Shown here: positions 1 to 64,000 of the stretch, piece by piece
Position numbering within the stretch: the stretch's first letter is position 1
How the letters are laid out: each line of letters opens with the position of its first letter
Notes under the pieces: generated by a model
Told to the model about the DNA's origin: nothing
The model's database searches: none
The model's input: the letters and a program-made list of their open reading frames with translations, nothing else
NCBI RefSeq assembly: GCF_022045235.1
Contig: NW_027266275.1
Coordinates: forward strand, 80,042,001 to 80,106,000
Reading direction: 5' to 3'
Source of the DNA: Haliotis cracherodii
Taxonomy: Eukaryota
Length of the DNA: 64,000 nucleotides
Translations under genes and position numbers: made by a program

Positions 1-501
1 ATGGAATCAATGCTTTGCTAAAGTCAAAACCTGCATATAGTTTCTTCTTTAGCCGTTTAGACTTTTGTACGAGGGTTTTTAGCATGAAGATATTGTCAGT
101 GGTTCTGTGATCTGATCTAAATCCTGCTTGTGCTTTGTCAAATCCTTCGTCTAGTTCGATGAATGATATAATCCGTGAGTTGATTATGGATAATAACAGT
201 TTTGAGAGGCAATTCCTCTATAGTTATTTGGTTCACCTTTGTCGCCTTTCTTATAAATTGATACAATGTAGGAGGAGTGCCACTGGGTTGGGTATTTTCC
301 ACTGTCCAAAATAAGATTAAATAATTTCAGGTTGTGATCTGTATAAAAACTGGTTGAAGCACGCATCACATCATTTAAGATGAGGTCGGGCCCACCCGAC
401 ATTCCATGTTTCAGTTTTCTTATAGCTGTCCATAGCTCTTCAGCGGTGATGCATTTATTGAGATTTTTATATTCGACATCATTCAAAATCAACTTAGACA
501 A
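1..501 (-). mobile_element. Non-LTR retrotransposon (LINE) reverse transcriptase fragment, degenerate
   Basis: ITAEELWTAIRKLK...GPDLI...LFNLILDSGKYPTQW...IYKKGDKGEPNNYRGI, followed in another frame by QAGFRSDHRTTDNIFML...GFDFSKALIP. Confidence 0.85.
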
Positions 502-1199
502 AAAGTAGTCTTGAAATCTACGAGACCGTTGTTGGAAGCGAAAGAATACCCACCGGTCAAATAACCAAAATGGCGTTTTGCGAAATGAACAGTCACGATT
601 GAAGAGTTAAATGAGAAATTTGCAGTTCATAACAAAAAATTATATTCACTGCAATGAAACTATCACTTTTCTTAATTTCAGAAAGTCATTCACACTAAAG
701 TATATAATAAAATATATCATCGGGTGTATGGTAACCATATCTTCCTTCTAAACCTAGTAAGATAACCGGGCCGAACCGGTATTCAAACCTACATACATAG
801 GTTTCTCGCCTGCATCTCTGCACAGCTAGTTACGGCGCCTTAAACGACTGGTCACCCGTGCCCAAAGTTAAAAGTTTATATAACGTTTTCAATACTACAA
901 AATACAAACATATATATTTTAATATCAATCTCTTGTGTTACTTCTCGAGTCCTGATATGCACGGATACTACATCAGCGGACGTGACACACACAGCTCATC
1001 ACCGTCATGTAGTCATTGACATCCGCTCATGATGTACACTACAAGTGAAATACGCATAATCATTCTTCCTTCATTTGACGAATATCTACGAAAATATGTT
1101 AGCATTTAGCATATTTTGTGACGGAATTCTCTTATCTAAAAAAATATAACATCGATATTTGACTCGAGTGGAAACCTAAAGGTTTCGGAACTAATTTTA

Positions 1200-1304
1200 G
1201 TGAGTGAGTGAGTGAGTGAGTGAGTATGGTTTTACGCCGCTTTTAGCAATATTCCAGCAATATCACGGCGGGGGACACCAGAAATGGGCTTCACACATTG
1301 TACC
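1200..1304 (-). mobile_element. tRNA-derived SINE family B (5' truncated)
   Basis: (ACTC)n tail on the minus strand. 14 bp TSD cggaactaatttta. Confidence 0.85.
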
Positions 1305-1335
1305 CGGAACTAATTTTAAGACCAATTAGAAAATA

Positions 1336-2757
1336 TACTCTGCCAAAAAGAAGACACAATACGTAGTAAAACCGTAAATATCTGACAGTATTGCCGATGT
1401 TCATACAAAGGTAATACCAAATATGAATTCATTATTTCTGCATCGATTCGGGATTGATTTGTGTGGTAAAATGAGGTATTGCAGAAATTTGGTGAACAGA
1501 TGGAAAAATCGTAGAAACGCAACCACGTGAGAGCCTGGAGCGAAACATATTAACATGACATGCGGGTGTACCATCACTTGTCGGGTGATTTGCTTGCCAT
1601 CACAATCTTACAGCAAGTGAACAGCTAAAACATGCCACGACTGACGGAAGCCCAACGCAACAACGCCATCGGCCGACAGCATACAGGTGTATCATCTTTG
1701 GCTGTAGTCAGGTTTTTCCACGTAGCGCCAAGCACCATCACAAGACTAAGAAACCGTTATCAGACACACGGGTCAACACGGGACCTTCCCAGATCCGGTC
1801 GACACGTGTCCCTACTAGAGCACAGGACAGATACATACGGCTTCGTCACTCACGTGAAAGACCACCACGGCCACCTCTACAACTACGGCGGTACCAGGAT
1901 TGCGTAGGATATCAGCTCAGACAGTGAGAAACCGTTTACGTGCTGAAGGTGTTCGCGGTAGACGACCTGTTGGAGGGGTAATTTTGACGGACCTGCATCG
2001 TCGGCTGCGGCGTCAATGGTGTCAAAGTCACAGAGCATGGCCACAAATGCGATGGAGACGTTTGGTTTTGTGATGAGTCACGTTTTATGCTTCGCTGTAA
2101 GGATGGGAGACGTCGTGTATACAGGCGTCGCGGAGACCGTTATGCCCGAAACTTCATTCAGGAAGTGGACAGATTTGGCGATGGTAGTGTGATGATGTGG
2201 ACAGCCATCTCCTACACTCAGCCTGGTAGAACAGACTTCAAGGGAATTTAACGGCACAACGTTACACGTATGAGATTATTCGGCTACACGTCCTTCACAT
2301 TATGCAACAAGCGAACGTCATTTTCCAACAAGACAACGCCCGACCTCACACTGCAAGACTGACAACTGCCGTGTTGAGGAATCACAACATTCAGGTCCTG
2401 CCATGGCCCTCCAATGTCTCCAGATTTAAACCCAATCAAACATTTTTGGGATGGAACTGGATCAGCGACTGCGAGTACATCAGCAACAACCACGGAGCCT
2501 CCGACAGTTGGCAGAATCACTGCAGGAATAGTGGGTGAACATACCCCAGGCCACAATTCAAGATCTGATTGCTTCCATGGGAACATAGATGACCTTCACC
2601 TTGAAAATCTACTATCTCGTGTGTGCCATGTGGAACCTGGTCAATGAGAATGATGTGTGCAATCTTTGAACAATCAATTACCATCTGTTGATTATTTATA
2701 TGATATATCAAATTTACACCTAAAATGACCTTTGCGTTTCTTTTATTTTGCAGAGTA
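1336..2757 (+). mobile_element. Tc1-family DNA transposon, full length, degenerate transposase (1632 to about 2640)
   Basis: Imperfect TIRs TACTCTGCCAAAAAGAAG / CTTTTATTTTGCAGAGTA flanked by TA. MPRLTEAQRNNAIG HTH, DESRF, FQQDNARPHT and SPDLNPI motifs, with frameshifts. Confidence 0.9.
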
Positions 2758-2952
2758 TACATACTACCGAGGCCTTTCACTCTGAAACGATATGCAATAA
2801 ACAACAATGAATCATATCATATATACTCATATCTATCGCTTTTGTTGAATTGTCAGCGTGTGACTGAAGACCAGAAAGTACACTTCAATTAAGAAATGTA
2901 GATGAATTACTTCCTTCCTGTATCTGCAGCGATTGCACCAGACGAGGTCACG

Positions 2953-5900
2953 ATGACATCGCGAGTGAGCCTTCTAGTTCTTCTGTACAGTGGACTTGTA
3001 TACAAGGCCGGTGAGTAGTACTGCTTGTATGTGATCCCGCCAAGTAACCTGGATACCACGGGTCCAGCTAGAAGAGGTCCTATGTGGTGGTGAAAGTGTG
3101 TGGTGGTCCTGGCTGATTGTGTGGACCACCGTGGATCGTTGCTCATACTAACAGCCATTGGTTTATCTATCCCAGTCTAATTATTTTCAAGTCTGAAAAA
3201 TACCACTCCCTCACATCATTGAGTCGATTCTTCTTTAGCCCCTGGCTCATTAATCCTGAACTTCATCAGGAAACGGGAAATATATAATATTTACATTGTT
3301 CCAAAACTAACCCTACTATTGTTGAAGGATACCTGCTGTGAGGATATTACATTTGTGTTCCCTGAGAGACCGGAACTGCCACGTTTCGGTGTAGTTTACG
3401 GAAAGAAGGCCAAACTTGCTTGACTGATCCGCCCACTATAAACTTTTGTTGAAAGGAAAACTAAATCTGAATTTAGTCTTTCATCCTGCCGATAAGGTTG
3501 TAGCATTTTGCAACAAACACATTGTTTCGAAACATCCACACACTGTGAATAACTTTGCATCAATATTTTTGTGTGCAGAAATGTAAAGAAGTCCTGGATT
3601 AAGGGACGCAACTCTGCACAGCTAATTGCTGCGCCTTGAACGACTCGGCCTCAATATAGTATATTAGGTCACTGCCAGGTTTCGTGACCTCGTTGCGTGT
3701 ACAATCGTGATGTATCAGGGGAACGCCGCTGCACGATGAGAATTCTAAATTCGTATTTGTTGTTACATTTGCTCAACATGTAAAGTGTAGAATTACACCG
3801 AAACCAGGACGTAGTATTAACGGTGGGGTTTTATGCACATTAAGTACATATGAACATAAATCACAGCGACAAAACCCCTTAATTAATCACAAGAAATCCA
3901 TTGTACAATCCCATAATCACAAGAAATCCAATGTACCATTCCGGCAATATCATGAGCATGTGTTTAAATATCTCCATCAAAAAGTGATGATACCTGGTGT
4001 TCGCGCGATAGGGTGACCCTGTTCTGCCCAGCGTTCGCACCCATCACAAACACATGCAAAGGCAAGTTAACTGTTCACCTGAAATAACGGGAACGCAATG
4101 CGGTTCTTTTTTCCTGAAGTATGAAACAAAGACAAGAAAAGATCTTTGACAGGGAATATAGAATGAGAGAGGCGTCTGTAAAATATTGCCTCGTAGGGGC
4201 AAGACATCATTCTACAGTAAAACTTTTGGAAAACTTTACTAAGACTTTGAATGTTGTAACCCTGATCAAATAACTTTTGAGCAACAAAGAGCGAGCACGA
4301 TCATATGGCAAAAGTTGTGACATACAGCGTGACTCTCATTGCAGAAGGAGCATGTCACTGTACGACCGGATGTGACCCTGTCAGCAACTGTACGGGAGCC
4401 TGTGACACTGGATGGTATGGGCCGTACTGTCAGAAACGTAGGTGCCTAAGTGTATTTATATCTTTAGTTGAATTAAGGGATAAACCTTCGGTGTTTTGAA
4501 ATTTGATGTAGTTGCACTGTAGAATAGATATACCTCTTATTTTAATTTGGTTCTTTAGCGCGAGGTTTCAAAGTATAAATATATAAATATGAAAAGGTAT
4601 AAATGTATAAATATAAAAATGTTTGTAAACAACATGTTGTCAAATACATTTGATAAAATTCGACAAACCATATCATATTACATTATGTTCGATATCTGTA
4701 TGAACTCACTACCGATGTACTGCAGTTGCGTTTGGTCACATATTCAAAACACCAAGTCGAGCATCTTTCTCTTTCAACTGCAGCTGAAATATTGATAATG
4801 CGACGTAAAACTAATTTAGCTCTCTTCTCAAAATATCAAAGAACTACCACCAGTGTCTTGGATAGAAGACACTTTATGAAGTCACAATTGAAATGTTACG
4901 CCACGTAGCGTTGCTTTGCTGTGACCTCACACAAGTGTCTACTAGGGACATTGTTGGAATATACTGAAAAAAACATTCGTTTTAAATAAAAAGGTTATTC
5001 ACAAAAGACTCTCCAAGGTTAGATTTAGATATGATATTCTACTTCATATATCCCCAGTGGAAACAAATATTGCATAATATATTTCTTTCATCTGCCTTCA
5101 AGAGAATGTCGCCTTGAATGGGAGCGCTTCACAGATAAGTACCTTCGATGTAAGTGACGATTATACTGACTGGAAACGTGTCCACTTCACTGCTGATTTG
5201 GCTGTCGATGGCTTCTCCCACACTGACTTCACCAAGAAGCCTCTTACATGCACACACACAGGACCCGACCGTCACGCATGGTGGAGGGTGAAGCTGGCGA
5301 GGAATGGCGTCAATCAAATCAAACACATGACTATCTATAATCGCCAAGGATGTAAGTTGCCTGTCATTATTATACTCTCATTAACAGGAATGCAACAACG
5401 CCAACTTTCATATTCCATTCAGGTATCTCCTAAGATTATTATACAGTATAACAACCATGTCTACTGTATAACAACCATGTATATTGTATAACAACCATGT
5501 ATATTGTATAACAACCATGTCTATTGTATAACAACCATATATACTGTATAACAACCATGTATACTATATAACAACCATGTATACTGTATAACAACCACGT
5601 ATACTGTATAACAACCATGTCTACTGTATAACAACCATGTCTACTGTATAACAACCATGTATATTGTATAACAACCATGTATACTGTATAACAACCGTGT
5701 CTACTGTATAACAACCATGTCTACTGTATAACAACCATGTCTACTGTATAACAACCACGTATACTGTATAACAACCATGTCTACTGTATAACAACCATGT
5801 CTACTGTATAACAACCATGTATATTGTATAACAACCATGTATATTGTATAACAACCATGTATACTGTATAACAACCGTGTCTACTGTATAACAACCATGT

Positions 5901-8900
5901 CTACTGTATAACAACCATGTCTACTGTATAACAACCATGTATATTGTATAACAACCATGTATACTGTATAACAACCGTGTCTACTGTATAACAACCATGT
6001 CTACTGTATAACAACCATGTATATTGTATAACAACCATGTATATTGTATAACAACCATGTATACTGTATAACAACCGTGTCTACTGTATAACAACCATGT
6101 CTACTGTATAACAACCATGTCTACTGTATAACAACCATGTATATTGTATAACAACCATGTATATTGTATAACAACCATGTCTACTGTATAACAACCGTGT
6201 CTACTGTATAACAGCCATGTCTACTGTATAACAACCATGTATATTGTATAACAACCATGTATATTGTATAACAACCATGTATACTGTATAACAACCGTGT
6301 CTACTGTATAACAACCATGTCTACTGTATAACAACCATGTCTACTGTATAACAACCATGTATATTGTATAACAACCGTGTATACTGTATAACAACCATGT
6401 CTACTGTATAACAACCATGTCTACTGTATAACAACCATGTCTATTGTATAACAACCATGTATACTGTATAACAACCGTGTCTACTGTATAACAACCATGT
6501 CTACTGTATAACAACCATGTATATTGTATAACAACCATGTATATTGTATAACAACCATGTATACTGTATAACAACCGTGTCTACTGTATAACAACCATGT
6601 CTACTGTATAACAACCATGTATATTGTATAACAACCATGTATACTGTATAACAACCGTGTCTACTGTATAACAACCATGTCTACTGTATAACAACCATAT
6701 ATACTATATAACAACCATATATACTGTATAACAACCATGTATACTGTATAACAACCATGTATACTGTATAACAACCATGTACATTGTATAACAACCATGT
6801 ATACTGTATAACAACCGTGTCTACTGTATAACAACCATGTATATTCAATCTTGAGGCCTTGCAAAATTGTAAAAACGTTAACATTTTCCCAAAATATCTA
6901 AAGATAGACAGCTCTGCAAGACATAAGTAGTTCTTGACAGGTGGTGAACACATCATTGATGGAAAACACAAGAATATACGACGACAGTGCATTGCAGGTG
7001 TTCCTGCTTCACATATATATACATGACCAACACAGATGTGTGCAAGCATCATTGTTCATATCTTAACAAGACACAACACTCACCTGGATGACCGTTTAAT
7101 ATATTTAGATTATCAACATTCAAATATTTTGGTAACAGTTCAAACGTCATAGAATGGTAATTCTTGTCTCACTTTTATGAAGTAATTAATGTTGCAGTAA
7201 GTATAATTGTGGAAACAAATTTCATTTTCTATGAATGCTTCATATAAGGTATGCCAGGTTTACTGCGATAAGAGGCAGTGTATGTACATGGAAGTGTACA
7301 GTCCTGGTTCCCGACCCCCCTGTATATGTAACTGTGCATGTCTTGGCACACAGTTGAAACGAGACGCCAGGGAATGGACATTTCCGTGGATGGACAGCAA
7401 TGTTACGAATGGACTAAAGACGCAGCACCAGATACTGTGGCACACGTGGTCTGTGATCAGACGCTGGTAGGAGAAGAAGTGACCATCGCGATTCCCGGAC
7501 AGTTCTTGTCTCTCTGTGAAGTACAGGTGTTTGGTAAGTTGCTAATAGTTTATCGGACACACACTCTACTTAACTATTAATATATGTCTAGTTTATTGAT
7601 TATTTTTTTGTAAATTTCGTTTGAAATTCCGTTCGATTTCACTCATAATAATAATGCGTGCTCTTATTTACTTATTAAAAGAATTTGAATTACACTATAT
7701 GAATTACAAAGTGATAATAAATAGTAGGTATTTATTTAAAAAAATTAAATTGATGTCAAATACTTTCTCCCGTAACAGTACATTATGCACATTTATAACA
7801 TCTCCAACGATGTAAATAGCTCTTTATAATTGTGAACATATTGAGCATCGTGTATGTCACAACAATTATCATGGGGAAATAACTGTAGAATATCCTATGC
7901 TACATACTTTATGCAATGAATATTCCATTTAAGTTTGCAATGACCTCTGGTACGGAGAAGATTGTGACAAACGATGCAACTGTTTTCCCGCATCAGACAT
8001 CTGTGACAAAGGTAATGGAGCCTGCAAGAGAGGATGCCAACCTGGCTTCACAGGCTTAGACTGTCAGCAAGGTGAGAATACTGAGTTTCTGGTGAGATTA
8101 TTGACTCCACACAAAATCCATATCTACGTTCTAGGTCCCTTTAAATTATTTGAAGGTTATTAAGTAAGGTTTAATAAAGTAATGTATTACCCACCCGTTT
8201 AATAACCATACATCTGTATTATGCATTGTGTAAAACCAAAGTACTGCGGGAACAAATTCACAAAACTCCCAACATCACTGGGCTTTTTCAATGACATTGC
8301 GTGAGGAGATGACAGATCACTGAGAGGAGCTTATGCACACTCGCTGACCCAAGCAACCCCGTTTCTAGGCTGACGTCACATGGCATTGTTTTGCCGGTGG
8401 ATCATACAGGAATTACAAAAGTCTCTTAAGTTCAGGAATGAGAATGGGATGATGCTAGAGCTGAGAAAGAGATGAGGGTAATGGCAAGCTGAAAATGTGA
8501 GCGTTTAATGAAATACAAGTATATGCTCTAGGATAGGTAAGAGAATAATGCCCAGTCCCTACAATTAAGAAATATTCTGTGCTATAATAGCCGTCGAAAC
8601 AGATTTCATTGGGCGTACAATGCAAAATAGTGATGGAAATTATATGACTGGATCCCTGAAAGGCAGATACGACACCAGGTGTTCGCGAAATAGGTAAGCA
8701 TGTGATGCACCAACCAGAAGCACCGGCTCACACCATTCTCATTACAAATGTGAGTGTTTCTTTGTGGCTTAAAGCCGCATTTGACGAGTTCTTCTTATGG
8801 TACATGTTAATGTATGCAATGATGATACAGTTATTCCAGAGTGACACGAGAACCGGGATTGCCCCTGAGGCTTCGGTGTGGCTAGTGAACACTTTAACCA

Positions 8901-11900
8901 CTGTGCTACCAAACCGCCTCTTTCAGGACGATCAGCTATCGGGACGCATATTTTAGGGATTCGTTGGAAATGTGTTTATCCGAACAATCATACTGGGGCC
9001 GGATAAATGCGGTTTTACCACATAAATCAAAGCAGACTAGATATACTTCAAATAGTTATTGTCCAATGGACAGTTAATCGACTCAGGGCAGCTAGTGAGC
9101 TCAAGCGGGCAGTCAGGAAAAAGCCAGAGATTAGTGGACCTTTAATGAAATGGAGATACCGTACACTGGATAATCGAGGATGTTACTAATATTTTCGTTT
9201 AAAATTCTGAATTTGAAGTATATGCTCGACCTTTCAGAGTGCGAAGATGGCTTCTACGGCATGAACTGTACGTCTTCATGTGGCCAATGTCTCAGCACCA
9301 CTATCTGTGACAAGAGTGACGGCCACTGTCCACGTGGGTGTGAGACTGGCTGGACCACGGTCACGTGTGATAGAGGTCAGCAAAGCGTGTCTACATTTCT
9401 CAAAGTAGTCAATAATGTCATAATTCTAAATACTATAAACTGATTGTGAGAGCGTAAATTGGTTTTAACGACGTTTTCAACAATATTCCAGTTATATGAC
9501 AGCGTGTCAGCTTAGAGTGGGAGGAAAGCTCGAAGTGATGTAGGTCTCAGACGTTTACCACTTTGGTAAAATACTCGATAACGATATGGTGCTGACAAAC
9601 ATAGAACATAATCAGGGCGCACTGGGATTCGAACCCATAATCATAGGTTCCTGGCGTGTCCAAGGGACGCAACACTGCACATATAATCTGATGAAGTTTA
9701 CCTCTACATGCATACACATTGTAGCACGCTCTTACGTTGAGCAGATTAAATATTATTTATGAATATATGTTTCAATGTTGTTTGTATTGTATTACACGTC
9801 AGAGCGTGACGTGACAGGTGTATCTGTCGGCGGCGTCTTACTGGTAGTAGTCGTCGTTGTAGTAGCTGTGTTGGTGATTTTGATTAAAAGGTACGGAACA
9901 GGCGTAACTTATAACATCATTCTGTGTTCTGCTCATTAATTATTGTCGGGTTTACTCACGATCAGTGCTTGAGTTATTTTAATGTTGATATAACAGAATT
10001 TTGATCAGTTTTGTAATACAAAAACATTTACTGTATAGAAATGCTTACGAGTTCCATAAACGTTGCTTTGACATGTGAGTTGAGATCTACTATTTTAAAT
10101 CTGTAACTTTGTTTAAGTATGTGAAACGATTTGTGTCTATTAAAACCTACTATAGTAAACTACGGTTATAACGAACTCAAAGGGACCACTACTTCTAGTT
10201 CGTTATAACCGTAGTTCGTTATAAGCATATATATATATATAGGATATATACAAATGGCCAGGACCCCAAAAAGCCATTTCGTTATATCCGTCAGTTCGTT
10301 ATAAACGTATTATACTTTACCAAACTTGCAGCGTTGTACAAATATAGAACCTGAAGCCGTTGCTCTTGTAAATAGCAAGGTTTGCTTACATCCAAGTGAC
10401 GTCATGAACTATATCTTATTCGAAATTAACATAATACTGTCTGTCGTGTTGTTACAGGAGACAGGGTCACTCGAGGCCTGCCGCGTCCATGACGCTCTAC
10501 AAGGAACCATCTGTCCAGGAACATTCAGATGCTTGTGACGGTAGTGTGACAACTGTTTTATCCATGTCATGTAAAAGAAATATTATCCTGAGTGAGTGAG
10601 CTAATATTTTTCGCAGTCGCAGTCATGAATATAACACATGTGCCAGCATGGAAAACGCTTGACGCCGTCGGGTACAACGCCACACAATAACCTCTGGCAC
10701 CCGTTGTAGGCACCCGATCTTCTTGCACACCAACATGCATAACAATGTATACTTATGTGTATTGATAGCTAAATCAATGTAACGGCATAGGGTACTGTCA
10801 GTGTTACATTGAATGCATAAATAACAGAGAAATGATAGTGGAATATATAACTGAAAAATATATTTTCGCATTGCGGTGATACTGCTATTATGACGGGTAT
10901 GTGGACCGGAACTAGTTAGCGTCAACTCCGGATATATATAGGAGCCGGATATAACAAATCGCCGACTATTTTGGTTATTTTGCTAAACGTCTTTAGGAAA
11001 TTTCGAACTGATTTAAAACCTGGCCCAAGTCTACGACATAGAATAGAAAATACCGAATATGACATAATGGGTCATTTTTACATTAGACAATACACAATGT
11101 AGATAAATATTATCAGTCTCAATCACACAGTGACTTTGTCCATTTCAGGTGAGAAAGATGAGGACGAAGTCTTTTCCGCAGAGATAGAAGACGATACGGT
11201 TGAGGGCGCTGGCTACTGTAACTGGGTCTCTCCTTGTGTGTCTTTGGAGAAACTGGTTGAGTACATCAGAATGAAAAAGGAAGATTCGGCCTTCGAGACC
11301 GAATACAAGGTATTACGTGTGGGCTACATCTTAATACTACTGTTAAGGATGAGTTTAATGACAATACATACATATTTTTAATACATACATATATATAGCA
11401 CACACACATATATATAATACATATTAAACTGTGTTCCCATGTGAGGTTCCCGGCGGCGAATGAGCAGATTTCAAGGGAGTTGAGGGTTGTACAACTTAAC
11501 AGTTTATCGTTCACATAATTTCGTAGGCAACCAGCCACAAATGATACGTAATCCCCAAATACCTGATCCCCCAGTGATATCATTCAAATAGTTCTGAAAC
11601 ACGGCGTGCAGCCCTATTTATTTGCTCCCTCCCGCATCACACTCGCATCTTCTCCATAGAAAAGGTGTCCAGTTGGGACGAGGGATATAATAATAACGCT
11701 TTTCTGATTTTGCAGGCGATTCCTTATGGTATCAGAGGCAGCGTTGAAGAAGGAAAAAGGGCAGAAAACAAATTGAAAAACAGATTTGCTGCGTTGTACC
11801 CATGTAGGTTCCCTCATGTACCGACATGCATCTGACACTGTCAGGTCAACAGCTTCATGTAATCACTGTTGTTTGTCATCAGTTGTGGGTCTCCGTAAAT

Positions 11901-14900
11901 TTGCTAAGTTTTAAGCTGGGACATTGTAATATGATTTGATGTTTCTGATCGATCAATGCCGAACAAAACAGAGGAAGTCGTCGAGCGATACCCAAACATT
12001 ACCTAAATAGACACAATGAATTTTCCTCTCTGCGCCAACTCTAATTCTGAAGAAAGCTGTTAGGTCTTATGTGTAGAAGAACAGAATGACGCTGAAATAA
12101 GACGTTAATGGAACCATGACTGTGGAACTAAGCAGCGCTTTGAATATACGCTCCATGTCTACCTTTATGACTCATTTTACATTCTAGCATTAGTTTCAGT
12201 TGACTTTGTTCATATCCATTGATAAGATTGACGTACGAATCATCTTCTCCACATTTGGGGGGACGGGTGGCCCAGTCGTCTGAGGCGCAGCGATTCGCTG
12301 TGCAGAGTTGCATCCTTTGGGCATGCCAGAAACCTATGAATGTGGGTTCGAATCCCGGTTCGCCCCGATTAAGTTTCTAGGTTTGTCAGCACCATAACCG
12401 TGCTCGTGGGTTTCACCGAAGTGGTAAACGTCTGAGACTTGCATCACTTCGGGCTTTCCTCCCACATCAGGCTGACACGCCGTGATATAACTGGAATAAT
12501 GTTTAAAGCGCCGTTAAATCCCACTCACTCACTCACTCTTATAACAATTACACTATTCATCAACTCTGGTACTATCTAATCGATGGGTGTGTGTTACCGT
12601 TCTTTCATGTCCTTGTCTCAGATGATGACTCACGAGTGATCCTTGAAGAAGACGGAGAGAATACATCCGATTATATAAATGCCAACTACATTTCAGTACG
12701 TGTTTCACTATATTTAGTAAATATGATTATTGATAACATACCGTACTTGTATGAACGAGCGCAACCTTAAAACATATAATAATTTTGATATGCTAAGATA
12801 TAGAGTAAAGAAACATTTTTACAGACAATTGTTTCTGTTTACTTCTTTCAAAAGGGGTTTTCCAGTGGACATGGGTATATCGCAACGCAAGGTAATTATT
12901 TGTTTCTTCTTGGTCTAAACGAGTGAGAAAACTTTGTTTGTTGTTTGTAAGTTTGTTGTTTAGCACAGCATTCAGCAATAGCCAAGCTATATGACGGCAG
13001 TCTGTAAATAATCGAGAATGGACCAAATAATCCAGTGATTGATGTCATGAGGATCGATCCACACAATTGGAATACTATGACATGCATCAACCAAGTCAGC
13101 AAGCCTGACCACCCGGCTCCGTTAGTCGCCTCTTACGACAAGCATAGTCGCTGTCAAACTCAAACATGGGTCGCTGAAGATCTATTCTAACCAGGATCTT
13201 TACGGATGAGAAAGCTTTTGAATCAAATGTATTACATAGGTTCAACGTCTTTTTATGAAGACGATCTTACAGATGAATGTTCCACAAGGTGGTCTACATG
13301 CATGATGTTGTTGCATACTGATATAATACTGAGATTAAAATCCATAAATACAGTTTTTTGAAAAGTTCAATTGCACTTTTACAACTTGGTTTTATCATTC
13401 ATGTTTTCAAATGTAAATAATAGTTTCCATACGTCTATAATATCTGTAGGCCCCACACAAGCGACAGTTGGAGACTTCTGGAGAATGGTTTGGCAGCAGC
13501 GGGTGGGGAAAATAGTCATGGTGACACAGCTGAAGGAGATGCAGAAGGTAGGTAAACCTTACATGTTTGTTTATTAATGTAACACGCGAAGGAGCTATGG
13601 ACCTCCTTCAAAATACATACATAAAATGATATGATCATGTCATTGTTTCCTTTATTATTTATTGTGAATTGTAGGTTGTTGCATTGTTTGCCGAACTAAC
13701 TTTGCAAGTTCCACATTGAAGTTTGTTATTTAAGCGTCGTTTTTAATTGATGAACTGGTGGTTATCGTTCAAATTGCTGCAGGTGAAGTGTGAGATATAT
13801 TGGCCTTGCGATCATGACACCAGCAACTGTGGGAATATTTCTATAGAACATGAATGCACCGTAACACGAGCTGACTTTACCACGAGGACGCTGAAAGTAA
13901 AACATGTCACGGTAGGTCAGTTGTAATGTATATTTATTATCCTCAAAGTCCCAAAGTATGTTATGTAATTTCATGCACTGTTAGTACTTTAAAGGATACT
14001 ATGTATTCATCATTGTTGATCGCTAGATGACTTGCCCTATGTCTTCTAAAAGCTTCACCTTCGTGATCAAACAATGATATAGCTGGGGCCTAACGATAAT
14101 CATATACACAGCAGCTTCCCGGGTGCCCATATTGTATGTATTCAGTCGTCGGTTGCATATTAGGCCCGAAATGAAGATCCTATTATATATACATAGTTAC
14201 TTATTCGATACACTTACATGTGAACACGCTGGATGTTAGGTTCCTATTAACGATAATACATTGCTGTCATATGTTCACATGCAAGTGTTCGATTCCCCAC
14301 ATGGGCACTATGTGTGAAGCCCATTTCTGATGTCCCCCGCCGTGGTATTGCTGGAATATTGCTAAAACCATCCTCTCACTCACTTACTCACTCACTCACC
14401 CTCTCACTCACTCACTCACTCACACCCTCACACGCTCACTCACTCACTCACTCACTGATATGCTAGTGCTCTCACTTGTACATACATGTCTTTCTACATT
14501 CGCTGTAAGGAGACGTTGAACTAGACCTGTCAGTCTTTTGAGCTCCCATTAAGACAACAGTCATATAAAATAATAAATCGAGGATTTACTAACGGTTCCT
14601 CGTATTCTTTTATTCACTCTATTCTTATTCGTTATATCATTGTTGTACGGAAATGGTTGCAATGTCGAGCAATGAAACGATTCCAACAAACAGGCTCCAG
14701 AGACGAGAAGGGTCCTCCACTTCCAGTTCCTGACCTGGCCAGACCACGATGTCCCATCTGCTCCAGCTCTGGTCAGCTTCTGGAAGAGGATCAAACAGCT
14801 GGACGGTGGTGAGGAGGGGCCGTTGCTGGTCCACTGCAGGTGAGAAGTGATCATGAAGTAGTGATGGAGAGAAGGTGGTGAGAGATCAGATGGGGTGGCA

Positions 14901-17900
14901 ATGGGTGACGTAAAATAAAAAGAGCTAAACGTGTTTCCTGACAAAGAGAGGTGGACGTGTTTCATGATGCATGAAACTGTCCCCTGAAATGTAAGGTGCT
15001 TAAATACAATCAGTGATAGTAACATGATACTGGTCAATGAAGGAGTGGTGGAGAGAAGGTGGTGAGAGATCAGATTGGGTGGCGATGGGTGAGGTTAGAG
15101 GTACTTGAAACTAGTAATGTCCCCTGAAATGTAAGGTGCTCACATACAATCAGTGATATTGACATGATACTGGTCACTGAAGGAGTGATGGAGGTACTAG
15201 AGTGAGAGGATGGTGGGTGGGGATCGACGGAAAACACGGTATGTCCTCTGAAACAAAAGATACCTGAACTAATGGCAATCAGTAACGGTGACCATGAGAT
15301 ACTTGGCATGTTCTAATGTCAGCGCTGGAGTGGGGCGGACGGGGACGTTCATTGCTCTGGACTATCTGATGGACCAGGCTGAGGCAGAGCACAGGGTGAA
15401 CGTGTTCCAGTGTGTGTCAAGGATGAGACAGGCCAGGATGAACATGGTCCAGACCGTGGTGAGTTCATTCCTATCTTAGTAAATGCAACAAGCATCACGT
15501 TATGATTGGCAGACTATAAATATATAGAAACACGCATAGTTTATTGCCTGACTGAAACGTGCTTCTGTATCTAATATATACTAATATATATATTAGTATA
15601 AACTCTCGCTTTTTCGTACGCTTTTCGGACCGAGGAATGTACAGTGGTAGTGATTGGTCTATTCCAGGTATACGCCGTGTGATCACAACAAGGATACATA
15701 GCTATAGAATAAGGATATGATATGGGTATGGGTATGATATGAATATGATATGGATATCGCTATGATATTGATATGGATATGGGTATAGATATAGATATAG
15801 ACATAGATATATGGATATGGATATACAAATATATATGATATGGCTATGGGTATAGAATGCCTTAACCGCAAGGCTAATCGACCGCCGTCATGATTATAAT
15901 TGGTTGGTTTGTTGTTTAACGCCACACTCAGCAATATTCCAGCTATATGACGGCGGTCTGTAAATAATCGAGTCTGGACCAGACAATCCACACCATTGAT
16001 CATGAGCATCGATCCATGCAATTGGGATCTATGACATGCATGAACCAAGCCTGCGAGCCTGACCACGCGATCCCGTTAGTCGCCTTTTACAACAAGCATT
16101 GGTTGCTGAAGACCAATTCTACCCTGGATCTACCCTGGATCTTCATGATTATGATATGGATATGGATATGGATATGGATATGGATGTATATGGATAGATA
16201 TGATATAATATGATATGATATGATATGATATGGATCCTTCTGTTTCTCCATCACCAGCATCAGTACGAGTTCCTCCACCTGGTGGTGCTGGAGGCTGTCA
16301 ACAACAGAGGCACGTGCTACACCATTGCAGAGTTTCAGCAGATGTTTGAGTGTCTAAACAACAGAAATATAAACTCAAAGCTGAAGAAGGAATTCAAGGT
16401 TTGCAATAACAAATTCGTGACATTCGTTAAGGCTCAGGTCATAGTGGCCTGGAAAGGCACGAGTTATATAATTTAAGAATCACATTGTCAACATAAATAC
16501 GTCTCTATGTTAAACTACGCTGACACATTAACCCCATACACAATCACACAGACTAACATCTAGTCTCTGAAATGAACATATCGTACAGAAAAAAACAGTT
16601 GTTAAATTATCTTAATAAAAAAATAATAAATACACGTGTATGTCTGCATTCTGATGACCCGAGGTGTCCAAAGTAAACACATAGGTTCTACCTGGAGTTT
16701 CAATAAGTACATTGTATATTATTGTCATATAGAAAACAACGACAATCATCACATTGTACCCGCCCTGATAGAGGTGCAATATAGGCTTACTGAGGCGTGA
16801 CTAGTATGTGACTAGTACCTGTGAAGATCCGGGGTAGAATAGGTCTTCAGCAACCCATGCTTGTCGTAAAAGGCGACTATATGCTTGCCGTAAGAGGCGA
16901 CTAACGGGATCGGGTGATCAGACTCGCTGACTTGGTTCATGCATGTCATCGCATCCCAATTGCGTGGATCGATGCTCATGATGTCAATCACTGGATTGTC
17001 TGGCCCAGGCTCGATTATTTACAGACCGCCGTCATATAGCTGGAATATTACTGAGTGCGGCGTTAAACAACAAACAAACAAAACTTGTATGTGCTGAGTT
17101 ATGTTTTTCTAGATGTTCCATACTCAAAGACCACATTTGGAGAAGAAAGACGTGTCCGATGCTCTTCTTCCTGAAAACGTTTCAAGGAATAAGACCATCC
17201 TTCCAGGTATGAGATGTCACGTAAGAGGATGTCCTTCTGCCTATATTAGTATCAGCATCTGATGCAACTTACGACTGTGCTGTTTGTAACGTCAAATAAA
17301 ATATGTATTTATCGCAGCTAACAAGTCTCGACCGTATTTGTCAACACCTGTTGAAGGCTACAACAATTACATCAACGCTGTACTTCTACCGGTATGTCGA
17401 CCTCACTTATTTGTGTTTTACACTCATCATTCAAATGACCAATAACCATCGTCGTAGTTCACATCACATAGGAACGCTGCTTTACTGACTCACAAAGAAA
17501 TAATACTCATGTTCCAACTTTCAACGATTTCTAATGTGAAGTTTCAACATATCATCCAGTTTCCTCAAAATATATATTTCCTCCACCGCCAGTCCGTGAT
17601 GAGGTCCTCCATGCTGATCGCTACTCAGACGCCCATGGAGAACACCGTGGTGGACTTCTGGAGACTGGTGCACGATCACGACTGCTTCACCATTGTGTGT
17701 CTGGATGATTCACAGGTAACGTGAACACCCTACACTTCTTTGCGGTTGTGGGGAAGACCCGGGTTCGATTCCCGACATGGGTACAATATGTGAAGTCCAT
17801 ATCGGGTGTCCCCCTCCGTGATATTGCTGGAATATTGCTAAAAGCGGCTTTAAACCATACTCGCTCACTCTTTGCAGTTGTTCTCTTGTTTCACGTCACT

Positions 17901-20900
17901 GAATATATCATATTCATGGTGTAAAGGATATTGTTATGGATACGATGAACCGATCCGATAAACTTGGTGTCACGAAGTATTACATACGAACATTAGGTCA
18001 TCTAACAGCAACTACTTTCAATAAGCTCCATACATGGATGCGACGCCGACTTGCTTAATACCCTATTGCCTAATGTTGCGAATACGTTTCGATAGGGGGT
18101 GTCCTATGTGTGAAGCGGGGGTTGGCCAGTCCACTGTTTATGTAAACAAACACGGCTGTCTACTGAAAAACCATCTGCGATACTGTCAGAATTGTGGAGT
18201 TGGTAAAATCACTGTAGTGATAGAGTGAAAGAGTTTGCGAAAAGGGGAGAGAATCCTTTGTAGGACGAACATAATATGGAGATGGTATCCAACTAGCAAA
18301 CATACTGACACGAGTTGATAGAGGTGCCAAAGCTTCCTGGCAGGTTTCGGGTCAAGATGTTCATGACATTATCAACACACATCTACAATATTTTATCATT
18401 TGAAATATATCTTGACCCTCAAATTAAAAACAGAAATATTCAGGATATTCCAGTAGACGAACTTCCTCCTATCCTGTCAAAATATTTTATCAGCGTTACT
18501 AAAAGAGATGTTATTGACTATGACCCTTCCACTCTGAGATCTTACATTTCAAGCAAAGGTCGACATCTTAACTAAACTTGGCTATGAATTTGTCAAGGTT
18601 TGAGGGGTATTGAAATCTAGACAAATACAGGTAAAAACAGGGTAAAGGCAACTTAAAGAGTCGAAGTGAACCTGCATCTAACAAGAAAATAGCTATCCTC
18701 TGGGACAACAAAGAACTTGGAATTCGAAAAACCTCGATCATGAATTCAACGCAGTACCCTTTGATCTCCGTGGTTGTGATAAACACAGAAAGATATTCCC
18801 CAGGAACCGATTCAAACGAGGTCAAATACCAGTACTTAAGTTGCAAGAACGTACAGGTGATACTCCAGGCGATGTGAGGAATGTAATGCCCAAATAGTTG
18901 GCCAGTATGGAATATCCTAACAAGTGTCCAGCTACCATATAAAACACTGTACTAGTCCTGACCTCCCTCTGATGGTATGCATAGATGATCCCTTTCACGT
19001 GGCCACAAACACTTGACAAGTCAATTCAGTCCATTGATAAAGCCACATGGTTCCGTCGTCAACCCATCAGTGAGAACAAACTCAAATCACTCATGAAAGT
19101 AATGTGCGCTGCTTCGACCATACAGTCATCGAGGAAGTTATTTAAATTTATTGATGAGTCTCGACAATGTAGAAGTTTGTCTTATCACACCAGAAAATTC
19201 AAAGTAACAGTTATGTCTCGCTTAAGGCTAGCATGAAACAGGCTTTGAAATCTTTACAAATATGATATTTACTATACGGAAACACACGAAGTTAATCATC
19301 TTTTAACTAATAGTATCTATTTATGACTTAGCTTATAGTATTTATAGTAGGCGTGTCAAGCAAGCCCTCATTGGCTGACACAGTCGAGAAACGTGTCAAT
19401 ATAATGTATGACGTGACATGAATCACTTTCGACATTACAAGCTAAATATGTCTCATAGTTTCCGGTATATAATTATATATTAAGAGAGCATTCTACTAAC
19501 TACGATGCATTGGGGATTGTCTGTTCAGAGTGAATTCATTCTGTGAGTTCCGAGTCTTGGCGTGGAACCTTCAACATTAAGTCATGAGGGATAGATGATA
19601 CGTAATTCCGAGTTGCGAGTACGTTTTGTTAATGTATGCCGTTGTCCCGGTATAAACTCTGCCCCGTACAAATTCTCCTCCCGGAGATTTTATACCGGTA
19701 CAGATTCTCCCCCGGAGAATCTGTTCTGAAATAAAATCTCCCCCGGGCGGATATGTTTCGCGCCCCCCTCAGTATAAAGTCTCCCCCCTGATTATTCGGT
19801 TTATTGCAATGTCTTTAAGTACTATATTCTTTAAATAGTTATCTTTAATGTAGGGAGGGTTACTTTAAAAATAGATTATGAAATATGGTCATAATGAATT
19901 GATATTTTGCCCACCCGATTGACTGATATTACAACATTCACATGGTTTAGAACGGTACAATGAATGGTAAAGCATGCAAATAACACTAATACGCGATAGT
20001 GTATAAGAAAATATCATATCTCCGTTAAAACATAAAAACAATATTTATGAGTCTACATATTGATATAAGACTTTATCACTGTATCCAATTCCAAAATTTT
20101 AGATATAAACTTTCGGACAGTTCAGTTCAAAATTCTTCAACCTTTAATACATCACAGGATTTGTAGCTAGACGACGGGAATCTACAGTCTTGACTGTGTG
20201 TTTTCTTTGATGAGAATGTTTCTCACCGACCTTAGCGTGTAGGGATGTGATGTCCTGGGCAGGAAATGACAGTGTTTTGACATTAATTAACGTGTTGGAC
20301 ATCCCTAATTAACCTTTACTAATTCATGTTAAACCAACACAGGATGTTTTCTGGAAGTGGACAATCGCGAATGCCATAGAGCTGACACGACATGTGTTAA
20401 TAACTGTCCTAGAACTTCTAAAGTTACTAAACAATCTTTATACCTAACGACTAGCATATAAACTAAACATCGTCTCTATCAGAAGCCAGCTAAACAACCA
20501 AACAATCAAATTTCAAAAACAAACCAAATTCTTAGGACTTATTTTCGATAAACATCTCACCTGGGATGCTCACATTCAAAACATAACAACTAAATGCAGT
20601 AAAGACCTAAACGCGCTAAGATGCCTAACTTGCTCTAACTGGGGAGTTTGAATACTATTCCTGTTGTTTTTTCTGAGTTTTAATGCTTTTAGTGCGGATC
20701 ATCCGCGAATTTTGATGTGTTTAGTTTAGGGGATAGGCCATCGAATAGATCGTTTATCATTATATTGAAGAGGGTGGGGCTGAGGATACTGCCCTGGGGA
20801 GTGCCATTTTCTAGGGGACATTGGTCCGATAGTGTTTGGTCTATACTCACGGTTATTTTACGATTGTTTAGGAAGTCCTGGATGTAGTTTATTATCTGAC

Positions 20901-23900
20901 CTTTGAGTCCTATTTTTTAAAGTTTTTGTATTAGCCCGTCGTGCCATACCATGTCGAAAGCTTTAGAGAAGTCTAAGAAGATGCCTGTGGTATATTGTTT
21001 ATTTAGTTGTCCTCTCTTAATATCTTGCTCTAGTCGGGCGAGGTTATCTAGGGTTGAGCGGCCAGGAGTGAAACCGCTTTGATCTGGGTTTAGTGCCTCA
21101 AATACAATCACACTGCCTCCCAATGCACATACCCTAAAACTAAATGTAAAAAAAATGCGCACAAACAGACTGCCCAGGCACATGCACACCCTGGTGCATC
21201 CACTGCAAATCCATCCAACACACTTCACTTTCAAATCAATGCCCACACAGACACACACTCACCGAGCAGGCCAACAAACACATTAACATAGACACGGCCA
21301 AAATCCAAACACGAAAATTTGCTACACCCGCATCCAAACCACTCCTCCCTACACCACACCCAAACACCATCCCACAAACAAACACCACACCCATAACCGA
21401 CAGCTCTGTCTGGGGCCCCTACCGAGAAACTGCACCCACCTCACACACACAAGCAGCCACTCAACCAACCACGAACCCTCCGACATCTCAACATAGCCAA
21501 AACATCAACCCCCGCATGCAAAACAAACCACAACACGACCCTCATCCAAGCACCCTACAGCCCACATGGTAACAACACTCCCCCACAAGCAAGCACAACA
21601 ACAAAACACAAACACTAAGAAATCCACAGCTACACCCATCCCGCAAACACCTACACAACCCTCGACATCACATGCCTCCCCTATGGAAACTCAAACAGCT
21701 AAACCTAATCTAACCGATGACGAAGATTCGAAAAAATCCTCACCTTACTCCTAGTATACATGCATAGTCAAAACTCACCAATAGCTATCATGAAATCCTT
21801 CCACAAAGTAGCTTTCAATCTAAAACTAACCCATCTTCCCTTCTTCCTCTTTAACCTCCATCTAAAAGAAGTCACCGAATAAAATAAAAACTAAAAACTA
21901 AATCACCAATCACCCGAACCCAATAATGGAAGGACTAAATATTTTTCAGTGGAACGCCAACGGACTCACCTCCCACGGCCATGAACTAAAAACTAAATTT
22001 AAACTAAATAAAGGCCCTCACATTGCTTGTATCCAGGAAACCAAATTCTCAAAAAAATCCAAATTCACACTATCTAACTACAACTCAGTTAGAACTGACA
22101 GAGCTAAACCAAAAACAAGAAGAGCCGCAGGAGGACTAATCAGATATAAAGATATAAATTACGAAGAAATAAAAATAGACACGCCAAACCTAGAAGCCAA
22201 CGGCAATAAAATCACATTATATAACCGAAAAATAAACATCATAAATATATACCACTGGGCGGAACAAAAAGTCCAACCTGAGGATCTAAACAAACTACTC
22301 AAAATAAGCGATAGATCTACTATATTCCTAGGAGACTTTAACGCTCACCATCCTACATGGAGCATAGATGATAAAATAGATAATCATCGCAAATTAATTT
22401 CCGAATGGATAGAAACAAACGACCTAGTACTCCTAAATAACAACCAACCCACGAGGTACGATAAGATAAACCAAAAAATGTCGGCTATCGACCTAACCAT
22501 ATGCACCGCAGATCTAGCTCAAAGTACTCAATGGGAAGTGCACGACGTCCCTCTAGGTAGTGACCACTTCCCCATAAACATAACCATAGGAAATACAAAC
22601 GTACCAATCCAAACAGAAAACCAAGAACCAAAATTCCATTACAATAAAGCTAACTGGGACCAATTCGAAGATATCTGCGTAAATCAGCCTTCAATAAAGC
22701 AACACGCGACTACAAACATCTAAACATAGCCCACGAACTAAACCACCTGGTTAAAAAACTAGTCCAAAATAGCCAAAAGTAGAGACTGGAAAAAATTCTG
22801 CGAAGGTATGAATAACCGTACTGATGCCAGAACGGTCTGGCGCAAAATCCACGCCATTAGAGGCTTAAAACGACATAAAAAAACTAATATTAACAACTCA
22901 ACCAACCCCGCCCAAAAAGCAAATAATCTCGCCAACCACTTTTCAGCCGTTAGCAGTAACACCAACTTCAGCCAAAAATTCCAAGATAAACTTAAAACAA
23001 AAAACAAACCCACAAAAGAACCAAACAATAACAATCTAGAAATAAACCAACCCTTCACAATGGAGGAGCTCCTCTACGTAATCCAAAACAGGAAAAAGGG
23101 CACAGCCCCAGGATTTGACCTAACTTCTTACCAAATAATTAAAAATCTCCCGCTAAAACTACTCCAGGCACTACTCAAACTATACAATCTCATCTACCTA
23201 AACGGACAGGTTCCTACTCCCCGGAAACAGGCCCTAGTCATAACAATCCCTAAACCCAATAAACCAGCTAATCAAGCTAACTTATATAGACCAATATCCC
23301 TAACTTCAAACTTATGCAAAGTAATGGAATCAATGGCTAAAAATAGATTACAACATTACCTAACCCAAAATAACATCAACTATTGAACTGCATGGCAAGT
23401 ATTTATAAAACGACCGGGGGAGGAAATATTCTGGGGGGAGATTTTATTTCGTAGGGTGGGGGAGAGTTTATTTCGAGAGGGGCGGAACTGTACCGGTATA
23501 AATTCGCCGGGGGGAGATTTTATTCTGGGGGCGAATATATTTCGTGACGCCGTCATCTTCAAACAATCTTCAAGTTGTTCATACGAAGTTACGTTGCTAT
23601 GGGACAATGGAATCCATGTGAAATAATTAGAACGAAAAAGCAAATCAGTATCAAACAAAAACTATTAAGCTCAGTGGGCAGTACTGAAATAAAATCGCCT
23701 TATGTGGTGGTGACATGGGCGTATTAGCTGTGTCGTGTCTGGGGTCAGTGATGATTATGTATGTCGACAAACACGTATAACATATTATCATATAATGGGT
23801 AGGTTTCTCGGCAGGATAAAGCCAACGGATAAAAACGATATCCGTTGGGGTCATATGCGGATAAAGATGCAAATATCAAAGGTCAAGTAGGGACTACTTT

Positions 23901-24859
23901 CACTGTTTATAAACAAACATGGCGTCGCCCTCGTCATCTGGCGATCGAGTCAGAATTAACCATCGGGGATCTGGATAAGCTACAGGGATGATTGTTATTA
24001 TCAAAAGAACAGTCTAATATACTGAAAATCAGTGTCTAACTGTGACGTAGCTAAGGCATTTTATAAGTTTTGGCAACTTTGGAGATATAAATTTCGAAAC
24101 AATTTTGCGAGGGCACGAGGCCTAGCCAAGCGGGATCAGTAGCCATATCTGTGCTTGTAGACCTCTGCGGCTTGAAACCTTCTCTACAAATTAAAATAGT
24201 TGGATTTTGAACCAAATATGTTTGAATTGTTACCTTGTTTCGTTTTGTCGCTGTGTGTACATCTGACTACACTTCTTAACGTTATGACAGACCGACTGTC
24301 AACAACGTCTGACCGTGGCCGTGACGTCTCATAGACTAGGGTTAGAGTGGCTTCCCTTTGACAAAGGGCAGTTACTCTAGCGGACAGACCGATGGATTGC
24401 CGCGAAAGGAAAATATAAACCATTGTTGTTTTGCGTATATGTTGCTTCGCCACTGTATAAGAAACGGATTTCAGTTGGAACTATATTGGCTACTGTCACT
24501 GTCCGACTGACCCATCACTTACCCTATGACGTAATATATATTAATGCGCGCATTCCAGGAAAACTCGCTATGTTTCGGTAATGTTTGTGAGAGAGGGAAA
24601 GCGATTTTGAAGCACAGAATTAAAGAATGACATTATATGATAAAGAGGTTATCACGCTTGTGTGTTTGGGGATGGTAAATAACCTGTATTAGGAATAAAC
24701 ACTATGTATTTAGCTCGCCAAGGCTCGCTAAATACAATGTTTATTCCTAATGCAGGATATTTACCATCCCCAAACACACTCGCGTGATAACCTCTATGTG
24801 TGCCGTTGTATATTGTTGACAGTAAATAGGGGCGTTTATCTTTCATACCAATACCAATA

Positions 24860-24944
<85 letters not shown>

Positions 24945-27228
24945 GATTATGATTATGAGATTTTTTGTATGATGTATTATGTTTTTAAGACAAATACACG
25001 TTTATGTTTGAAGGATATTGAGATAATGTATCCAAATTCCAAGGGACCTTTATCTGTGGAAGCCGGACCATTTGTAATTGAACACTCAGAAGAACGAAGT
25101 ATGGGCAGCATTACGGAGAGAAAACTGATACTGACCAATACTAAACAGGTTCGTTGACGTAACAATGTTCCAAATAATGAGACCATATTTCAGTCAGACA
25201 GAACTATGTAAATTGTAAACTATAATGCAATTTACGTTGCACGTATAGTAGTTAAGCCAATAGTAATCTTCCCGAGGCAAGAGCGTCCACCAGCCTTTTT
25301 CATCAAAGTCTTGTAGAAACTAGCCTTTGATATAGGCTGGTGGACACGCCTGCCTCGGGAAGATGGCTAATAGTATACAATCGTTTTCAACACAATAACT
25401 ATAATTTCATGCAATGAGATTTAGTGTACTGTAGGAACTGTGTGATTCTGGCGAACAGTGATAGATACATGTATGCATGTAATTTACATAGTCAGATTTG
25501 GACATCGTCAACAGAACATAAACTTGATACTACCCCTCAGTAGGAACGCACTAGGGTAACACTTCAATGTGGTTGTTTTTCTATGATCAGGTCTTTCGTC
25601 TCACAGAGATGAGCTAAACGTTTACAAATATTACATATGTACTCATATCTACGTACGTTGACGTATACTTTAACAAACATGACTCTAATACTCTTTATTA
25701 TCGGTCAATATCACGAAAACATTATTGCAAATCTATGCAGAACTACTTTTGTCATCAACCTTTGAACTACAGGGTTCGTGTCAGACTATCATTGTCCTGA
25801 GTCTCCAATCGCTGTCTGTATGTATGTCACGTGATCCGGGTGGGTTGCTGGAGCTGGTCAGCAGAGTGGCCGACGTTGTCCGTGATGTCCAGCACAAGGT
25901 CCTTGTACACTGCTCGTGAGCTTCTCATGTTTACCTCTCATCTAAATAGTGTTTTTCTGAAACAAAAACATTTAATCGGGAAACAAGAAAACGATCAATG
26001 CTATATACAGGTCAACAAGGAATGTATTTCTCAACAAACATTCGTTCATCCAGAATGTCGATAATACATACGGTATCGGCCGGAATAACCGGTTCCACTG
26101 TATATGTCGTACATACAAAGGGACATCTTCAGAGTTTAAGAAAATAAATTCAACTTCTTAAAGCCAAATCCCATATGTAACTCTCTATTTCAGTGACGGT
26201 GCCCGGATGTGTGGGGTGTTCTGCGGTGTCCTGAACACCATCAGCAGATTGAGGCTGGACTCTGTGGTGGACATCTATCTGACCATCAGGGAGCTGCAGT
26301 TGGCCAGGCCACAGTTTATACAATCTTTCGTAAGTACAACTTGAATATGTTGAAGCAGCACGTGTGGTCCCGCGGATTAGGACACCGTGTGGCGAGGAGT
26401 GCCAGGATCCGCTGATTTAACGTTTAAGGCCACAGTTCACCGCAATTACCCATGGTCATTCGTGATCAGCACAATATCCGTGCTCTTGAGTTACAGCGCA
26501 GTTGTTAACGCCTACGACCTACGTCACTTTCCTCTTCCCCCTACATTACGCGAACATGCCGCAACTTAAATACAATACTGTTTTCTAAGCGGCTTTGCGA
26601 TCAGATCACTCACATACTCGCATATTGTAAAATGCTGTATTGTAATTCCCTTTCCTTTGTTTCCTCTCAATATGATTTAACCTTTCATCCTTTCTCCCGT
26701 ATCATATGAATGACATGCGAGTTTATATCAAAGTAGAGGACAATCAAATAGAGCAATGATACACATCCGAGTCTGGAGACCAACAGAGCTGAATTTACAA
26801 ATGTTGAATGCCATGAAATATCGAATTAGTTTTCAGTGAGGAAACTAAAATCATAGCCTAATAAGGCGGAAGATTCTATAACCCAATTTCTGTATCGAAA
26901 TATCAATGCGATCTTATTGATAATAATGATAAAACACGAAATGTAACTTGTTGATACGACCTCGATTAATTGTAGGCATTTAAGAATTCATTTGCCTGTT
27001 GTCCTGTTTGTCATTCCAACTGTCACTGTGCAATTGGAAACACGACATCAAGGACTGTCATGGGTGATGCTGTTCGTTGTCAGCAGGAAGTAGTTCTGTA
27101 GTAGCAATGGACACTTCGGGGATGTGGTGAATTATATTACCCCGTTTGTTTTGCAGGCTGACTACAAGTACTGCTATCACGTGGCGAGGGAATACATCTG
27201 CGGCAACAACGTCTACGACAACATGTGA
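2953..27228 (+). CDS. Gene A: receptor-type protein tyrosine phosphatase with F-type lectin + MEGF-like EGF ectodomain and tandem PTP D1/D2 (about 937 aa, 24 coding exons)
   Basis: Hand-spliced GT-AG exons: 2953-3010, 4345-4437, 5103-5351, 7354-7533, 7934-8071, 9238-9375, 9803-9890, 10458-10540, 11149-11309, 11716-11803, 12622-12695, 12855-12891, 13450-13547, 13783-13911, 14694-14839, 15323-15458, 16258-16398, 17113-17206, 17318-17391, 17593-17715, 25014-25148, 25773-25915, 26194-26329, 27157-27228. Total 2814 nt, all phases compatible, no internal stop. Motifs: signal [23 protein letters not shown]...AVDG...CTHT...WWRV...IYNR...[86 protein letters not shown]2 [10 protein letters not shown], end NVYDNM*. 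Confidence 0.92.
5103..7533 (+). CDS. Gene A F-type lectin (fucolectin/galactose-binding-like) domain, exons 5103-5351 and 7354-7533
   Basis: [15 protein letters not shown]...ADLAVDG...[16 protein letters not shown]...MTIYNRQG|[17 protein letters not shown]...[29 protein letters not shown] matches the F-type lectin consensus pattern. Confidence 0.85.
5440..6845. repeat. 20 bp minisatellite (actgtataacaaccatgt[c/a]t), about 70 copies, gene A intron 3
   Basis: Exact 20 bp periodicity. Confidence 0.97.
9450..9685 (-). mobile_element. tRNA-derived SINE family C copy
   Basis: Reverse-complement similarity to 12257-12538, including the B-box ggttcgaatccc. Confidence 0.7.
10151..10320. mobile_element. 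pogo/Tigger-like MITE; second copy at 60663-60837
   Basis: Repeated inverted gttataacgaac / gttcgttataa motifs, TA-flanked. The two copies align. Confidence 0.65.
12257..12538 (+). mobile_element. tRNA-derived SINE family C
   Basis: A-box-like tggcccagtcg, B-box gggttcgaatccc, shared 3' tail and (ACTC)n. Fragments also at about 810-860 and 3590-3650. Confidence 0.75.
12935..13204 (-). mobile_element. SINE family A (Nin/Deu-domain-like core)
   Basis: Core atgcttgtcgtaagaggcgactaacgg on the minus strand, (CAAA)n tail, TSD tgagaaa[a/g]cttt. Confidence 0.8.
14285..14456 (+). mobile_element. SINE family B with long (ACTC)n tail
   Basis: gttcgattcccc B-box and gccgtggtattgctggaatattgctaaa tail. 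Confidence 0.8.
14694..15458 (+). CDS. Gene A PTP D1 catalytic exons (WPD loop; HCS|AGVGRTG split by a phase-2 intron; Q loop)
   Basis: TWPDHDVP...PLLVHCS | [13 protein letters not shown]...MVQTV, with canonical splice sites. Confidence 0.95.
15899..16143 (-). mobile_element. SINE family A inserted within a (GATATG)n microsatellite region
   Basis: Family A consensus, TSD tcatgattat, GATATG repeats on both sides. Confidence 0.8.
16818..17083 (+). mobile_element. SINE family A
   Basis: cctgtgaagatccggggtagaataggtcttcagcaacccatgcttgtcg ... gcggcgttaaacaacaaacaaac. Confidence 0.85.
17752..17868 (+). mobile_element. SINE family B
   Basis: gaagacccgggttcgattccc, TSD tctttgc[g/a]gttgt. Confidence 0.8.
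18290..19200 (+). mobile_element. Crypton-like tyrosine recombinase (DUF3504-type) remnant in gene A intron 20
   Basis: [44 protein letters not shown]...ILWDNKELG and [20 protein letters not shown] resemble Crypton/ZMYM-QRICH1 DUF3504 motifs. Many stops. Confidence 0.65.
19637..23553. mobile_element. Non-autonomous DNA transposon with about 140 bp subterminal inverted repeat arrays, interrupted by a LINE
   Basis: The left end (19640-19790) carries repeated aaattctccccc/tataccggtacag motifs. The right end (23410-23553) carries their reverse complements (gggggagatttt, ctgtaccggtata). Confidence 0.6.
20480..23383. mobile_element. I/Nimb-like LINE, rearranged: RT C-part (+, 20480-20646), RT core (-, 20647-21093), ORF1 end + APE endonuclease + RT N-part (+, 21094-23383)
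   Basis: APE motifs [38 protein letters not shown]-part APGFD...IPKPNKP...[17 protein letters not shown] core QSGF...[13 protein letters not shown]...[15 protein letters not shown]...FADD on the minus strand. [17 protein letters not shown]...CLTCSNWG on the plus strand. Cys/His knuckle CIHCKSIQH near 21195. Confidence 0.88.
23785..24795. mobile_element. Interspersed non-autonomous element ending in a 152 bp hairpin; partial second copy at 34714-35314
   Basis: 23785-24372 is near-identical to 34714-35314. ttatcatataat ... attatatgataa inverted motif. Hairpin at 24644-24795. Confidence 0.7.
24862..24943. repeat. (GT)n microsatellite
   Basis: About 41 GT units. Confidence 0.98.
25262..25368. 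mobile_element. Small palindromic MITE/hairpin
   Basis: atcttcccgaggca..gcgtccaccagcct / aggctggtggacacgcctgcctcgggaagat inverted arms. Confidence 0.7.
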
Positions 27229-27469
27229 CCCAGTGTTCGACGTGGTATAATATAACATGACATCATGCAGAAGATCCGTGTTACATGTGGGATGATCTTC
27301 CGTTTCATCATAATTACAGAAGTCACTTTAAAGACTCTATGCTGCAAAATGTACATTACAATAATACAGTGCAGTTATATACTAGGAATACTATTTAAAG
27401 GACCCCTGTCATTTCTGTATAATAATACAGAATATAGAATAAGATGAACAGATTCAGTCCTGCTTCAGA

Positions 27470-27910
27470 ACTGAGGGACAACTTCAGGCTGCCACAGGAA
27501 TCCAACTCATGACGTCAACGATACGAGACAGGCTGAAAACTGCGGATCTGAAATCAAAATATACTTCTTGAGGAATGCGTCTGACTGTGGGACACAGGCG
27601 CTGTGCGCTGTGGTTTGTGGTCCTCGCAGAGGGCGTGATGCAGTCGACTGTCTGAGGCAGCAATGTGACACAACTTTGCCCTGACCAGCCAAATCTCCAG
27701 ACATGTCACTGATTGAACACCTTTGGGATTGCTCTGGGCCGAAGGGTTCACAACCGACCTCAGCGGTATCGGAATTTGCAACAGCTTGGGCAGACCTTAC
27801 AAGCAGAATGGCGAAGGATACAAAAGGAAACAATCCGGCGTTTGATATGAGTGTGCCCAGAAGATGTCGTGCCTGCATCGATGCTTATGGGGCAGGGACC
27901 AGATATTGAC
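27470..27910 (+). mobile_element. Tc1-family transposase remnant just downstream of the gene A stop
   Basis: SPDMSLIEHLWD...SVPRRCRACIDAYGAGTRY is the typical Tc1 transposase C-terminus. Confidence 0.75.
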
Positions 27911-28214
27911 TTGACTATGAAGATTGAATTCCATGACGTCATTTATTTACATATCATTTTTTGAATATATTGTTCCAAGCGTATATTTGTGGTCTGACCT
28001 CTATAACCTGAAACACTTTGCACATGTCAGGAACACCTATACCGCCAGGCATCCTACATGTGACATCCATCAAAGTCAACGTCAGAGCATGTGACCCTAT
28101 TACATCGTATTGTGAGTGACTGAGCTTTGTGTCGCATACGTGCATTATCCAAGCCGTATCCCGGCACGTACCTTTTGTCACATCAACACGTTTCTTACAG
28201 GGCTTTGGCGCTAT

Positions 28215-30780
28215 TGTGACGTAATATCAACATGTGACGCTAGTGTCTTATATTATGACACATATCGACGTGGTGCTAGTACATTGTAACGTGACGGAAT
28301 ATCAACATGTGAGGCTAGTGTCTTATATCATGACACATATCGACGTGGGGCTAGTACATTGTAACATGGCTGAATATCAACATGTGACGCTAGTGTCTTA
28401 TATTATAACATATATCGACGTGAGGCTAGTACATTGTAACGTATTAGAATATCAACATATGACGCTAGTGTCTTATATTATGACACATATCGACGTGAGG
28501 CTAAAACATTGTAACATGACGGAATATCAACATGTGAGACTAGTGTCTTATATTATAACATATATCGACGTGAGGCTAGTACATTGTAACATGGCGGAAT
28601 ATCAACATGTGACGCTTGTGTCTTATATTATGACATATATCGACGTGAGGCTAGTACATTGTAACATGACGGAATATCAACATGTGAGGCTAGTGTCTTA
28701 TATTATGACATATATCGACGTGAGGCTAAAACATTGTAACATGACAGAATATCAACATGTGAGACTAGTGTCTTATATTATAACACATATCGACGTGAGG
28801 CTAGTACATTGTAACATGGCGGAATGTCAACATCTGACGCTTGTGTCTTATATTATGACATATATCGACGTGAGGCTAGAACATTGTAACATGACGGAAT
28901 ATCAACATGTGAGGCTAGTGTCTTATATTATGACACATATCGACGTGAGCCTAGTACATTGTAACATGACGGAATATCAACATGTGATGCTAGTGTCTTA
29001 TATTATGACATATCGACGTGAGCCTAGTACATTGTAACATGACGGAATATCAACATGTGAGACTAGTGTCTTATATTATGACACATATCGACGTGAGGCT
29101 AGTACATTGTAACATGACGGAATATCAACATGTGACGCTAGTGTCTTATATTATGACACATATCGACGTGAGGCTAGTACATTGTAACATGACAGAATAT
29201 CAACATGTGACGCTAGTGTCTTATATTATGACACATATCGACGTGAGGCTAGTACATTGTAACATAACGGAATATCAACATGTGACGCTAGTGTCTTATA
29301 TTATGACATATATCGACGTGAGGCTAGTACATTGTAACATGACGGAATATCAACATGTGACGCTAGTGTCTTATATTATGACACATATCAACGTGAGGCT
29401 AGTACATTGTAACATGGCTGAATATCAACATGTGACGCTAGTGTCTTATATTATGACACATATCGACGTGAGGCTAGTACATTGTAACATGACGGAATAT
29501 CAACATGTGAGGCTAGTGTCTTATATTATGACACATATCGACGTGAGGCTAGTACATTGTAACATGACAGAATATCAACATGTGACGCTAGTGTCTTATA
29601 TTATGACACATATTGACGTGAGGCTAGTACATTGTAACATGACAGAATATCAACATGTGACGCTAGTGTCTTATATTATGACACATATCGACGTGAGGCT
29701 AGTACATTGTAACATGATAGAATATCAACATGTGAGGCTAGTGTCTTATATTATGACACATATCGACGTGAGGCTAGTACATTGTAACATGACGGAATAT
29801 CAACATGTAACGCTAGTGTCTTATATTATGACACATATCGACGTGAGGCTAGTACATTGTAACATGACAGAATATCAACATGTGAGGCTAGTGTTTTATA
29901 TTATGTCACATATCGACGTGAGGCTAGTACATTGTAACGTGACGGAATATCAACATGTGAGGCTAGTGTCTTATATTATGTCACATATCGACGTGAGGCT
30001 AGTACATTGTAACAAAACGGAATATCAACATCTGACGCTAGTGTCTTATATTATGACATATATCGACGTGAGGCTAGTACATTGTAACAAAACGGAATAT
30101 CAACATCTGACGCTAGTGTCTTATATTATGACATATATCGACGTGAGCCTAGTACATTGTAACGTGACGGAATATCAACATGTGAGGCTAGTGTCTTATA
30201 TTATGACACATATCGACGTGAGGCTAGTACATTGTAACATGACAGAATATCAACATGTGAGGCTAGTGTCTTATATTATGACATATATCGACGTGAGGCT
30301 AGTACATTGTAACATGACGGAATATCAACATGTGAGGCTAGTGTCTTATATTATGACACATATCGACGTGAGGCTAGTACATTGTAACATGACGGAATAT
30401 CAACATGTGAGGCTAGTGTCTTATATTATGACATATATCGACGTGAGGCTAGTACATTGTAACATGACGGAATATCAACATGTGACGCTAGTGTCTTATA
30501 TTATGACACATATCGACGTGAGGCTAGAACATTGTAACATGACGGAATATCAACATGTGAGGCTAGTGTCTTATATTATGACACATATCGACGTGAGGCT
30601 AGTAAATTGTAACATGACGGAATATCAACATGTGACGCTAGTGTCTTATATTATGACACATATCGACGTGAGGCTAAAACATTGTAACATGACGGAATAT
30701 CAACATCTGACGCTAGTGTCTTATATTATGACACATATCGACGTGAGGCTAGTACATTGTAACATGACAGAATATCAACA
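28215..30780. repeat. 75 bp satellite, about 34 copies
   Basis: Unit gacggaatatcaacatgtgaggctagtgtcttatattatgacacatatcgacgtgaggctagtacattgtaacat. The register recurs every 300 bp. Confidence 0.97.
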
Positions 30781-30958
30781 CCCTAAGCAGTCATCTTCCA
30801 TGATGACACTCAATATTTGAGACATGATTAATTAAAACATCACATTCATCAGTGTTTTTGAGGTAATTCCTTGTAGTGGAATAATAAAGCAATTATATGT
30901 ACAGACGAACTACATTTTTATTTCATTTAGTTTTCATGGTGCTATTGATGATCATATA

Positions 30959-31308
30959 TAGTGGTCGGACGATACACCGATGCATCGGTGGTTTGCGATA
31001 TTTTACTTCCCGATAAAAGTATCGATCGCAGTCGCACACTAAGTTAAAAATATCAATTTATACCTTAAATGTTTACTTTAATGGCTGTTACACCAAACAC
31101 TAATTAGTAGTGTAATTTAGTACTGTAAAAGTAAATATTTTAATACATTGCGCCACTACCAACTGTAAATCGTCAGTGTCCCAGGTATTTGGCCATCTTG
31201 TCTATGAAAGAGATGGCTTACATACGAGTATCGTGATACTTATCGGATCGTGAACAACGTATCGTGGTATGTATCGGATCGCGCAGTTGGTGTATCGTCC
31301 CAGGACTA
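30959..31308. mobile_element. hAT-like MITE
   Basis: Ends tagtggtcggacgatacacc / ggtgtatcgtcccaggacta with subterminal tatcg repeats. No clear TSD. Confidence 0.55.
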
Positions 31309-33017
31309 ATAAAAATGTGTAAAAAATCGCAAAGAACAATGAACGTCATGTCTAGAGATTTCAACATGCGCTGGCAACTTACTAGTCGACGTTATGTTTG
31401 CGAAGGGAATGTTCAGTGAGGTGTTCCCCATAGATGTAGCTGGACAACGCAGTTTTTTATTGTCAAATAAACAACTACCACTCGCCGTTTATTTCTCAAT
31501 TAACATAGTAGTCTTGCTTGACAACGGTATAAGGATCTATACCGAAACGTCGCTTTTCACAGTATCAAAGCATAGTGTGATGGTTGAAATTCATTTTTTG
31601 ATGTCAACGTTTTCAGTAAAAGAGTAGATGTTTGCTTTTTATTACAAGGCTTGGACGTATTCTGGCACATGGGCAACATACTAATAGACTGCAAGCACAG
31701 TATTGGCACTGATGCCATCAAACGTTTTTATTCCGGAGCATCCTACATGGCAATAGCTACAAATAAGGAGAGGAGAACAGATATCACACGTGTACAAGTG
31801 GACGGTGTCTTAGTATTACAATCATGGTGTGTGGTTCATTATTCGTTTCAAATGTATATTGGACTATGTTGAAGTAGTGTTGTTGTCACTGATGGGCGTA
31901 CTCGTGTCTGACTCCGAGTATAAACTGTGTGTATTTCACTTCCTCGTGTACATGCAGTTCGTGGACAGACACTACATAAGTCGTGTGCTTCATTGCTGTC
32001 GCCGGGTCCGTGTAAGTAGCACATTCTTCGGCTCTCGTTGATGAATGGATGTTCGAATATTTATCTGTGATAGCGTTTATGTCAACCAGGTGTAGTTTGA
32101 GGGAGTGAGAAAAAACACAAAGACAGTTTTGATGGTACAGCCCTGTCAATGGGATTGTCGCAGTCAGTTGTATAGACACGCATATCTGCATATAATAGCA
32201 TTGAACGTTTTCTATATTGGGAAATTAACTGTAACCTATGGGGTTACTATTTTAAGACATGAATTTGAATGCATATAATAAAATCGAATATATATTCTAA
32301 TTAGCTGACAAAGGAAATATTTTAAGAGGAATTTATTTCTTGCCTTGAAACATTAAGGGGAATAATGATAGATGTGGTCATATGGAAAACACTTGTAAAT
32401 GTTTCAGTTATAACTCAAATTAAATATGGAAGCAACAGCTAAAATGTGTTTCAAGAGGCTCTTCTACAAACAATGTGGTCAAATAAGGGTCTCTTTTGTC
32501 CACATGAACGTTATTGGAAACGTTCACATGACCGAGAACTAGCATTAAAATAGCGTTACATTTGGCGACCACACAAATATGTAGTTTAAAGCAGTAAGGC
32601 AACTTGTAAAAAGATATTCTTTGATCACAGATTTGCTGAAAACCTTCCTCTAAAAAAATCAGTTCTCTTTCAAGCAATTGAACTACGTTTTTGCACTTAA
32701 TAATACTATGAATAACTACGGAAGCGTAGTAGTGCCACATGTTAACATATTTTTATCACCTACGTAGGACTTTTTATCTCCTACATTTTATCTTCGGAAC
32801 AAAGATGTTTACCTACTAAAGCGGAAGTTAATTTCTATAGTTGAATGTTACATTTGGTCTTAGCTCAACGCAAAGCGGGTTTGGAGATAGAAGCATGGTT
32901 TTCAAGTTATCAAGGCATATTTAAGCGTTTTGATTTATTAGGAGATTAATTTGTGGTTGAAAACAAAATGAAATAACTTCTCCAGACAGCTCCACTTTAC
33001 ATACATACTTTTATATA

Positions 33018-34595
33018 TACTGAACAGATAAGAAACGTCGTATTTTTGGATTATTAGGACATAATTGTGAATGATCAAAATTGTAATTTCTCTTCATGAA
33101 TGTTTTTTAGACTTTAAAAAAAGCCAGTTTATGACATTCAACGGATAATACCGGTTGCGTTCGGTGTAACAGTTGTGAACCTTGGGAACTATGAGATGCC
33201 CGTGGGAGCAAGTTGCAAGTGATGCACAGCAAAAATGAAATCCACGTGAAACATGTGCCAGGGTTCTGTATAAGAACCACCTGACACCTACTGAGAATTC
33301 AGTTGCTTTGTGAAGACAGCGACCATGTCACGACTATCCTCCCAACAACGTGAACAAGCCATCGGACGATTAAACGCCGGTCAACGTACCATTGCCAATG
33401 CTTTCAACTGCAGTGTACGAACCATTGAAAGACTTCGGATTCGTTACAACACCACCAACAACACTAATGACCGTCCACGCAGTGGTCGTCGCCTAGTCAC
33501 AACACCAAGACAAGATCGCTTCATCCTGCGGCAACATCTGCAGGACAGATTCACAACAGTGGCACAGACAGCTCATCAGACCATTGGCAACCATCAGCGA
33601 CCCATTGGCAACCATCAGGCAATCAGACCATTGGCAACCATCAGCGACCCATCAGTGCTGACACTGTTCGAAATCGGCTCGCCGGCCAGAACCTGTCTTG
33701 TCGCCGTCCACACAGGGGTCCAGTGCTCACTCCTCATCATCGTCAGCAACGTCTTGCGTGGACCACCCAACGACAACATTGGCGGCATCAGCAGTGGAGG
33801 ACCCACGTGTTCTCAGATGAGAGTCGGTACTGCATTTCCACTGCAGATGGCAGAGTACGAGTGCGGCGAAGGAGAGGTGAACGTTTAACAGAACAGTGTG
33901 TGGTTGAAAGAGACCCGTGGGGAGGACCAAGCATGATGGTATGAGGTGCAATCGGCATCAATCAGAAACTTGGACCTGTTGTCTTCTAGAATATTGGCTC
34001 AGGCAGAGGCCATGGAGTCACAGCCGCCCGTTACATCGACCAGGTTCTCCGACCCCAGGTTGTACCTCATTTTGCAAGACTCCGAAACCACACCTTCCAG
34101 CATGACAACGCCCGTCCACACACTGCCATAGCCACCATGACCTTCCTCCAACAGCATAACATCAGACTAATGCCATGGCCTTCACTCAGCCCGGACTTAA
34201 ACCCAATTGAACACTTGTGGGATGACATCCAAAGACGACTAAACCAGATCCAACCGTGTCCAAGAAATGCAGCAGAACTCAGTGCAGCTTTCCTCAGGGT
34301 CTGGGCGCAGATTCCAATGGCGTCTGTAAACCGTTTGTGCCACTCCATGTACAGAAGATGCCGGGCCGTTATCAACGCAGAAGGTGGACACACCAGGTAC
34401 CGACTTTCAGCCTCCACTGTGAGGATCACGTGATCAGACCCTCGATATGACATTGCAATTACATAACTGACACTCAAGCAATCCTTTGTGCCAAAGGTGG
34501 TTGTCTTCTGACAATTATTTTTTTGCATTATTGACATTTGAATAAACAGTTCACCAATTTCTGTATTCTTGCGACGTTTCTTTATCTGTTCAGTA
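33018..34595 (+). mobile_element. Tc1-family (DD34E) DNA transposon, full length, disrupted transposase from 33325
   Basis: TIRs TACTGAACAGATAAGAAACGTCG / CGACGTTTCTTTATCTGTTCAGTA with TA duplication. VFSDESRY, FQHDNARPHT and 34 residues to the E of SPDLNPIEHLW. Internal short tandem duplication near 33575-33655, frameshift and a TGA near 33942. Confidence 0.93.
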
Positions 34596-34713
34596 TACAT
34601 ACGACTAAACTGATCCAAACCGTTCGATGTTGAAATGGAGATTATCTATTTTTCTATGTCTCATCGACTGTGTTTGTCAGACCACCCTACCTATTTGCTT
34701 GGCAATAGTATAA

Positions 34714-35314
34714 TCATATTTATCATATAATGGGTAGGTTTCTCGTCAGGATAAAGCCAACGGATAAAAACGATATCCGTCGGGGTCATATGCGGATAGA
34801 GATGCAAATATCAAAGGTCAAGTAGGGACTACTTTCACTGTTTATAAACAAACATGGAGTCGCCCTCGTCATTCTGCGATCGAGTCAGAATTAACCATCG
34901 GGAATATGGATAAACTACAGGGATAATTGCTATCATGACCAAAAGAACAGTATAATACACTGAAAATCAGTGTCTAACTGTAACGTAGCTAAGGTATTTT
35001 TTAAGTTTTTGCAACTTTGGAGATATAAATTTGGAAATTATTTTGCGAGGGCACGAGCCCTAGCCAAGCGAGATCAGTAGCCATATCTGTGCTTGTAGAC
35101 CTCTGCGGCTTGAAACCTTCGCCACAAATAAAAATAGTTGGATTTGGCCGAAATATGTTTGAACTGTAACCTTGTTTCGTTTTGTCGCTGTGTGTACATC
35201 TGACTACACTTCTTAACGTTATGACAGGACAGACCGATTGTCAACAACGTCTGAACGTTGCCGTGACGTCTCATAGACTAGGGTGAGAGTAACTTCCCTT
35301 TGACAAAGGGCAGT
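34714..35314. repeat. Second copy of the 23785-24372 interspersed element
   Basis: Direct near-identical match, for example ggataaagccaacggataaaaacgatatccg ... cttccctttgacaaagggcagt. Confidence 0.85.
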
Positions 35315-36659
35315 CATCATGTAGTGCCAAAATTTGTAAAACTTAGCGCGAGGTTTCAAATGTATAAATAAGAGGTTTCTAATCTACACTGGGGCTCCAT
35401 CAAATTTCTAACATGACGTCAAGAGCAGTTTAAAAACGGTGTTGTCTTGGAAACGCGTCATGTCACATGGGTGCAAGATCTTAACACATTCCGAAAATGG
35501 GTCACGGATAGTTATATCACAAATGTTCAATATTAAAATAGTCATTGACTTGATTATGTAAAAAACCGTTTCAAACAAATAGTTTTTGAAAAAGATACTT
35601 TCAAATGACTCTCTAGATGTATGTATCAATTCCATCGCAATCTGTTGCATATTGCACTATTTGGACTCATCCATGTCACTTCTTGGAAATCGACATGGCA
35701 TCTCCCATTGTAGGGGTGACAGGCTCTATAAACAGTGAAAGGAAAAGCTGAATGAATATATTTCGCCAACAAACTTTATTAAGTAACTGGAATTTAGTTT
35801 TTTGAAGTTGTACTTATGTAGCAGTTGGTTTGAAATAATTCCCCAACAGTAATACATATAACGAATGACTATCTCTCCATCCCGAACTTTGACGCGGCTG
35901 AATTTTAGCTGCAGACGACAACACGAGATATTCTGCTCATTTTTGTGACGGATGATTATGTGGCCCTGACGCAGTGGTTAATTGCGGATTGGAGGATTGA
36001 TTTAAAAGGGGTATCAGCAGTGAAAAAGGATAACTCTTTTTAACCAATCAGAATCAAGCTTTCTTCATTGTCATGGTAGAAGATTGATTTAATAACAATA
36101 ACAAACGGAATTTTCGTTACATTACACTTTGGTTTGATACAACTAATATTTTCACGCATTTAAATTTCTTTTGGCTGTGAGTCTCGTCAAACGAAACTGT
36201 AAGGCAGTGAATGAATGATATAAAATAAAGTATATTTGAGTGCATGTTGATCTTAAAATAATTATGTAATTAAAATAATTAAATTTTAAAATATCCCCTT
36301 ACACCATCCCCCCCCCCCCCTCCCCCCCCGGTTCACTTTGCCTGTGTTGTCTAACCATGCTTAAGTGCTTCCTCCATGGCTCAGTGTATTCCGTGTTGTC
36401 ACAGACTCGTATAATCTCTTTTGGAGAGACTACCAATGAGCATACGGGTGTTTGGGGTAGGGACAGCTTGGGACGGAGATTAATAAATAGTGTATTTATT
36501 CAAATTCTTTGTAATGGAATAAGATTAATTAACTGGTTTTCAATCAAGAAATGTAAGTGAAATAACACAGTTTGACAATATAGAGATTAATATATCAAAT
36601 AATAGAAAAAAATGTCGTAAGAACTCATAGTATCTGAAATACTTCATTTCAACAGTACA

Positions 36660-37060
36660 GTTAAATCTTATACTTGCGCACAGTGAAGTGTCTATGTGGA
36701 ATAATTGTTGAATCTTATGCTTGTCGTGAACGGTGAAGTATCTGTGTGGAATAATTGTTGAAACTTATGGTTGTTGTGAAAAGTGATGTGTCTGTGTGGA
36801 ATAATTGTTGAATCTTATGCTTGTCGTGAACGGTGAAGTGTCTGTGTAGAATAATTGTTGAATCTTATGGTTGTTGTGAACAGTGAAGTGTCTGCGTGGA
36901 ATAATTGTTGAATCTTATGCTTGTGAACAGTGAAGTGTCTGTGTGGAATAATTGTTGAATCTTATGCTTGTTGTGAACAGTGAAGTGTCTGTGTGGAATA
37001 ATTGTTGAATCTTATGCTTGTTGTGAACAGTGAAGTGTCTGTGTGGAATAATTGTTGACA
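36660..37060. repeat. 50 bp tandem repeat, about 8 copies
   Basis: ataattgttg recurs at 36701, 36751, 36801, 36851 and 36901. Confidence 0.93.
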
Positions 37061-39166
37061 GCATTATGCTTGTGGCTCTTGTTAAGTGCTAAGATAGATA
37101 CATTTATGATGCAAGAACATTTGTCTTTTTGTTTTAATTTCCTGCATCCCTGTTCACAGTAAAATGGATTGATCCATGTGCCTACTTTGTCTAACTATCA
37201 CAGTCACTCATCCCTGACTTATACCTGGGTTGTCTAATAGCTACTGTTAAACTGTTTTAAAAATTTAGACGAAGCGGGTTAATAAGAAATCTTTACTGAG
37301 GCATTGAATATTGTAACTTTGATAAAACAACGTATAAGCAAGAGTCGCATGACACTGTTTGTGACATGTAGACACTAAAGGCCGGAGATGTAGGATTATT
37401 ACTCACATAAAGGGACAGTTGACTATTTGAAAGTTGAAGTCATCGGTTCTTGTCATTAAGTCTTGTGGAGAATTGTATTGTGACTCTGAATGCAGAGATC
37501 GAAATATGAAATGGACGATGTGGTCTTACTGGTTTCCCCTATTTCTTGTTTAGGTGGGTAAATCAGTGGAAGGCTGTTTAATGGATATTGTACGATATCA
37601 GATCATTTCTACACCTGAAGCTTAAGTTAGACTTCTTGGCCAAATCACCTTGTTCTGTTCAGAAATTCCCATTCACATGCATAAAGAAACAGATCCGCAA
37701 GAAGGGGAGCACAATGGGTGCCTATGGGGATTGTTCAAATGCAAGCCAATCCTCTGAGTTTTGGAGATCCAAAAGGTATGCTTTTCATGTAGGACAGCGA
37801 AACTTTGGATGACATATTTAAAACTATCTAACCCTTCATGGGCGTGCTTTCAGTGTCTAGCATTCACCAGGTACCTTTGTTTATTCATGCCAGATGATGG
37901 TATGCTCAACTATTATTGAATGTCATACTAAAACGACGAGGACATAACACTCTTGGTAGGAGAGACTGATGTAAATATATTTGTAGCAGGGATTGATTGC
38001 AGTTTTAGCGGCATTCTGCGTCATCTCGCAAAGTAGAGATATCCACCTTTGTGTGAACGTGAACATGGTCGTTTCGAAAAAGTATGCAGATGGGACGTTT
38101 TTTTACAGTTTTACAGTTTCCGAGAAAATAACAAACGATAAGAAGTGATATCAACTCCATAAATGACCATCTGTCATTATTTTGCCTAGTAAATGTGGAA
38201 CTAAGGTTAAAAGGACGTCAACAGTTTGTGTAGGGGTTTGACACTTACGATAAAGGGAGACAGTTTAAAGGGAGGTAACTCTTGTACGACAATAGTTTCG
38301 TTAAAGTGTTATGTTCACTACAGTGAAATATCAAGTGTTATTTTCACTGCAATGAAAATATCACATTTCTCAACTTTAGAAAACTCAGTCTTTCATATAT
38401 ATAAAGACAGGTTCAAAGCATTCAACAGTGACAAGTTCTGGACATCAATGATTAAATTACCTGTTACGTACTTCTGCTGCCACTTACTTGACCCATGATA
38501 TTACCGTTTATGATTGAAAACAAAACATCTGCATTTGTGATTGTATTTGAATTAAAATCTGAATTGAATTCGCTGAAATACCTACATTTGTGAACAAAGA
38601 GCCAAATTACCCAGTGTGCATTCTATCCTCGTGGTAGGTTTAAACAGGATTATTGTGAAATCATTATCTTTAATATGGAGTTTAAGGCTAAGACATTTGG
38701 TCAGTCTCCAAGTAAGGATAAAATCAGGGTCTCGAAGAAATCAGAATTGTTATTGTAATCGTCAGGCTCGGTCGGAAACGATCGAGACCTTCTATTTTCG
38801 ACCACGTTCCCGAAATCGTTTTGAAGTTTTTATAGCTGTTACATATATGAGTAGTCACCATGATTAAAGTCTAGTTCCAAATCAGTTGCAGAAATAACAG
38901 ACTCAACGTAAGTTGTAGTTTGGGGCCCAGCGAGTTTTAGAAATTTTATGATTCGATAGACGTATTTTACAGTATTTATAATAATTACTGTGCATCATTA
39001 TTGGCTCTGCCTTTGCGCATAGTCATTATTCTTTTCCAGTAGATTACATAAACAAAAGAAGCTAGAATTGGTAGAAATTAAATATCTAACTGTCAAACTG
39101 ACAAGCATTAAAATAGAGTACGACTTGCAGTTAGTTCATGTATGTATTGAAATTGTAACTGCCATA

Positions 39167-39196
39167 AATAACAACAGCAGCAGCAGCAGCAGCAGC

Positions 39197-39250
<54 letters not shown>
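39167..39250. repeat. Compound (CAG)n(CAA)n microsatellite
   Basis: Direct reading. Confidence 0.97.
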
Positions 39251-39399
39251 TAAAGATTTCAATTGACTTTAATTATTTGTTATTGTTTTTTTTCAATCCG
39301 TTTTAACACTATCTCTTTGAAACTGACGGTTGGTATGGGACAGAAAAAATCCTGACAACCACGTTCCCCACCCCCCAACCCGTTACAGTTATCTTCATC

Positions 39400-40790
39400 T
39401 GAGTGTGGCAGACCTGATGAGATTAAAGGAAATTAAGAAACTTTGGTCGAGGAAGAACCTTTAGGAACTTTGTGATTCAGCTTTGGCGTTGCTGATTGAA
39501 GAACAATTTGAAAGTTTTGAAATGAAAAAGGCTGGAAATGAAAATTCAAAAAGAGAAAAAAACAGAGCGGAGAGATAAAAAACTTAAACTACTAAAAAAT
39601 TAAAAAAGAGGGGAGAGAGAATTCAGAATGAGGAAAAAACGACTTGCAAATTAAAGAGAAAAGGAATCCTCTCAAAATGATCTCAATCCTTTGATCCGAA
39701 TGGCAGATTAGTTCCTCCTTTCCAAGAAAAAGTAGTTGCTAAAACTAATTGCTTTTTGCAAAGAGGGCAACAAATTTGAAATGGCCAAAAAGGCATTGTG
39801 TAATATGTTATTGCATTGTGTAATATGTTATTGCAAAGCTTATTAAAAGGCAAAGCCCAAGAAGTCTTTTCAGCACTAACAGCTGATGTCAGTTCAACTT
39901 ATGATGAGGTGAAAAGGGCTATTTTGAAAGCTTATGACTTGGTACCTGGAGCATACAAGCACAGATATATAGGCAAGAAAAGGGGTGATGATACTTGCAT
40001 GTAGTCGTATATAGAGTTTTCGTTGTGCAGACATTGTTTATTGAAGGATGTTGGTCAGAAGTTTGACGTCCCGTGAAGATTCGGGATAGAATAGGTAGTT
40101 AGCAATCCATGCTTGTCGTAAAAGGCAACTAATGGGATCGGGTGGTCAGACTCGCTGACTTGGTTGATGCATGTCATCGATCTCAATTGCGTTGATCGAT
40201 GCTCATGATGTCAAGCACTGTCAAGCACTGGATTTTCTGGTCCAGACTCGATTATTTACAGACCGCCGTCATATAGCTGGAATATTGCTCAGTGCGGCAA
40301 ATAAACAAAAACAAACAAACAGAAGTTTGACAAGTTAAGGCAGTTTGTTGGAATGTAATGCAACAGAAGATTGATCAGTTACCCCAGGCTGCAACCTTGA
40401 CAGATGATTACTTTGTTACTCTCCCAGGATTGGCCAGGAGTATCCAAGGACAGGGCAATCGGGTACTAGTAATCTTGTTCCACCGGTTCAAATTCTAGCA
40501 AGTCGGGTAGTTCACTCCCTACGAGATCAGATACCCCAGCTGGTTCGAACCAGAATTCAGGTCTGTCGCCAGTTGTTTGATGTAGATATTGCCACAAGCC
40601 AACTCGTTTGGTCACAAAACTGTCCCCATGTCTTTGTGAGTGTCAAGTCCTTAACACCGAGGAGTAGAATGTGTTTGGGTGTTCAGCTGTCAAAGGAGGA
40701 GCACTTGCTGCCTTTTATTTCAAAAGGTTGTGTGCCACTTAAAGGTGATACATCCACATGTAGGTTTCAATTAGAAACACTCTTGTAACA
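39400..40790 (+). mobile_element. Gypsy-type LTR retrotransposon gag/protease remnant
   Basis: RLVPPFQEK...NLKWPK, LLQSLLKGKAQEVFSALTADVSSTYDEVKRAILKAYDLVP and PFISKG...RNT resemble SCAN-associated Gypsy gag and a protease start. Interrupted by a SINE. Confidence 0.7.
40068..40319 (+). mobile_element. SINE family A inserted in the Gypsy gag remnant
   Basis: Perfect 12 bp TSD cagaagtttgac at 40056-40067 and 40320-40331. Confidence 0.9.
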
Positions 40791-42206
40791 ATATCAACAC
40801 ACGCATTTAATATCCATTTCAAGACGGTTGTGTATAAAGTGAATAATCATTTATTACAATCAGAACATGGAGAGAAACACAAATTTATAAAATGAGAATG
40901 AAAGACAGGGTTCCGCCGTAAACAAAAAAAATGTTATACACCTTGGTCAACATATATAACATGTTTATGTGAATAATGTTACATAACATAACCATAACAT
41001 AATAATAACAGAACTAAAGAGAAGACTTTCAAGAGAAGGTTTCAAATTGTTTATGGTAGACGTGTGGAACACGTTTCCAAATTTTACGCATCGGTGACAA
41101 ACATGATGTCCGATGCAATTCCCTAATTTGGTTTGTACCATATGTTCGTGTGTTTTTTCAGGCGGGCAATTGACTTGCCTTTACATGTATTTGTAAAGGG
41201 TGCCACCGGTGGAGCAGGACATGCTCACCTTTTCGCGAACACCAGGTATCACCCCTATGTGATAGCGTTTCATAAACGTCGTAATTGTATTGTTTTTGTC
41301 GTGGAAATACAATGTCCCCAAAAGGCTTTACATATTGTGGCACACTCTCACTCTCTCATCCCCCGGAATCTACATGCCCTTGATATGAATGATATGTATA
41401 CCGTATATGACCGCGGATAAGCCGACCCTGTAGATAAGCCGAGGTGTTAACTTGACCATTGAAATACAAAAGAAAATGATATGACCCGCAGATAAGCCGA
41501 ACCAGGAAGTGCAAGGCAAAAAACACTGCGAAGTCGGTCTGCGCCGATGTCAAAGACAAAAAACGTTGTAATTATATTGACAAAGTCATTATTATTTATA
41601 ATAAAGATTTAACAAACCTGTCATCCACTTTCATGATGTGGGACGCTGTTTCTCTTGTCTTTTTTTAATCTCATTATGATCGTTTTTTGTTGGCATCAAC
41701 AACGAAGCGCCATTTTGTGAAACGGTGTATATAGAATTATGAACCCGTGAGACATTGTACCAACAAATGAAAACACAAGTCGAATATTTAGTTTCAAATC
41801 AGTGTATTTTTGTTATTTGTTGTCCCAAAAAGGTTAATTACAGTTTAATATGACTGCCTTTGCAATTTGTTTAAACACACTTTTGTATGCTGATCTTCAA
41901 GAAGTAAAAACTCTTAATGAATCATAAGGCTTACAGTAAACTTAAAATTATACGAGACGATAATCACCATCTTTTGCTTTGAACATTTGTATGACTTTTC
42001 ATGCTACATTTTCTACTCTTAGACTTCACTTCCTGTATTGCTGTAGGAAAACTGTTCATACAACTTTGACATATTGATTAAATAAAGAGATTGAGTGATT
42101 AACCCATTAACTGATGGTTTAGCGATCACTGTTTATTCATACCATATACCCGTGTGTCTTGTGGATCTATAAATATTTAAATCTACGTGTAGTTGCAGCC
42201 TTTGGA

Positions 42207-45200
42207 ATGACTACCCACTGGTGTACGATTGTGCTGGTGTGCTTTGGACTGATGAATAGCATGGTAGACATGAGAAGCACACGACAACATGCACAAGGTC
42301 AGACACTACTCTGTTATTCTGTTCAGATTATATATGTGTTGTTGTATCAAGGTCAATGTAACCTTATGTTGCGCCTCACTATAGATTGGGTATATTCATA
42401 TCATAATTAGGATCTGAACTGTTATATCCCTGATGTGCAAGAATGTATATAGTTTATCTTTCGTGTACCGCACCAGTACCATTGAAGCGCTACCCAACGA
42501 ATATATTATTTAGCCTCTCGTACCTACATTTGTCCCAATTTGATATGGCACTTCGCTTGGTTGACACTCATTTCTGTACCGTCCAGCAGTACAGAACCAT
42601 CAACAAAATCAACACCGATATCGATATTATGTCCCACATCCTTGGCTCGTTTTAAGGAAACTGTGGAATGCCTTGTTTTCATCATGAGTCTTGACATGCT
42701 TAACAAGAGGATCATCAGACAAATAAATGTGTGCAAAAGTGCACAAAACAATTCTATCATGAAGAGTGAGTGAGTGAGTATGGTTTTACGCCGCTTTTAG
42801 CAATATTCCAGCAATATCACGGCGGGGGACACAAGAAATGGGCTTCACACATTGTACCCATGTTGGGAATCGAACCCGGGTCCACTAGGCTACCCGACCG
42901 CCCCTATCATGAAGAGCCTCCACATTAATCAAACCACGCCCTCCCATCATAATTGGTAAATATAAACGATTGAGGGAAGAGCGAGGGTGGTGAGATCTAT
43001 TGTCTGACATGATTCTTCGTGTGAGGGTGTCAATACCCTGAATTTCTTGTTTTGTCCAATCAACAACACCAAAAGAATACGAAAGGACNNNNNNNNNNNN
43101 NNNNNNNNNNNNNNNNNNNNNNNNNNNNNNNNNNNNNNNNNNNNNNNNNNNNNNNNNNNNNNNNNNNNNNNNNNNNNNNNNNNNNNNNNNNNNNNNNNNN
43201 NNNNNNNNNNNNNNNNNNNNNNNNNTTGTCACTGTCGCAACAAGCCCTGTAACGCCACGGGAGACTGTAGCGGAAACTGCGACACAGGCTGGTATGGAAA
43301 CTACTGTCAAAAACGTAAGTCAAATGAGAAAGCTTAAAACTACTGTAAGTATGTATGAACATGTCTGTGAGTACCCCACTATAGTGCTTGCTTGTTGACT
43401 AAATAGTAATATAATGCCAACACATATTTAATGTATCCAGTTTCATAGAAAACATGTATGTTCGTTGCACAGCATTGTTCATTTATCTTATAGTATTAAC
43501 TGCTCAGTATTATGCGTACAAGTATGTTTGTTGCATAATGGCGTGAGACCCATTATATTTTCCATTAGTTGTACAATATGTTATGATAGGGCCATATGTA
43601 ATGTTTTATTGGTGCTGACCATTCTGCAATAAATATAGTCTGTTTCCAGTTTCCCGTTTTATGTTCATGTTTATGGCGTTGTATACATCAGATCTCTGAT
43701 GTCGTGTCGCTGCATTAACCATCATTTCGTTCTTTCATCTCACCAGAAAATGTCGCGTTAAATGGCACAGCGACACAGAAGGGCACTTACCATGTGTCGA
43801 ATAAGGAGACAGATGACAGGCATATATATTTCAATGCTGGTTTGGCTCTTGACGGCAACACCAACACAACATTCTACTCCCTGACATGTTCACATGCTGG
43901 ACCCGAAAACAACTCATGGTGGAATCTGTCACTATCAAACGACCATCAGATAAAATACATCACAATCTACAATCGGAGAGAACGTAAGTTGTCTCCCTTA
44001 TCAGGGCAGATAAATGATAATTGTGATACAGTTTACAATCAGGTAACAGTAAATTGTGCATTGTTGTCTCAAACATAGCATCCTTAGGTCACTAACAAGA
44101 AAACCTAAACATAATGTAAAAATGTAAAAATACTTACCGCTGTTCGGAGGTAATTAACTACTAACAGGACACGCCGTCTTAATATATGAACTTCCAATGA
44201 CTAATCACTTCTGTCTGAATTCCAAATTTGTACCAAAGACATCTGAAGATCCAGATGCTCTATGCTATATATGATCAACATTTCTACAGTTTGAATAACT
44301 GTATGACATCTAAGGTGATGTCACTACTCTCATGTACATACCACACATGCATACCAGACCTGTGAAGATCCGGGTTAGAATAGGTCTTCAGCAATCCATA
44401 CTTGTCTACACCCGTGAGGATAAGGGGAAGAATAGGTCTTCAGCAACCCATGCTTGTCTACACCCGTGAAGATAAGGGGTAGAATAGGTCTTCAGCAACC
44501 CATGCTTGCCGTAAAAGGCAACTATGCTTGTCGTAAGAGGCGACTAACGGGATCGGGTGGTCAGGCTCGCTGACTTGGTTGATGTATGTCATCGTATCCC
44601 AATTGCGTGGATCGATGCCCATGTTGTCAATCACTGGATTGTCTGGTCTAGACTCGATTATTTAAAGACCGCCGCCATATAGTTGTTATATTGCGGCGTT
44701 AAACAACAACGGGATCGGTTGGTCAGGCTCACAATTGCGTGGATTGATTTTCATGATGTCATTCACTGGATTGTCTGATTGACTCGATTATGTACAGACC
44801 GCCGTCATCTAACTGGAATATGAACACTGGAGTCTGGCATTAAACAACACACAAACAAACAACAACATACACGCACGCACGCGAACAACATACTTCACTG
44901 CATACCCACGTGACTCCTACACGCAGTCGCACAGTGCACATCTTGCCCGCAAACATCCACACATCAGCATCGAATCCACACCCCCTATACCAAACAGGCA
45001 TGCGTAATATCTACCAACTCATTCATCCGTCATCCACCCTTAACTACGCCAAGGCCGCACCCCGTTATAAATCATTTAGAATGGAAATAATTTTGAACGT
45101 AAGTCCTCATCCACACATCAGCATCGAATCCACACCCCCTATACCAAACAGGCATGCGTAATATCTACCAACTCATTCATCCGTCATCCACCCTTAACTA

Positions 45201-48200
45201 CGCCCATGCCGCACCCCGTTATAAATCATTTAGAATGGAAATAATTTTGAACGTAAGTCCTCAAATATTTTCACAACCTTGTTTTCCTATTTGTTTATTT
45301 GTTGGTCACTGGATGTTCTGGCCCATGGATCGATCACTTGCTTTGTTTGTTTACAAGCCGCCGTCGCCAGGCAGGAGTACTGATGTGCTGCGTCAGGCAA
45401 CAAACACTTAATACTATTTGCTTCATGCAGATTGTGTGAGTGGCGGGTTCTGCCGGTAGGGCAGGACATGCATACCATTTTCACGAACTGACTTTCAGTG
45501 ATCCATTCTTATAATTTTCACTGCTATTTTGACTTTTAAGCTCGATGGAATATGTTTCTGTTTATTATCTGGCGTTGATGTTGTATACATGTAGTTAGAC
45601 CACTGATGTATAACTCTTGTAAGTGTACCTTAATCCATCTTTCAAGCCTACACCACAACCGGGCTATCTAGGTATAAACTTTGTATTGAGGGTGTAATAT
45701 GTCGCCCCTCACTGCTGCACAAGCTGAGTTCTTGCTGACTCCTCGCTCTGTTTTGAAACACTTACATGTCGTTATATGTATTCACATCTCAAACACAACA
45801 GCACAGGGTAACCGACACATGACAAGTAATATCCAAGTTGTTATACTCATAATTGGGGTGACATATGTGGAACCGATAAGGCAATCATCGTGGAATATAC
45901 CTGGCATTTCCTGGCAATAGACCACAGAAGGAAAATACTACTAATTAAAAATATCATCAGCATATACCATCTCTAACATTTGACCGACAACACATCATTA
46001 TCTATATCATGATGTTATAACAATATAGTTATCTATATAATGATGTATAACAATATAGTTATCTATATCATGATGTTATAACAATATAGTTATCTATATC
46101 ATGATGTTATAACAATATAGTTATCTATATAATGATTATGATAATATAGTTATCTATATAATGATGTATAACAATATAGTTATCTATATCATGATGTTAT
46201 AATAATATAGTTATCTATAATATAATGATGTATAACAATATAGTTATCTATATCATGATGTTATAACAATATAGTTATCTATATCATGATGTTATAACAA
46301 TATAGTTATCTATATAATGATGTATAACAATATAGTTATCTATATAATGATGTATAACAATATAGTTATCTATATCATGATGTTATAACAATATAGTTAT
46401 CTATATCATGATGTTATAACAATATAGTTATCTATATATTGATGTGTTATCAGTCAAATGTTAGAGATTTAAAAGACGTTATGCGTTTGATAGTATTCTG
46501 AAGATACATTTTGATGAGTAGGAACTGATGCTATGCTATATCTGATTCATACAGGCGCCGATAGATGGAAAGGAATGGAAGTTCTCGTAGGCGGGATGCA
46601 ATGTTTAAAAAGGAAAACGACACCTGATCTCGTCTGGAATGTTACCTGTGACAGAGCTCTGACAGGGAGAAATGTTACAATAACAACTCATTCAGCCCAT
46701 CTCAGCCTATGTGAAGTACAGGTGTTTGGTGAGTTCGTTGGAGCCTCCTTTTCTCTTTCATCTATCGAAAGTTAGTAAATTACAAAATGTGTCCATGTTG
46801 ATTTGATCTACTAACTAGTGAGTGAATATGGTTTTACACCGCTTTTAGTAATATTCCAGCACCAGAAATGGGCTTCACACATATATTATCACAATATTTG
46901 ATTTTCTAACCTGGTCATTGTAGTATTTCCCCTACGCATTTTCAGTAGGGCGCAACGCTCTGCCCTTTTCATGCCAAGTATGACTTCAGGTGTTTAGGAA
47001 CACGGTGACCGTTGGGGACTGGCTTGGTGTTGGTAGTATAGACGTCGTATGTACAAGTTTGTATCACTATTCAGCAGGTCAAAGTTAGCCCACAGTTAGC
47101 CTAACGCTTAGTATGAGTTATATAATGTGAAGATCGTAGCTATGTGATTAAGACGCAATGTGAAGTAAAATCTTTAAGTATTCAGAAATTGATTATTTTA
47201 ATCGTGGTGTGTGTGGCTGCTTGTACTATTTCGGACTGATGCCGATTTATAGCCTACTGAGATACCATGCCGCAGTTTCAGATGAATACCCCACCCAGAC
47301 ACAATATACTGACTCCGAGCCGACCAGTCCTTGTTTTAGCCCCTTATGCCGAGCACCAGACAGGGTAACAACAAGTACCATTTTTTACCATATTTTGGTA
47401 TGACGCGGCCGGGGATCGAACCCCGGACCTTCCGTTCTCCAGGCGGACGCTCTACCACTAGACCACGGAGGCTGTTCTCCTACACTGGAATATGCGGTCA
47501 GCTCACTTGGGACCGACAGTGAAATAACAAATGAAATAGATTTGATTCTTTACTTAATGAACACTATTTTATTACATATTGAATAATGCAACATGATAAG
47601 CTCATATGTCTGTTCCGATACGTTTGAAATACTGTAAAAAAACGGCCTCAGACCGAAATCACTCCGAATGATTCTTCATGGTTTAGTTTGTAGTGACTTC
47701 TGGTTTGGACAAGACTGCGACAAGCAGTGCAACTGTTTCAACGAGACGGAGATATGTGACAAAGTAGAAGGTCAGTGCACAAGCGGATGTCCACCAGGGT
47801 TTAATGGAACAGATTGTCTTCAAGGTGAGGGAACAAGGAGATTGATGTCATCTAAAAAGAATATTCATTTTAAAAATATCGTATGCGATCTCAACCATAT
47901 GTGAGCATGCATGTACCACGGGATAAAAAATTAGCCTAAAGACACACATACAACAGAAATGGTTTATTACAGAATGTGTAAATGGCACCTATGGCTCGAA
48001 CTGCTCTTTCTCGTGTGGACACTGCGTGAACAACACCTTCTGTGACAGAACTGACGGCATCTGTCCCCACGGCTGTGACGACGGGTGGACCAACGCTACA
48101 TGTGACAAGGGTAGGATGGACAGCATGTGTGACAGACACAGGATTCCCAAACAATAGCATTTCTTTTAAATGTTTAAAGCCAATGCTTCTATACATTTCT

Positions 48201-51200
48201 TTCACTATAAGCAGGAGTCTGCAATATTTCCAGGACCAAGAATACATCCTTTTCCAGGCCGTCCAGTGAAACAAATCTACTTCACTACATTAATAATGAA
48301 ATGCAGTTTCCGCAACTTTTCTCAAAATACTTCATTCACAGCTTGTAATGGCACATATGGTAAGAACTGTACGGAGAAATGTGGACACTGTAACGGAACT
48401 AGCTGCAACCACGTCGACGGCACCTGCCCAAACGGCTGTCTGTCGGGTTGGAATGGAACGACGTGTCATGTTCAGACTGAGCGTGAAGGTTAGAAGCATT
48501 ATACTGTAATTGTATTATATATCATTGTAGAGTCGACGTTCTTAAACAATTACCCTCTTCACAGCATGAAGTGGTTGTATTAGAAGCATTATTCTTCATC
48601 TTTACATAAAACACATATGTTCCATAGTCATGTTGCAGGAGCCGTGACAGTCGTAGATCTAAGATCGCTTTGTGAAACGAGGTCCATCTGTTTTATTCAG
48701 GTTTGGATGACAATGGCGGAACATCTATTTTTGGGATGACCAATCTCGTGGTTGGTGTGGCATTGACTGTAGTAATCATCGTTGCTGTTGCTGTTGCTGT
48801 GATATTGCTGAAAAGGTATGTTAGAAAGAAACCTTCAGCAAATAAGGATAACCACTGGCATATGCACAGAGTTCAAAGAAGCCTCCTTCTCCAAAAGACA
48901 TGGGCATGAAACGTATATTGCGAATCATGCAGGTATCTCCCTTGTATTACAGGAGACAACTGAGATCTGACAGTCACACAACCCCATGTGTTCCAGGTCG
49001 AGTGTTTAGTAAGTGGTTTTACATATCCGTACGTTGTAGTGATAAATCTTCTTCTATACCTGAACAATTGTGTTATACATTGTTGTTGAACTCAGGGGTT
49101 GCATTTTCTAATTAACCGGATGCAGCTGTAACCTGTCGTGTGGAGCCTACGAGCAACAGGACATTGATACCATGCAGGTAACTGGTCCACAACTAAGTTC
49201 GATAATCACCCAGAAACTACTGCTAAATGTATTAACGAAGTGTGCCTCTTTCAGATGTTGAGGATGAGGACGAGGCGTTCTCGGTGGAGGTAGAAGTTGA
49301 CTTTACTGAAGATGACGATGCAACCTACTGCAACTGGGTCTCCCCCTATGTCGTGCTGGAGAAACTGGCTCAGTACATAAAAAGGAAACAAGAGGACGAT
49401 ACGTCCTTTGAAAATGAATACAAGGTAACTAATAATTACGTTATACTATCCCGTTGTTGTGCTAAATTGGTTTGTATTCAACGATAACGTGATAACTATT
49501 AATTCTGATTTTATGAAAACTAAATAACGCAACCTCTTTATTAATTTACATATTATGGAATCTAATGGAGTCCATAAGTTGTACTTAACCCGCTCCAATG
49601 CGATGTAACGGTATGTATATCATTAATCTAATGAACCTCCAGATGCTTCCGTACGGGATCAGAGGCCACGTTGAAGAAGGAAAAAAGCCTGAAAACAAAC
49701 CGAAAAATAGATTTGCTGCTTTGTACCCATGTAAGTGTTTAAGTTGAACTCAAATGTGAATATATTTTAAAAAATATTTCATTTGCACAAAAAAACATAA
49801 CAAACACGAATATCGTCTTGAAGCACAGGGTGGAATTATTTTTTCTTTGCAATTTCTGATTTTTCACAAAGACTAAAAGGTGTTAACTTTTCACATCTCA
49901 CAATCTCAGACGATGAGTCGCGAGTGATTCTTGAGAGCAGTGGAAATGCTACATCAGGCTATATCAACGCTAACTACATGCAGGTTTGTGCTTTCGTATC
50001 AGATCCTTGCATAGTAAAACACAGGTCTAAGGATTTTATTTAATTCATATAGCTGTTTATATAGCTGTCATTTTTCACAATTCGTTTCGGACAGAAAAAA
50101 ATAAATATCCATTGTACTTTTTTCGAAATTCAATAATCCCAAATTGAATAGAGAGGAATTCAAAATAAGTCTACATTGGTGTTGTCAGAAACATTATTGT
50201 AATACATGTCTGTGTCATGTTTAGTATGCTACATTTTGCGTTTTCTCGTTTGTTGAAGGGCTTCCCTGATGGTTCTAAATACATCGCCACACAAGGTATT
50301 TCTTCTGTCTGTTTCAGTGTGTGTCGTATGTATAATGCTTGAAAACACCAAACTTGCACATCTTGGTGATAATATTGGCGTTATTGGCCAAGAAAAGTTC
50401 TGTATTTCAATCGACTAATGGAGAAATGCCAATAATTCACACTTTTTGGTGATGCTCTGAGAGAAAATACACCACGCGTTCATTTACACATTGGTAGTTC
50501 CTCTTTCATTACGTCCACGTAATTATAAACAGGTCCTACGCCAGCGACAGTGGGAGACTTCTGGAGAATGGTTTGGCAGCAGCGGGTGGGGAAAATAGTC
50601 ATGGTGACACAGCTGAAGGAGATGCAGAAGGTACATGAAGTTCAAGCTGTAGAATTTGTTTTTGTTTTGTTTTTGCTTAAATATATACTAGGACAAGGTA
50701 AAACATATCCAAGCTATATCCTTTAAGTAAACATATGTTTTAAAGTCGAGCTTTCATTGTGGACATGATGTGTCATACAATCGGCTCATCCTCATTTATC
50801 CATAAAGTGGGGGCGGTCGGGTAGCCTAGTGATTAAAGCGTTCGATAGTCACGCCGAAGACCCGGGTTCGATTCCCGACATGGGTACAATGTGTGAAGCA
50901 TATTACTGGTGTCCCCCGCCGTAATATTTTTGGAATTTCCTAAAAGCAGCGTAAAACCATACTCACTCACTGACTTATCCATCATAAACTACTTACAAGA
51001 GAAATGTCTTGGACGGCCACAGCTCTGTTACTGCATACTGAAGGAATACATGGGCGAATATGGGACCATTTTTCTCATCCCTGTGCTTCGACTCTTCAAT
51101 GTTGAATGTACGTACAACTGGCTGCGGGTTATTTCGATGGTTGACAGGTAAAGTGCGAGCGGTACTGGCCTGACAAGGACAAAAGCAAACACTGCGGCGA

Positions 51201-54200
51201 CCTCACCATAGGACTTGAAAGCACGGTGACAAGGACTGACTACACGATCAGGAAACTGACCGTGAAGAATGCCAAGGTATTAAGTTTTCCAATAAGGTAA
51301 AGTCAGGTCAGGTAAGGTAAGGTAGGCGTTATCGCAATTTTGTGATGACTTTATCATGTAACGTATTGTGCCATTAAGTCTTGTTATGCGCTTGACTTAT
51401 TATTAATCGTGTCGTCCTTATATCAACTGATTGTCCTATGTCTAGATTAAGAATAACATGCTTAATAGAAATACCATTATCTGTACAGAAAAGCATAAAT
51501 AAGACTAATTCCTCGTGTCTTTCCCGTCTCTTCATGTTGAATTGTGATTATGTTTTTATACAGGGACTCTGAAAATTAATTCAATAGGCATCAATGTTTT
51601 TCTAACTGACATAATTCTAATAACCAGGGGTCAGAGACGAGAAGGGTCATCCACTTCCAGTTCCTGACCTGGCCAGACCACGATGTCCCATCTGCTCCAG
51701 CTCTGGTCAGCTTCTGGAAGAGGATCAAACAGCTGGACGGTGGAGAGGACCGGCCGTTGCTGGTCCACTGCAGGTGAGAAGTGAACATGAAGGTGGGTTG
51801 GGGTGTGGGGGGTGGGGGGTGGAGAGAAGGTGGTGAGAGATCAGATGGAGTGGTGACGGATGGAAGGAGTGATGGAGAGAAGGTGGTGATAGATCAGATG
51901 GGGTGGCGATGGGTGGAAGGGGCGGTGGAGAGAAGGTGGTGAGAGATCAGATGGGGTTCGCGATGGGTGGAAGGGGCGGTGGAGAGAAGGTGGTGAGAGA
52001 TCAGATGGGGTGGCGATGGGTGGAAGGGGCGGTGGAGAGAAGGTGGTGAGAGATCAGATGGGGTTCGCGATGGGTGGAAGGGGCGGTGGAGAGAAGGTGG
52101 TGAGAGATCAGATGGGGTTCGCGATGGGTGGAAGGGGCGGTGGAGAGAAGGTGGTGAGAGATCAGATGGGGTGGAAGGGGCGGTGGAGAGAAGGTGGTGA
52201 GAGATCAGATGGGGTGGCGATGGGTGGAAGGGGCGGTGGAGAGAAGGTGGTGAGAGATCAGATGGGGTTCGCGATGGGTGGAAGGGGCGGTGGAGAGAAG
52301 GTGGTGAGAGATCAGATGGGGTTCGCGATGGGTGGAAGGGGCGGTGGAGAGAAGGTGGTGAGAGATCAGATGGGGTGGCGATGGGTGGAAGGGGCAGTGG
52401 AGAGAAGGTGGTGAGAGATCAGATGGGGTGGCGATGGGTGGAAGGGGCGGTGGAGAGAAGGTGGTGAGAGATCAGATGGGGTTCGCAATGGGTGGAAGGG
52501 GCGGTGGAGAGAAGGTGGTGAGAGATCAGATGGGGTTCGCGATGGGTGGAAGGGGCGGTGGAGAGAAGGTGGTGAGAGATCAGATGGGGTTCGCGATGGG
52601 TGGAAGGGGCGGTGGAGAGAAGGTGGTGAGAGATCAGATGGGGTTTGCGATGGGTGGAAGGGGCGGTGGAGAGAAGGTGGTGAGAGATCAGATGGGGTTC
52701 GCGATGGGTGGAAGGGGCGGTGGAGAGAAGGTGGTGAGAGATCAGATGGGGTTCGCGATGGGTGGAAGGGGCGGTGGAGAGAAGGTGGTGTGAGATCAGA
52801 TGGGGTTTGCGATGGGTGGAAGGGGCGGTGGAGAGAAGGTGGTGAGAGATCAGATGGGGTGGCGATGGGTGGAAGGGGCGGTGGAGAGAAGGTGGTGAGA
52901 GATCAGATGGGGTGGCGATGGGTGGAAGGGGCGGTGGAGAGAAGGTGGTGAGAGATCAGATGGGGTTCGCGATGGGTGGAAGGGGCGGTGGAGAGAAGGT
53001 GGTGAGAGATCAGATGGGGTTCGCGATGGGTGGAAGGGGCGGTGGAGAGAAGGTGGTGAGAGATCAGATGGGGTGGAAGGGGCGGTGGAGAGAAGGTGGT
53101 GAGAGATCAGATGGGGTGGCGATGGGTGGAAGGGGCAGTGGAGAGAAGGTGGTGAGAGATCAGATGGGGTTCGCGATGGGTGGAAGGGGCGGTGGAGAGA
53201 AGGTGGTGAGAGATCAGATGGGGTGGCGATGGATGGAAGGGGCAGTGGAGAGAAGGTGGTGAGAGATCAGATGGGGTGGCGATGGGTGGAAGGGGCGGTG
53301 GAGAGAAGGTGGTAAGAGATCAGATGGGGTTCGCGATGGGTGGAAGGGGCGGTGGAGAGAAGGTGGTGAGAGATCAGATGGGGTGGCGATGGGTGGAAGG
53401 GGCAGTGGAGAGAAGGTGGTGAGAGATCAGATGGGGTGGCGATGGGTGGAAGGAGTGATGGAGAGAAGGTGGTGAGAGATCAGATGGGGTGGCGATGGGT
53501 GGAAGGGGCGGTAGAGAGAAGGTGGTGAGAGATCAGATGGGGTTCGCGATGGGTGGAAGGAGTGGAGGAGAGAAGGTGGTGAGAGATCAGATGGGGTTCG
53601 CGATGGGTGGAAGGGGCGGTGGAGAGAAGGTGGTGAGAGATCAGATGGGGTTCGCGATGGGTGGAAGGAGTGGTGGAGAGAAGGTGGTGAGAGATCAGAT
53701 GGGGTTCGGGATGGGTGGAAGGGGCGGTGGAGAGAAGGTGGTGAGAGATCGGATGAGGTGGCGATGGGTGGAAGCGGCAGTGGAGAGAAGGTGGTGAGAG
53801 ATCAGATGGGGTTCGCGATGGGTGGAAGGGGCGGTGGAGAGAAGGTGGTGAGAGATCGGATGGGTTGGCGATGGGTGGAAGGGGCAGTGGAGAGAAGGTG
53901 GTGAGAGATCAGATGGGTTGGCGATGGGTGGAAGGGGCAGTGGAGAGAAGGTGGTGAGAGATCAGATGGGGTTCGCGATGGGTGGAAGGGGCGGTGGAGA
54001 GAAGGTGGTGAGAGATCAGATCGGGTGGCGATGGGTGGAAGGGGCAGTGGAGAGAAGGTGGTTAGAGATCAGCTGGGGTGGCGATGGGTGGAAGGAGTGG
54101 AGGAGAGAAGGCGGTGAGAGATGAGATGGGGTGGCGATGGATGGAAGGGGCAGTGGAGAGAAGGTGGTTAGAGATCAGATGGGGTGGCGATGGGTGGAAG

Positions 54201-57200
54201 GGGCGGTGGAGAGAAGGTGGTGAGAGATCAGATGGGGTGGCGATGGGTGGAAGGGGCGGTGGAGAGAAGGTGGTGAGAGATCAGATGGGGTGGCGATGGG
54301 TGGAAGGGGAAGTGGAGAGAAGGTGGTGAGAGATCAGATGGGGTAGCGATGGGTGGAAGGAGAGGAGGAGCGAAGTTGGTGAGAGATCAGATGGGTTGGC
54401 GATGGGTGGAAGTGATGGAGATTAGGTTGTGAGAGACCAGGGCCCACTTGCACAAAGCGATCTTAGCGCTACAACAAACGTAAGCCCATGTTAAAGTATG
54501 GGAGTTACGATCATCTTAGCGCTAAGATCGTCTTGTGCAAGTGGGCCCAGATGGGGTGGCGATAGGTGGAAGGGGCGATGTAGAAGGTGGTGAGAGATCA
54601 GATTGCGTGGCGATGGGTGTGGTTAGAGGTGCTTGAAACTAGTAATGTCCCCTGAAATGTAAGGTGCTTAAATACAATAAGTGATATTGACATTATACTG
54701 GTCAATGAAGGAGTGGTGGAGGTACTAGAGCGAGAGGATGGTGGGTGGTGATCGACGGAAAACACGGTATGTCCTCTGAAATATAAGATACCTGAACTAA
54801 CTGCAATCAGTAACGGTGACCATGAGATACTTGGCATGTTCTAATGTCAGCGCTGGAGTGGGGCGGACGGGGACGTTCATTGCTCTGGACTATCTGATGG
54901 ACCAGGCTGAGGCAGAGCACAGGGTGAACGTGTTCCAGTGTGTGTCAAGGATGAGACAGGCCAGGATGAACATGGTCCAGACCGTGGTGAGTATGCACAC
55001 ATAAACAGTGACAACTACTAACTCTGCCCAGCACAGTCAAACCACACAGAAAATAGTTTGTAACAGTTTCGTATTGGTACATGTACTCTATGGCAAAACC
55101 GGACAACCTTCATAAGATTATGTTGGTCACTACAGGCTTGCTCGCTTCTTTTATGCATGTATTTCAGAATCAATTCGAGTTCGTCCATCTGGCGGTTCTG
55201 GAAGCCCTTGAGAGTAGAGGCACATTCTACAAAATGACTGATTTTGACCGCATTTTCGGAAGTGAGAAAAGTTACAGCAAACAGCAAGACACAAGCTTGA
55301 AGAAGGAATTTAAGGTAGGGTCGTTTCGCAGATAACAAAATTAAAATAAGATCACAATCACAAAAGATTAAAATGATAAAACATATTAAAAGATTGAAGT
55401 TAAAACTTTACAGTTCATTACTCCTAAACGGATCCTCCTTTCTAGCTGAGATTTCAAAAAGAAAAACATCAGCTCGTTCCTTTTATGTATGTTTGTCCTT
55501 TTAGTCAATTCAATTACAAAGACCACAACAGACGGAAAAAGCCATTTCTGATGCGATGCTTCCAGAAAATGTGTCCAAAAACAAGAACAAGGCCATTCTT
55601 CCAGGTATCTAGTTTACATGACGTTTTCTTTGTCGATATAAAACAAAGGTTCCATGATTTGCCGCAAAATGGTAAAGCGCGCGTGACCTTGTGACTGCCT
55701 TTTATCTACCCCCATGATGAAGCCCCCTTTATCAATTATATTTAAATAATTCAATGTAATTGATTTCAGGGAACAAGTCACGGCCTTATTTATCCACCCC
55801 AGTTGAAGGCTACAACAATTACATCAATGCTGTCACTCTACCAGTATGTTAAACATTCATTTTCTTTAATTTGCTATAGATTCACTGCCTACGTCTATAT
55901 GATGTTTGTTGTTTAACGCCGCACTCCGCAATATTCCAGCTGTATGACGGCGGTCTGTAAATAATTGAGTCTGGACCAGACAATCCAGTGATTGAAATCA
56001 TGAACATTGATCTGCAAATTGGGATACGATGGCCAACCAAGTCAGCGAGTCTGACCACCCGATTCCATCAGTCACCTCCTACGACCAGCATGGGTTGTTG
56101 AATACTAACTCGGGTTTTCAAGGGGAAAGTCTATATGATCAAACAAGAGATGTTGATGAGAATAATCAGATGGTATAATTAACCTCTAAACTACAATCCG
56201 AAACATCTGACTAGTTTTGCAGGGAGATGAAAAACAAGATTTCCAACTTTTCTATATGCGTCTAATCTTTGAGGTAGCTTTATTAACTTCAGCTGTCTGA
56301 AATAACCGTACTCATATGTTCTGGTGATTGGCCAATGAGATATTGACATAAATATTTGTAAATATTTCCTTTACCGACTCACAAAGAAATAATACTCATA
56401 TTCCAACTTTCAACGATATTTTATGTGGATTTTCAAAATATCATCCAGTTTCCTCAAAATATATATTTCCTCCACCGCCAGTCCGTGATGAGGTCCTCCA
56501 TGCTGATCGCTACTCAGACGCCCATGGAGAACACCGTGGTGGACTTCTGGAGACTGGTGAACGATCACGACTGCTTCACCATTGTGTGTCTGGATGATTC
56601 CCAGGTGACATGACCAATGTACCCTCATAGCCTCCCTACACACTACGCTACGCTCTATTGAATAGACATTGTTTTAAGTCAAAGAAGTAATGTAAGATGA
56701 GTATTACAATCTTTGTTTAATTTGTATAGTTATGTGATAAATACAGTCCCGGGAAGAAGAGGTACTCAAAGGGCCGTCGTAAGAAGTCACCAGGGTGGTT
56801 ACAATTTGTAACCTGGTAAATTGTTGACATCGGACTCCAATGGCGGTGAGGCTGCGGATTTTGCCTGACCCAGGTTCGATTATTTACAGTCCGCTGTGAT
56901 ATGGCTGGAATATTGTTGAATATGACACTCACTCAATTGCGAATACGATCCGTGAAGATCCGGTGTAGAATAGGTCTTCAAAACCCATTCTTGCTTTAAA
57001 AGACGACTATGCTTGTCGTAAGAGGCGACTAACGGGATCGGGTGGTCAGGCTCGCTGACTTGGTTGATGTATGTCATCGTATCCCAATTGCGTGGATCGA
57101 TGCCCATGTTGTCAGTCACTGGATTGTCTGGTCTAGACTCGATTATTTAAAGACCGCCGCCATATAGTTGTTATATTGCGGCGTTAAACAACAAACAAAC

Positions 57201-60200
57201 AAACAAACAAACAAACAAACTAACAAACGAAGAAACAACGACAACGACACAATGACAGTGACTCACGTGGAATATAGCAACTGATCGGTCTTTAGAATGA
57301 CAATGTTCTGAATTAAAGAGGCCATGATAAATCCAACATAATCTTTCCTTCAGGATGTTGAGCGCCTATACCCTGGCAGCAAGGGGGTCCTCCAAGCAGG
57401 TCCATTCCACATTCAGCATGCCCAAGAAAGAAGTATGGGAAGTTTAACAGAGAAGACCCTGATGCTGACCAATACTAAACAGGTTGGTGGGATGGGGTAG
57501 TCCTTGAGCTTTATCTCGTCACGCCAAAGATCCGGTTTCATGTCCTCCAATGAGTAAACTGTATGAGGTGAATGTTGGGTGTCCACTCTGGCGATATAGC
57601 TGGAATGTTGCTGAAGGTGTTTACTAATTAACTCAGGTGAGATGAGGACAACATTTTGGTTAAGACAAACCGATTGCTCGGACAATTTGCCAAACTGTTC
57701 CAATTATTTTCAAATTTTCATCTTATTTAGAGGTCTGACTATTGCGTTTTTAAAGGAAATTCGGCAGAATGAACAAGGCTGCTGGACGAAGTGACGACAA
57801 TTACTGTAACAAAGATTTATCCCGAGACAACAATGCTATTTCACAAATGTTATATTTGGGATAGGACTTTCTTTGTTAAGTACAGATAGTCGTACTTTTG
57901 GGGGTTGAGTTCCGTTCGGAATTCGAACCCACACTGCCTGAGTGAGTCACCTAATCGCCAGCAGTGGGGGGTCGAATCCCGCAAGGGACTCAACCCCAAA
58001 GGTACGAGAATCTGTACTTTACAAAGAAATTGTTATCCAAAATATAACATTTGTTACATTTGACCACTTTCTAAATGGTATTGTGTGTTCAATGCTATTT
58101 CAGTTCAGCGGTTTTCAAACACGTACGTCGCGAAGTTTCTACTTGCATTGAAATTATACCGATACCGCTTTCGTACGGTCAAATATGTTTGTATGTTTCT
58201 ATGTGTATTCTAACTATTGACTGTAATATATTTCAGCGACGAACTCCTCAGTCTGTCAGTGTCCTGAGTCTTAACTCTCTGCTTGTCTCAATGTCGCGCG
58301 ACACTGCTGGGTTGCTAGAGCTGGTCAACAGAGTGGATACGACACTCAGTCAAGATCAGCACAAAGTTCTCGTCCACTGTGTGTGAGTATCTGATGTTCG
58401 ATATGTTCCTGTAAGGGGATACAGAGAGATATACAAGTGCTGCTTCAGCACCCTCTCGCCACTGAGTCCTCGGTTACACGCGCACACGGAGTGTGGATAC
58501 AGGAGCCGCTGGCACAGTGAACGACGTGTTTGGGAAGACACAAAAGCATCCTGTGCAAAAGCTGAGAGTATCCTACACTTGAATTCTACTCTCACACGTG
58601 ATGATGGTTTCAACATTCGCCCGAAACTCACATCCGATACCGTCGTTACGTCGTTACCTCCCTAGGCTCTGTTACATAAAGCGTATACTTGAACATAGAC
58701 GTACGATTGTCGTTTACTTCCATATCGACCCCTTAAGATCCGGGGTAGAATAGGTCTTCGGCAACCCATGCTTGTCGTAAAAGGCGACTATGCTTGTCGT
58801 AATAGGCGACTAATGTTATCGGAAGGTCAGACTCGCTGACTTGGTTGATGCATGTCATCTTGTCACTATTGTGTGGATCGATCCTCATGATGTCAATCAC
58901 TGGATTGTCTGGTCCATACTCAATTATTACAGACCGCCGTCATATAGCTGGAATATTGCCGAGTGCGGCGTTAAACAACAAACAAACGAACAATATAGAC
59001 GTGCGGCGGTTGTTTCTCTTAGACTTGACCTCAGAACTTTCAACCGTCGTTATTTACCAGACACAACTAGTATGCCAGAACATAGACTGTCACAACCTGC
59101 ATACATAGATGGTGAGGATGTTATTGAACATGATGTTGATTGATGTTTCAGTGACGGTGCCCGGATGTGTGGGGTGTTCTGCGGTGTCCTGAACACCATC
59201 AGCAGATTGAGGCTGGACTCTGTGGTGGACATCTATCTGACCAACAGGGAGCTTCAGTTGGCCAGGCCACAGTTTATACAGGCATTCGTAAGTACAACTT
59301 GAATTGGGAATTTTCGGTATGCCCGTCCATAATGTAACTACAAAACGTCAACGCCAAAGATTAACCAGTCTCGATTATCCGCCGATAACAGATTCCATTG
59401 GACGTCAAAAACGCAAAATCGCGGTGAAAATAATATGGATGGATCACTGAGAATAAGTGATGACGCCAGGTGTTCGCGAAAATGGTGAAATGAACCTCGG
59501 GACGGTATCTTCCGCCACCACACACAATACAAGAAACATGAACGTTTTCCTTCTAATATCATGAACATGACATAATAATAACGGTAACGTTGATATACAT
59601 GCGTACTTTCAGTTTTATAGAAAAAATACACAATAGTATACAGCAATGTTTGACAGTCCTTACAAAGAATATACGGATATATATATATATTCAGTGTACA
59701 TTATTCACATTAGGGGTAGATCTAATATAAACAAGTAGTTGAAACATTTTGTGTTTAATAATGGACACAGTTTAACCTCTGTTGAATGGCGTCGGAACTG
59801 AGTGAGTATAACTGAATGCGTTATATAATTTGAGGCGTAGAAGAAAAAGGATATGAGGATGGAGGAATAAATGAAATGCTAGAAGTAGGCCATGTGCCAC
59901 AGTGAGCTTTGCCACAGGCATCATCACAACCACGTGTACAGTACAACTGCCGTTGAATAGGAAGACCGTATGTCCGTTTTATCCGGGAAGGGCGATAGAC
60001 CAACCGAAACGTTATACGCATGCGTGTGGTGCAGGAAGAGACTCTGAAAGTGAGACCAAAGTCTCTGACGTCAATGGAGGTCGACGCATCTATCTACAGG
60101 AAGTGCTGTGATACGTGTAACGGTAGTACCTCTGCAGCAACGGCGAGCAACCAGTGTCGGTGTCGACATACTGGAAAATGATCAGCAAATAATGTTTGAC

Positions 60201-63200
60201 ACTTTGTGAGTAACATGAACGGATCGTGGACGATCGAAAGTTAAAACGACAGGATTTTCTTGCCATTTCGGCCATGATGAAGACACCGGATCCCTTATCG
60301 TGATGTCCGAAATGAATAGCACTGGCATGGCTCGGTGGCTGGATAGTTTAACGGGAACATGTGGCTATGAGCTTACATTTATATACGCCCAGATAGGAGG
60401 TGTAATTTGATGTCAGTAAACTGAAGAGGGGGGTTGACATTTGACACCTGTCATGATATCTCGTGGCAGTGTTGGGTTAGGTCCGTCTACGAATCCCTGT
60501 GAAAATGTGTTCCTGACTGAAAGACATGCTGCGCATGTAGGTTACTACGACTGTTTACGTTCAGTCTGTCTTTTATAGACAATGACAACACACAGCCATG
60601 TCGTATCAGGTTCTTTACTACATGTGGGAAGTATGTACTGGTATAACATCCTCACTTCAGTGTATAATAAACTACTGTTATAACGAACTCAAAGGGGCCA
60701 CTAATTTTTTCGTAATAACCGTAGTTCGGTATAAGCATATACAACATATATACACCAAATGGCCGGGACTAAAAAATAAGTTCGTTATATCGGCAAGTTC
60801 GTTTTAAGCGTGTTCGTTATAAATACAGTTCACTGTAATTAAAGTTGCGAACCAACAATAACTTCTGGCCTCCGACTCTGTGCTGTTCCGGTCCGGACTA
60901 CCAATTGCATGTTTAGTCATTCAAGTGTTGTTTAAATATAATTTGTTTGTTTCAACTTGAAAGGGATTGAGAAATTGGCCTNNNNNNNNNNNNNNNNNNN
61001 NNNNNNNNNNNNNNNNNNNNNNNNNNNNNNNNNNNNNNNNNNNNNNNNNNNNNNNNNNNNNNNNNNNNNNNNNNNNNNNNNNNNNNNNNNNNNNNNNNNN
61101 NNNNNNNNNNNNAATGCCGATTTTGTAGTGATATCACACTGAGATACCATGCCGCCTACTGACTCCGAGCCGACCAATCCTTGTTTTAGCCCCTTAATGC
61201 CGAGCGCCAGGCAGGGTAACAAATAGTACCATCTTTTAAAGTCTGTTTGTATGACGCGGCCGGGGATCGAACCCCAGATCTTCCGCTCTTCGGTCGGACG
61301 CTCTACCACTAGACAACGGAGGGGGCCCTCCGACACTGGAATATGCGGACAACTCACTTGGGACCGACAGTGAAATAACAAATGAAATAGATTTGATTCT
61401 TTACTTAATGAACACTATATTACACATTGAATAATTCAACATGATTAGCTCACATGTCTGTCCCGATACGTTTGAAATACTGTTAAATAACGGCCTCAGA
61501 CCTGCGCCAGGCAGGGTAACAAAAAGTACTATCTTTTAACGTCTGTTGGTATGACACGGCCGGGGATCGAACCCCTGACACCGATAAACAGTATCGTCGT
61601 GTTTGAGTAGAAGGTAGTTCACATTAACATAATATACCTCATTCCGGTAGGGTAAACATTAACAGTTACTACCTAGAGGGGATGTCGGGTTGAAATAGAT
61701 CGGCAAACTATGCTGGTTGTGAAAGGCGACACAATGATGGATCGGTTGTACAAAGTGGGTGAGTTGGTTGGCGGAGTCATTGCGCCTGGAACGTTGCTCA
61801 TGATATCAATCACTGTTTTTTTCGGGTCCAGATTCTTAAATTTTACAGACCGCTGTCATATGCCTGGAAACAGCGTTTTTTAAATACCACACAAACACAA
61901 TTGATAGAAGCAACTGAAACGTTCGTATAATATCCACAGCCGCTTCCCATAAAGGTAGTTTGTGGTGGAGAGGCGGTAGAGCGGTGGTGGAGCGGTGGTA
62001 GAGTGGTGGTAGAGTGGTGGTAGAGCGGTGGTAGAGTGGTGGTAGAGTGGTGGTAGAGTGGTGGTAGAGTGGTGGTAGAGCGGTGGTAGAATGGTGGTAG
62101 AGAGGTGGTTGAGTGGTGGTAGAGCGGTGGTAGAGCGGTGGTAGAGTGGTGGTAGAGTGGTGGTAGAGTGGTGGTAGAGCGGTGGTAGATCGGTGGTGGA
62201 GTGGTGGTGGAGCGGTGGTAGAGTGGTGGTAGAGCGGTGGTAGAGCGGTGGTAGAGCGGTGGTAGAGTGGTGGTAGAGCGGTGGTAGAGCGGTGGTAGAG
62301 TGGTGGTAGAGCGGTGGTAGAGCGGTGGTAGAGCGGTGGTAGAGTGGTGGTAGATCGGTGGTAGAGCGGTGATAGAGCGGTGGTAGAGTGGTGGTAGAGC
62401 GGTGGTAGAGCCGTGGTAGAGCGGTGGTAGAGTGGTGGTAGAGTGGTGGTGGAGTGGCGGTAGAGCGGTGGTAGAGCGGTGGTAGAGTGGTTGTAGAGCG
62501 GTGGTAGAGAGGTGGTAGTGCAGTGGTAGAGAGGTGGTAGAGCGGTGGTAGAGGGGTGGTAGAGTGGTGGTAGAGCGGTGATAGTGCGGTGGTAGAGTGG
62601 TTGTAGAGCGGTGGTAGAGAGGTGGTAGAGCGGTGGTAGAGCGGTGGTAGAGAGGTGGTAGAGGGGTGGTAGAGAGGTGGTAGAGCGGTGGTAGAGCGGT
62701 GGTAGAGAGGTGGTAGAGAGGTGGTAGTGCAGTGGTAGAGCGGTGGTAGAGTGGTGGTAGAGAGGTGGTAGAGCGGTGGTAGAGCGGTGGTAGAGCGGTG
62801 GTAGAGTGGTGGTAGAGTGGTCGTGGAGTGGCGGTAGAGCGGTGGTAGAATGGTGGTAGAGAGGTGGTAGAGAGGTGGTAGTGCAGTGGTAGAGCGGTGG
62901 TAGAGTGGTGGTAGAGAGGTGGTAGAGCGGTGGTAGAGCGGTGGTAGAGCGGTGGTAGAGTGGTGGTAGAGTGGTCGTGGAGTGGCGGTAGAGCGGTGGT
63001 AGAGTGGTGGTAGAGTGGTCGTGGAGTGGCGGTAGAGCGGTGGTAGAGTGGTGGTAGAGCAGTGGTAGAGAGGTGGTAGTGCGGTGGTAGAGCGGTGGTA
63101 GAGCGGTGGTAGAGCGGTGGTAGAGTGGTGGTAGAGCGGTGATAGTGCGGTAATACCACTGGCTCGACCATGAGAAGGGATTGTCTACGGATAACAATCA

Positions 63201-63475
63201 GGAAACTTTACATATTCTCTAAAGTTTAATGTGTGTTTGTATATTCAGTTACCTATGGTTGTATTTCCATTTTGTTAAGTGGTTTATCACTCAAGTGACA
63301 CTCTTAGAGTGTTTTCTATGTTTAATATGAAATTTTTATAGCTTAGCCCTTGTCCCTGCAGGCTGACTACAAGTACTGCTACGACATGGCAAAGGAATAC
63401 ATCTGCTCTGAGAACGTCTATGCCAACATGGGACAACCTGCTTCTGAGCCGGGGAAATCGGGGACCTGTGCATGA
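42207..63475 (+). CDS. Gene B: paralogous F-type lectin/EGF receptor-type protein tyrosine phosphatase (about 1010 aa, 25 coding exons; exon 2 truncated by assembly gap)
   Basis: Exons: 42207-42297 (putative signal exon, less certain), <43226-43314, 43747-43983, 46555-46728, 47687-47824, 47973-48110, 48342-48488 (extra EGF), 48701-48815 (TM), 48953-49008, 49255-49424, 49643-49730, 49910-49983, 50259-50295, 50533-50630, 51148-51276, 51628-51773, 54851-54986, 55168-55314, 55505-55604, 55770-55843, 56482-56604, 57354-57482, 58237-58382, 59152-59287, 63362-63475. Intron phases and most exon lengths match gene A. Motifs [33 protein letters not shown]2 HCVDGARMCG, end [20 protein letters not shown]. 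Confidence 0.88.
42440..43088 (-). mobile_element. R4/Dong-like LINE RT C-terminal fragment in gene B intron 1
   Basis: [52 protein letters not shown]. The frame continues after the SINE insertion at 42767-42902. Confidence 0.7.
42767..42902 (-). mobile_element. SINE family B inserted in the LINE fragment
   Basis: 13 bp TSD ctatcatgaagag. tRNA-like head ggggcggtcgggtagcctagtgg on the minus strand. Confidence 0.88.
43089..43225. other. Assembly gap (N run) removing the start of gene B exon 2
   Basis: The N run ends inside the EGF exon (CHCRNKPC...). Confidence 0.99.
43747..46728 (+). CDS. Gene B F-type lectin domain, exons 43747-43983 and 46555-46728
   Basis: [14 protein letters not shown]...AGLALDGN...[16 protein letters not shown]...ITIYNRRE|[17 protein letters not shown]...[29 protein letters not shown]. 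Confidence 0.85.
44357..44865 (+). mobile_element. SINE family A with triplicated 5' segment and duplicated 3' part
   Basis: Three tandem copies of the gtgaagat...agaataggtcttcagcaacccatgcttg head, and a second partial body after 44705. Confidence 0.8.
44955..45262. repeat. About 153 bp tandem duplication
   Basis: catccacacatcagcatcgaatccacacccc...gaacgtaagtcctca occurs twice. Confidence 0.9.
45998..46445. repeat. 30-31 bp AT-rich minisatellite, gene B intron 3
   Basis: Unit tatctatatcatgatgttataacaatatagt. Confidence 0.95.
47225..47474 (-). mobile_element. tRNA-derived SINE family D (Meta/CORE-like)
   Basis: On the minus strand: ccgtggtctagtggtagagcgtccgcc...ggggttcgatccccggccgcgtcatacc. 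Second copy at 61113-61325 and a fragment at 61503-61577. Confidence 0.75.
50809..50971 (+). mobile_element. SINE family B, full length
   Basis: ggggcggtcgggtagcctagtg...cccgggttcgattccc...gcgtaaaaccatactcactcact. Confidence 0.88.
51628..54986 (+). CDS. Gene B PTP D1 catalytic exons (51628-51773, 54851-54986)
   Basis: Same motifs as gene A. The intron contains a 2.7 kb G-rich minisatellite. Confidence 0.95.
51818..54600. repeat. 53/54 bp G-rich minisatellite, about 50 copies, in the intron that splits the gene B catalytic motif
   Basis: Unit ggtggagagaaggtggtgagagatcagatgggg(ttc/tg)gcgatgggtggaaggggc. Confidence 0.97.
54441..54547. mobile_element. PIF/Harbinger-like MITE (107 bp) inserted in the minisatellite
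   Basis: 31 bp TIR ggcccacttgcacaaagcgatcttagcgcta with 2 mismatches, and a 3 bp CAG target duplication. Confidence 0.8.
55904..56128 (-). mobile_element. SINE family A
   Basis: 11 bp TSD gtctatatgat. Confidence 0.8.
56948..57228 (+). mobile_element. SINE family A
   Basis: Family A consensus with (AAAC)n tail. Confidence 0.85.
57843..58054. repeat. 212 bp fold-back element with about 92 bp arms
   Basis: acaaatgttatatttgggata...ttcgaacccacactgc / gcagtggggggtcgaatccc...tatccaaaatataacatttgt. Confidence 0.85.
58727..58990 (+). mobile_element. SINE family A
   Basis: Family A consensus. A degenerate copy also lies at about 61670-61880. Confidence 0.8.
60982..61112. other. Assembly gap (N run) in the last intron of gene B
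   Basis: N run. Confidence 0.99.
61960..63150. repeat. 11 bp G-rich minisatellite (ggtggtagag[c/t/a]) in the last intron of gene B
   Basis: About 105 copies of the 11-mer. Confidence 0.97.
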
Positions 63476-63509
63476 TTATATGTGACCGTGGGATAACATA
63501 CATAGTGTT

Positions 63510-63730
63510 AATCAACGACCAGTGACAAAACGCGATTATAATCAACGACCGGTTGTAGCAGAGGCTTATAATCAACGACGAGTGAGAACGCACGCATTTA
63601 ATCAACGACCAGTGAGAACGCACGCATTTAATCAACGACCAGTGAGAACGCACGCATTTAATCAACGACCAGTGAGAACGCACGCATTTAAGCAACGACC
63701 AGTGAGAACGCACGCATTTAAGCAACGATC
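63510..63730. repeat. 30 bp tandem repeat just after the gene B stop (probable 3' UTR)
   Basis: atcaacgaccagtgagaacgcacgcattta, about 7 copies. Confidence 0.9.
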
Positions 63731-64000
63731 TTGTCACAAAATGTGTTTCTTTTTCTCGTTCGCCCACTTTGTTATTTCTTCTTTTGCAATGTCATTATGA
63801 TATTGTCTGATTTTTGTATTATTGTGCGGAAGGTATTACGTGGTTATATGTTCGTTTTATTTACATTTCACTATATTTATCCATGTCTTCTATACATGCG
63901 TTTTCACTATTTATATTTCTGTTTTCTACTGAGTGTTTCAAATGTTACATGCATGACTGATATTGTAACCGTTACTTCTTACATTTTATTGTAATATTCT

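What the first reader, a model, noticed from the sequence alone, without database searches (positions are those of the whole stretch)
2953..63475. Tandem pair of lectin-EGF receptor tyrosine phosphatases: a candidate diversified glycan-sensing receptor system
Seen: two apparently intact paralogues couple an F-type lectin domain and MEGF10/Draper-like EGF repeats to a D1/D2 PTP. Known: vertebrate RPTP classes use Ig, FN3, MAM or carbonic-anhydrase-like ectodomains rather than F-type lectin + EGF, and F-type lectins are glycan-recognition proteins used in invertebrate immunity and gamete recognition. From memory, EGF/galactose-binding RPTPs have been noted in snail parasite-resistance regions, so the class may not be wholly new. 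Inference: this is an expanded family of receptors that link non-self/self glycan binding directly to tyrosine dephosphorylation, with variable sensors on a conserved signalling module.
Basis: partly seen in the sequence, partly recalled or inferred. Interest (0 to 1): 0.85.

Follow-up and report, generated by a model that had tools for sequence, protein, structure and literature searches.

The report
Abalone lectin-EGF receptor phosphatase gene pair
Two neighbouring abalone genes encode cell-surface tyrosine phosphatases whose outer part is a fucose-lectin-type domain plus EGF repeats. Both are real and intact, but they belong to a large mollusc receptor family that is already annotated and was described in 2025 in schistosome-vector snails.

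Summary
The window (Haliotis cracherodii, C12:80.04-80.11 Mb) holds two collinear + strand genes, at 2953-27228 (24 exons) and 42207-63475 (25 exons). Each encodes signal peptide, EGF, F-type lectin domain, 2 or 3 EGF, TM, active D1 and degenerate D2 PTP. My models are identical to RefSeq proteins XP_071106716.1 and XP_071106715.1 ("RPTP epsilon-like"). Spliced contigs link the lectin, EGF, TM and D1 exons of gene 2.

The first gap hides the start of gene 2's exon 2, so continuity there cannot be shown. The second gap is intronic.

The lectin domain matches only F-type lectins by sequence and by fold, and both genes keep the His/Arg/Arg fucose triad.

The family is expanded: at least 37 lectin-exon loci in this genome, and relatives across molluscs and in an annelid. 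The lectin domain is the fastest-evolving part (dN/dS 2.3 against a recent soluble duplicate). PTP exons are homogenised by gene conversion.

The class is not new. MEGF/galactose-binding-domain RPTPs were described in Biomphalaria sudanica (Nat Commun 2025). The scan's first readers also noted this family on two other pieces of this genome. Glycan binding and an immune role remain inferred.

Verdict: new member of a known kind, moderate interest.

The parts
2953..27228 (+). Gene 1, coding span from the signal-peptide ATG to the stop. 24 exons; equals XP_071106716.1 residues 42-978. The annotated upstream coding exon lies outside the window at C12:80039316-80039414.
2953..3010 (+). Gene 1 exon 1: signal peptide, ends in phase 1
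4345..4437 (+). Gene 1 exon 2: N-terminal EGF-like module
5103..7533 (+). Gene 1 F-type lectin domain, two exons (5103-5351 and 7354-7533). Carries the His and first Arg in exon 3 and the second Arg in exon 4.
7934..9375 (+). Gene 1 EGF modules 2 and 3 (exons 7934-8071 and 9238-9375)
9803..11309 (+). Gene 1 transmembrane exon (9803-9890) and juxtamembrane exons (10458-10540, 11149-11309)
11716..16398 (+). Gene 1 D1 PTP domain, 8 exons. Motifs KNRF, DYINA, WPD, VHC|SAGVGRTG (split by the intron 14840-15322) and QTxxQYxF.
17113..27228 (+). Gene 1 D1-D2 linker and D2 PTP domain, 7 exons. The P-loop lacks the catalytic Arg position and there is no WPD. Intron 17716-25013 holds a LINE fragment.
42207..63475 (+). 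Gene 2, ATG to stop. 25 exons; equals XP_071106715.1.
42207..42297 (+). Gene 2 exon 1: signal peptide, ends in phase 1
43089..43225 (.). Gap (N). Hides the acceptor and the first codons of gene 2 exon 2. Junction not testable and not filled.
43226..43314 (+). Gene 2 exon 2, visible part: N-terminal EGF-like module
43747..46728 (+). Gene 2 F-type lectin domain, two exons (43747-43983 and 46555-46728). PF22633 is above the Pfam cut-off on the whole protein.
47687..48488 (+). Gene 2 EGF modules 2-4 (exons 47687-47824, 47973-48110, 48342-48488); one more than gene 1
48701..49424 (+). Gene 2 transmembrane exon (48701-48815), 56-nt exon (48953-49008) and juxtamembrane exon (49255-49424). All three are joined in spliced contigs.
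49643..55314 (+). Gene 2 D1 PTP domain, 8 exons. The catalytic motif is split by intron 51774-54850, which holds a 53-bp G-rich minisatellite.
55505..63475 (+). Gene 2 linker and D2 PTP domain, 7 exons. The last intron, 59288-63361, contains the second gap.
60982..61112 (.). Gap (N) inside the last intron of gene 2; no coding sequence affected
15054..15464 (+). Gene-conversion tract: 96% identical to 54582-54992, including about 270 nt of intron. Further tracts: 13448-13550, 17480-17727 and 26188-26346, matching 50531-50633, 56369-56616 and 59146-59304.

Best explanation
Shown: the window carries two intact, old paralogous genes of the black abalone. Each encodes a type-I membrane receptor tyrosine phosphatase. 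The ectodomain is one short EGF module, one F-type lectin domain (jelly-roll fold, His/Arg/Arg triad retained) and two or three MEGF/Tie2-like EGF modules. The cytoplasmic part is a classical tandem: D1 has every catalytic motif, and D2 lacks the P-loop Arg position and the WPD loop, so D2 is probably regulatory. Gene 2 is transcribed and spliced as one unit from the lectin exons into D1.

The genes sit in a local cluster with lectin-EGF genes that lack the phosphatase. One is membrane-anchored just upstream. One is a soluble recent duplicate of gene 2's ectodomain, about 480 kb away. The cluster is one branch of a mollusc-wide, strongly expanded family, the MEGF/galactose-binding-domain RPTPs described in Biomphalaria.

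Inferred: the lectin domain binds a fucosylated (or related) glycan on another cell, a microbe, a parasite or the matrix. Multivalent ligand clusters or dimerises the receptor, or excludes it from a contact zone. That changes the access of D1 to phosphotyrosine substrates, as in other RPTPs. Loops around the binding site diversify while gene conversion keeps the catalytic exons uniform. The phosphatase-less paralogues would act as decoys or co-receptors. The likely setting is haemocyte or epithelial recognition.
For: - Gene models are identical to RefSeq proteins.
- Spliced contigs of runs X1 and X4 join 46555-46728|47687-47824, and 47983-48110|48342-48488|48701-48815|56-nt exon|49255-49424 plus about 250 nt more. 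The bin depths of the X1 contig fit D1 exons 49643-49730, 49910-49983 and 50259-50295.
- PF00102 matches twice per protein, E 1e-116 and 1e-117. PF22633 scores 30.9 bits (above cut-off) for gene 2 and 19.4 bits for gene 1.
- Window-derived lectin exon profiles hit only solved F-type lectins: 3cqo 6e-12, 1k12 1e-6, 2j1r/2j22 2e-6, 3le0 2.5e-5 for exon 3; 3cqo 2.5e-3 for exon 4.
- The AF2 model of soluble paralogue P0169 (87% identical to gene 2's ectodomain) has pLDDT 89.8. Its top 11 Foldseek hits are all F-type lectins; 1k12 gives E 1e-11 and target TM 0.75.
- The His/Arg/Arg columns are kept in both genes and in 46, 50 and 50 of 60 family members.
- The D1-D2 part matches LAR, PTP-sigma, alpha and epsilon at E about 1e-120.
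- The lectin domain evolves fastest. H. cracherodii vs H. rufescens identity is 76.6% (gene 2) and 90.9% (gene 1), against 92-97% for the other domains.
- Against the soluble duplicate, dN/dS is 2.33 in the lectin domain and 0.33 in the EGFs (Fisher p 0.036).
- Variable sites concentrate in loops: 34/74 against 17/69, p 0.009.
- Conversion tracts show dS 0.016 in the D1 catalytic exons.
- Family size and spread.
- Published relatives are linked to schistosome resistance (PMC12297450). Many RPTPs are enriched in oyster agranular haemocytes (PMC13070813).
Against: - No binding data exist for any member.
- The adjacent Cys-Cys of the eel lectin's binding loop is absent, and the Arg-to-Arg spacing is one residue shorter. 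Fucose specificity is therefore uncertain.
- Gene 1's lectin domain is below the Pfam cut-off.
- dN/dS above 1 is not significant on its own (binomial p 0.10), and lectin dN is about the intron divergence. Relaxed constraint in one copy is therefore not excluded.
- The tissue of expression is unknown. The runs are only guessed to be RNA, although intron-less joins show that they are.
- Between the old paralogues, lectin dN/dS is about 0.2, i.e. purifying on the whole.
- The exon 1-exon 2 junction of gene 2 is hidden by the gap.
Confidence: 0.6

Rival explanations
1. The receptors are real, but the lectin-like domain is a protein-binding or adhesion module rather than a glycan sensor. It would work like the jelly-roll LN domain followed by laminin-type EGFs in netrins and laminins, or like discoidin domains, mediating homophilic or heterophilic protein contacts.
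For: After the F-type lectins, Foldseek lists netrin and laminin LN-LE fragments that cover the jelly-roll plus EGF arrangement. The Cys-Cys of the eel lectin pocket is missing and the loop is one residue shorter. The membrane-anchored neighbour has lost the His and the first Arg yet is conserved in three Haliotis species.
Against: The netrin matches have rmsd 9-10 A and low TM, while the F-type lectins match at rmsd 2.3-3.8 A. Both window genes and 46-50 of 60 relatives keep the three sugar-binding residues. The sequence profiles hit only fucose-binding lectins.
Confidence: 0.22
2. The pair acts mainly in development or neural wiring, or in gamete or larval settlement recognition, like LAR-type RPTPs in axon guidance. 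It would not act in immunity. The fast lectin evolution would reflect relaxed constraint after duplication.
For: The cytoplasmic tandem is as close to LAR and PTP-sigma as to alpha and epsilon. Lectin dN is about equal to intron divergence against the soluble duplicate. Nothing is known of the expressing tissue.
Against: Relatives lie in a schistosome-resistance region of Biomphalaria. Dozens of RPTPs are enriched in oyster haemocytes. Large lineage-specific tandem arrays are typical of recognition families, not of conserved wiring receptors. Substitutions cluster in loops while the core, the cysteines and the triad are kept.
Confidence: 0.15
3. The architecture is an annotation artefact: a lectin-EGF gene and a separate phosphatase gene wrongly fused, or one or both copies are pseudogenes.
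For: Lectin-EGF genes without a phosphatase do exist next door. The gap hides one junction of gene 2.
Against: Overlapping intron-less contigs from two studies run from the lectin exon through EGF, TM and juxtamembrane exons into D1 exons. Both reading frames are open through 24 and 25 canonical exons. The same architecture is predicted in four Haliotis species, bivalves, other gastropods and an annelid.
Confidence: 0.03

Closest known systems
MEGF / galactose-binding-domain RPTPs of the SudRes1 region, Biomphalaria sudanica (Nat Commun 2025, PMC12297450)
   Same: Single-pass receptors with extracellular EGF repeats plus a galactose-binding-like domain and intracellular tandem PTP domains. They are clustered paralogues with neighbouring MEGF genes that lack the PTP. 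The extracellular part is diverse. Planorbid homologues (Biomphalaria, Bulinus) with PF22633 + PF00102 were retrieved by sequence alongside Haliotis proteins.
   Different: That paper does not identify the domain as an F-type lectin and does not mention fucose. Its genes are adjacent to antistasin genes and are tied to a resistance phenotype. Nothing of that kind is known for the abalone pair. Direct orthology to BSUD genes was not tested.
F-type lectins: eel agglutinin AAA (1K12), striped bass FBP32 (3CQO), pneumococcal and S. mitis fucose modules (2J1R, 3LE0)
   Same: Same jelly-roll fold (Foldseek E 1e-11 to 1e-9, rmsd 2.3-3.8 A). Same N-terminal NVAL..G, A-x-DG-N, C-x-H, WW and C-terminal L-x-LCEV motifs. 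The His and two Arg of the fucose site are retained.
   Different: The known lectins are soluble, or modules of toxins and enzymes. Here the domain is one module in a transmembrane phosphatase. The vicinal Cys-Cys is absent, and the Arg-Arg spacing is one residue shorter. Binding is untested.
Vertebrate tandem-domain RPTPs (LAR/PTP-sigma type R2A; alpha/epsilon type R4)
   Same: D1 active and D2 degenerate tandem, at E about 1e-120 to solved D1-D2 structures. From established knowledge, activity is regulated by ectodomain-driven clustering or dimerisation, and PTP-sigma is a precedent for glycan (glycosaminoglycan) sensing by an RPTP.
   Different: Those ectodomains are Ig/FN3, or very short and glycosylated. 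None has a lectin or MEGF-type EGF ectodomain. The RefSeq label 'epsilon-like' is only a best-hit name.
MEGF10 / Draper / Tie2 EGF repeats
   Same: The EGF modules match Tie2 EGF repeats (E 2e-6) and the laminin-EGF and stabilin-EGF Pfam families. Neighbouring phosphatase-less paralogues are named MEGF10 or MEGF6 by RefSeq.
   Different: Only 3-4 EGF modules. There is no EMI domain and no ITAM/NPxY tail. The output is a phosphatase.

Membership tests
Classical receptor-type protein tyrosine phosphatase (tandem D1/D2) | PTP domain with P-loop HC(X5)R, WPD loop, KNRY-type motif and Q-loop in D1 | tested here: met
   PF00102 E 1e-116 and 1e-117 with two stretches. [19 protein letters not shown] and QTVxQ[YF]EF are present in both genes.
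Classical receptor-type protein tyrosine phosphatase (tandem D1/D2) | Second PTP-fold domain (D2), often catalytically impaired | tested here: met
   There is a second PF00102 stretch. In the P-loop VHC-x-DGARMCG the canonical Arg position is Met, and there is no WPD. Inactivity is inferred, not assayed.
Classical receptor-type protein tyrosine phosphatase (tandem D1/D2) | Signal peptide and single transmembrane helix between ectodomain and PTP | tested here: met
   A hydrophobic N-terminal exon and one long hydrophobic stretch followed by KRRQ are read directly from the models. No dedicated predictor was run. RefSeq's gene 1 model starts at an upstream ATG outside the window.
F-type lectin domain (fucolectin / FTP) | F-type jelly-roll fold | tested here: met
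   Model of P0169 (87% identical to gene 2's ectodomain, 51% to gene 1's): the top 11 Foldseek hits are all F-type lectins. The window genes themselves were not folded, because joined models were not sent to tools.
F-type lectin domain (fucolectin / FTP) | Sequence motif His ... Arg ... Arg (eel lectin His52, Arg79, Arg86) | tested here: met
   All three are present in both genes. The His-to-Arg spacing is as in the eel lectin, and the Arg-to-Arg spacing is one residue shorter.
F-type lectin domain (fucolectin / FTP) | Significant match to a curated family model | tested here: inconclusive
   PF22633 scores 30.9 bits for gene 2 (cut-off 27.8) but 19.4 bits for gene 1. The Pfam model is the broader NedA-like galactose-binding domain, not an FTP-specific model.
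F-type lectin domain (fucolectin / FTP) | Calcium-dependent fold stabilisation and fucose binding | not testable with these tools
   Needs recombinant protein, a glycan array and mutants.
MEGF/GBD-containing RPTP family of molluscs (SudRes1 type) | Extracellular EGF repeats + galactose-binding-like domain + intracellular tandem PTP in one single-pass protein | tested here: met
   definition taken from PMC12297450.
MEGF/GBD-containing RPTP family of molluscs (SudRes1 type) | Homology to the planorbid members | tested here: met
   Bulinus P0210 is hit by the Haliotis profile at E 2e-228. A P0210 ectodomain search returns Biomphalaria glabrata and B. pfeifferi proteins with PF22633 + PF00102 together with Haliotis proteins. 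The BSUD genes themselves were not compared.
MEGF/GBD-containing RPTP family of molluscs (SudRes1 type) | Role in parasite or pathogen resistance | not testable with these tools
   No phenotype or expression data for abalone were at hand.

The most novel reading that the evidence does not exclude
Gene 2 and its soluble, phosphatase-less duplicate form a receptor/decoy pair. Their F-type lectin loops are under diversifying selection, in an arms race with a fucosylated ligand of a pathogen, a symbiont or a gamete. Gene conversion holds the phosphatase output constant. This would make the family an invertebrate analogue of paired or decoy immune receptors that signals by dephosphorylation.
Probability: 0.2. 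Interest if true: 0.65.

Novelty: new member of a known kind. Interest (0 to 1): 0.42.

Why it matters
Vertebrate RPTPs have no lectin ectodomain, so this family is a natural case of direct glycan-to-phosphatase signalling. A relative has just been tied genetically to schistosome resistance in snails.

The abalone locus adds three points:
- The "galactose-binding domain" of this family is an F-type (fucose) lectin that retains its binding triad.
- The lectin domain is the evolutionary hot spot, while the catalytic exons are homogenised.
- Phosphatase-less membrane and soluble paralogues sit beside the receptors.

This gives concrete constructs and mutants for testing ligand specificity. It is relevant to abalone disease (withering syndrome, vibriosis) and to the snail-schistosome work. 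It does not establish a new class.

Tried and rejected
- Single exons against Pfam gave only sub-threshold lectin and EGF hits. This was resolved with exon profiles against PDB sequences and with the identical public proteins.
- The joined spliced models were built only inside local scripts, for comparison with public proteins. They were not sent to any search, fold or family tool. Whole-protein searches used P0151 and P0161, which are identical to the models.
I therefore could not get the H. rufescens coding sequence, and could not compute between-species dN/dS or run site models. Only protein identities per domain are given.
- The PTC2 and BS90 Biomphalaria papers (PMC7494358, PMC11426442) do not mention phosphatases, EGF or lectins.
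- Searches for 'F-type lectin' with 'tyrosine phosphatase', for PTPc/FTP/EGF, and for 'PTPRLec' found nothing relevant. PTPRLec is my unverified memory of sea-urchin C-type-lectin RPTPs. The F-type lectin review does not mention phosphatases.
- The careful tree did not finish, so only the quick tree is reported.
- The 600-aa and 453-aa ORFs at 29018-30820 and 61836-63197 are tandem-repeat artefacts, not genes.
- The gap at 43089-43225 was not filled. The soluble paralogue's own complete exon 2 was seen while I modelled that locus, but it was not transferred.


Full report
**What is in the window**

Six-frame ORFs and motif scans showed PTP motifs and cysteine-rich EGF-like pieces on the + strand in two blocks. 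tblastn of the ORFs of block 1 against block 2 gave a collinear series of about 20 matching exons, at 4.3-26.3 kb and 43.2-59.3 kb.

Exon-wise Pfam scans confirmed PF00102 on the D1 exons (E 1e-9 to 1e-15). They gave a sub-threshold galactose-binding-like hit (PF22633, E 1.4e-4) on the first lectin exon, and laminin-EGF on an EGF exon.

A profile of the two lectin exons (A1) was searched against 1.84 billion representatives. It returned a 974-aa protein matched end to end (P0007) among many multi-lectin proteins.

P0007 and its cluster mates are RefSeq "receptor-type tyrosine-protein phosphatase epsilon-like" proteins of Haliotis rufescens and H. cracherodii. The window is G000:C12:80042001-80106000. 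The contig is 82,358,895 bases long, the same length as the H. cracherodii record that holds these proteins. The organism is therefore the black abalone.

**Gene models**

With P0151 and P0161 as guides, I placed every splice site in local scripts.

- Gene 1 has 24 exons from the ATG at 2953 to the stop at 27228. All introns are GT-AG. The 937 residues equal P0151 residues 42-978.
- RefSeq adds an upstream in-frame ATG exon for gene 1, which lies outside the window at C12:80039316-80039414. The Met at 2953 precedes a typical signal peptide and is the more plausible start (inference).
- Gene 2 has 25 exons from 42207 to 63475. All visible introns are GT-AG. The 979 residues from 43227 onward equal P0161, which is XP_071106715.1.

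The joined models were not sent to any search tool. Whole-protein searches used the identical public proteins.

**Gaps**

Gap 43089-43225 sits between exon 1 of gene 2 (which ends in phase 1 at 42297) and the visible remainder of exon 2 (codon frame from 43227). The acceptor and the first codons of exon 2 are hidden, so the window cannot show that the two sides are continuous or in frame. The public protein has a short bridging stretch of a length that fits the phase.

Gap 60982-61112 lies in the last intron (59288-63361).

**Transcripts**

Runs X18 and X20 are genomic contigs about 4% diverged from the window. Runs X1 and X4 come from two studies and are labelled only as guessed RNA. They give intron-less contigs:

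- lectin exon 46555-46728 joined to EGF exon 47687-47824;
- 47983-48110 | 48342-48488 | 48701-48815 | a 56-nt exon | 49255-49424, with about 250 further bases.

The bin depths of the X1 contig (depth 15.3) fit the next D1 exons. For example, 2.88 in the bin that holds the 37-nt exon 50259-50295.

Overlapping spliced contigs therefore run from the lectin domain through the EGF, TM and juxtamembrane exons into D1.

**Domains**

Whole proteins carry two PF00102 stretches (E 1e-116 and 1e-117). PF22633 scores 30.9 bits for gene 2, above the cut-off of 27.8, and 19.4 bits for gene 1.

D1 has KNRF, DYINA (GYINA in gene 2), [14 protein letters not shown] and the Q-loop. In D2 the P-loop has Met at the position of the catalytic Arg, and there is no WPD, so D2 is probably inactive (inference from established PTP motifs).

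The cytoplasmic tandem matches LAR, PTP-sigma, alpha and epsilon about equally, at E about 1e-120. "Epsilon-like" is therefore only a best-hit label.

**Is the lectin domain an F-type lectin?**

- The window-derived profile of the first lectin exon hits only solved F-type lectins: FBP32 6e-12, eel agglutinin 1e-6, pneumococcal fucose modules 2e-6, lectinolysin 2.5e-5.
- The second-exon profile hits FBP32 only, on the C-terminal strand motif.
- I folded P0169, a 348-aa soluble paralogue 87% identical to gene 2's ectodomain, with a 60-sequence family alignment. The model has pLDDT 89.8 and pTM 0.79.
- Its top 11 Foldseek hits are all F-type lectins. For 1k12: E 1.2e-11, target TM 0.75, 28% identity. 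CBM32 and netrin LN-LE fragments rank below.
- The His and two Arg that bind fucose in the eel lectin are present in both window genes, and in 46, 50 and 50 of 60 relatives.
- The vicinal Cys-Cys is absent and the Arg-Arg spacing is one residue shorter. The membrane-anchored neighbour gene has lost the His and the first Arg.

The fold and the motif are thus confirmed. Sugar binding is inferred.

**Family and neighbourhood**

In this genome the lectin-exon profile finds 37 loci. Six are on C12, around and near the window, and 22 lie in a 1.1-Mb array on C56 (36.6-37.7 Mb). Others are on C56, C6, C34 and C80.

PF00102 gives 555 first-look candidates, of which only 150 were scored, in large tandem arrays. 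Besides the window pair, at least seven lectin exons have a scored PTP exon 10-20 kb downstream on the same strand. This is a lower bound.

The C12 cluster holds the following:

- a lectin-EGF-TM gene without PTP at 80005601-80020473 (P0156, named "MEGF10" by RefSeq);
- a lectin-EGF fragment at 80031965-80034010;
- gene 1 and gene 2;
- another fragment at 80116937-80118753.

About 480 kb away, on the minus strand (79606409-79596021), lies a segmental duplicate of gene 2. It runs from just upstream of the ATG to about 100 bp past the last EGF exon. Its introns are about 90% identical to gene 2's. Its frame is open and stops right after the EGFs, so it is a soluble lectin-EGF protein. Its H. rufescens counterpart is P0169.

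A quick tree of the ectodomains puts the C12 genes in one clade. Gene 1 is sister to the membrane-anchored PTP-less gene, and gene 2 is sister to the soluble copy. H. asinina has orthologues, so the gene 1/gene 2 split predates the Haliotis radiation sampled here (quick method only).

Profile searches found the same architecture (PF22633/PF00754 + PF00102, mostly with EGF) in these groups:

- four Haliotis species;
- Pomacea, Bulinus, Biomphalaria, Lymnaea, Physella and Bradybaena;
- oysters, scallops, clams and mussels;
- the annelid Lamellibrachia.

The same searches also found lectin-EGF proteins with no PTP, and EGF receptors with a kinase instead.

**Evolution**

Gene 1 and gene 2 share 48% of residues in the lectin domain, with dS saturated there. 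Patches of the PTP domains are nearly identical, including flanking intron sequence:

- 15054-15464 against 54582-54992: 96%;
- the D1 catalytic segment: dS 0.016.

The homogenised exons have GC3 of 0.70-0.80, against 0.36-0.6 elsewhere. This is the footprint of gene conversion.

Between H. cracherodii and H. rufescens orthologues, the lectin domain is the least conserved part: 76.6% for gene 2 and 90.9% for gene 1, against 92-97% for the other domains.

Between gene 2 and its soluble duplicate:

| Region | Nonsynonymous differences | Synonymous differences | dN/dS |
|---|---|---|---|
| Lectin domain | 34.5 | 4.5 | 2.33 |
| EGF 2-4 | 10 | 7 | 0.33 |

Fisher's test on the two ratios gives p 0.036. 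The test for omega above 1 alone gives p 0.10, and lectin dN is close to the intron divergence.

Among the four gene 2-type sequences, variable sites lie preferentially outside beta strands: 34/74 against 17/69, p 0.009. They fall in the loops that frame the sugar site in the eel lectin (the loop assignment is by analogy).

Diversifying selection on the sensor is therefore likely but not proven. Relaxed constraint in one copy remains possible.

**Comparison with what is known**

The main F-type lectin review lists CCP, CTLD, pentraxin, FA58C and TM partners, but no phosphatase.

The class itself has been described. A GWAS in Biomphalaria sudanica (Nat Commun 2025, PMC12297450) found the resistance region SudRes1 to be rich in "MEGF/GBD-containing RPTPs". 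These have extracellular EGF repeats plus a galactose-binding domain, and tandem PTPs. There are 17 such genes, 16 of them clustered, with extracellular diversity and MEGF neighbours. The paper does not call the domain an F-type lectin and does not mention fucose.

Planorbid proteins of this architecture are sequence relatives of the Haliotis ones.

In oysters, more than 40 RPTPs are enriched in agranular haemocytes (PMC13070813). That paper does not report their ectodomain types.

First-reader notes of this scan report the same family on two other pieces of this genome. This agrees with my genome-wide search.

**Verdict**

The pair is a new member of a known, already annotated and recently published kind of mollusc receptor.

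What this analysis adds:

- the F-type identity of the "GBD", with a retained fucose triad;
- the lectin-specific fast evolution against converted catalytic exons;
- the adjacent PTP-less membrane and soluble paralogues.

Function is inferred. Interest is moderate.

Noticed in passing
window 51814-54412; also 14855-14907 and 15039-15091: A G-rich 53-bp minisatellite of 49 copies fills the gene 2 intron that splits the catalytic VHC|SAGVGRTG motif. The same intron of gene 1 has only two units. This explains the GC 0.61 and GC-skew 0.79 peak.
   Followed up: partly
window 28217-30780: An intergenic 75-bp tandem repeat of 34 copies produces the spurious 267-aa and 600-aa ORFs (only a weak pentapeptide-like Pfam hit).
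   Followed up: yes
window 61962-63151: An 11-bp repeat of 108 copies in the last intron of gene 2 produces a spurious 453-aa ORF on the minus strand.
   Followed up: yes
window 5440-6843: A 20-bp tandem repeat of 70 copies lies directly after the first lectin exon of gene 1, in intron 3.
   Followed up: no
window 21926-22720: A non-LTR retrotransposon endonuclease ORF (PF14529, E 1.6e-20) lies inside the 7.3-kb intron 17716-25013 of gene 1. The matching intron of gene 2 is 0.75 kb.
   Followed up: partly
window 13008-13187, 15895-16144 and 16815-17082; 40065-40320, 44460-44700, 55900-56136, 56950-57220 and 58730-58990: A dispersed repeat of about 180-260 bp occurs in both orientations in several introns of both genes and between them.
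   Followed up: no
window 2953-9800 versus 43226-48700: The ectodomain of gene 1 has 3 N-glycosylation sequons and that of gene 2 has 17. This confirms another first-reader note.
   Followed up: yes
G000:C12:79596021-79606409 (minus strand; loci L010, L006): A segmental duplicate of gene 2's promoter-proximal half (signal peptide, EGF, lectin, three EGF). It has an open frame that stops just after the last EGF, so it is a soluble lectin-EGF paralogue. Its H. rufescens counterpart is XP_048242881.1.
   Followed up: yes
G000:C12:80005601-80020473 (loci L001, L007): A lectin-EGF-TM gene without phosphatase (RefSeq 'MEGF10', P0156). Its lectin domain has lost the His and the first Arg. A relic fragment 89% identical to gene 1's D1-D2 linker exon lies in its intron at 80007893-80007976.
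   Followed up: partly
G000:C12:80031965-80034010 and 80116937-80118753: Two further lectin + EGF exon triplets flank the pair. No TM or PTP exons were detected within 20-30 kb. They may be fragments or short genes.
   Followed up: partly
G000:C5:39149091-39150620: Two complete PTP domains lie in one 970-aa open frame without introns (E 5e-66 and 1e-52), unlike all other PTP loci of this genome, which match exon by exon. It may be a retrogene.
   Followed up: no
G000:C34:66.05-66.36 Mb; C6:19.99-20.68 Mb; C8:31.19-31.93 Mb: Regular tandem arrays of near-identical PTP catalytic exons, spaced about 35-60 kb apart, show very recent RPTP gene amplification elsewhere in the genome.
   Followed up: no

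Follow-up and report, generated by a model that had tools for sequence, protein, structure and literature searches.

How can two receptor genes that are heavily diverged in most of their exons and introns carry a few segments that match almost base for base, silent sites included? This question is raised by genes A and B, found in a window (the whole stretch of DNA analysed) of 64,000 nt from Haliotis cracherodii (NCBI RefSeq GCF_022045235.1, NW_027266275.1, positions 80,042,001-80,106,000, forward strand). A and B are lectin/EGF receptor tyrosine phosphatases arranged head to tail about 37 kb apart, each named receptor-type tyrosine-protein phosphatase epsilon-like in RefSeq, and the exon model used here agrees exactly with the RefSeq models P0151 (A) and P0154 (B). 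Each gene is the closest relative of the other in every exon. Coordinates of the cytoplasmic exons and of the four shared tracts, T1 to T4, are collected in Table 1.

Matches to the Pfam profile PF00102 fall at the expected positions in exons x6, x7, x8, x12 and x15, with x6 and x15 scoring slightly under the gathering score. Domain D1 has a WPD loop and an HC(X5)R P-loop, with WPDHD and VHC followed by SAGVGRTG readable in x7/x8. The D2 P-loop motif (x14/x15) has Met in place of the Arg of C(X5)R and is not a competent P-loop; because of this replacement, D2 is probably a pseudo-phosphatase, as judged from its motif.

Table 1. Positions, within the window, of the features compared between genes A and B
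Feature	Position	Strand	Content	A against B
Gene A, cytoplasmic part	11149..27228	+	exons x1-x16; RefSeq protein P0151	
Gene A, exons taken as unconverted	x6 13783-13911, x9 16258-16398, x10 17113-17206, x11 17318-17391, x13 25014-25148, x14 25773-25915, x16 27157-27228			
Gene B, cytoplasmic part	49255..63475	+	exons x1-x16; RefSeq protein P0154	
Gene B, exons taken as unconverted	x6 51148-51276, x9 55168-55314, x10 55505-55604, x11 55770-55843, x13 57354-57482, x14 58237-58382, x16 63362-63475			
T1, gene A	13470..13549	+	3' 78 nt of x5 (DFWRMVW; exon 13450-13547) and GT	100% identical to B; 13470-13547 vs 50553-50630, 0/78 mismatches, identity continuing to 13549
T1, gene B	50553..50632	+	x5 is 50533-50630	partner of A 13470-13549
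T2, gene A	14699..15464	+	x7 (14694-14839), all of intron 7, x8 (15323-15458), 6 nt beyond donor	x7 (WPD loop) 14694-14839 vs 51628-51773, 7/146 mismatches, 3 of them within the first 4 nt; 15054-15464 vs 54582-54992, 15/411, every one in the 269 intronic bases (15054-15322); x8 (AGVGRTG P-loop), 0/136
T2, gene B, 5' part	51633..51862	+	x7 (51628-51773) and donor flank, until first minisatellite units	
T2, gene B, 3' part	54582..54992	+	269 bp of intron 7, x8 (54851-54986), 6 nt beyond donor	
Minisatellite, gene B	51814..54412	+	53-bp unit, G-rich, 49 copies, in intron 7 inside T2	
T3, gene A	17480..17727	+	113 bp of intron (8 mismatches), D2 x12 (DFWRLV, 17593-17715), 12 nt flank	17480-17727 vs 56369-56616, 13/248 mismatches; x12 alone, 2/123
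T3, gene B	56369..56616	+	x12 is 56482-56604	
T4, gene A	26188..26346	+	D2 x15 (DGARMCG, 26194-26329), 6 upstream and 17 downstream intronic bases	26188-26346 vs 59146-59304, 5/159 mismatches, all in x15; intronic 6 + 17 bases identical
T4, gene B	59146..59304	+	x15 is 59152-59287	
N run	43089..43225	.	cuts 5' end of B's first EGF exon; outside all tracts	
Second N run	60982..61112	.	B's last intron, between x15 and x16; outside all tracts	

Silent and intronic divergence along the two genes

Base-by-base comparison agrees with every pair of near-identical segments listed in the preliminary description, silent sites included, down to the 121 of 123 positions it had counted as identical in x12. 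Per-exon silent divergence, which it had proposed as a check, is not uniform. The synonymous difference (pS) is bimodal over the 16 cytoplasmic exon pairs, with five at 0-0.15 (x5 0.15, x7 0.06, x8 0.00, x12 0.04, x15 0.09) and the other 11 at 0.35-0.96. The exons lying between the tracts are as heavily diverged as had been claimed, at 62.8% (x6), 66.0% (x9), 66.7% (x13) and 68.1% (x14) nucleotide identity, and 5 mismatches fall in the first 20 nt of x5, just ahead of T1. No identical run in 20,000 shuffles exceeded 69 coding sites, whereas the longest observed one spans 155 (permutation P < 5e-5).

Protein-level selection is insufficient to produce this pattern, as had also been proposed. Only 6 of 90 four-fold sites differ in the tract exons, compared with 53 of 93 in the other exons (Fisher P = 4e-14). 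Exon x11 serves as a control: its protein identity is 96% but its pS is 0.56, so that protein constraint is not the source of DNA identity here.

Introns of A and B can be aligned in three places, namely throughout intron 7, over 113 bp on the 5' side of x12 and over 17 bp on the 3' side of x15; intronic sequence outside the tracts is unalignable. Identity is 254/269 in the part of intron 7 next to x8, 105/113 beside x12 and 17/17 beside x15, and 93.5% over about 445 intronic bases. The intronic parts had been called almost identical: their similarity stands, but the main segments, at 93-94%, are not near-identical. The segments around x7 and x8, previously given as two, are best read as a single tract (A 14699-15464) with intron 7 shared in full; the B copy of this intron is interrupted by the minisatellite. 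Gene A has two copies of the same 53-bp unit, within an internal duplication of about 184 bp. The earlier term "exon-restricted" is a loose one, since sharing also takes in 113 bp of a second intron besides all of intron 7.

At the tract edges similarity ends abruptly, with ungapped identity over the next 60 nt at 18-43%, the random level. Alike and diverged sequence alternate through at least 8 switch points, the four tracts being 95-100% identical and the exons between them 63-68%. In all four tracts (4/4) the 3' edge is only 2-17 nt away from a donor site, nearer than random tract ends would give. Edges so tightly placed call for an argument from limited homology, which we infer and set out below.

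Tract anatomy and probable gene conversion

Interlocus gene conversion between A and B is very probably the best explanation for the tracts, as far as the two sequences can tell. It is the only reading that fits together the identity of the tracts, their alternation with saturated exons and the sister relationship of the two genes. The patchwork of ectopic conversion proposed earlier accords with the four tracts of silent and intronic identity, the multiple switch points and a background distance of about 33%. Outside the tracts, A and B, although sister paralogues, differ by about 0.33 in nucleotide distance, so that the duplication must be far older than the tracts.

Exchange by unequal crossing-over, or from a cDNA template by an RNA-mediated route, in place of short-tract DNA conversion would account for 3' tract edges at exon ends and for the absence of any intron sequence from T1. 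A crossover, however, leaves one switch point, and a spliced template would have co-converted x5-x6-x7-x8-x9 without an intron, whereas x6 and x9 are untouched and the copied sequence includes intron 7 together with 113 bp of intron 11. Tract anatomy already contradicts both routes, which makes them scarcely conceivable here.

Cross-talk between paralogues during assembly or consensus calling could likewise make short stretches of A and B appear alike, and the perfect identity of T1 (80 bp) and of x8 with its donor (142 bp), together with two N runs in the window, might point that way. Such an artefact is nevertheless extremely unlikely. The assembly was built with hifiasm from PacBio HiFi reads at 37x, with a base QV of 62.8 and no short-read polishing in the listed pipeline (PMC9709981). 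The reads are 15-20 kb long and the tracts are islands of 80-770 bp amid kilobases of unique sequence, so that a read spanning a tract would carry unique flanks. The tracts also hold 43 specific differences between A and B and are not collapsed, and the same pattern recurs at three other loci on two other scaffolds. The zero in x8 is unremarkable, because 21 four-fold sites diverging at about 6% would show no difference with a probability of about 0.27. Both N runs fall outside the tracts; from the first of them it is 7 kb downstream to the nearest B tract. Around it, 42207-42299 encodes residues 1-31 of P0154 and 43227-43313 residues 36-64, leaving 4 residues unaccounted for; the annotated B frame thus continues through the run, and its N letters are probably masked rather than unread.

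Under gene conversion, the following course of events may be envisaged. A and B are old head-to-tail tandem duplicates, and divergence would have made their introns and most of their exons unrecognisable before any copying took place. One or a few non-reciprocal repair events would then have copied short stretches from one of them to the other, probably when a double-strand break was repaired by synthesis-dependent strand annealing with the neighbouring paralogue as template. Enough homology to seed and resolve repair may have been left only in the most conserved exons, and for this reason the tracts would begin and end in or beside them. Where both ends were anchored, in x7 and x8, the complete intervening intron would have been carried along, and the minisatellite would have grown in B's copied intron after conversion.

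Since the event, the tracts would have gained about 6% neutral divergence, with their exonic parts held to 2.3% by purifying selection. Divergence within the tracts is 6.5% in introns and 2.3% in exons, and neutral-like divergence (intron and four-fold sites) is 6.0% when pooled, ranging over 0-8% among tracts without heterogeneity (chi-square P = 0.37). Conversion had been described as recurrent, but within the A/B pair the tracts form one age class of about 6%, so that one episode suffices. The timing of conversion relative to speciation is something that we infer. In sum, the A/B case is well-supported but ordinary gene conversion between tandem duplicates.

The same five exons in other paralogue groups

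Homogenisation is confined to the same five exons in three further paralogue groups, which lie on two other scaffolds. Between the C56 copies at 37.01 Mb (+) and 37.47 Mb (-), x5 is 95.5% and x8 92.3% identical, x7 is 95.1% identical across 205 bp (about 60 bp of these intronic), and x6 and x9 stand at 70% and 75%. The C6 copy at 18.60 Mb shares 96% of x7 with the 20-Mb cluster and 68-80% of the remaining exons. Among the D2 exons of C56, x15 has a pS of 0.14-0.27, and x14 and x16 one of 0.36-0.67. All exons with pS <= 0.2 in otherwise saturated pairs come from the same set of five. Homogenisation had been suspected to be family-wide, and the shared exon set bears this out to a limited extent; the A/B tract exons are 20-35% diverged from any other family member, and the events are local and pairwise rather than drawn from a single pool.

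This recurrence of one exon set could also be expected if the five exons and intron segments evolve slowly at the nucleotide level, through splicing enhancers, codon bias, RNA structure or an intron-hosted RNA. The tract exons are rich in GC3 (0.69-0.80) and fairly rich in other family members too (0.44-0.85), and their pS between distant clades is somewhat low. Constraint of this kind would, however, have to toggle between pairs: pS of x5 is 0.10-0.15 in two pairs and 0.87-0.98 in others, that of x12 is 0.04 in A/B and 0.53-0.58 in C56 pairs, and that of x8 is 0.00 in A/B and 0.38-0.56 elsewhere. Moreover, an entire intron of 483 bp is shared before similarity is abruptly lost, an Rfam search of 13300-17900 returned zero family matches, and in-tract introns and four-fold sites both diverge by about 6%, as does neutral sequence of a single age. 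As the explanation of the tracts, constraint is thus very unlikely. Synonymous constraint or compositional bias may still add to the conversion signal, because distant-clade pS is 0.52-0.66 in these exons against 0.7-1.0. As regards a possible footprint of GC-biased gene conversion, the unpolarised in-tract differences between A and B are symmetric (13 against 17).

Whether conversion is continuing and maintained by selection, frequent exchange being favoured to keep the phosphatase core uniform while ectodomains diversify, is a separate matter. Homogenisation of the same exon set in four gene groups is consistent with such concerted evolution, for which TLR1/TLR6 is a known analogue (PMC2077338). 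The pS of about 0.36 in x2 and x16, and of about 0.4 in C6 x8, could represent older, decaying tracts. In the proteins, at two sites only, cracherodii A and B share apparently derived residues, D at position 19 of x7 and R at position 20 of x15, where H. rufescens A and H. asinina B carry G and K; such grouping by species may equally reflect conversion as such. On the other side, all A/B tracts fit the single age and none is demonstrably younger, and homology dependence alone already predicts conversion of the most conserved exons. Furthermore, x12 and x15 belong to D2, where the catalytic Arg is missing, so that the earlier term "catalytic exons" fits D1 only. Selection-maintained concerted evolution is accordingly possible but rather doubtful.

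A broader proposal, put forward here only tentatively, is that the five core exons form a "concerted module" shared by all of the mollusc-specific lectin/EGF receptor phosphatases of abalone, a family with dozens of copies spread over at least 3 scaffolds, some of them inverted and separated by 0.4 Mb, others by 22 Mb. Short-tract conversion would repeatedly re-homogenise the module while the ectodomain and inter-motif exons diversify. If true, this would amount to a self-sustaining, homology-gated architecture, like TLR1/6 at the scale of exons and possibly tied to immune-type receptor diversification.

The A/B case changes no general principle; it offers a clean, exon-resolved example of what appears to be homology-gated conversion in very old duplicates. 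For this expanded receptor-phosphatase family, trees, dS-based duplication ages and orthology calls drawn from conserved PTP exons would be wrong, because those exons report the last conversion and not the duplication. Short-read variant calls in them may mix paralogues in the endangered black abalone. Since the same exons are affected in several independent groups, the family would be a usable natural system for studying the determinants of tract boundaries.

Short-tract, exon-scale conversion between tandem duplicates is classical in humans, as in RHD/RHCE, the red/green opsins, CYP21A2/CYP21A1P and HBG1/HBG2. There, hundreds of bases are transferred between neighbours in a patchy, non-reciprocal manner, often centred on particular exons. 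The human duplicates are young and above 90-95% identical overall, whereas the background of abalone A and B is saturated, so that only their conserved exons can pair.

Closest in biological setting are the mammalian tandem paralogues TLR1 and TLR6, which undergo domain-limited gene conversion (Kruithof et al. 2007, PMC2077338). Both systems comprise tandem receptor paralogues in which conversion keeps to one and the same conserved region on the signalling side, in several lineages independently, and the ligand-binding ectodomain diverges. In TLR1/TLR6, one continuous region of about 300 codons is involved, in an intron-poor gene and across nine species; A/B, an intron-rich case, has four short tracts with unconverted exons between them, and the evidence comes from one species and its paralogue groups rather than from orthologue DNA. 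The tandem HMA4 copies of Arabidopsis halleri show mosaic divergence through interlocus gene conversion (bioRxiv 10.1101/2025.10.29.685298). In these tandem paralogues, too, the effective rate of conversion differs from one part of the gene to another and with exon/intron structure, so that alike and diverged segments form a mosaic. The young HMA4 copies, however, are alike over most of their length and contain islands of divergence, whereas A and B, which are old, are saturated over most of theirs and contain islands of identity. Among invertebrates, gene conversion with persistent islands of divergence is reported for the GOT1 paralogues of a copepod, Tigriopus californicus (PMC3728101). On that account, conversion homogenises some parts of the paralogues while others remain diverged, as in abalone, in another gene family and another genomic arrangement.

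Two tandem phosphatase genes and their shared tracts

Genes A and B lie head to tail on the plus strand, with homologous exons 33-39 kb apart. The product of A is exactly H. cracherodii protein P0151 (XP_071106716.1) and that of B exactly P0154; RefSeq names both "receptor-type tyrosine-protein phosphatase epsilon-like". In an exon-by-exon search, the ectodomain exons matched F5/8-type-C/lectin-like and EGF domains, and the cytoplasmic exons matched Pfam PF00102 twice, at the profile positions expected of the tandem phosphatase domains D1 and D2. A 16-exon cytoplasmic model (x1-x16), built from reading frames and splice sites, agrees with the RefSeq proteins residue for residue in every exon. 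A ten-residue motif in D2 of both genes keeps the cysteine of C(X5)R and replaces its arginine with methionine; judging from this sequence, D2 is probably a pseudo-phosphatase. Despite the loss of the catalytic arginine, D2 exons x12 and x15 are among those homogenised. The last exons are unequal: that of A ends directly past ...YDNM, and that of B has 14 extra codons before the stop.

Comparison of A (1-36000) with B (36001-64000) by blastn revealed four colinear blocks of high identity (see table). The remaining colinear matches are exons at 70-85% identity, and the others represent interspersed repeats and a 53-bp minisatellite of B intron 7. The blocks of x7 (the WPD exon) and x8 (the AGVGRTG P-loop exon) are linked by homologous intron on either side of this minisatellite and are therefore read as a single tract, T2 (A 14699-15464). 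T1 lies in x5, T3 comprises x12 with intron flank, and T4 is x15. In the 60 nt outside each tract edge, identity is at the random level of 18-43%. All four 3′ edges lie 2-17 nt beyond a donor site, and two 5′ edges fall within exons. Base-by-base alignment bore out the mismatch counts that the preliminary description gave for its identical segments. Its term "almost identical" suits the tract exons (14 differences in 621 positions, 2.3%) but not the tract introns (29 in 445, 6.5%), a pattern expected if a single copying event was followed by purifying selection at replacement sites.

The minisatellite, G-rich and 93% matched over 49 copies, sits inside the converted intron; only two units occur in A, and its expansion in B appears to be later than the conversion. 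GC skew is +0.79 across 52-54 kb of the window.

Coordinates of features in the window
Feature	Positions	Remarks
Block 1 (T1)	A 13448-13550; B 50531-50633	95%; final 80 nt identical
Block 2 (T2)	A 14680-14898 and 15054-15464; B 51614-51853 and 54582-54992	second piece 96.4% over 411 nt
Block 3 (T3)	A 17480-17727; B 56369-56616	94.8%
Block 4 (T4)	A 26188-26346; B 59146-59304	96.9%
D2 motif	A 25910-25915/26194-26220; B 58378-58382/59152-59178	
Last exon	A 27157-27228; B 63362-63475	
53-bp minisatellite, B	51814-54412	
Minisatellite units, A	14855-15250	in ~184-bp internal duplication, ~91% identity
First N run	43089-43225	137 nt
Second N run	60982-61112	131 nt
P0154 residues 1-31	42207-42299	exact
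P0154 residues 36-64	43227-43313	exact
~260-bp SINE-like repeat	12933-13207, 15900-16139, 16817-17082, 40069-40321, 44461-44865, 55903-56111, 56948-57215, 58735-58993	75-90% identity
~115-bp repeat	1210-1305, 14287-14402, 17753-17870, 42763-42882, 46817-46882, 50856-50975	up to 99% identity
Tc1/mariner-like remnant	1704-2452	upstream of A
Tc1/mariner-like remnant	33391-34223	between A and B

Silent-site divergence, tract age and alternative readings

Synonymous differences per site (pS), calculated for each exon by the Nei-Gojobori method, are not uniform, in keeping with the initial claim of homogenised exons. The five tract exons range from 0.00 to 0.15 (x8 0.00, x12 0.04, x7 0.06, x15 0.09, x5 0.15) and the others from 0.35 to 0.96 (x9 0.53, x14 0.54, x11 0.56, x3 and x10 0.66, x13 0.71, x6 0.74, x1 0.77, x4 0.96). 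Exon x2 (0.35) and the common part of x16 (0.36) are intermediate and may be older, decayed conversion tracts. The dN of the drifted exons x6, x9, x13 and x14 is 0.27-0.38. Exon x11 serves as an internal control: its protein is 96% identical yet its silent sites are near saturation, so strong protein constraint does not here result in DNA identity. In statistics pooled from the per-exon mismatch counts, the tract exons differ at 6 of 90 four-fold sites and the remaining exons at 53 of 93 (Fisher P = 4e-14). Identity extends without a break over as many as 155 coding sites, against a maximum of 69 in 20,000 shuffles.

The tracts do not differ detectably in age. With intron and four-fold sites pooled, T1 to T4 show 0/11, 19/337, 12/143 and 1/41 differences (chi-square P = 0.37; 6.0% overall, K about 0.063), and none is demonstrably recent. 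The absence of heterogeneity makes the four tracts compatible with one episode, which tempers, for this pair, the proposal that conversion is recurrent.

Between A and B, then, the tracts are short, non-contiguous and partly non-coding, with at least eight switch points and a single age class, in genes of tandem orientation. The mosaic is real, and its original interpretation as gene conversion is essentially right. Allelic haplotigs placed in tandem are ruled out by exons with pS above 0.5 and by unalignable introns, a single unequal crossover by the switch points, and cDNA-templated exchange by the copied intron sequence and the skipped neighbouring exons. An Rfam scan found no intron-hosted RNA behind the intronic identity. 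GC-biased gene conversion was rejected as a demonstrated footprint: GC3 is 0.69-0.80 in the tract exons versus 0.35-0.60 in most other exons, but the same five exons are GC3-rich family-wide (0.44-0.85 in other members) and in-tract weak/strong differences between A and B are symmetric (13 versus 17). Such a footprint in the tract exons is possible.

An assembly artefact could in principle have made the A and B stretches alike. The properties of the assembly and the sequence argue against this. The 1.18-Gb genome was assembled with hifiasm from 37x HiFi reads of 15-20 kb to QV 62.8, and the listed pipeline has no short-read polishing (PMC9709981). The tracts are small islands within unique sequence and contain 43 copy-specific differences, A and B are both intact and agree with independent RefSeq models, and the same pattern occurs on two other scaffolds. 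Neither of two N runs is touched by a tract. The first lies 7 kb upstream of T1 in B and, as comparison with A indicates, takes away the acceptor and about 8-10 nt from the start of the first EGF exon of B; the second is in the last B intron, after the last tract. Four residues of P0154 are unaccounted for around the first run, so the annotated B frame continues through it. At about 52 gaps per Gb (PMC9709981), two true gaps in 64 kb are very unlikely, and the N letters are thus probably masked rather than unread.

Orthologues in other Haliotis species bear on the timing of conversion. A HMMER search with x8 identified P0004, the H. rufescens A orthologue, and word-index searches with the full-length database proteins P0004 and P0154 identified P0155, the H. 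asinina B orthologue. A protein search at E <= 1e-150 found no B orthologue in H. rufescens or H. rubra and no A orthologue in H. asinina. In the protein sequence outside the tracts, cracherodii A falls with its rufescens counterpart and cracherodii B with that of asinina, which places the duplication before those species splits. Inside the tracts, four residues differ between cracherodii A and rufescens A, and each time cracherodii B matches cracherodii A. For two of them, x7 position 19 (D versus G) and x15 position 20 (R versus K), the residue of rufescens A is also that of asinina B, against both cracherodii copies. These two residues hint weakly at conversion after the cracherodii-rufescens split, of which they are the expected sign.

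Exon mosaics elsewhere in the family

As a genome query, the x8 tract returned high identity in A and B only; about 20 other paralogues, on scaffolds C6, C56 and C1, match the exon alone at 70-81%. Paralogues were compared within 10 kb around 20 loci, with D1 and D2 exons drawn from different subsets. A and B are mutual nearest relatives at the DNA level in every exon, and the non-tract distance between them is about 0.31-0.37 versus 0.38-0.56 to other members. They are therefore sister copies from an old duplication, one that long predates the tracts. Their tract exons are 20-35% diverged from every other member, which excludes a family-wide pool.

Three further groups emerged when every paralogue pair was screened for exons whose pS is <= 0.2 in an otherwise saturated pair (pooled non-core pS >= 0.5). 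On C56, copies at 37.01 and 37.08 Mb (plus strand) and at 37.47 Mb (minus strand) are inverted and 0.4 Mb apart; they share x5 at 95.5%, x7 at 95.1% over 205 bp, some 60 bp of it intronic, and x8 at 92.3%, versus 70%, 75% and 79% in x6, x9 and x11. On C6, the copy at 18.60 Mb is 96% identical to a cluster at 20 Mb in x7 (pS 0.12-0.19) and intermediate in x8 (0.38-0.45); the remaining exons are at 0.63-0.98, x5 among them (0.87-0.98). The third group comprises D2 exons of C56, with one copy 22 Mb distant: pS is 0.14-0.27 in x15 versus 0.50-0.62 in x14 and 0.36-0.67 in x16. The suggestion of family-wide conversion thus fails as a common pool but holds in that the same exons are homogenised in three further groups.

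The low-pS exons of all groups fall within x5, x7, x8, x12 and x15, and the same exon is on or off between pairs: two pairs have x5 at 0.10-0.15, others have it above 0.87, and x12 is at 0.04 in A/B versus 0.53-0.58 in C56. On these sequence comparisons, such behaviour speaks for episodic copying rather than a silent-site constraint intrinsic to the exons. The 20-Mb cluster itself consists of young whole-unit duplicates, uniformly 85-94% identical in introns and exons, and is uninformative on conversion. One member, L022 (G000:C6:20567600-20577599), has an in-frame stop in the WPD exon x7 (FWK*YRS) and may be a pseudogene, the other tandem copies being intact.

Possible mechanism and related systems

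Conversion would proceed through double-strand-break repair with the neighbouring paralogue as template, pairing homology being present only in conserved exons. This restriction would explain why all 3′ edges lie near donor sites, why two 5′ edges fall within exons, and why a single intron was copied in full, the one flanked by two conserved exons able to anchor both ends. Such conversion may be self-reinforcing, as converted exons would remain similar enough for renewed pairing; the drifted exons x6, x9, x13 and x14 would have escaped it. Selection may additionally favour a uniform core, two of whose five exons belong to D2.

Comparable conversion is described for TLR1/TLR6, where a domain-limited form maintains the similarity of tandem receptor paralogues on their signalling side (PMC2077338), and for HMA4, where position-dependent conversion produces mosaic divergence (bioRxiv 10.1101/2025.10.29.685298). 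A literature search found no report of such conversion for receptor phosphatases or abalone. The A/B mosaic adds one more case to a process already well known; its most interesting aspect is that the same five exons are targeted repeatedly in several old paralogue pairs.

Two repeat families also populate the window. The SINE-like repeat occupies many introns of A and B in both orientations and is the source of most non-colinear A/B blast hits. One copy of the shorter repeat begins 26 bp past the 3′ edge of T3 in A, and another adjoins the first N run on its left side. The two diverged transposase remnants show 44-73% protein identity in tblastx blocks and carry DDE-type motifs.
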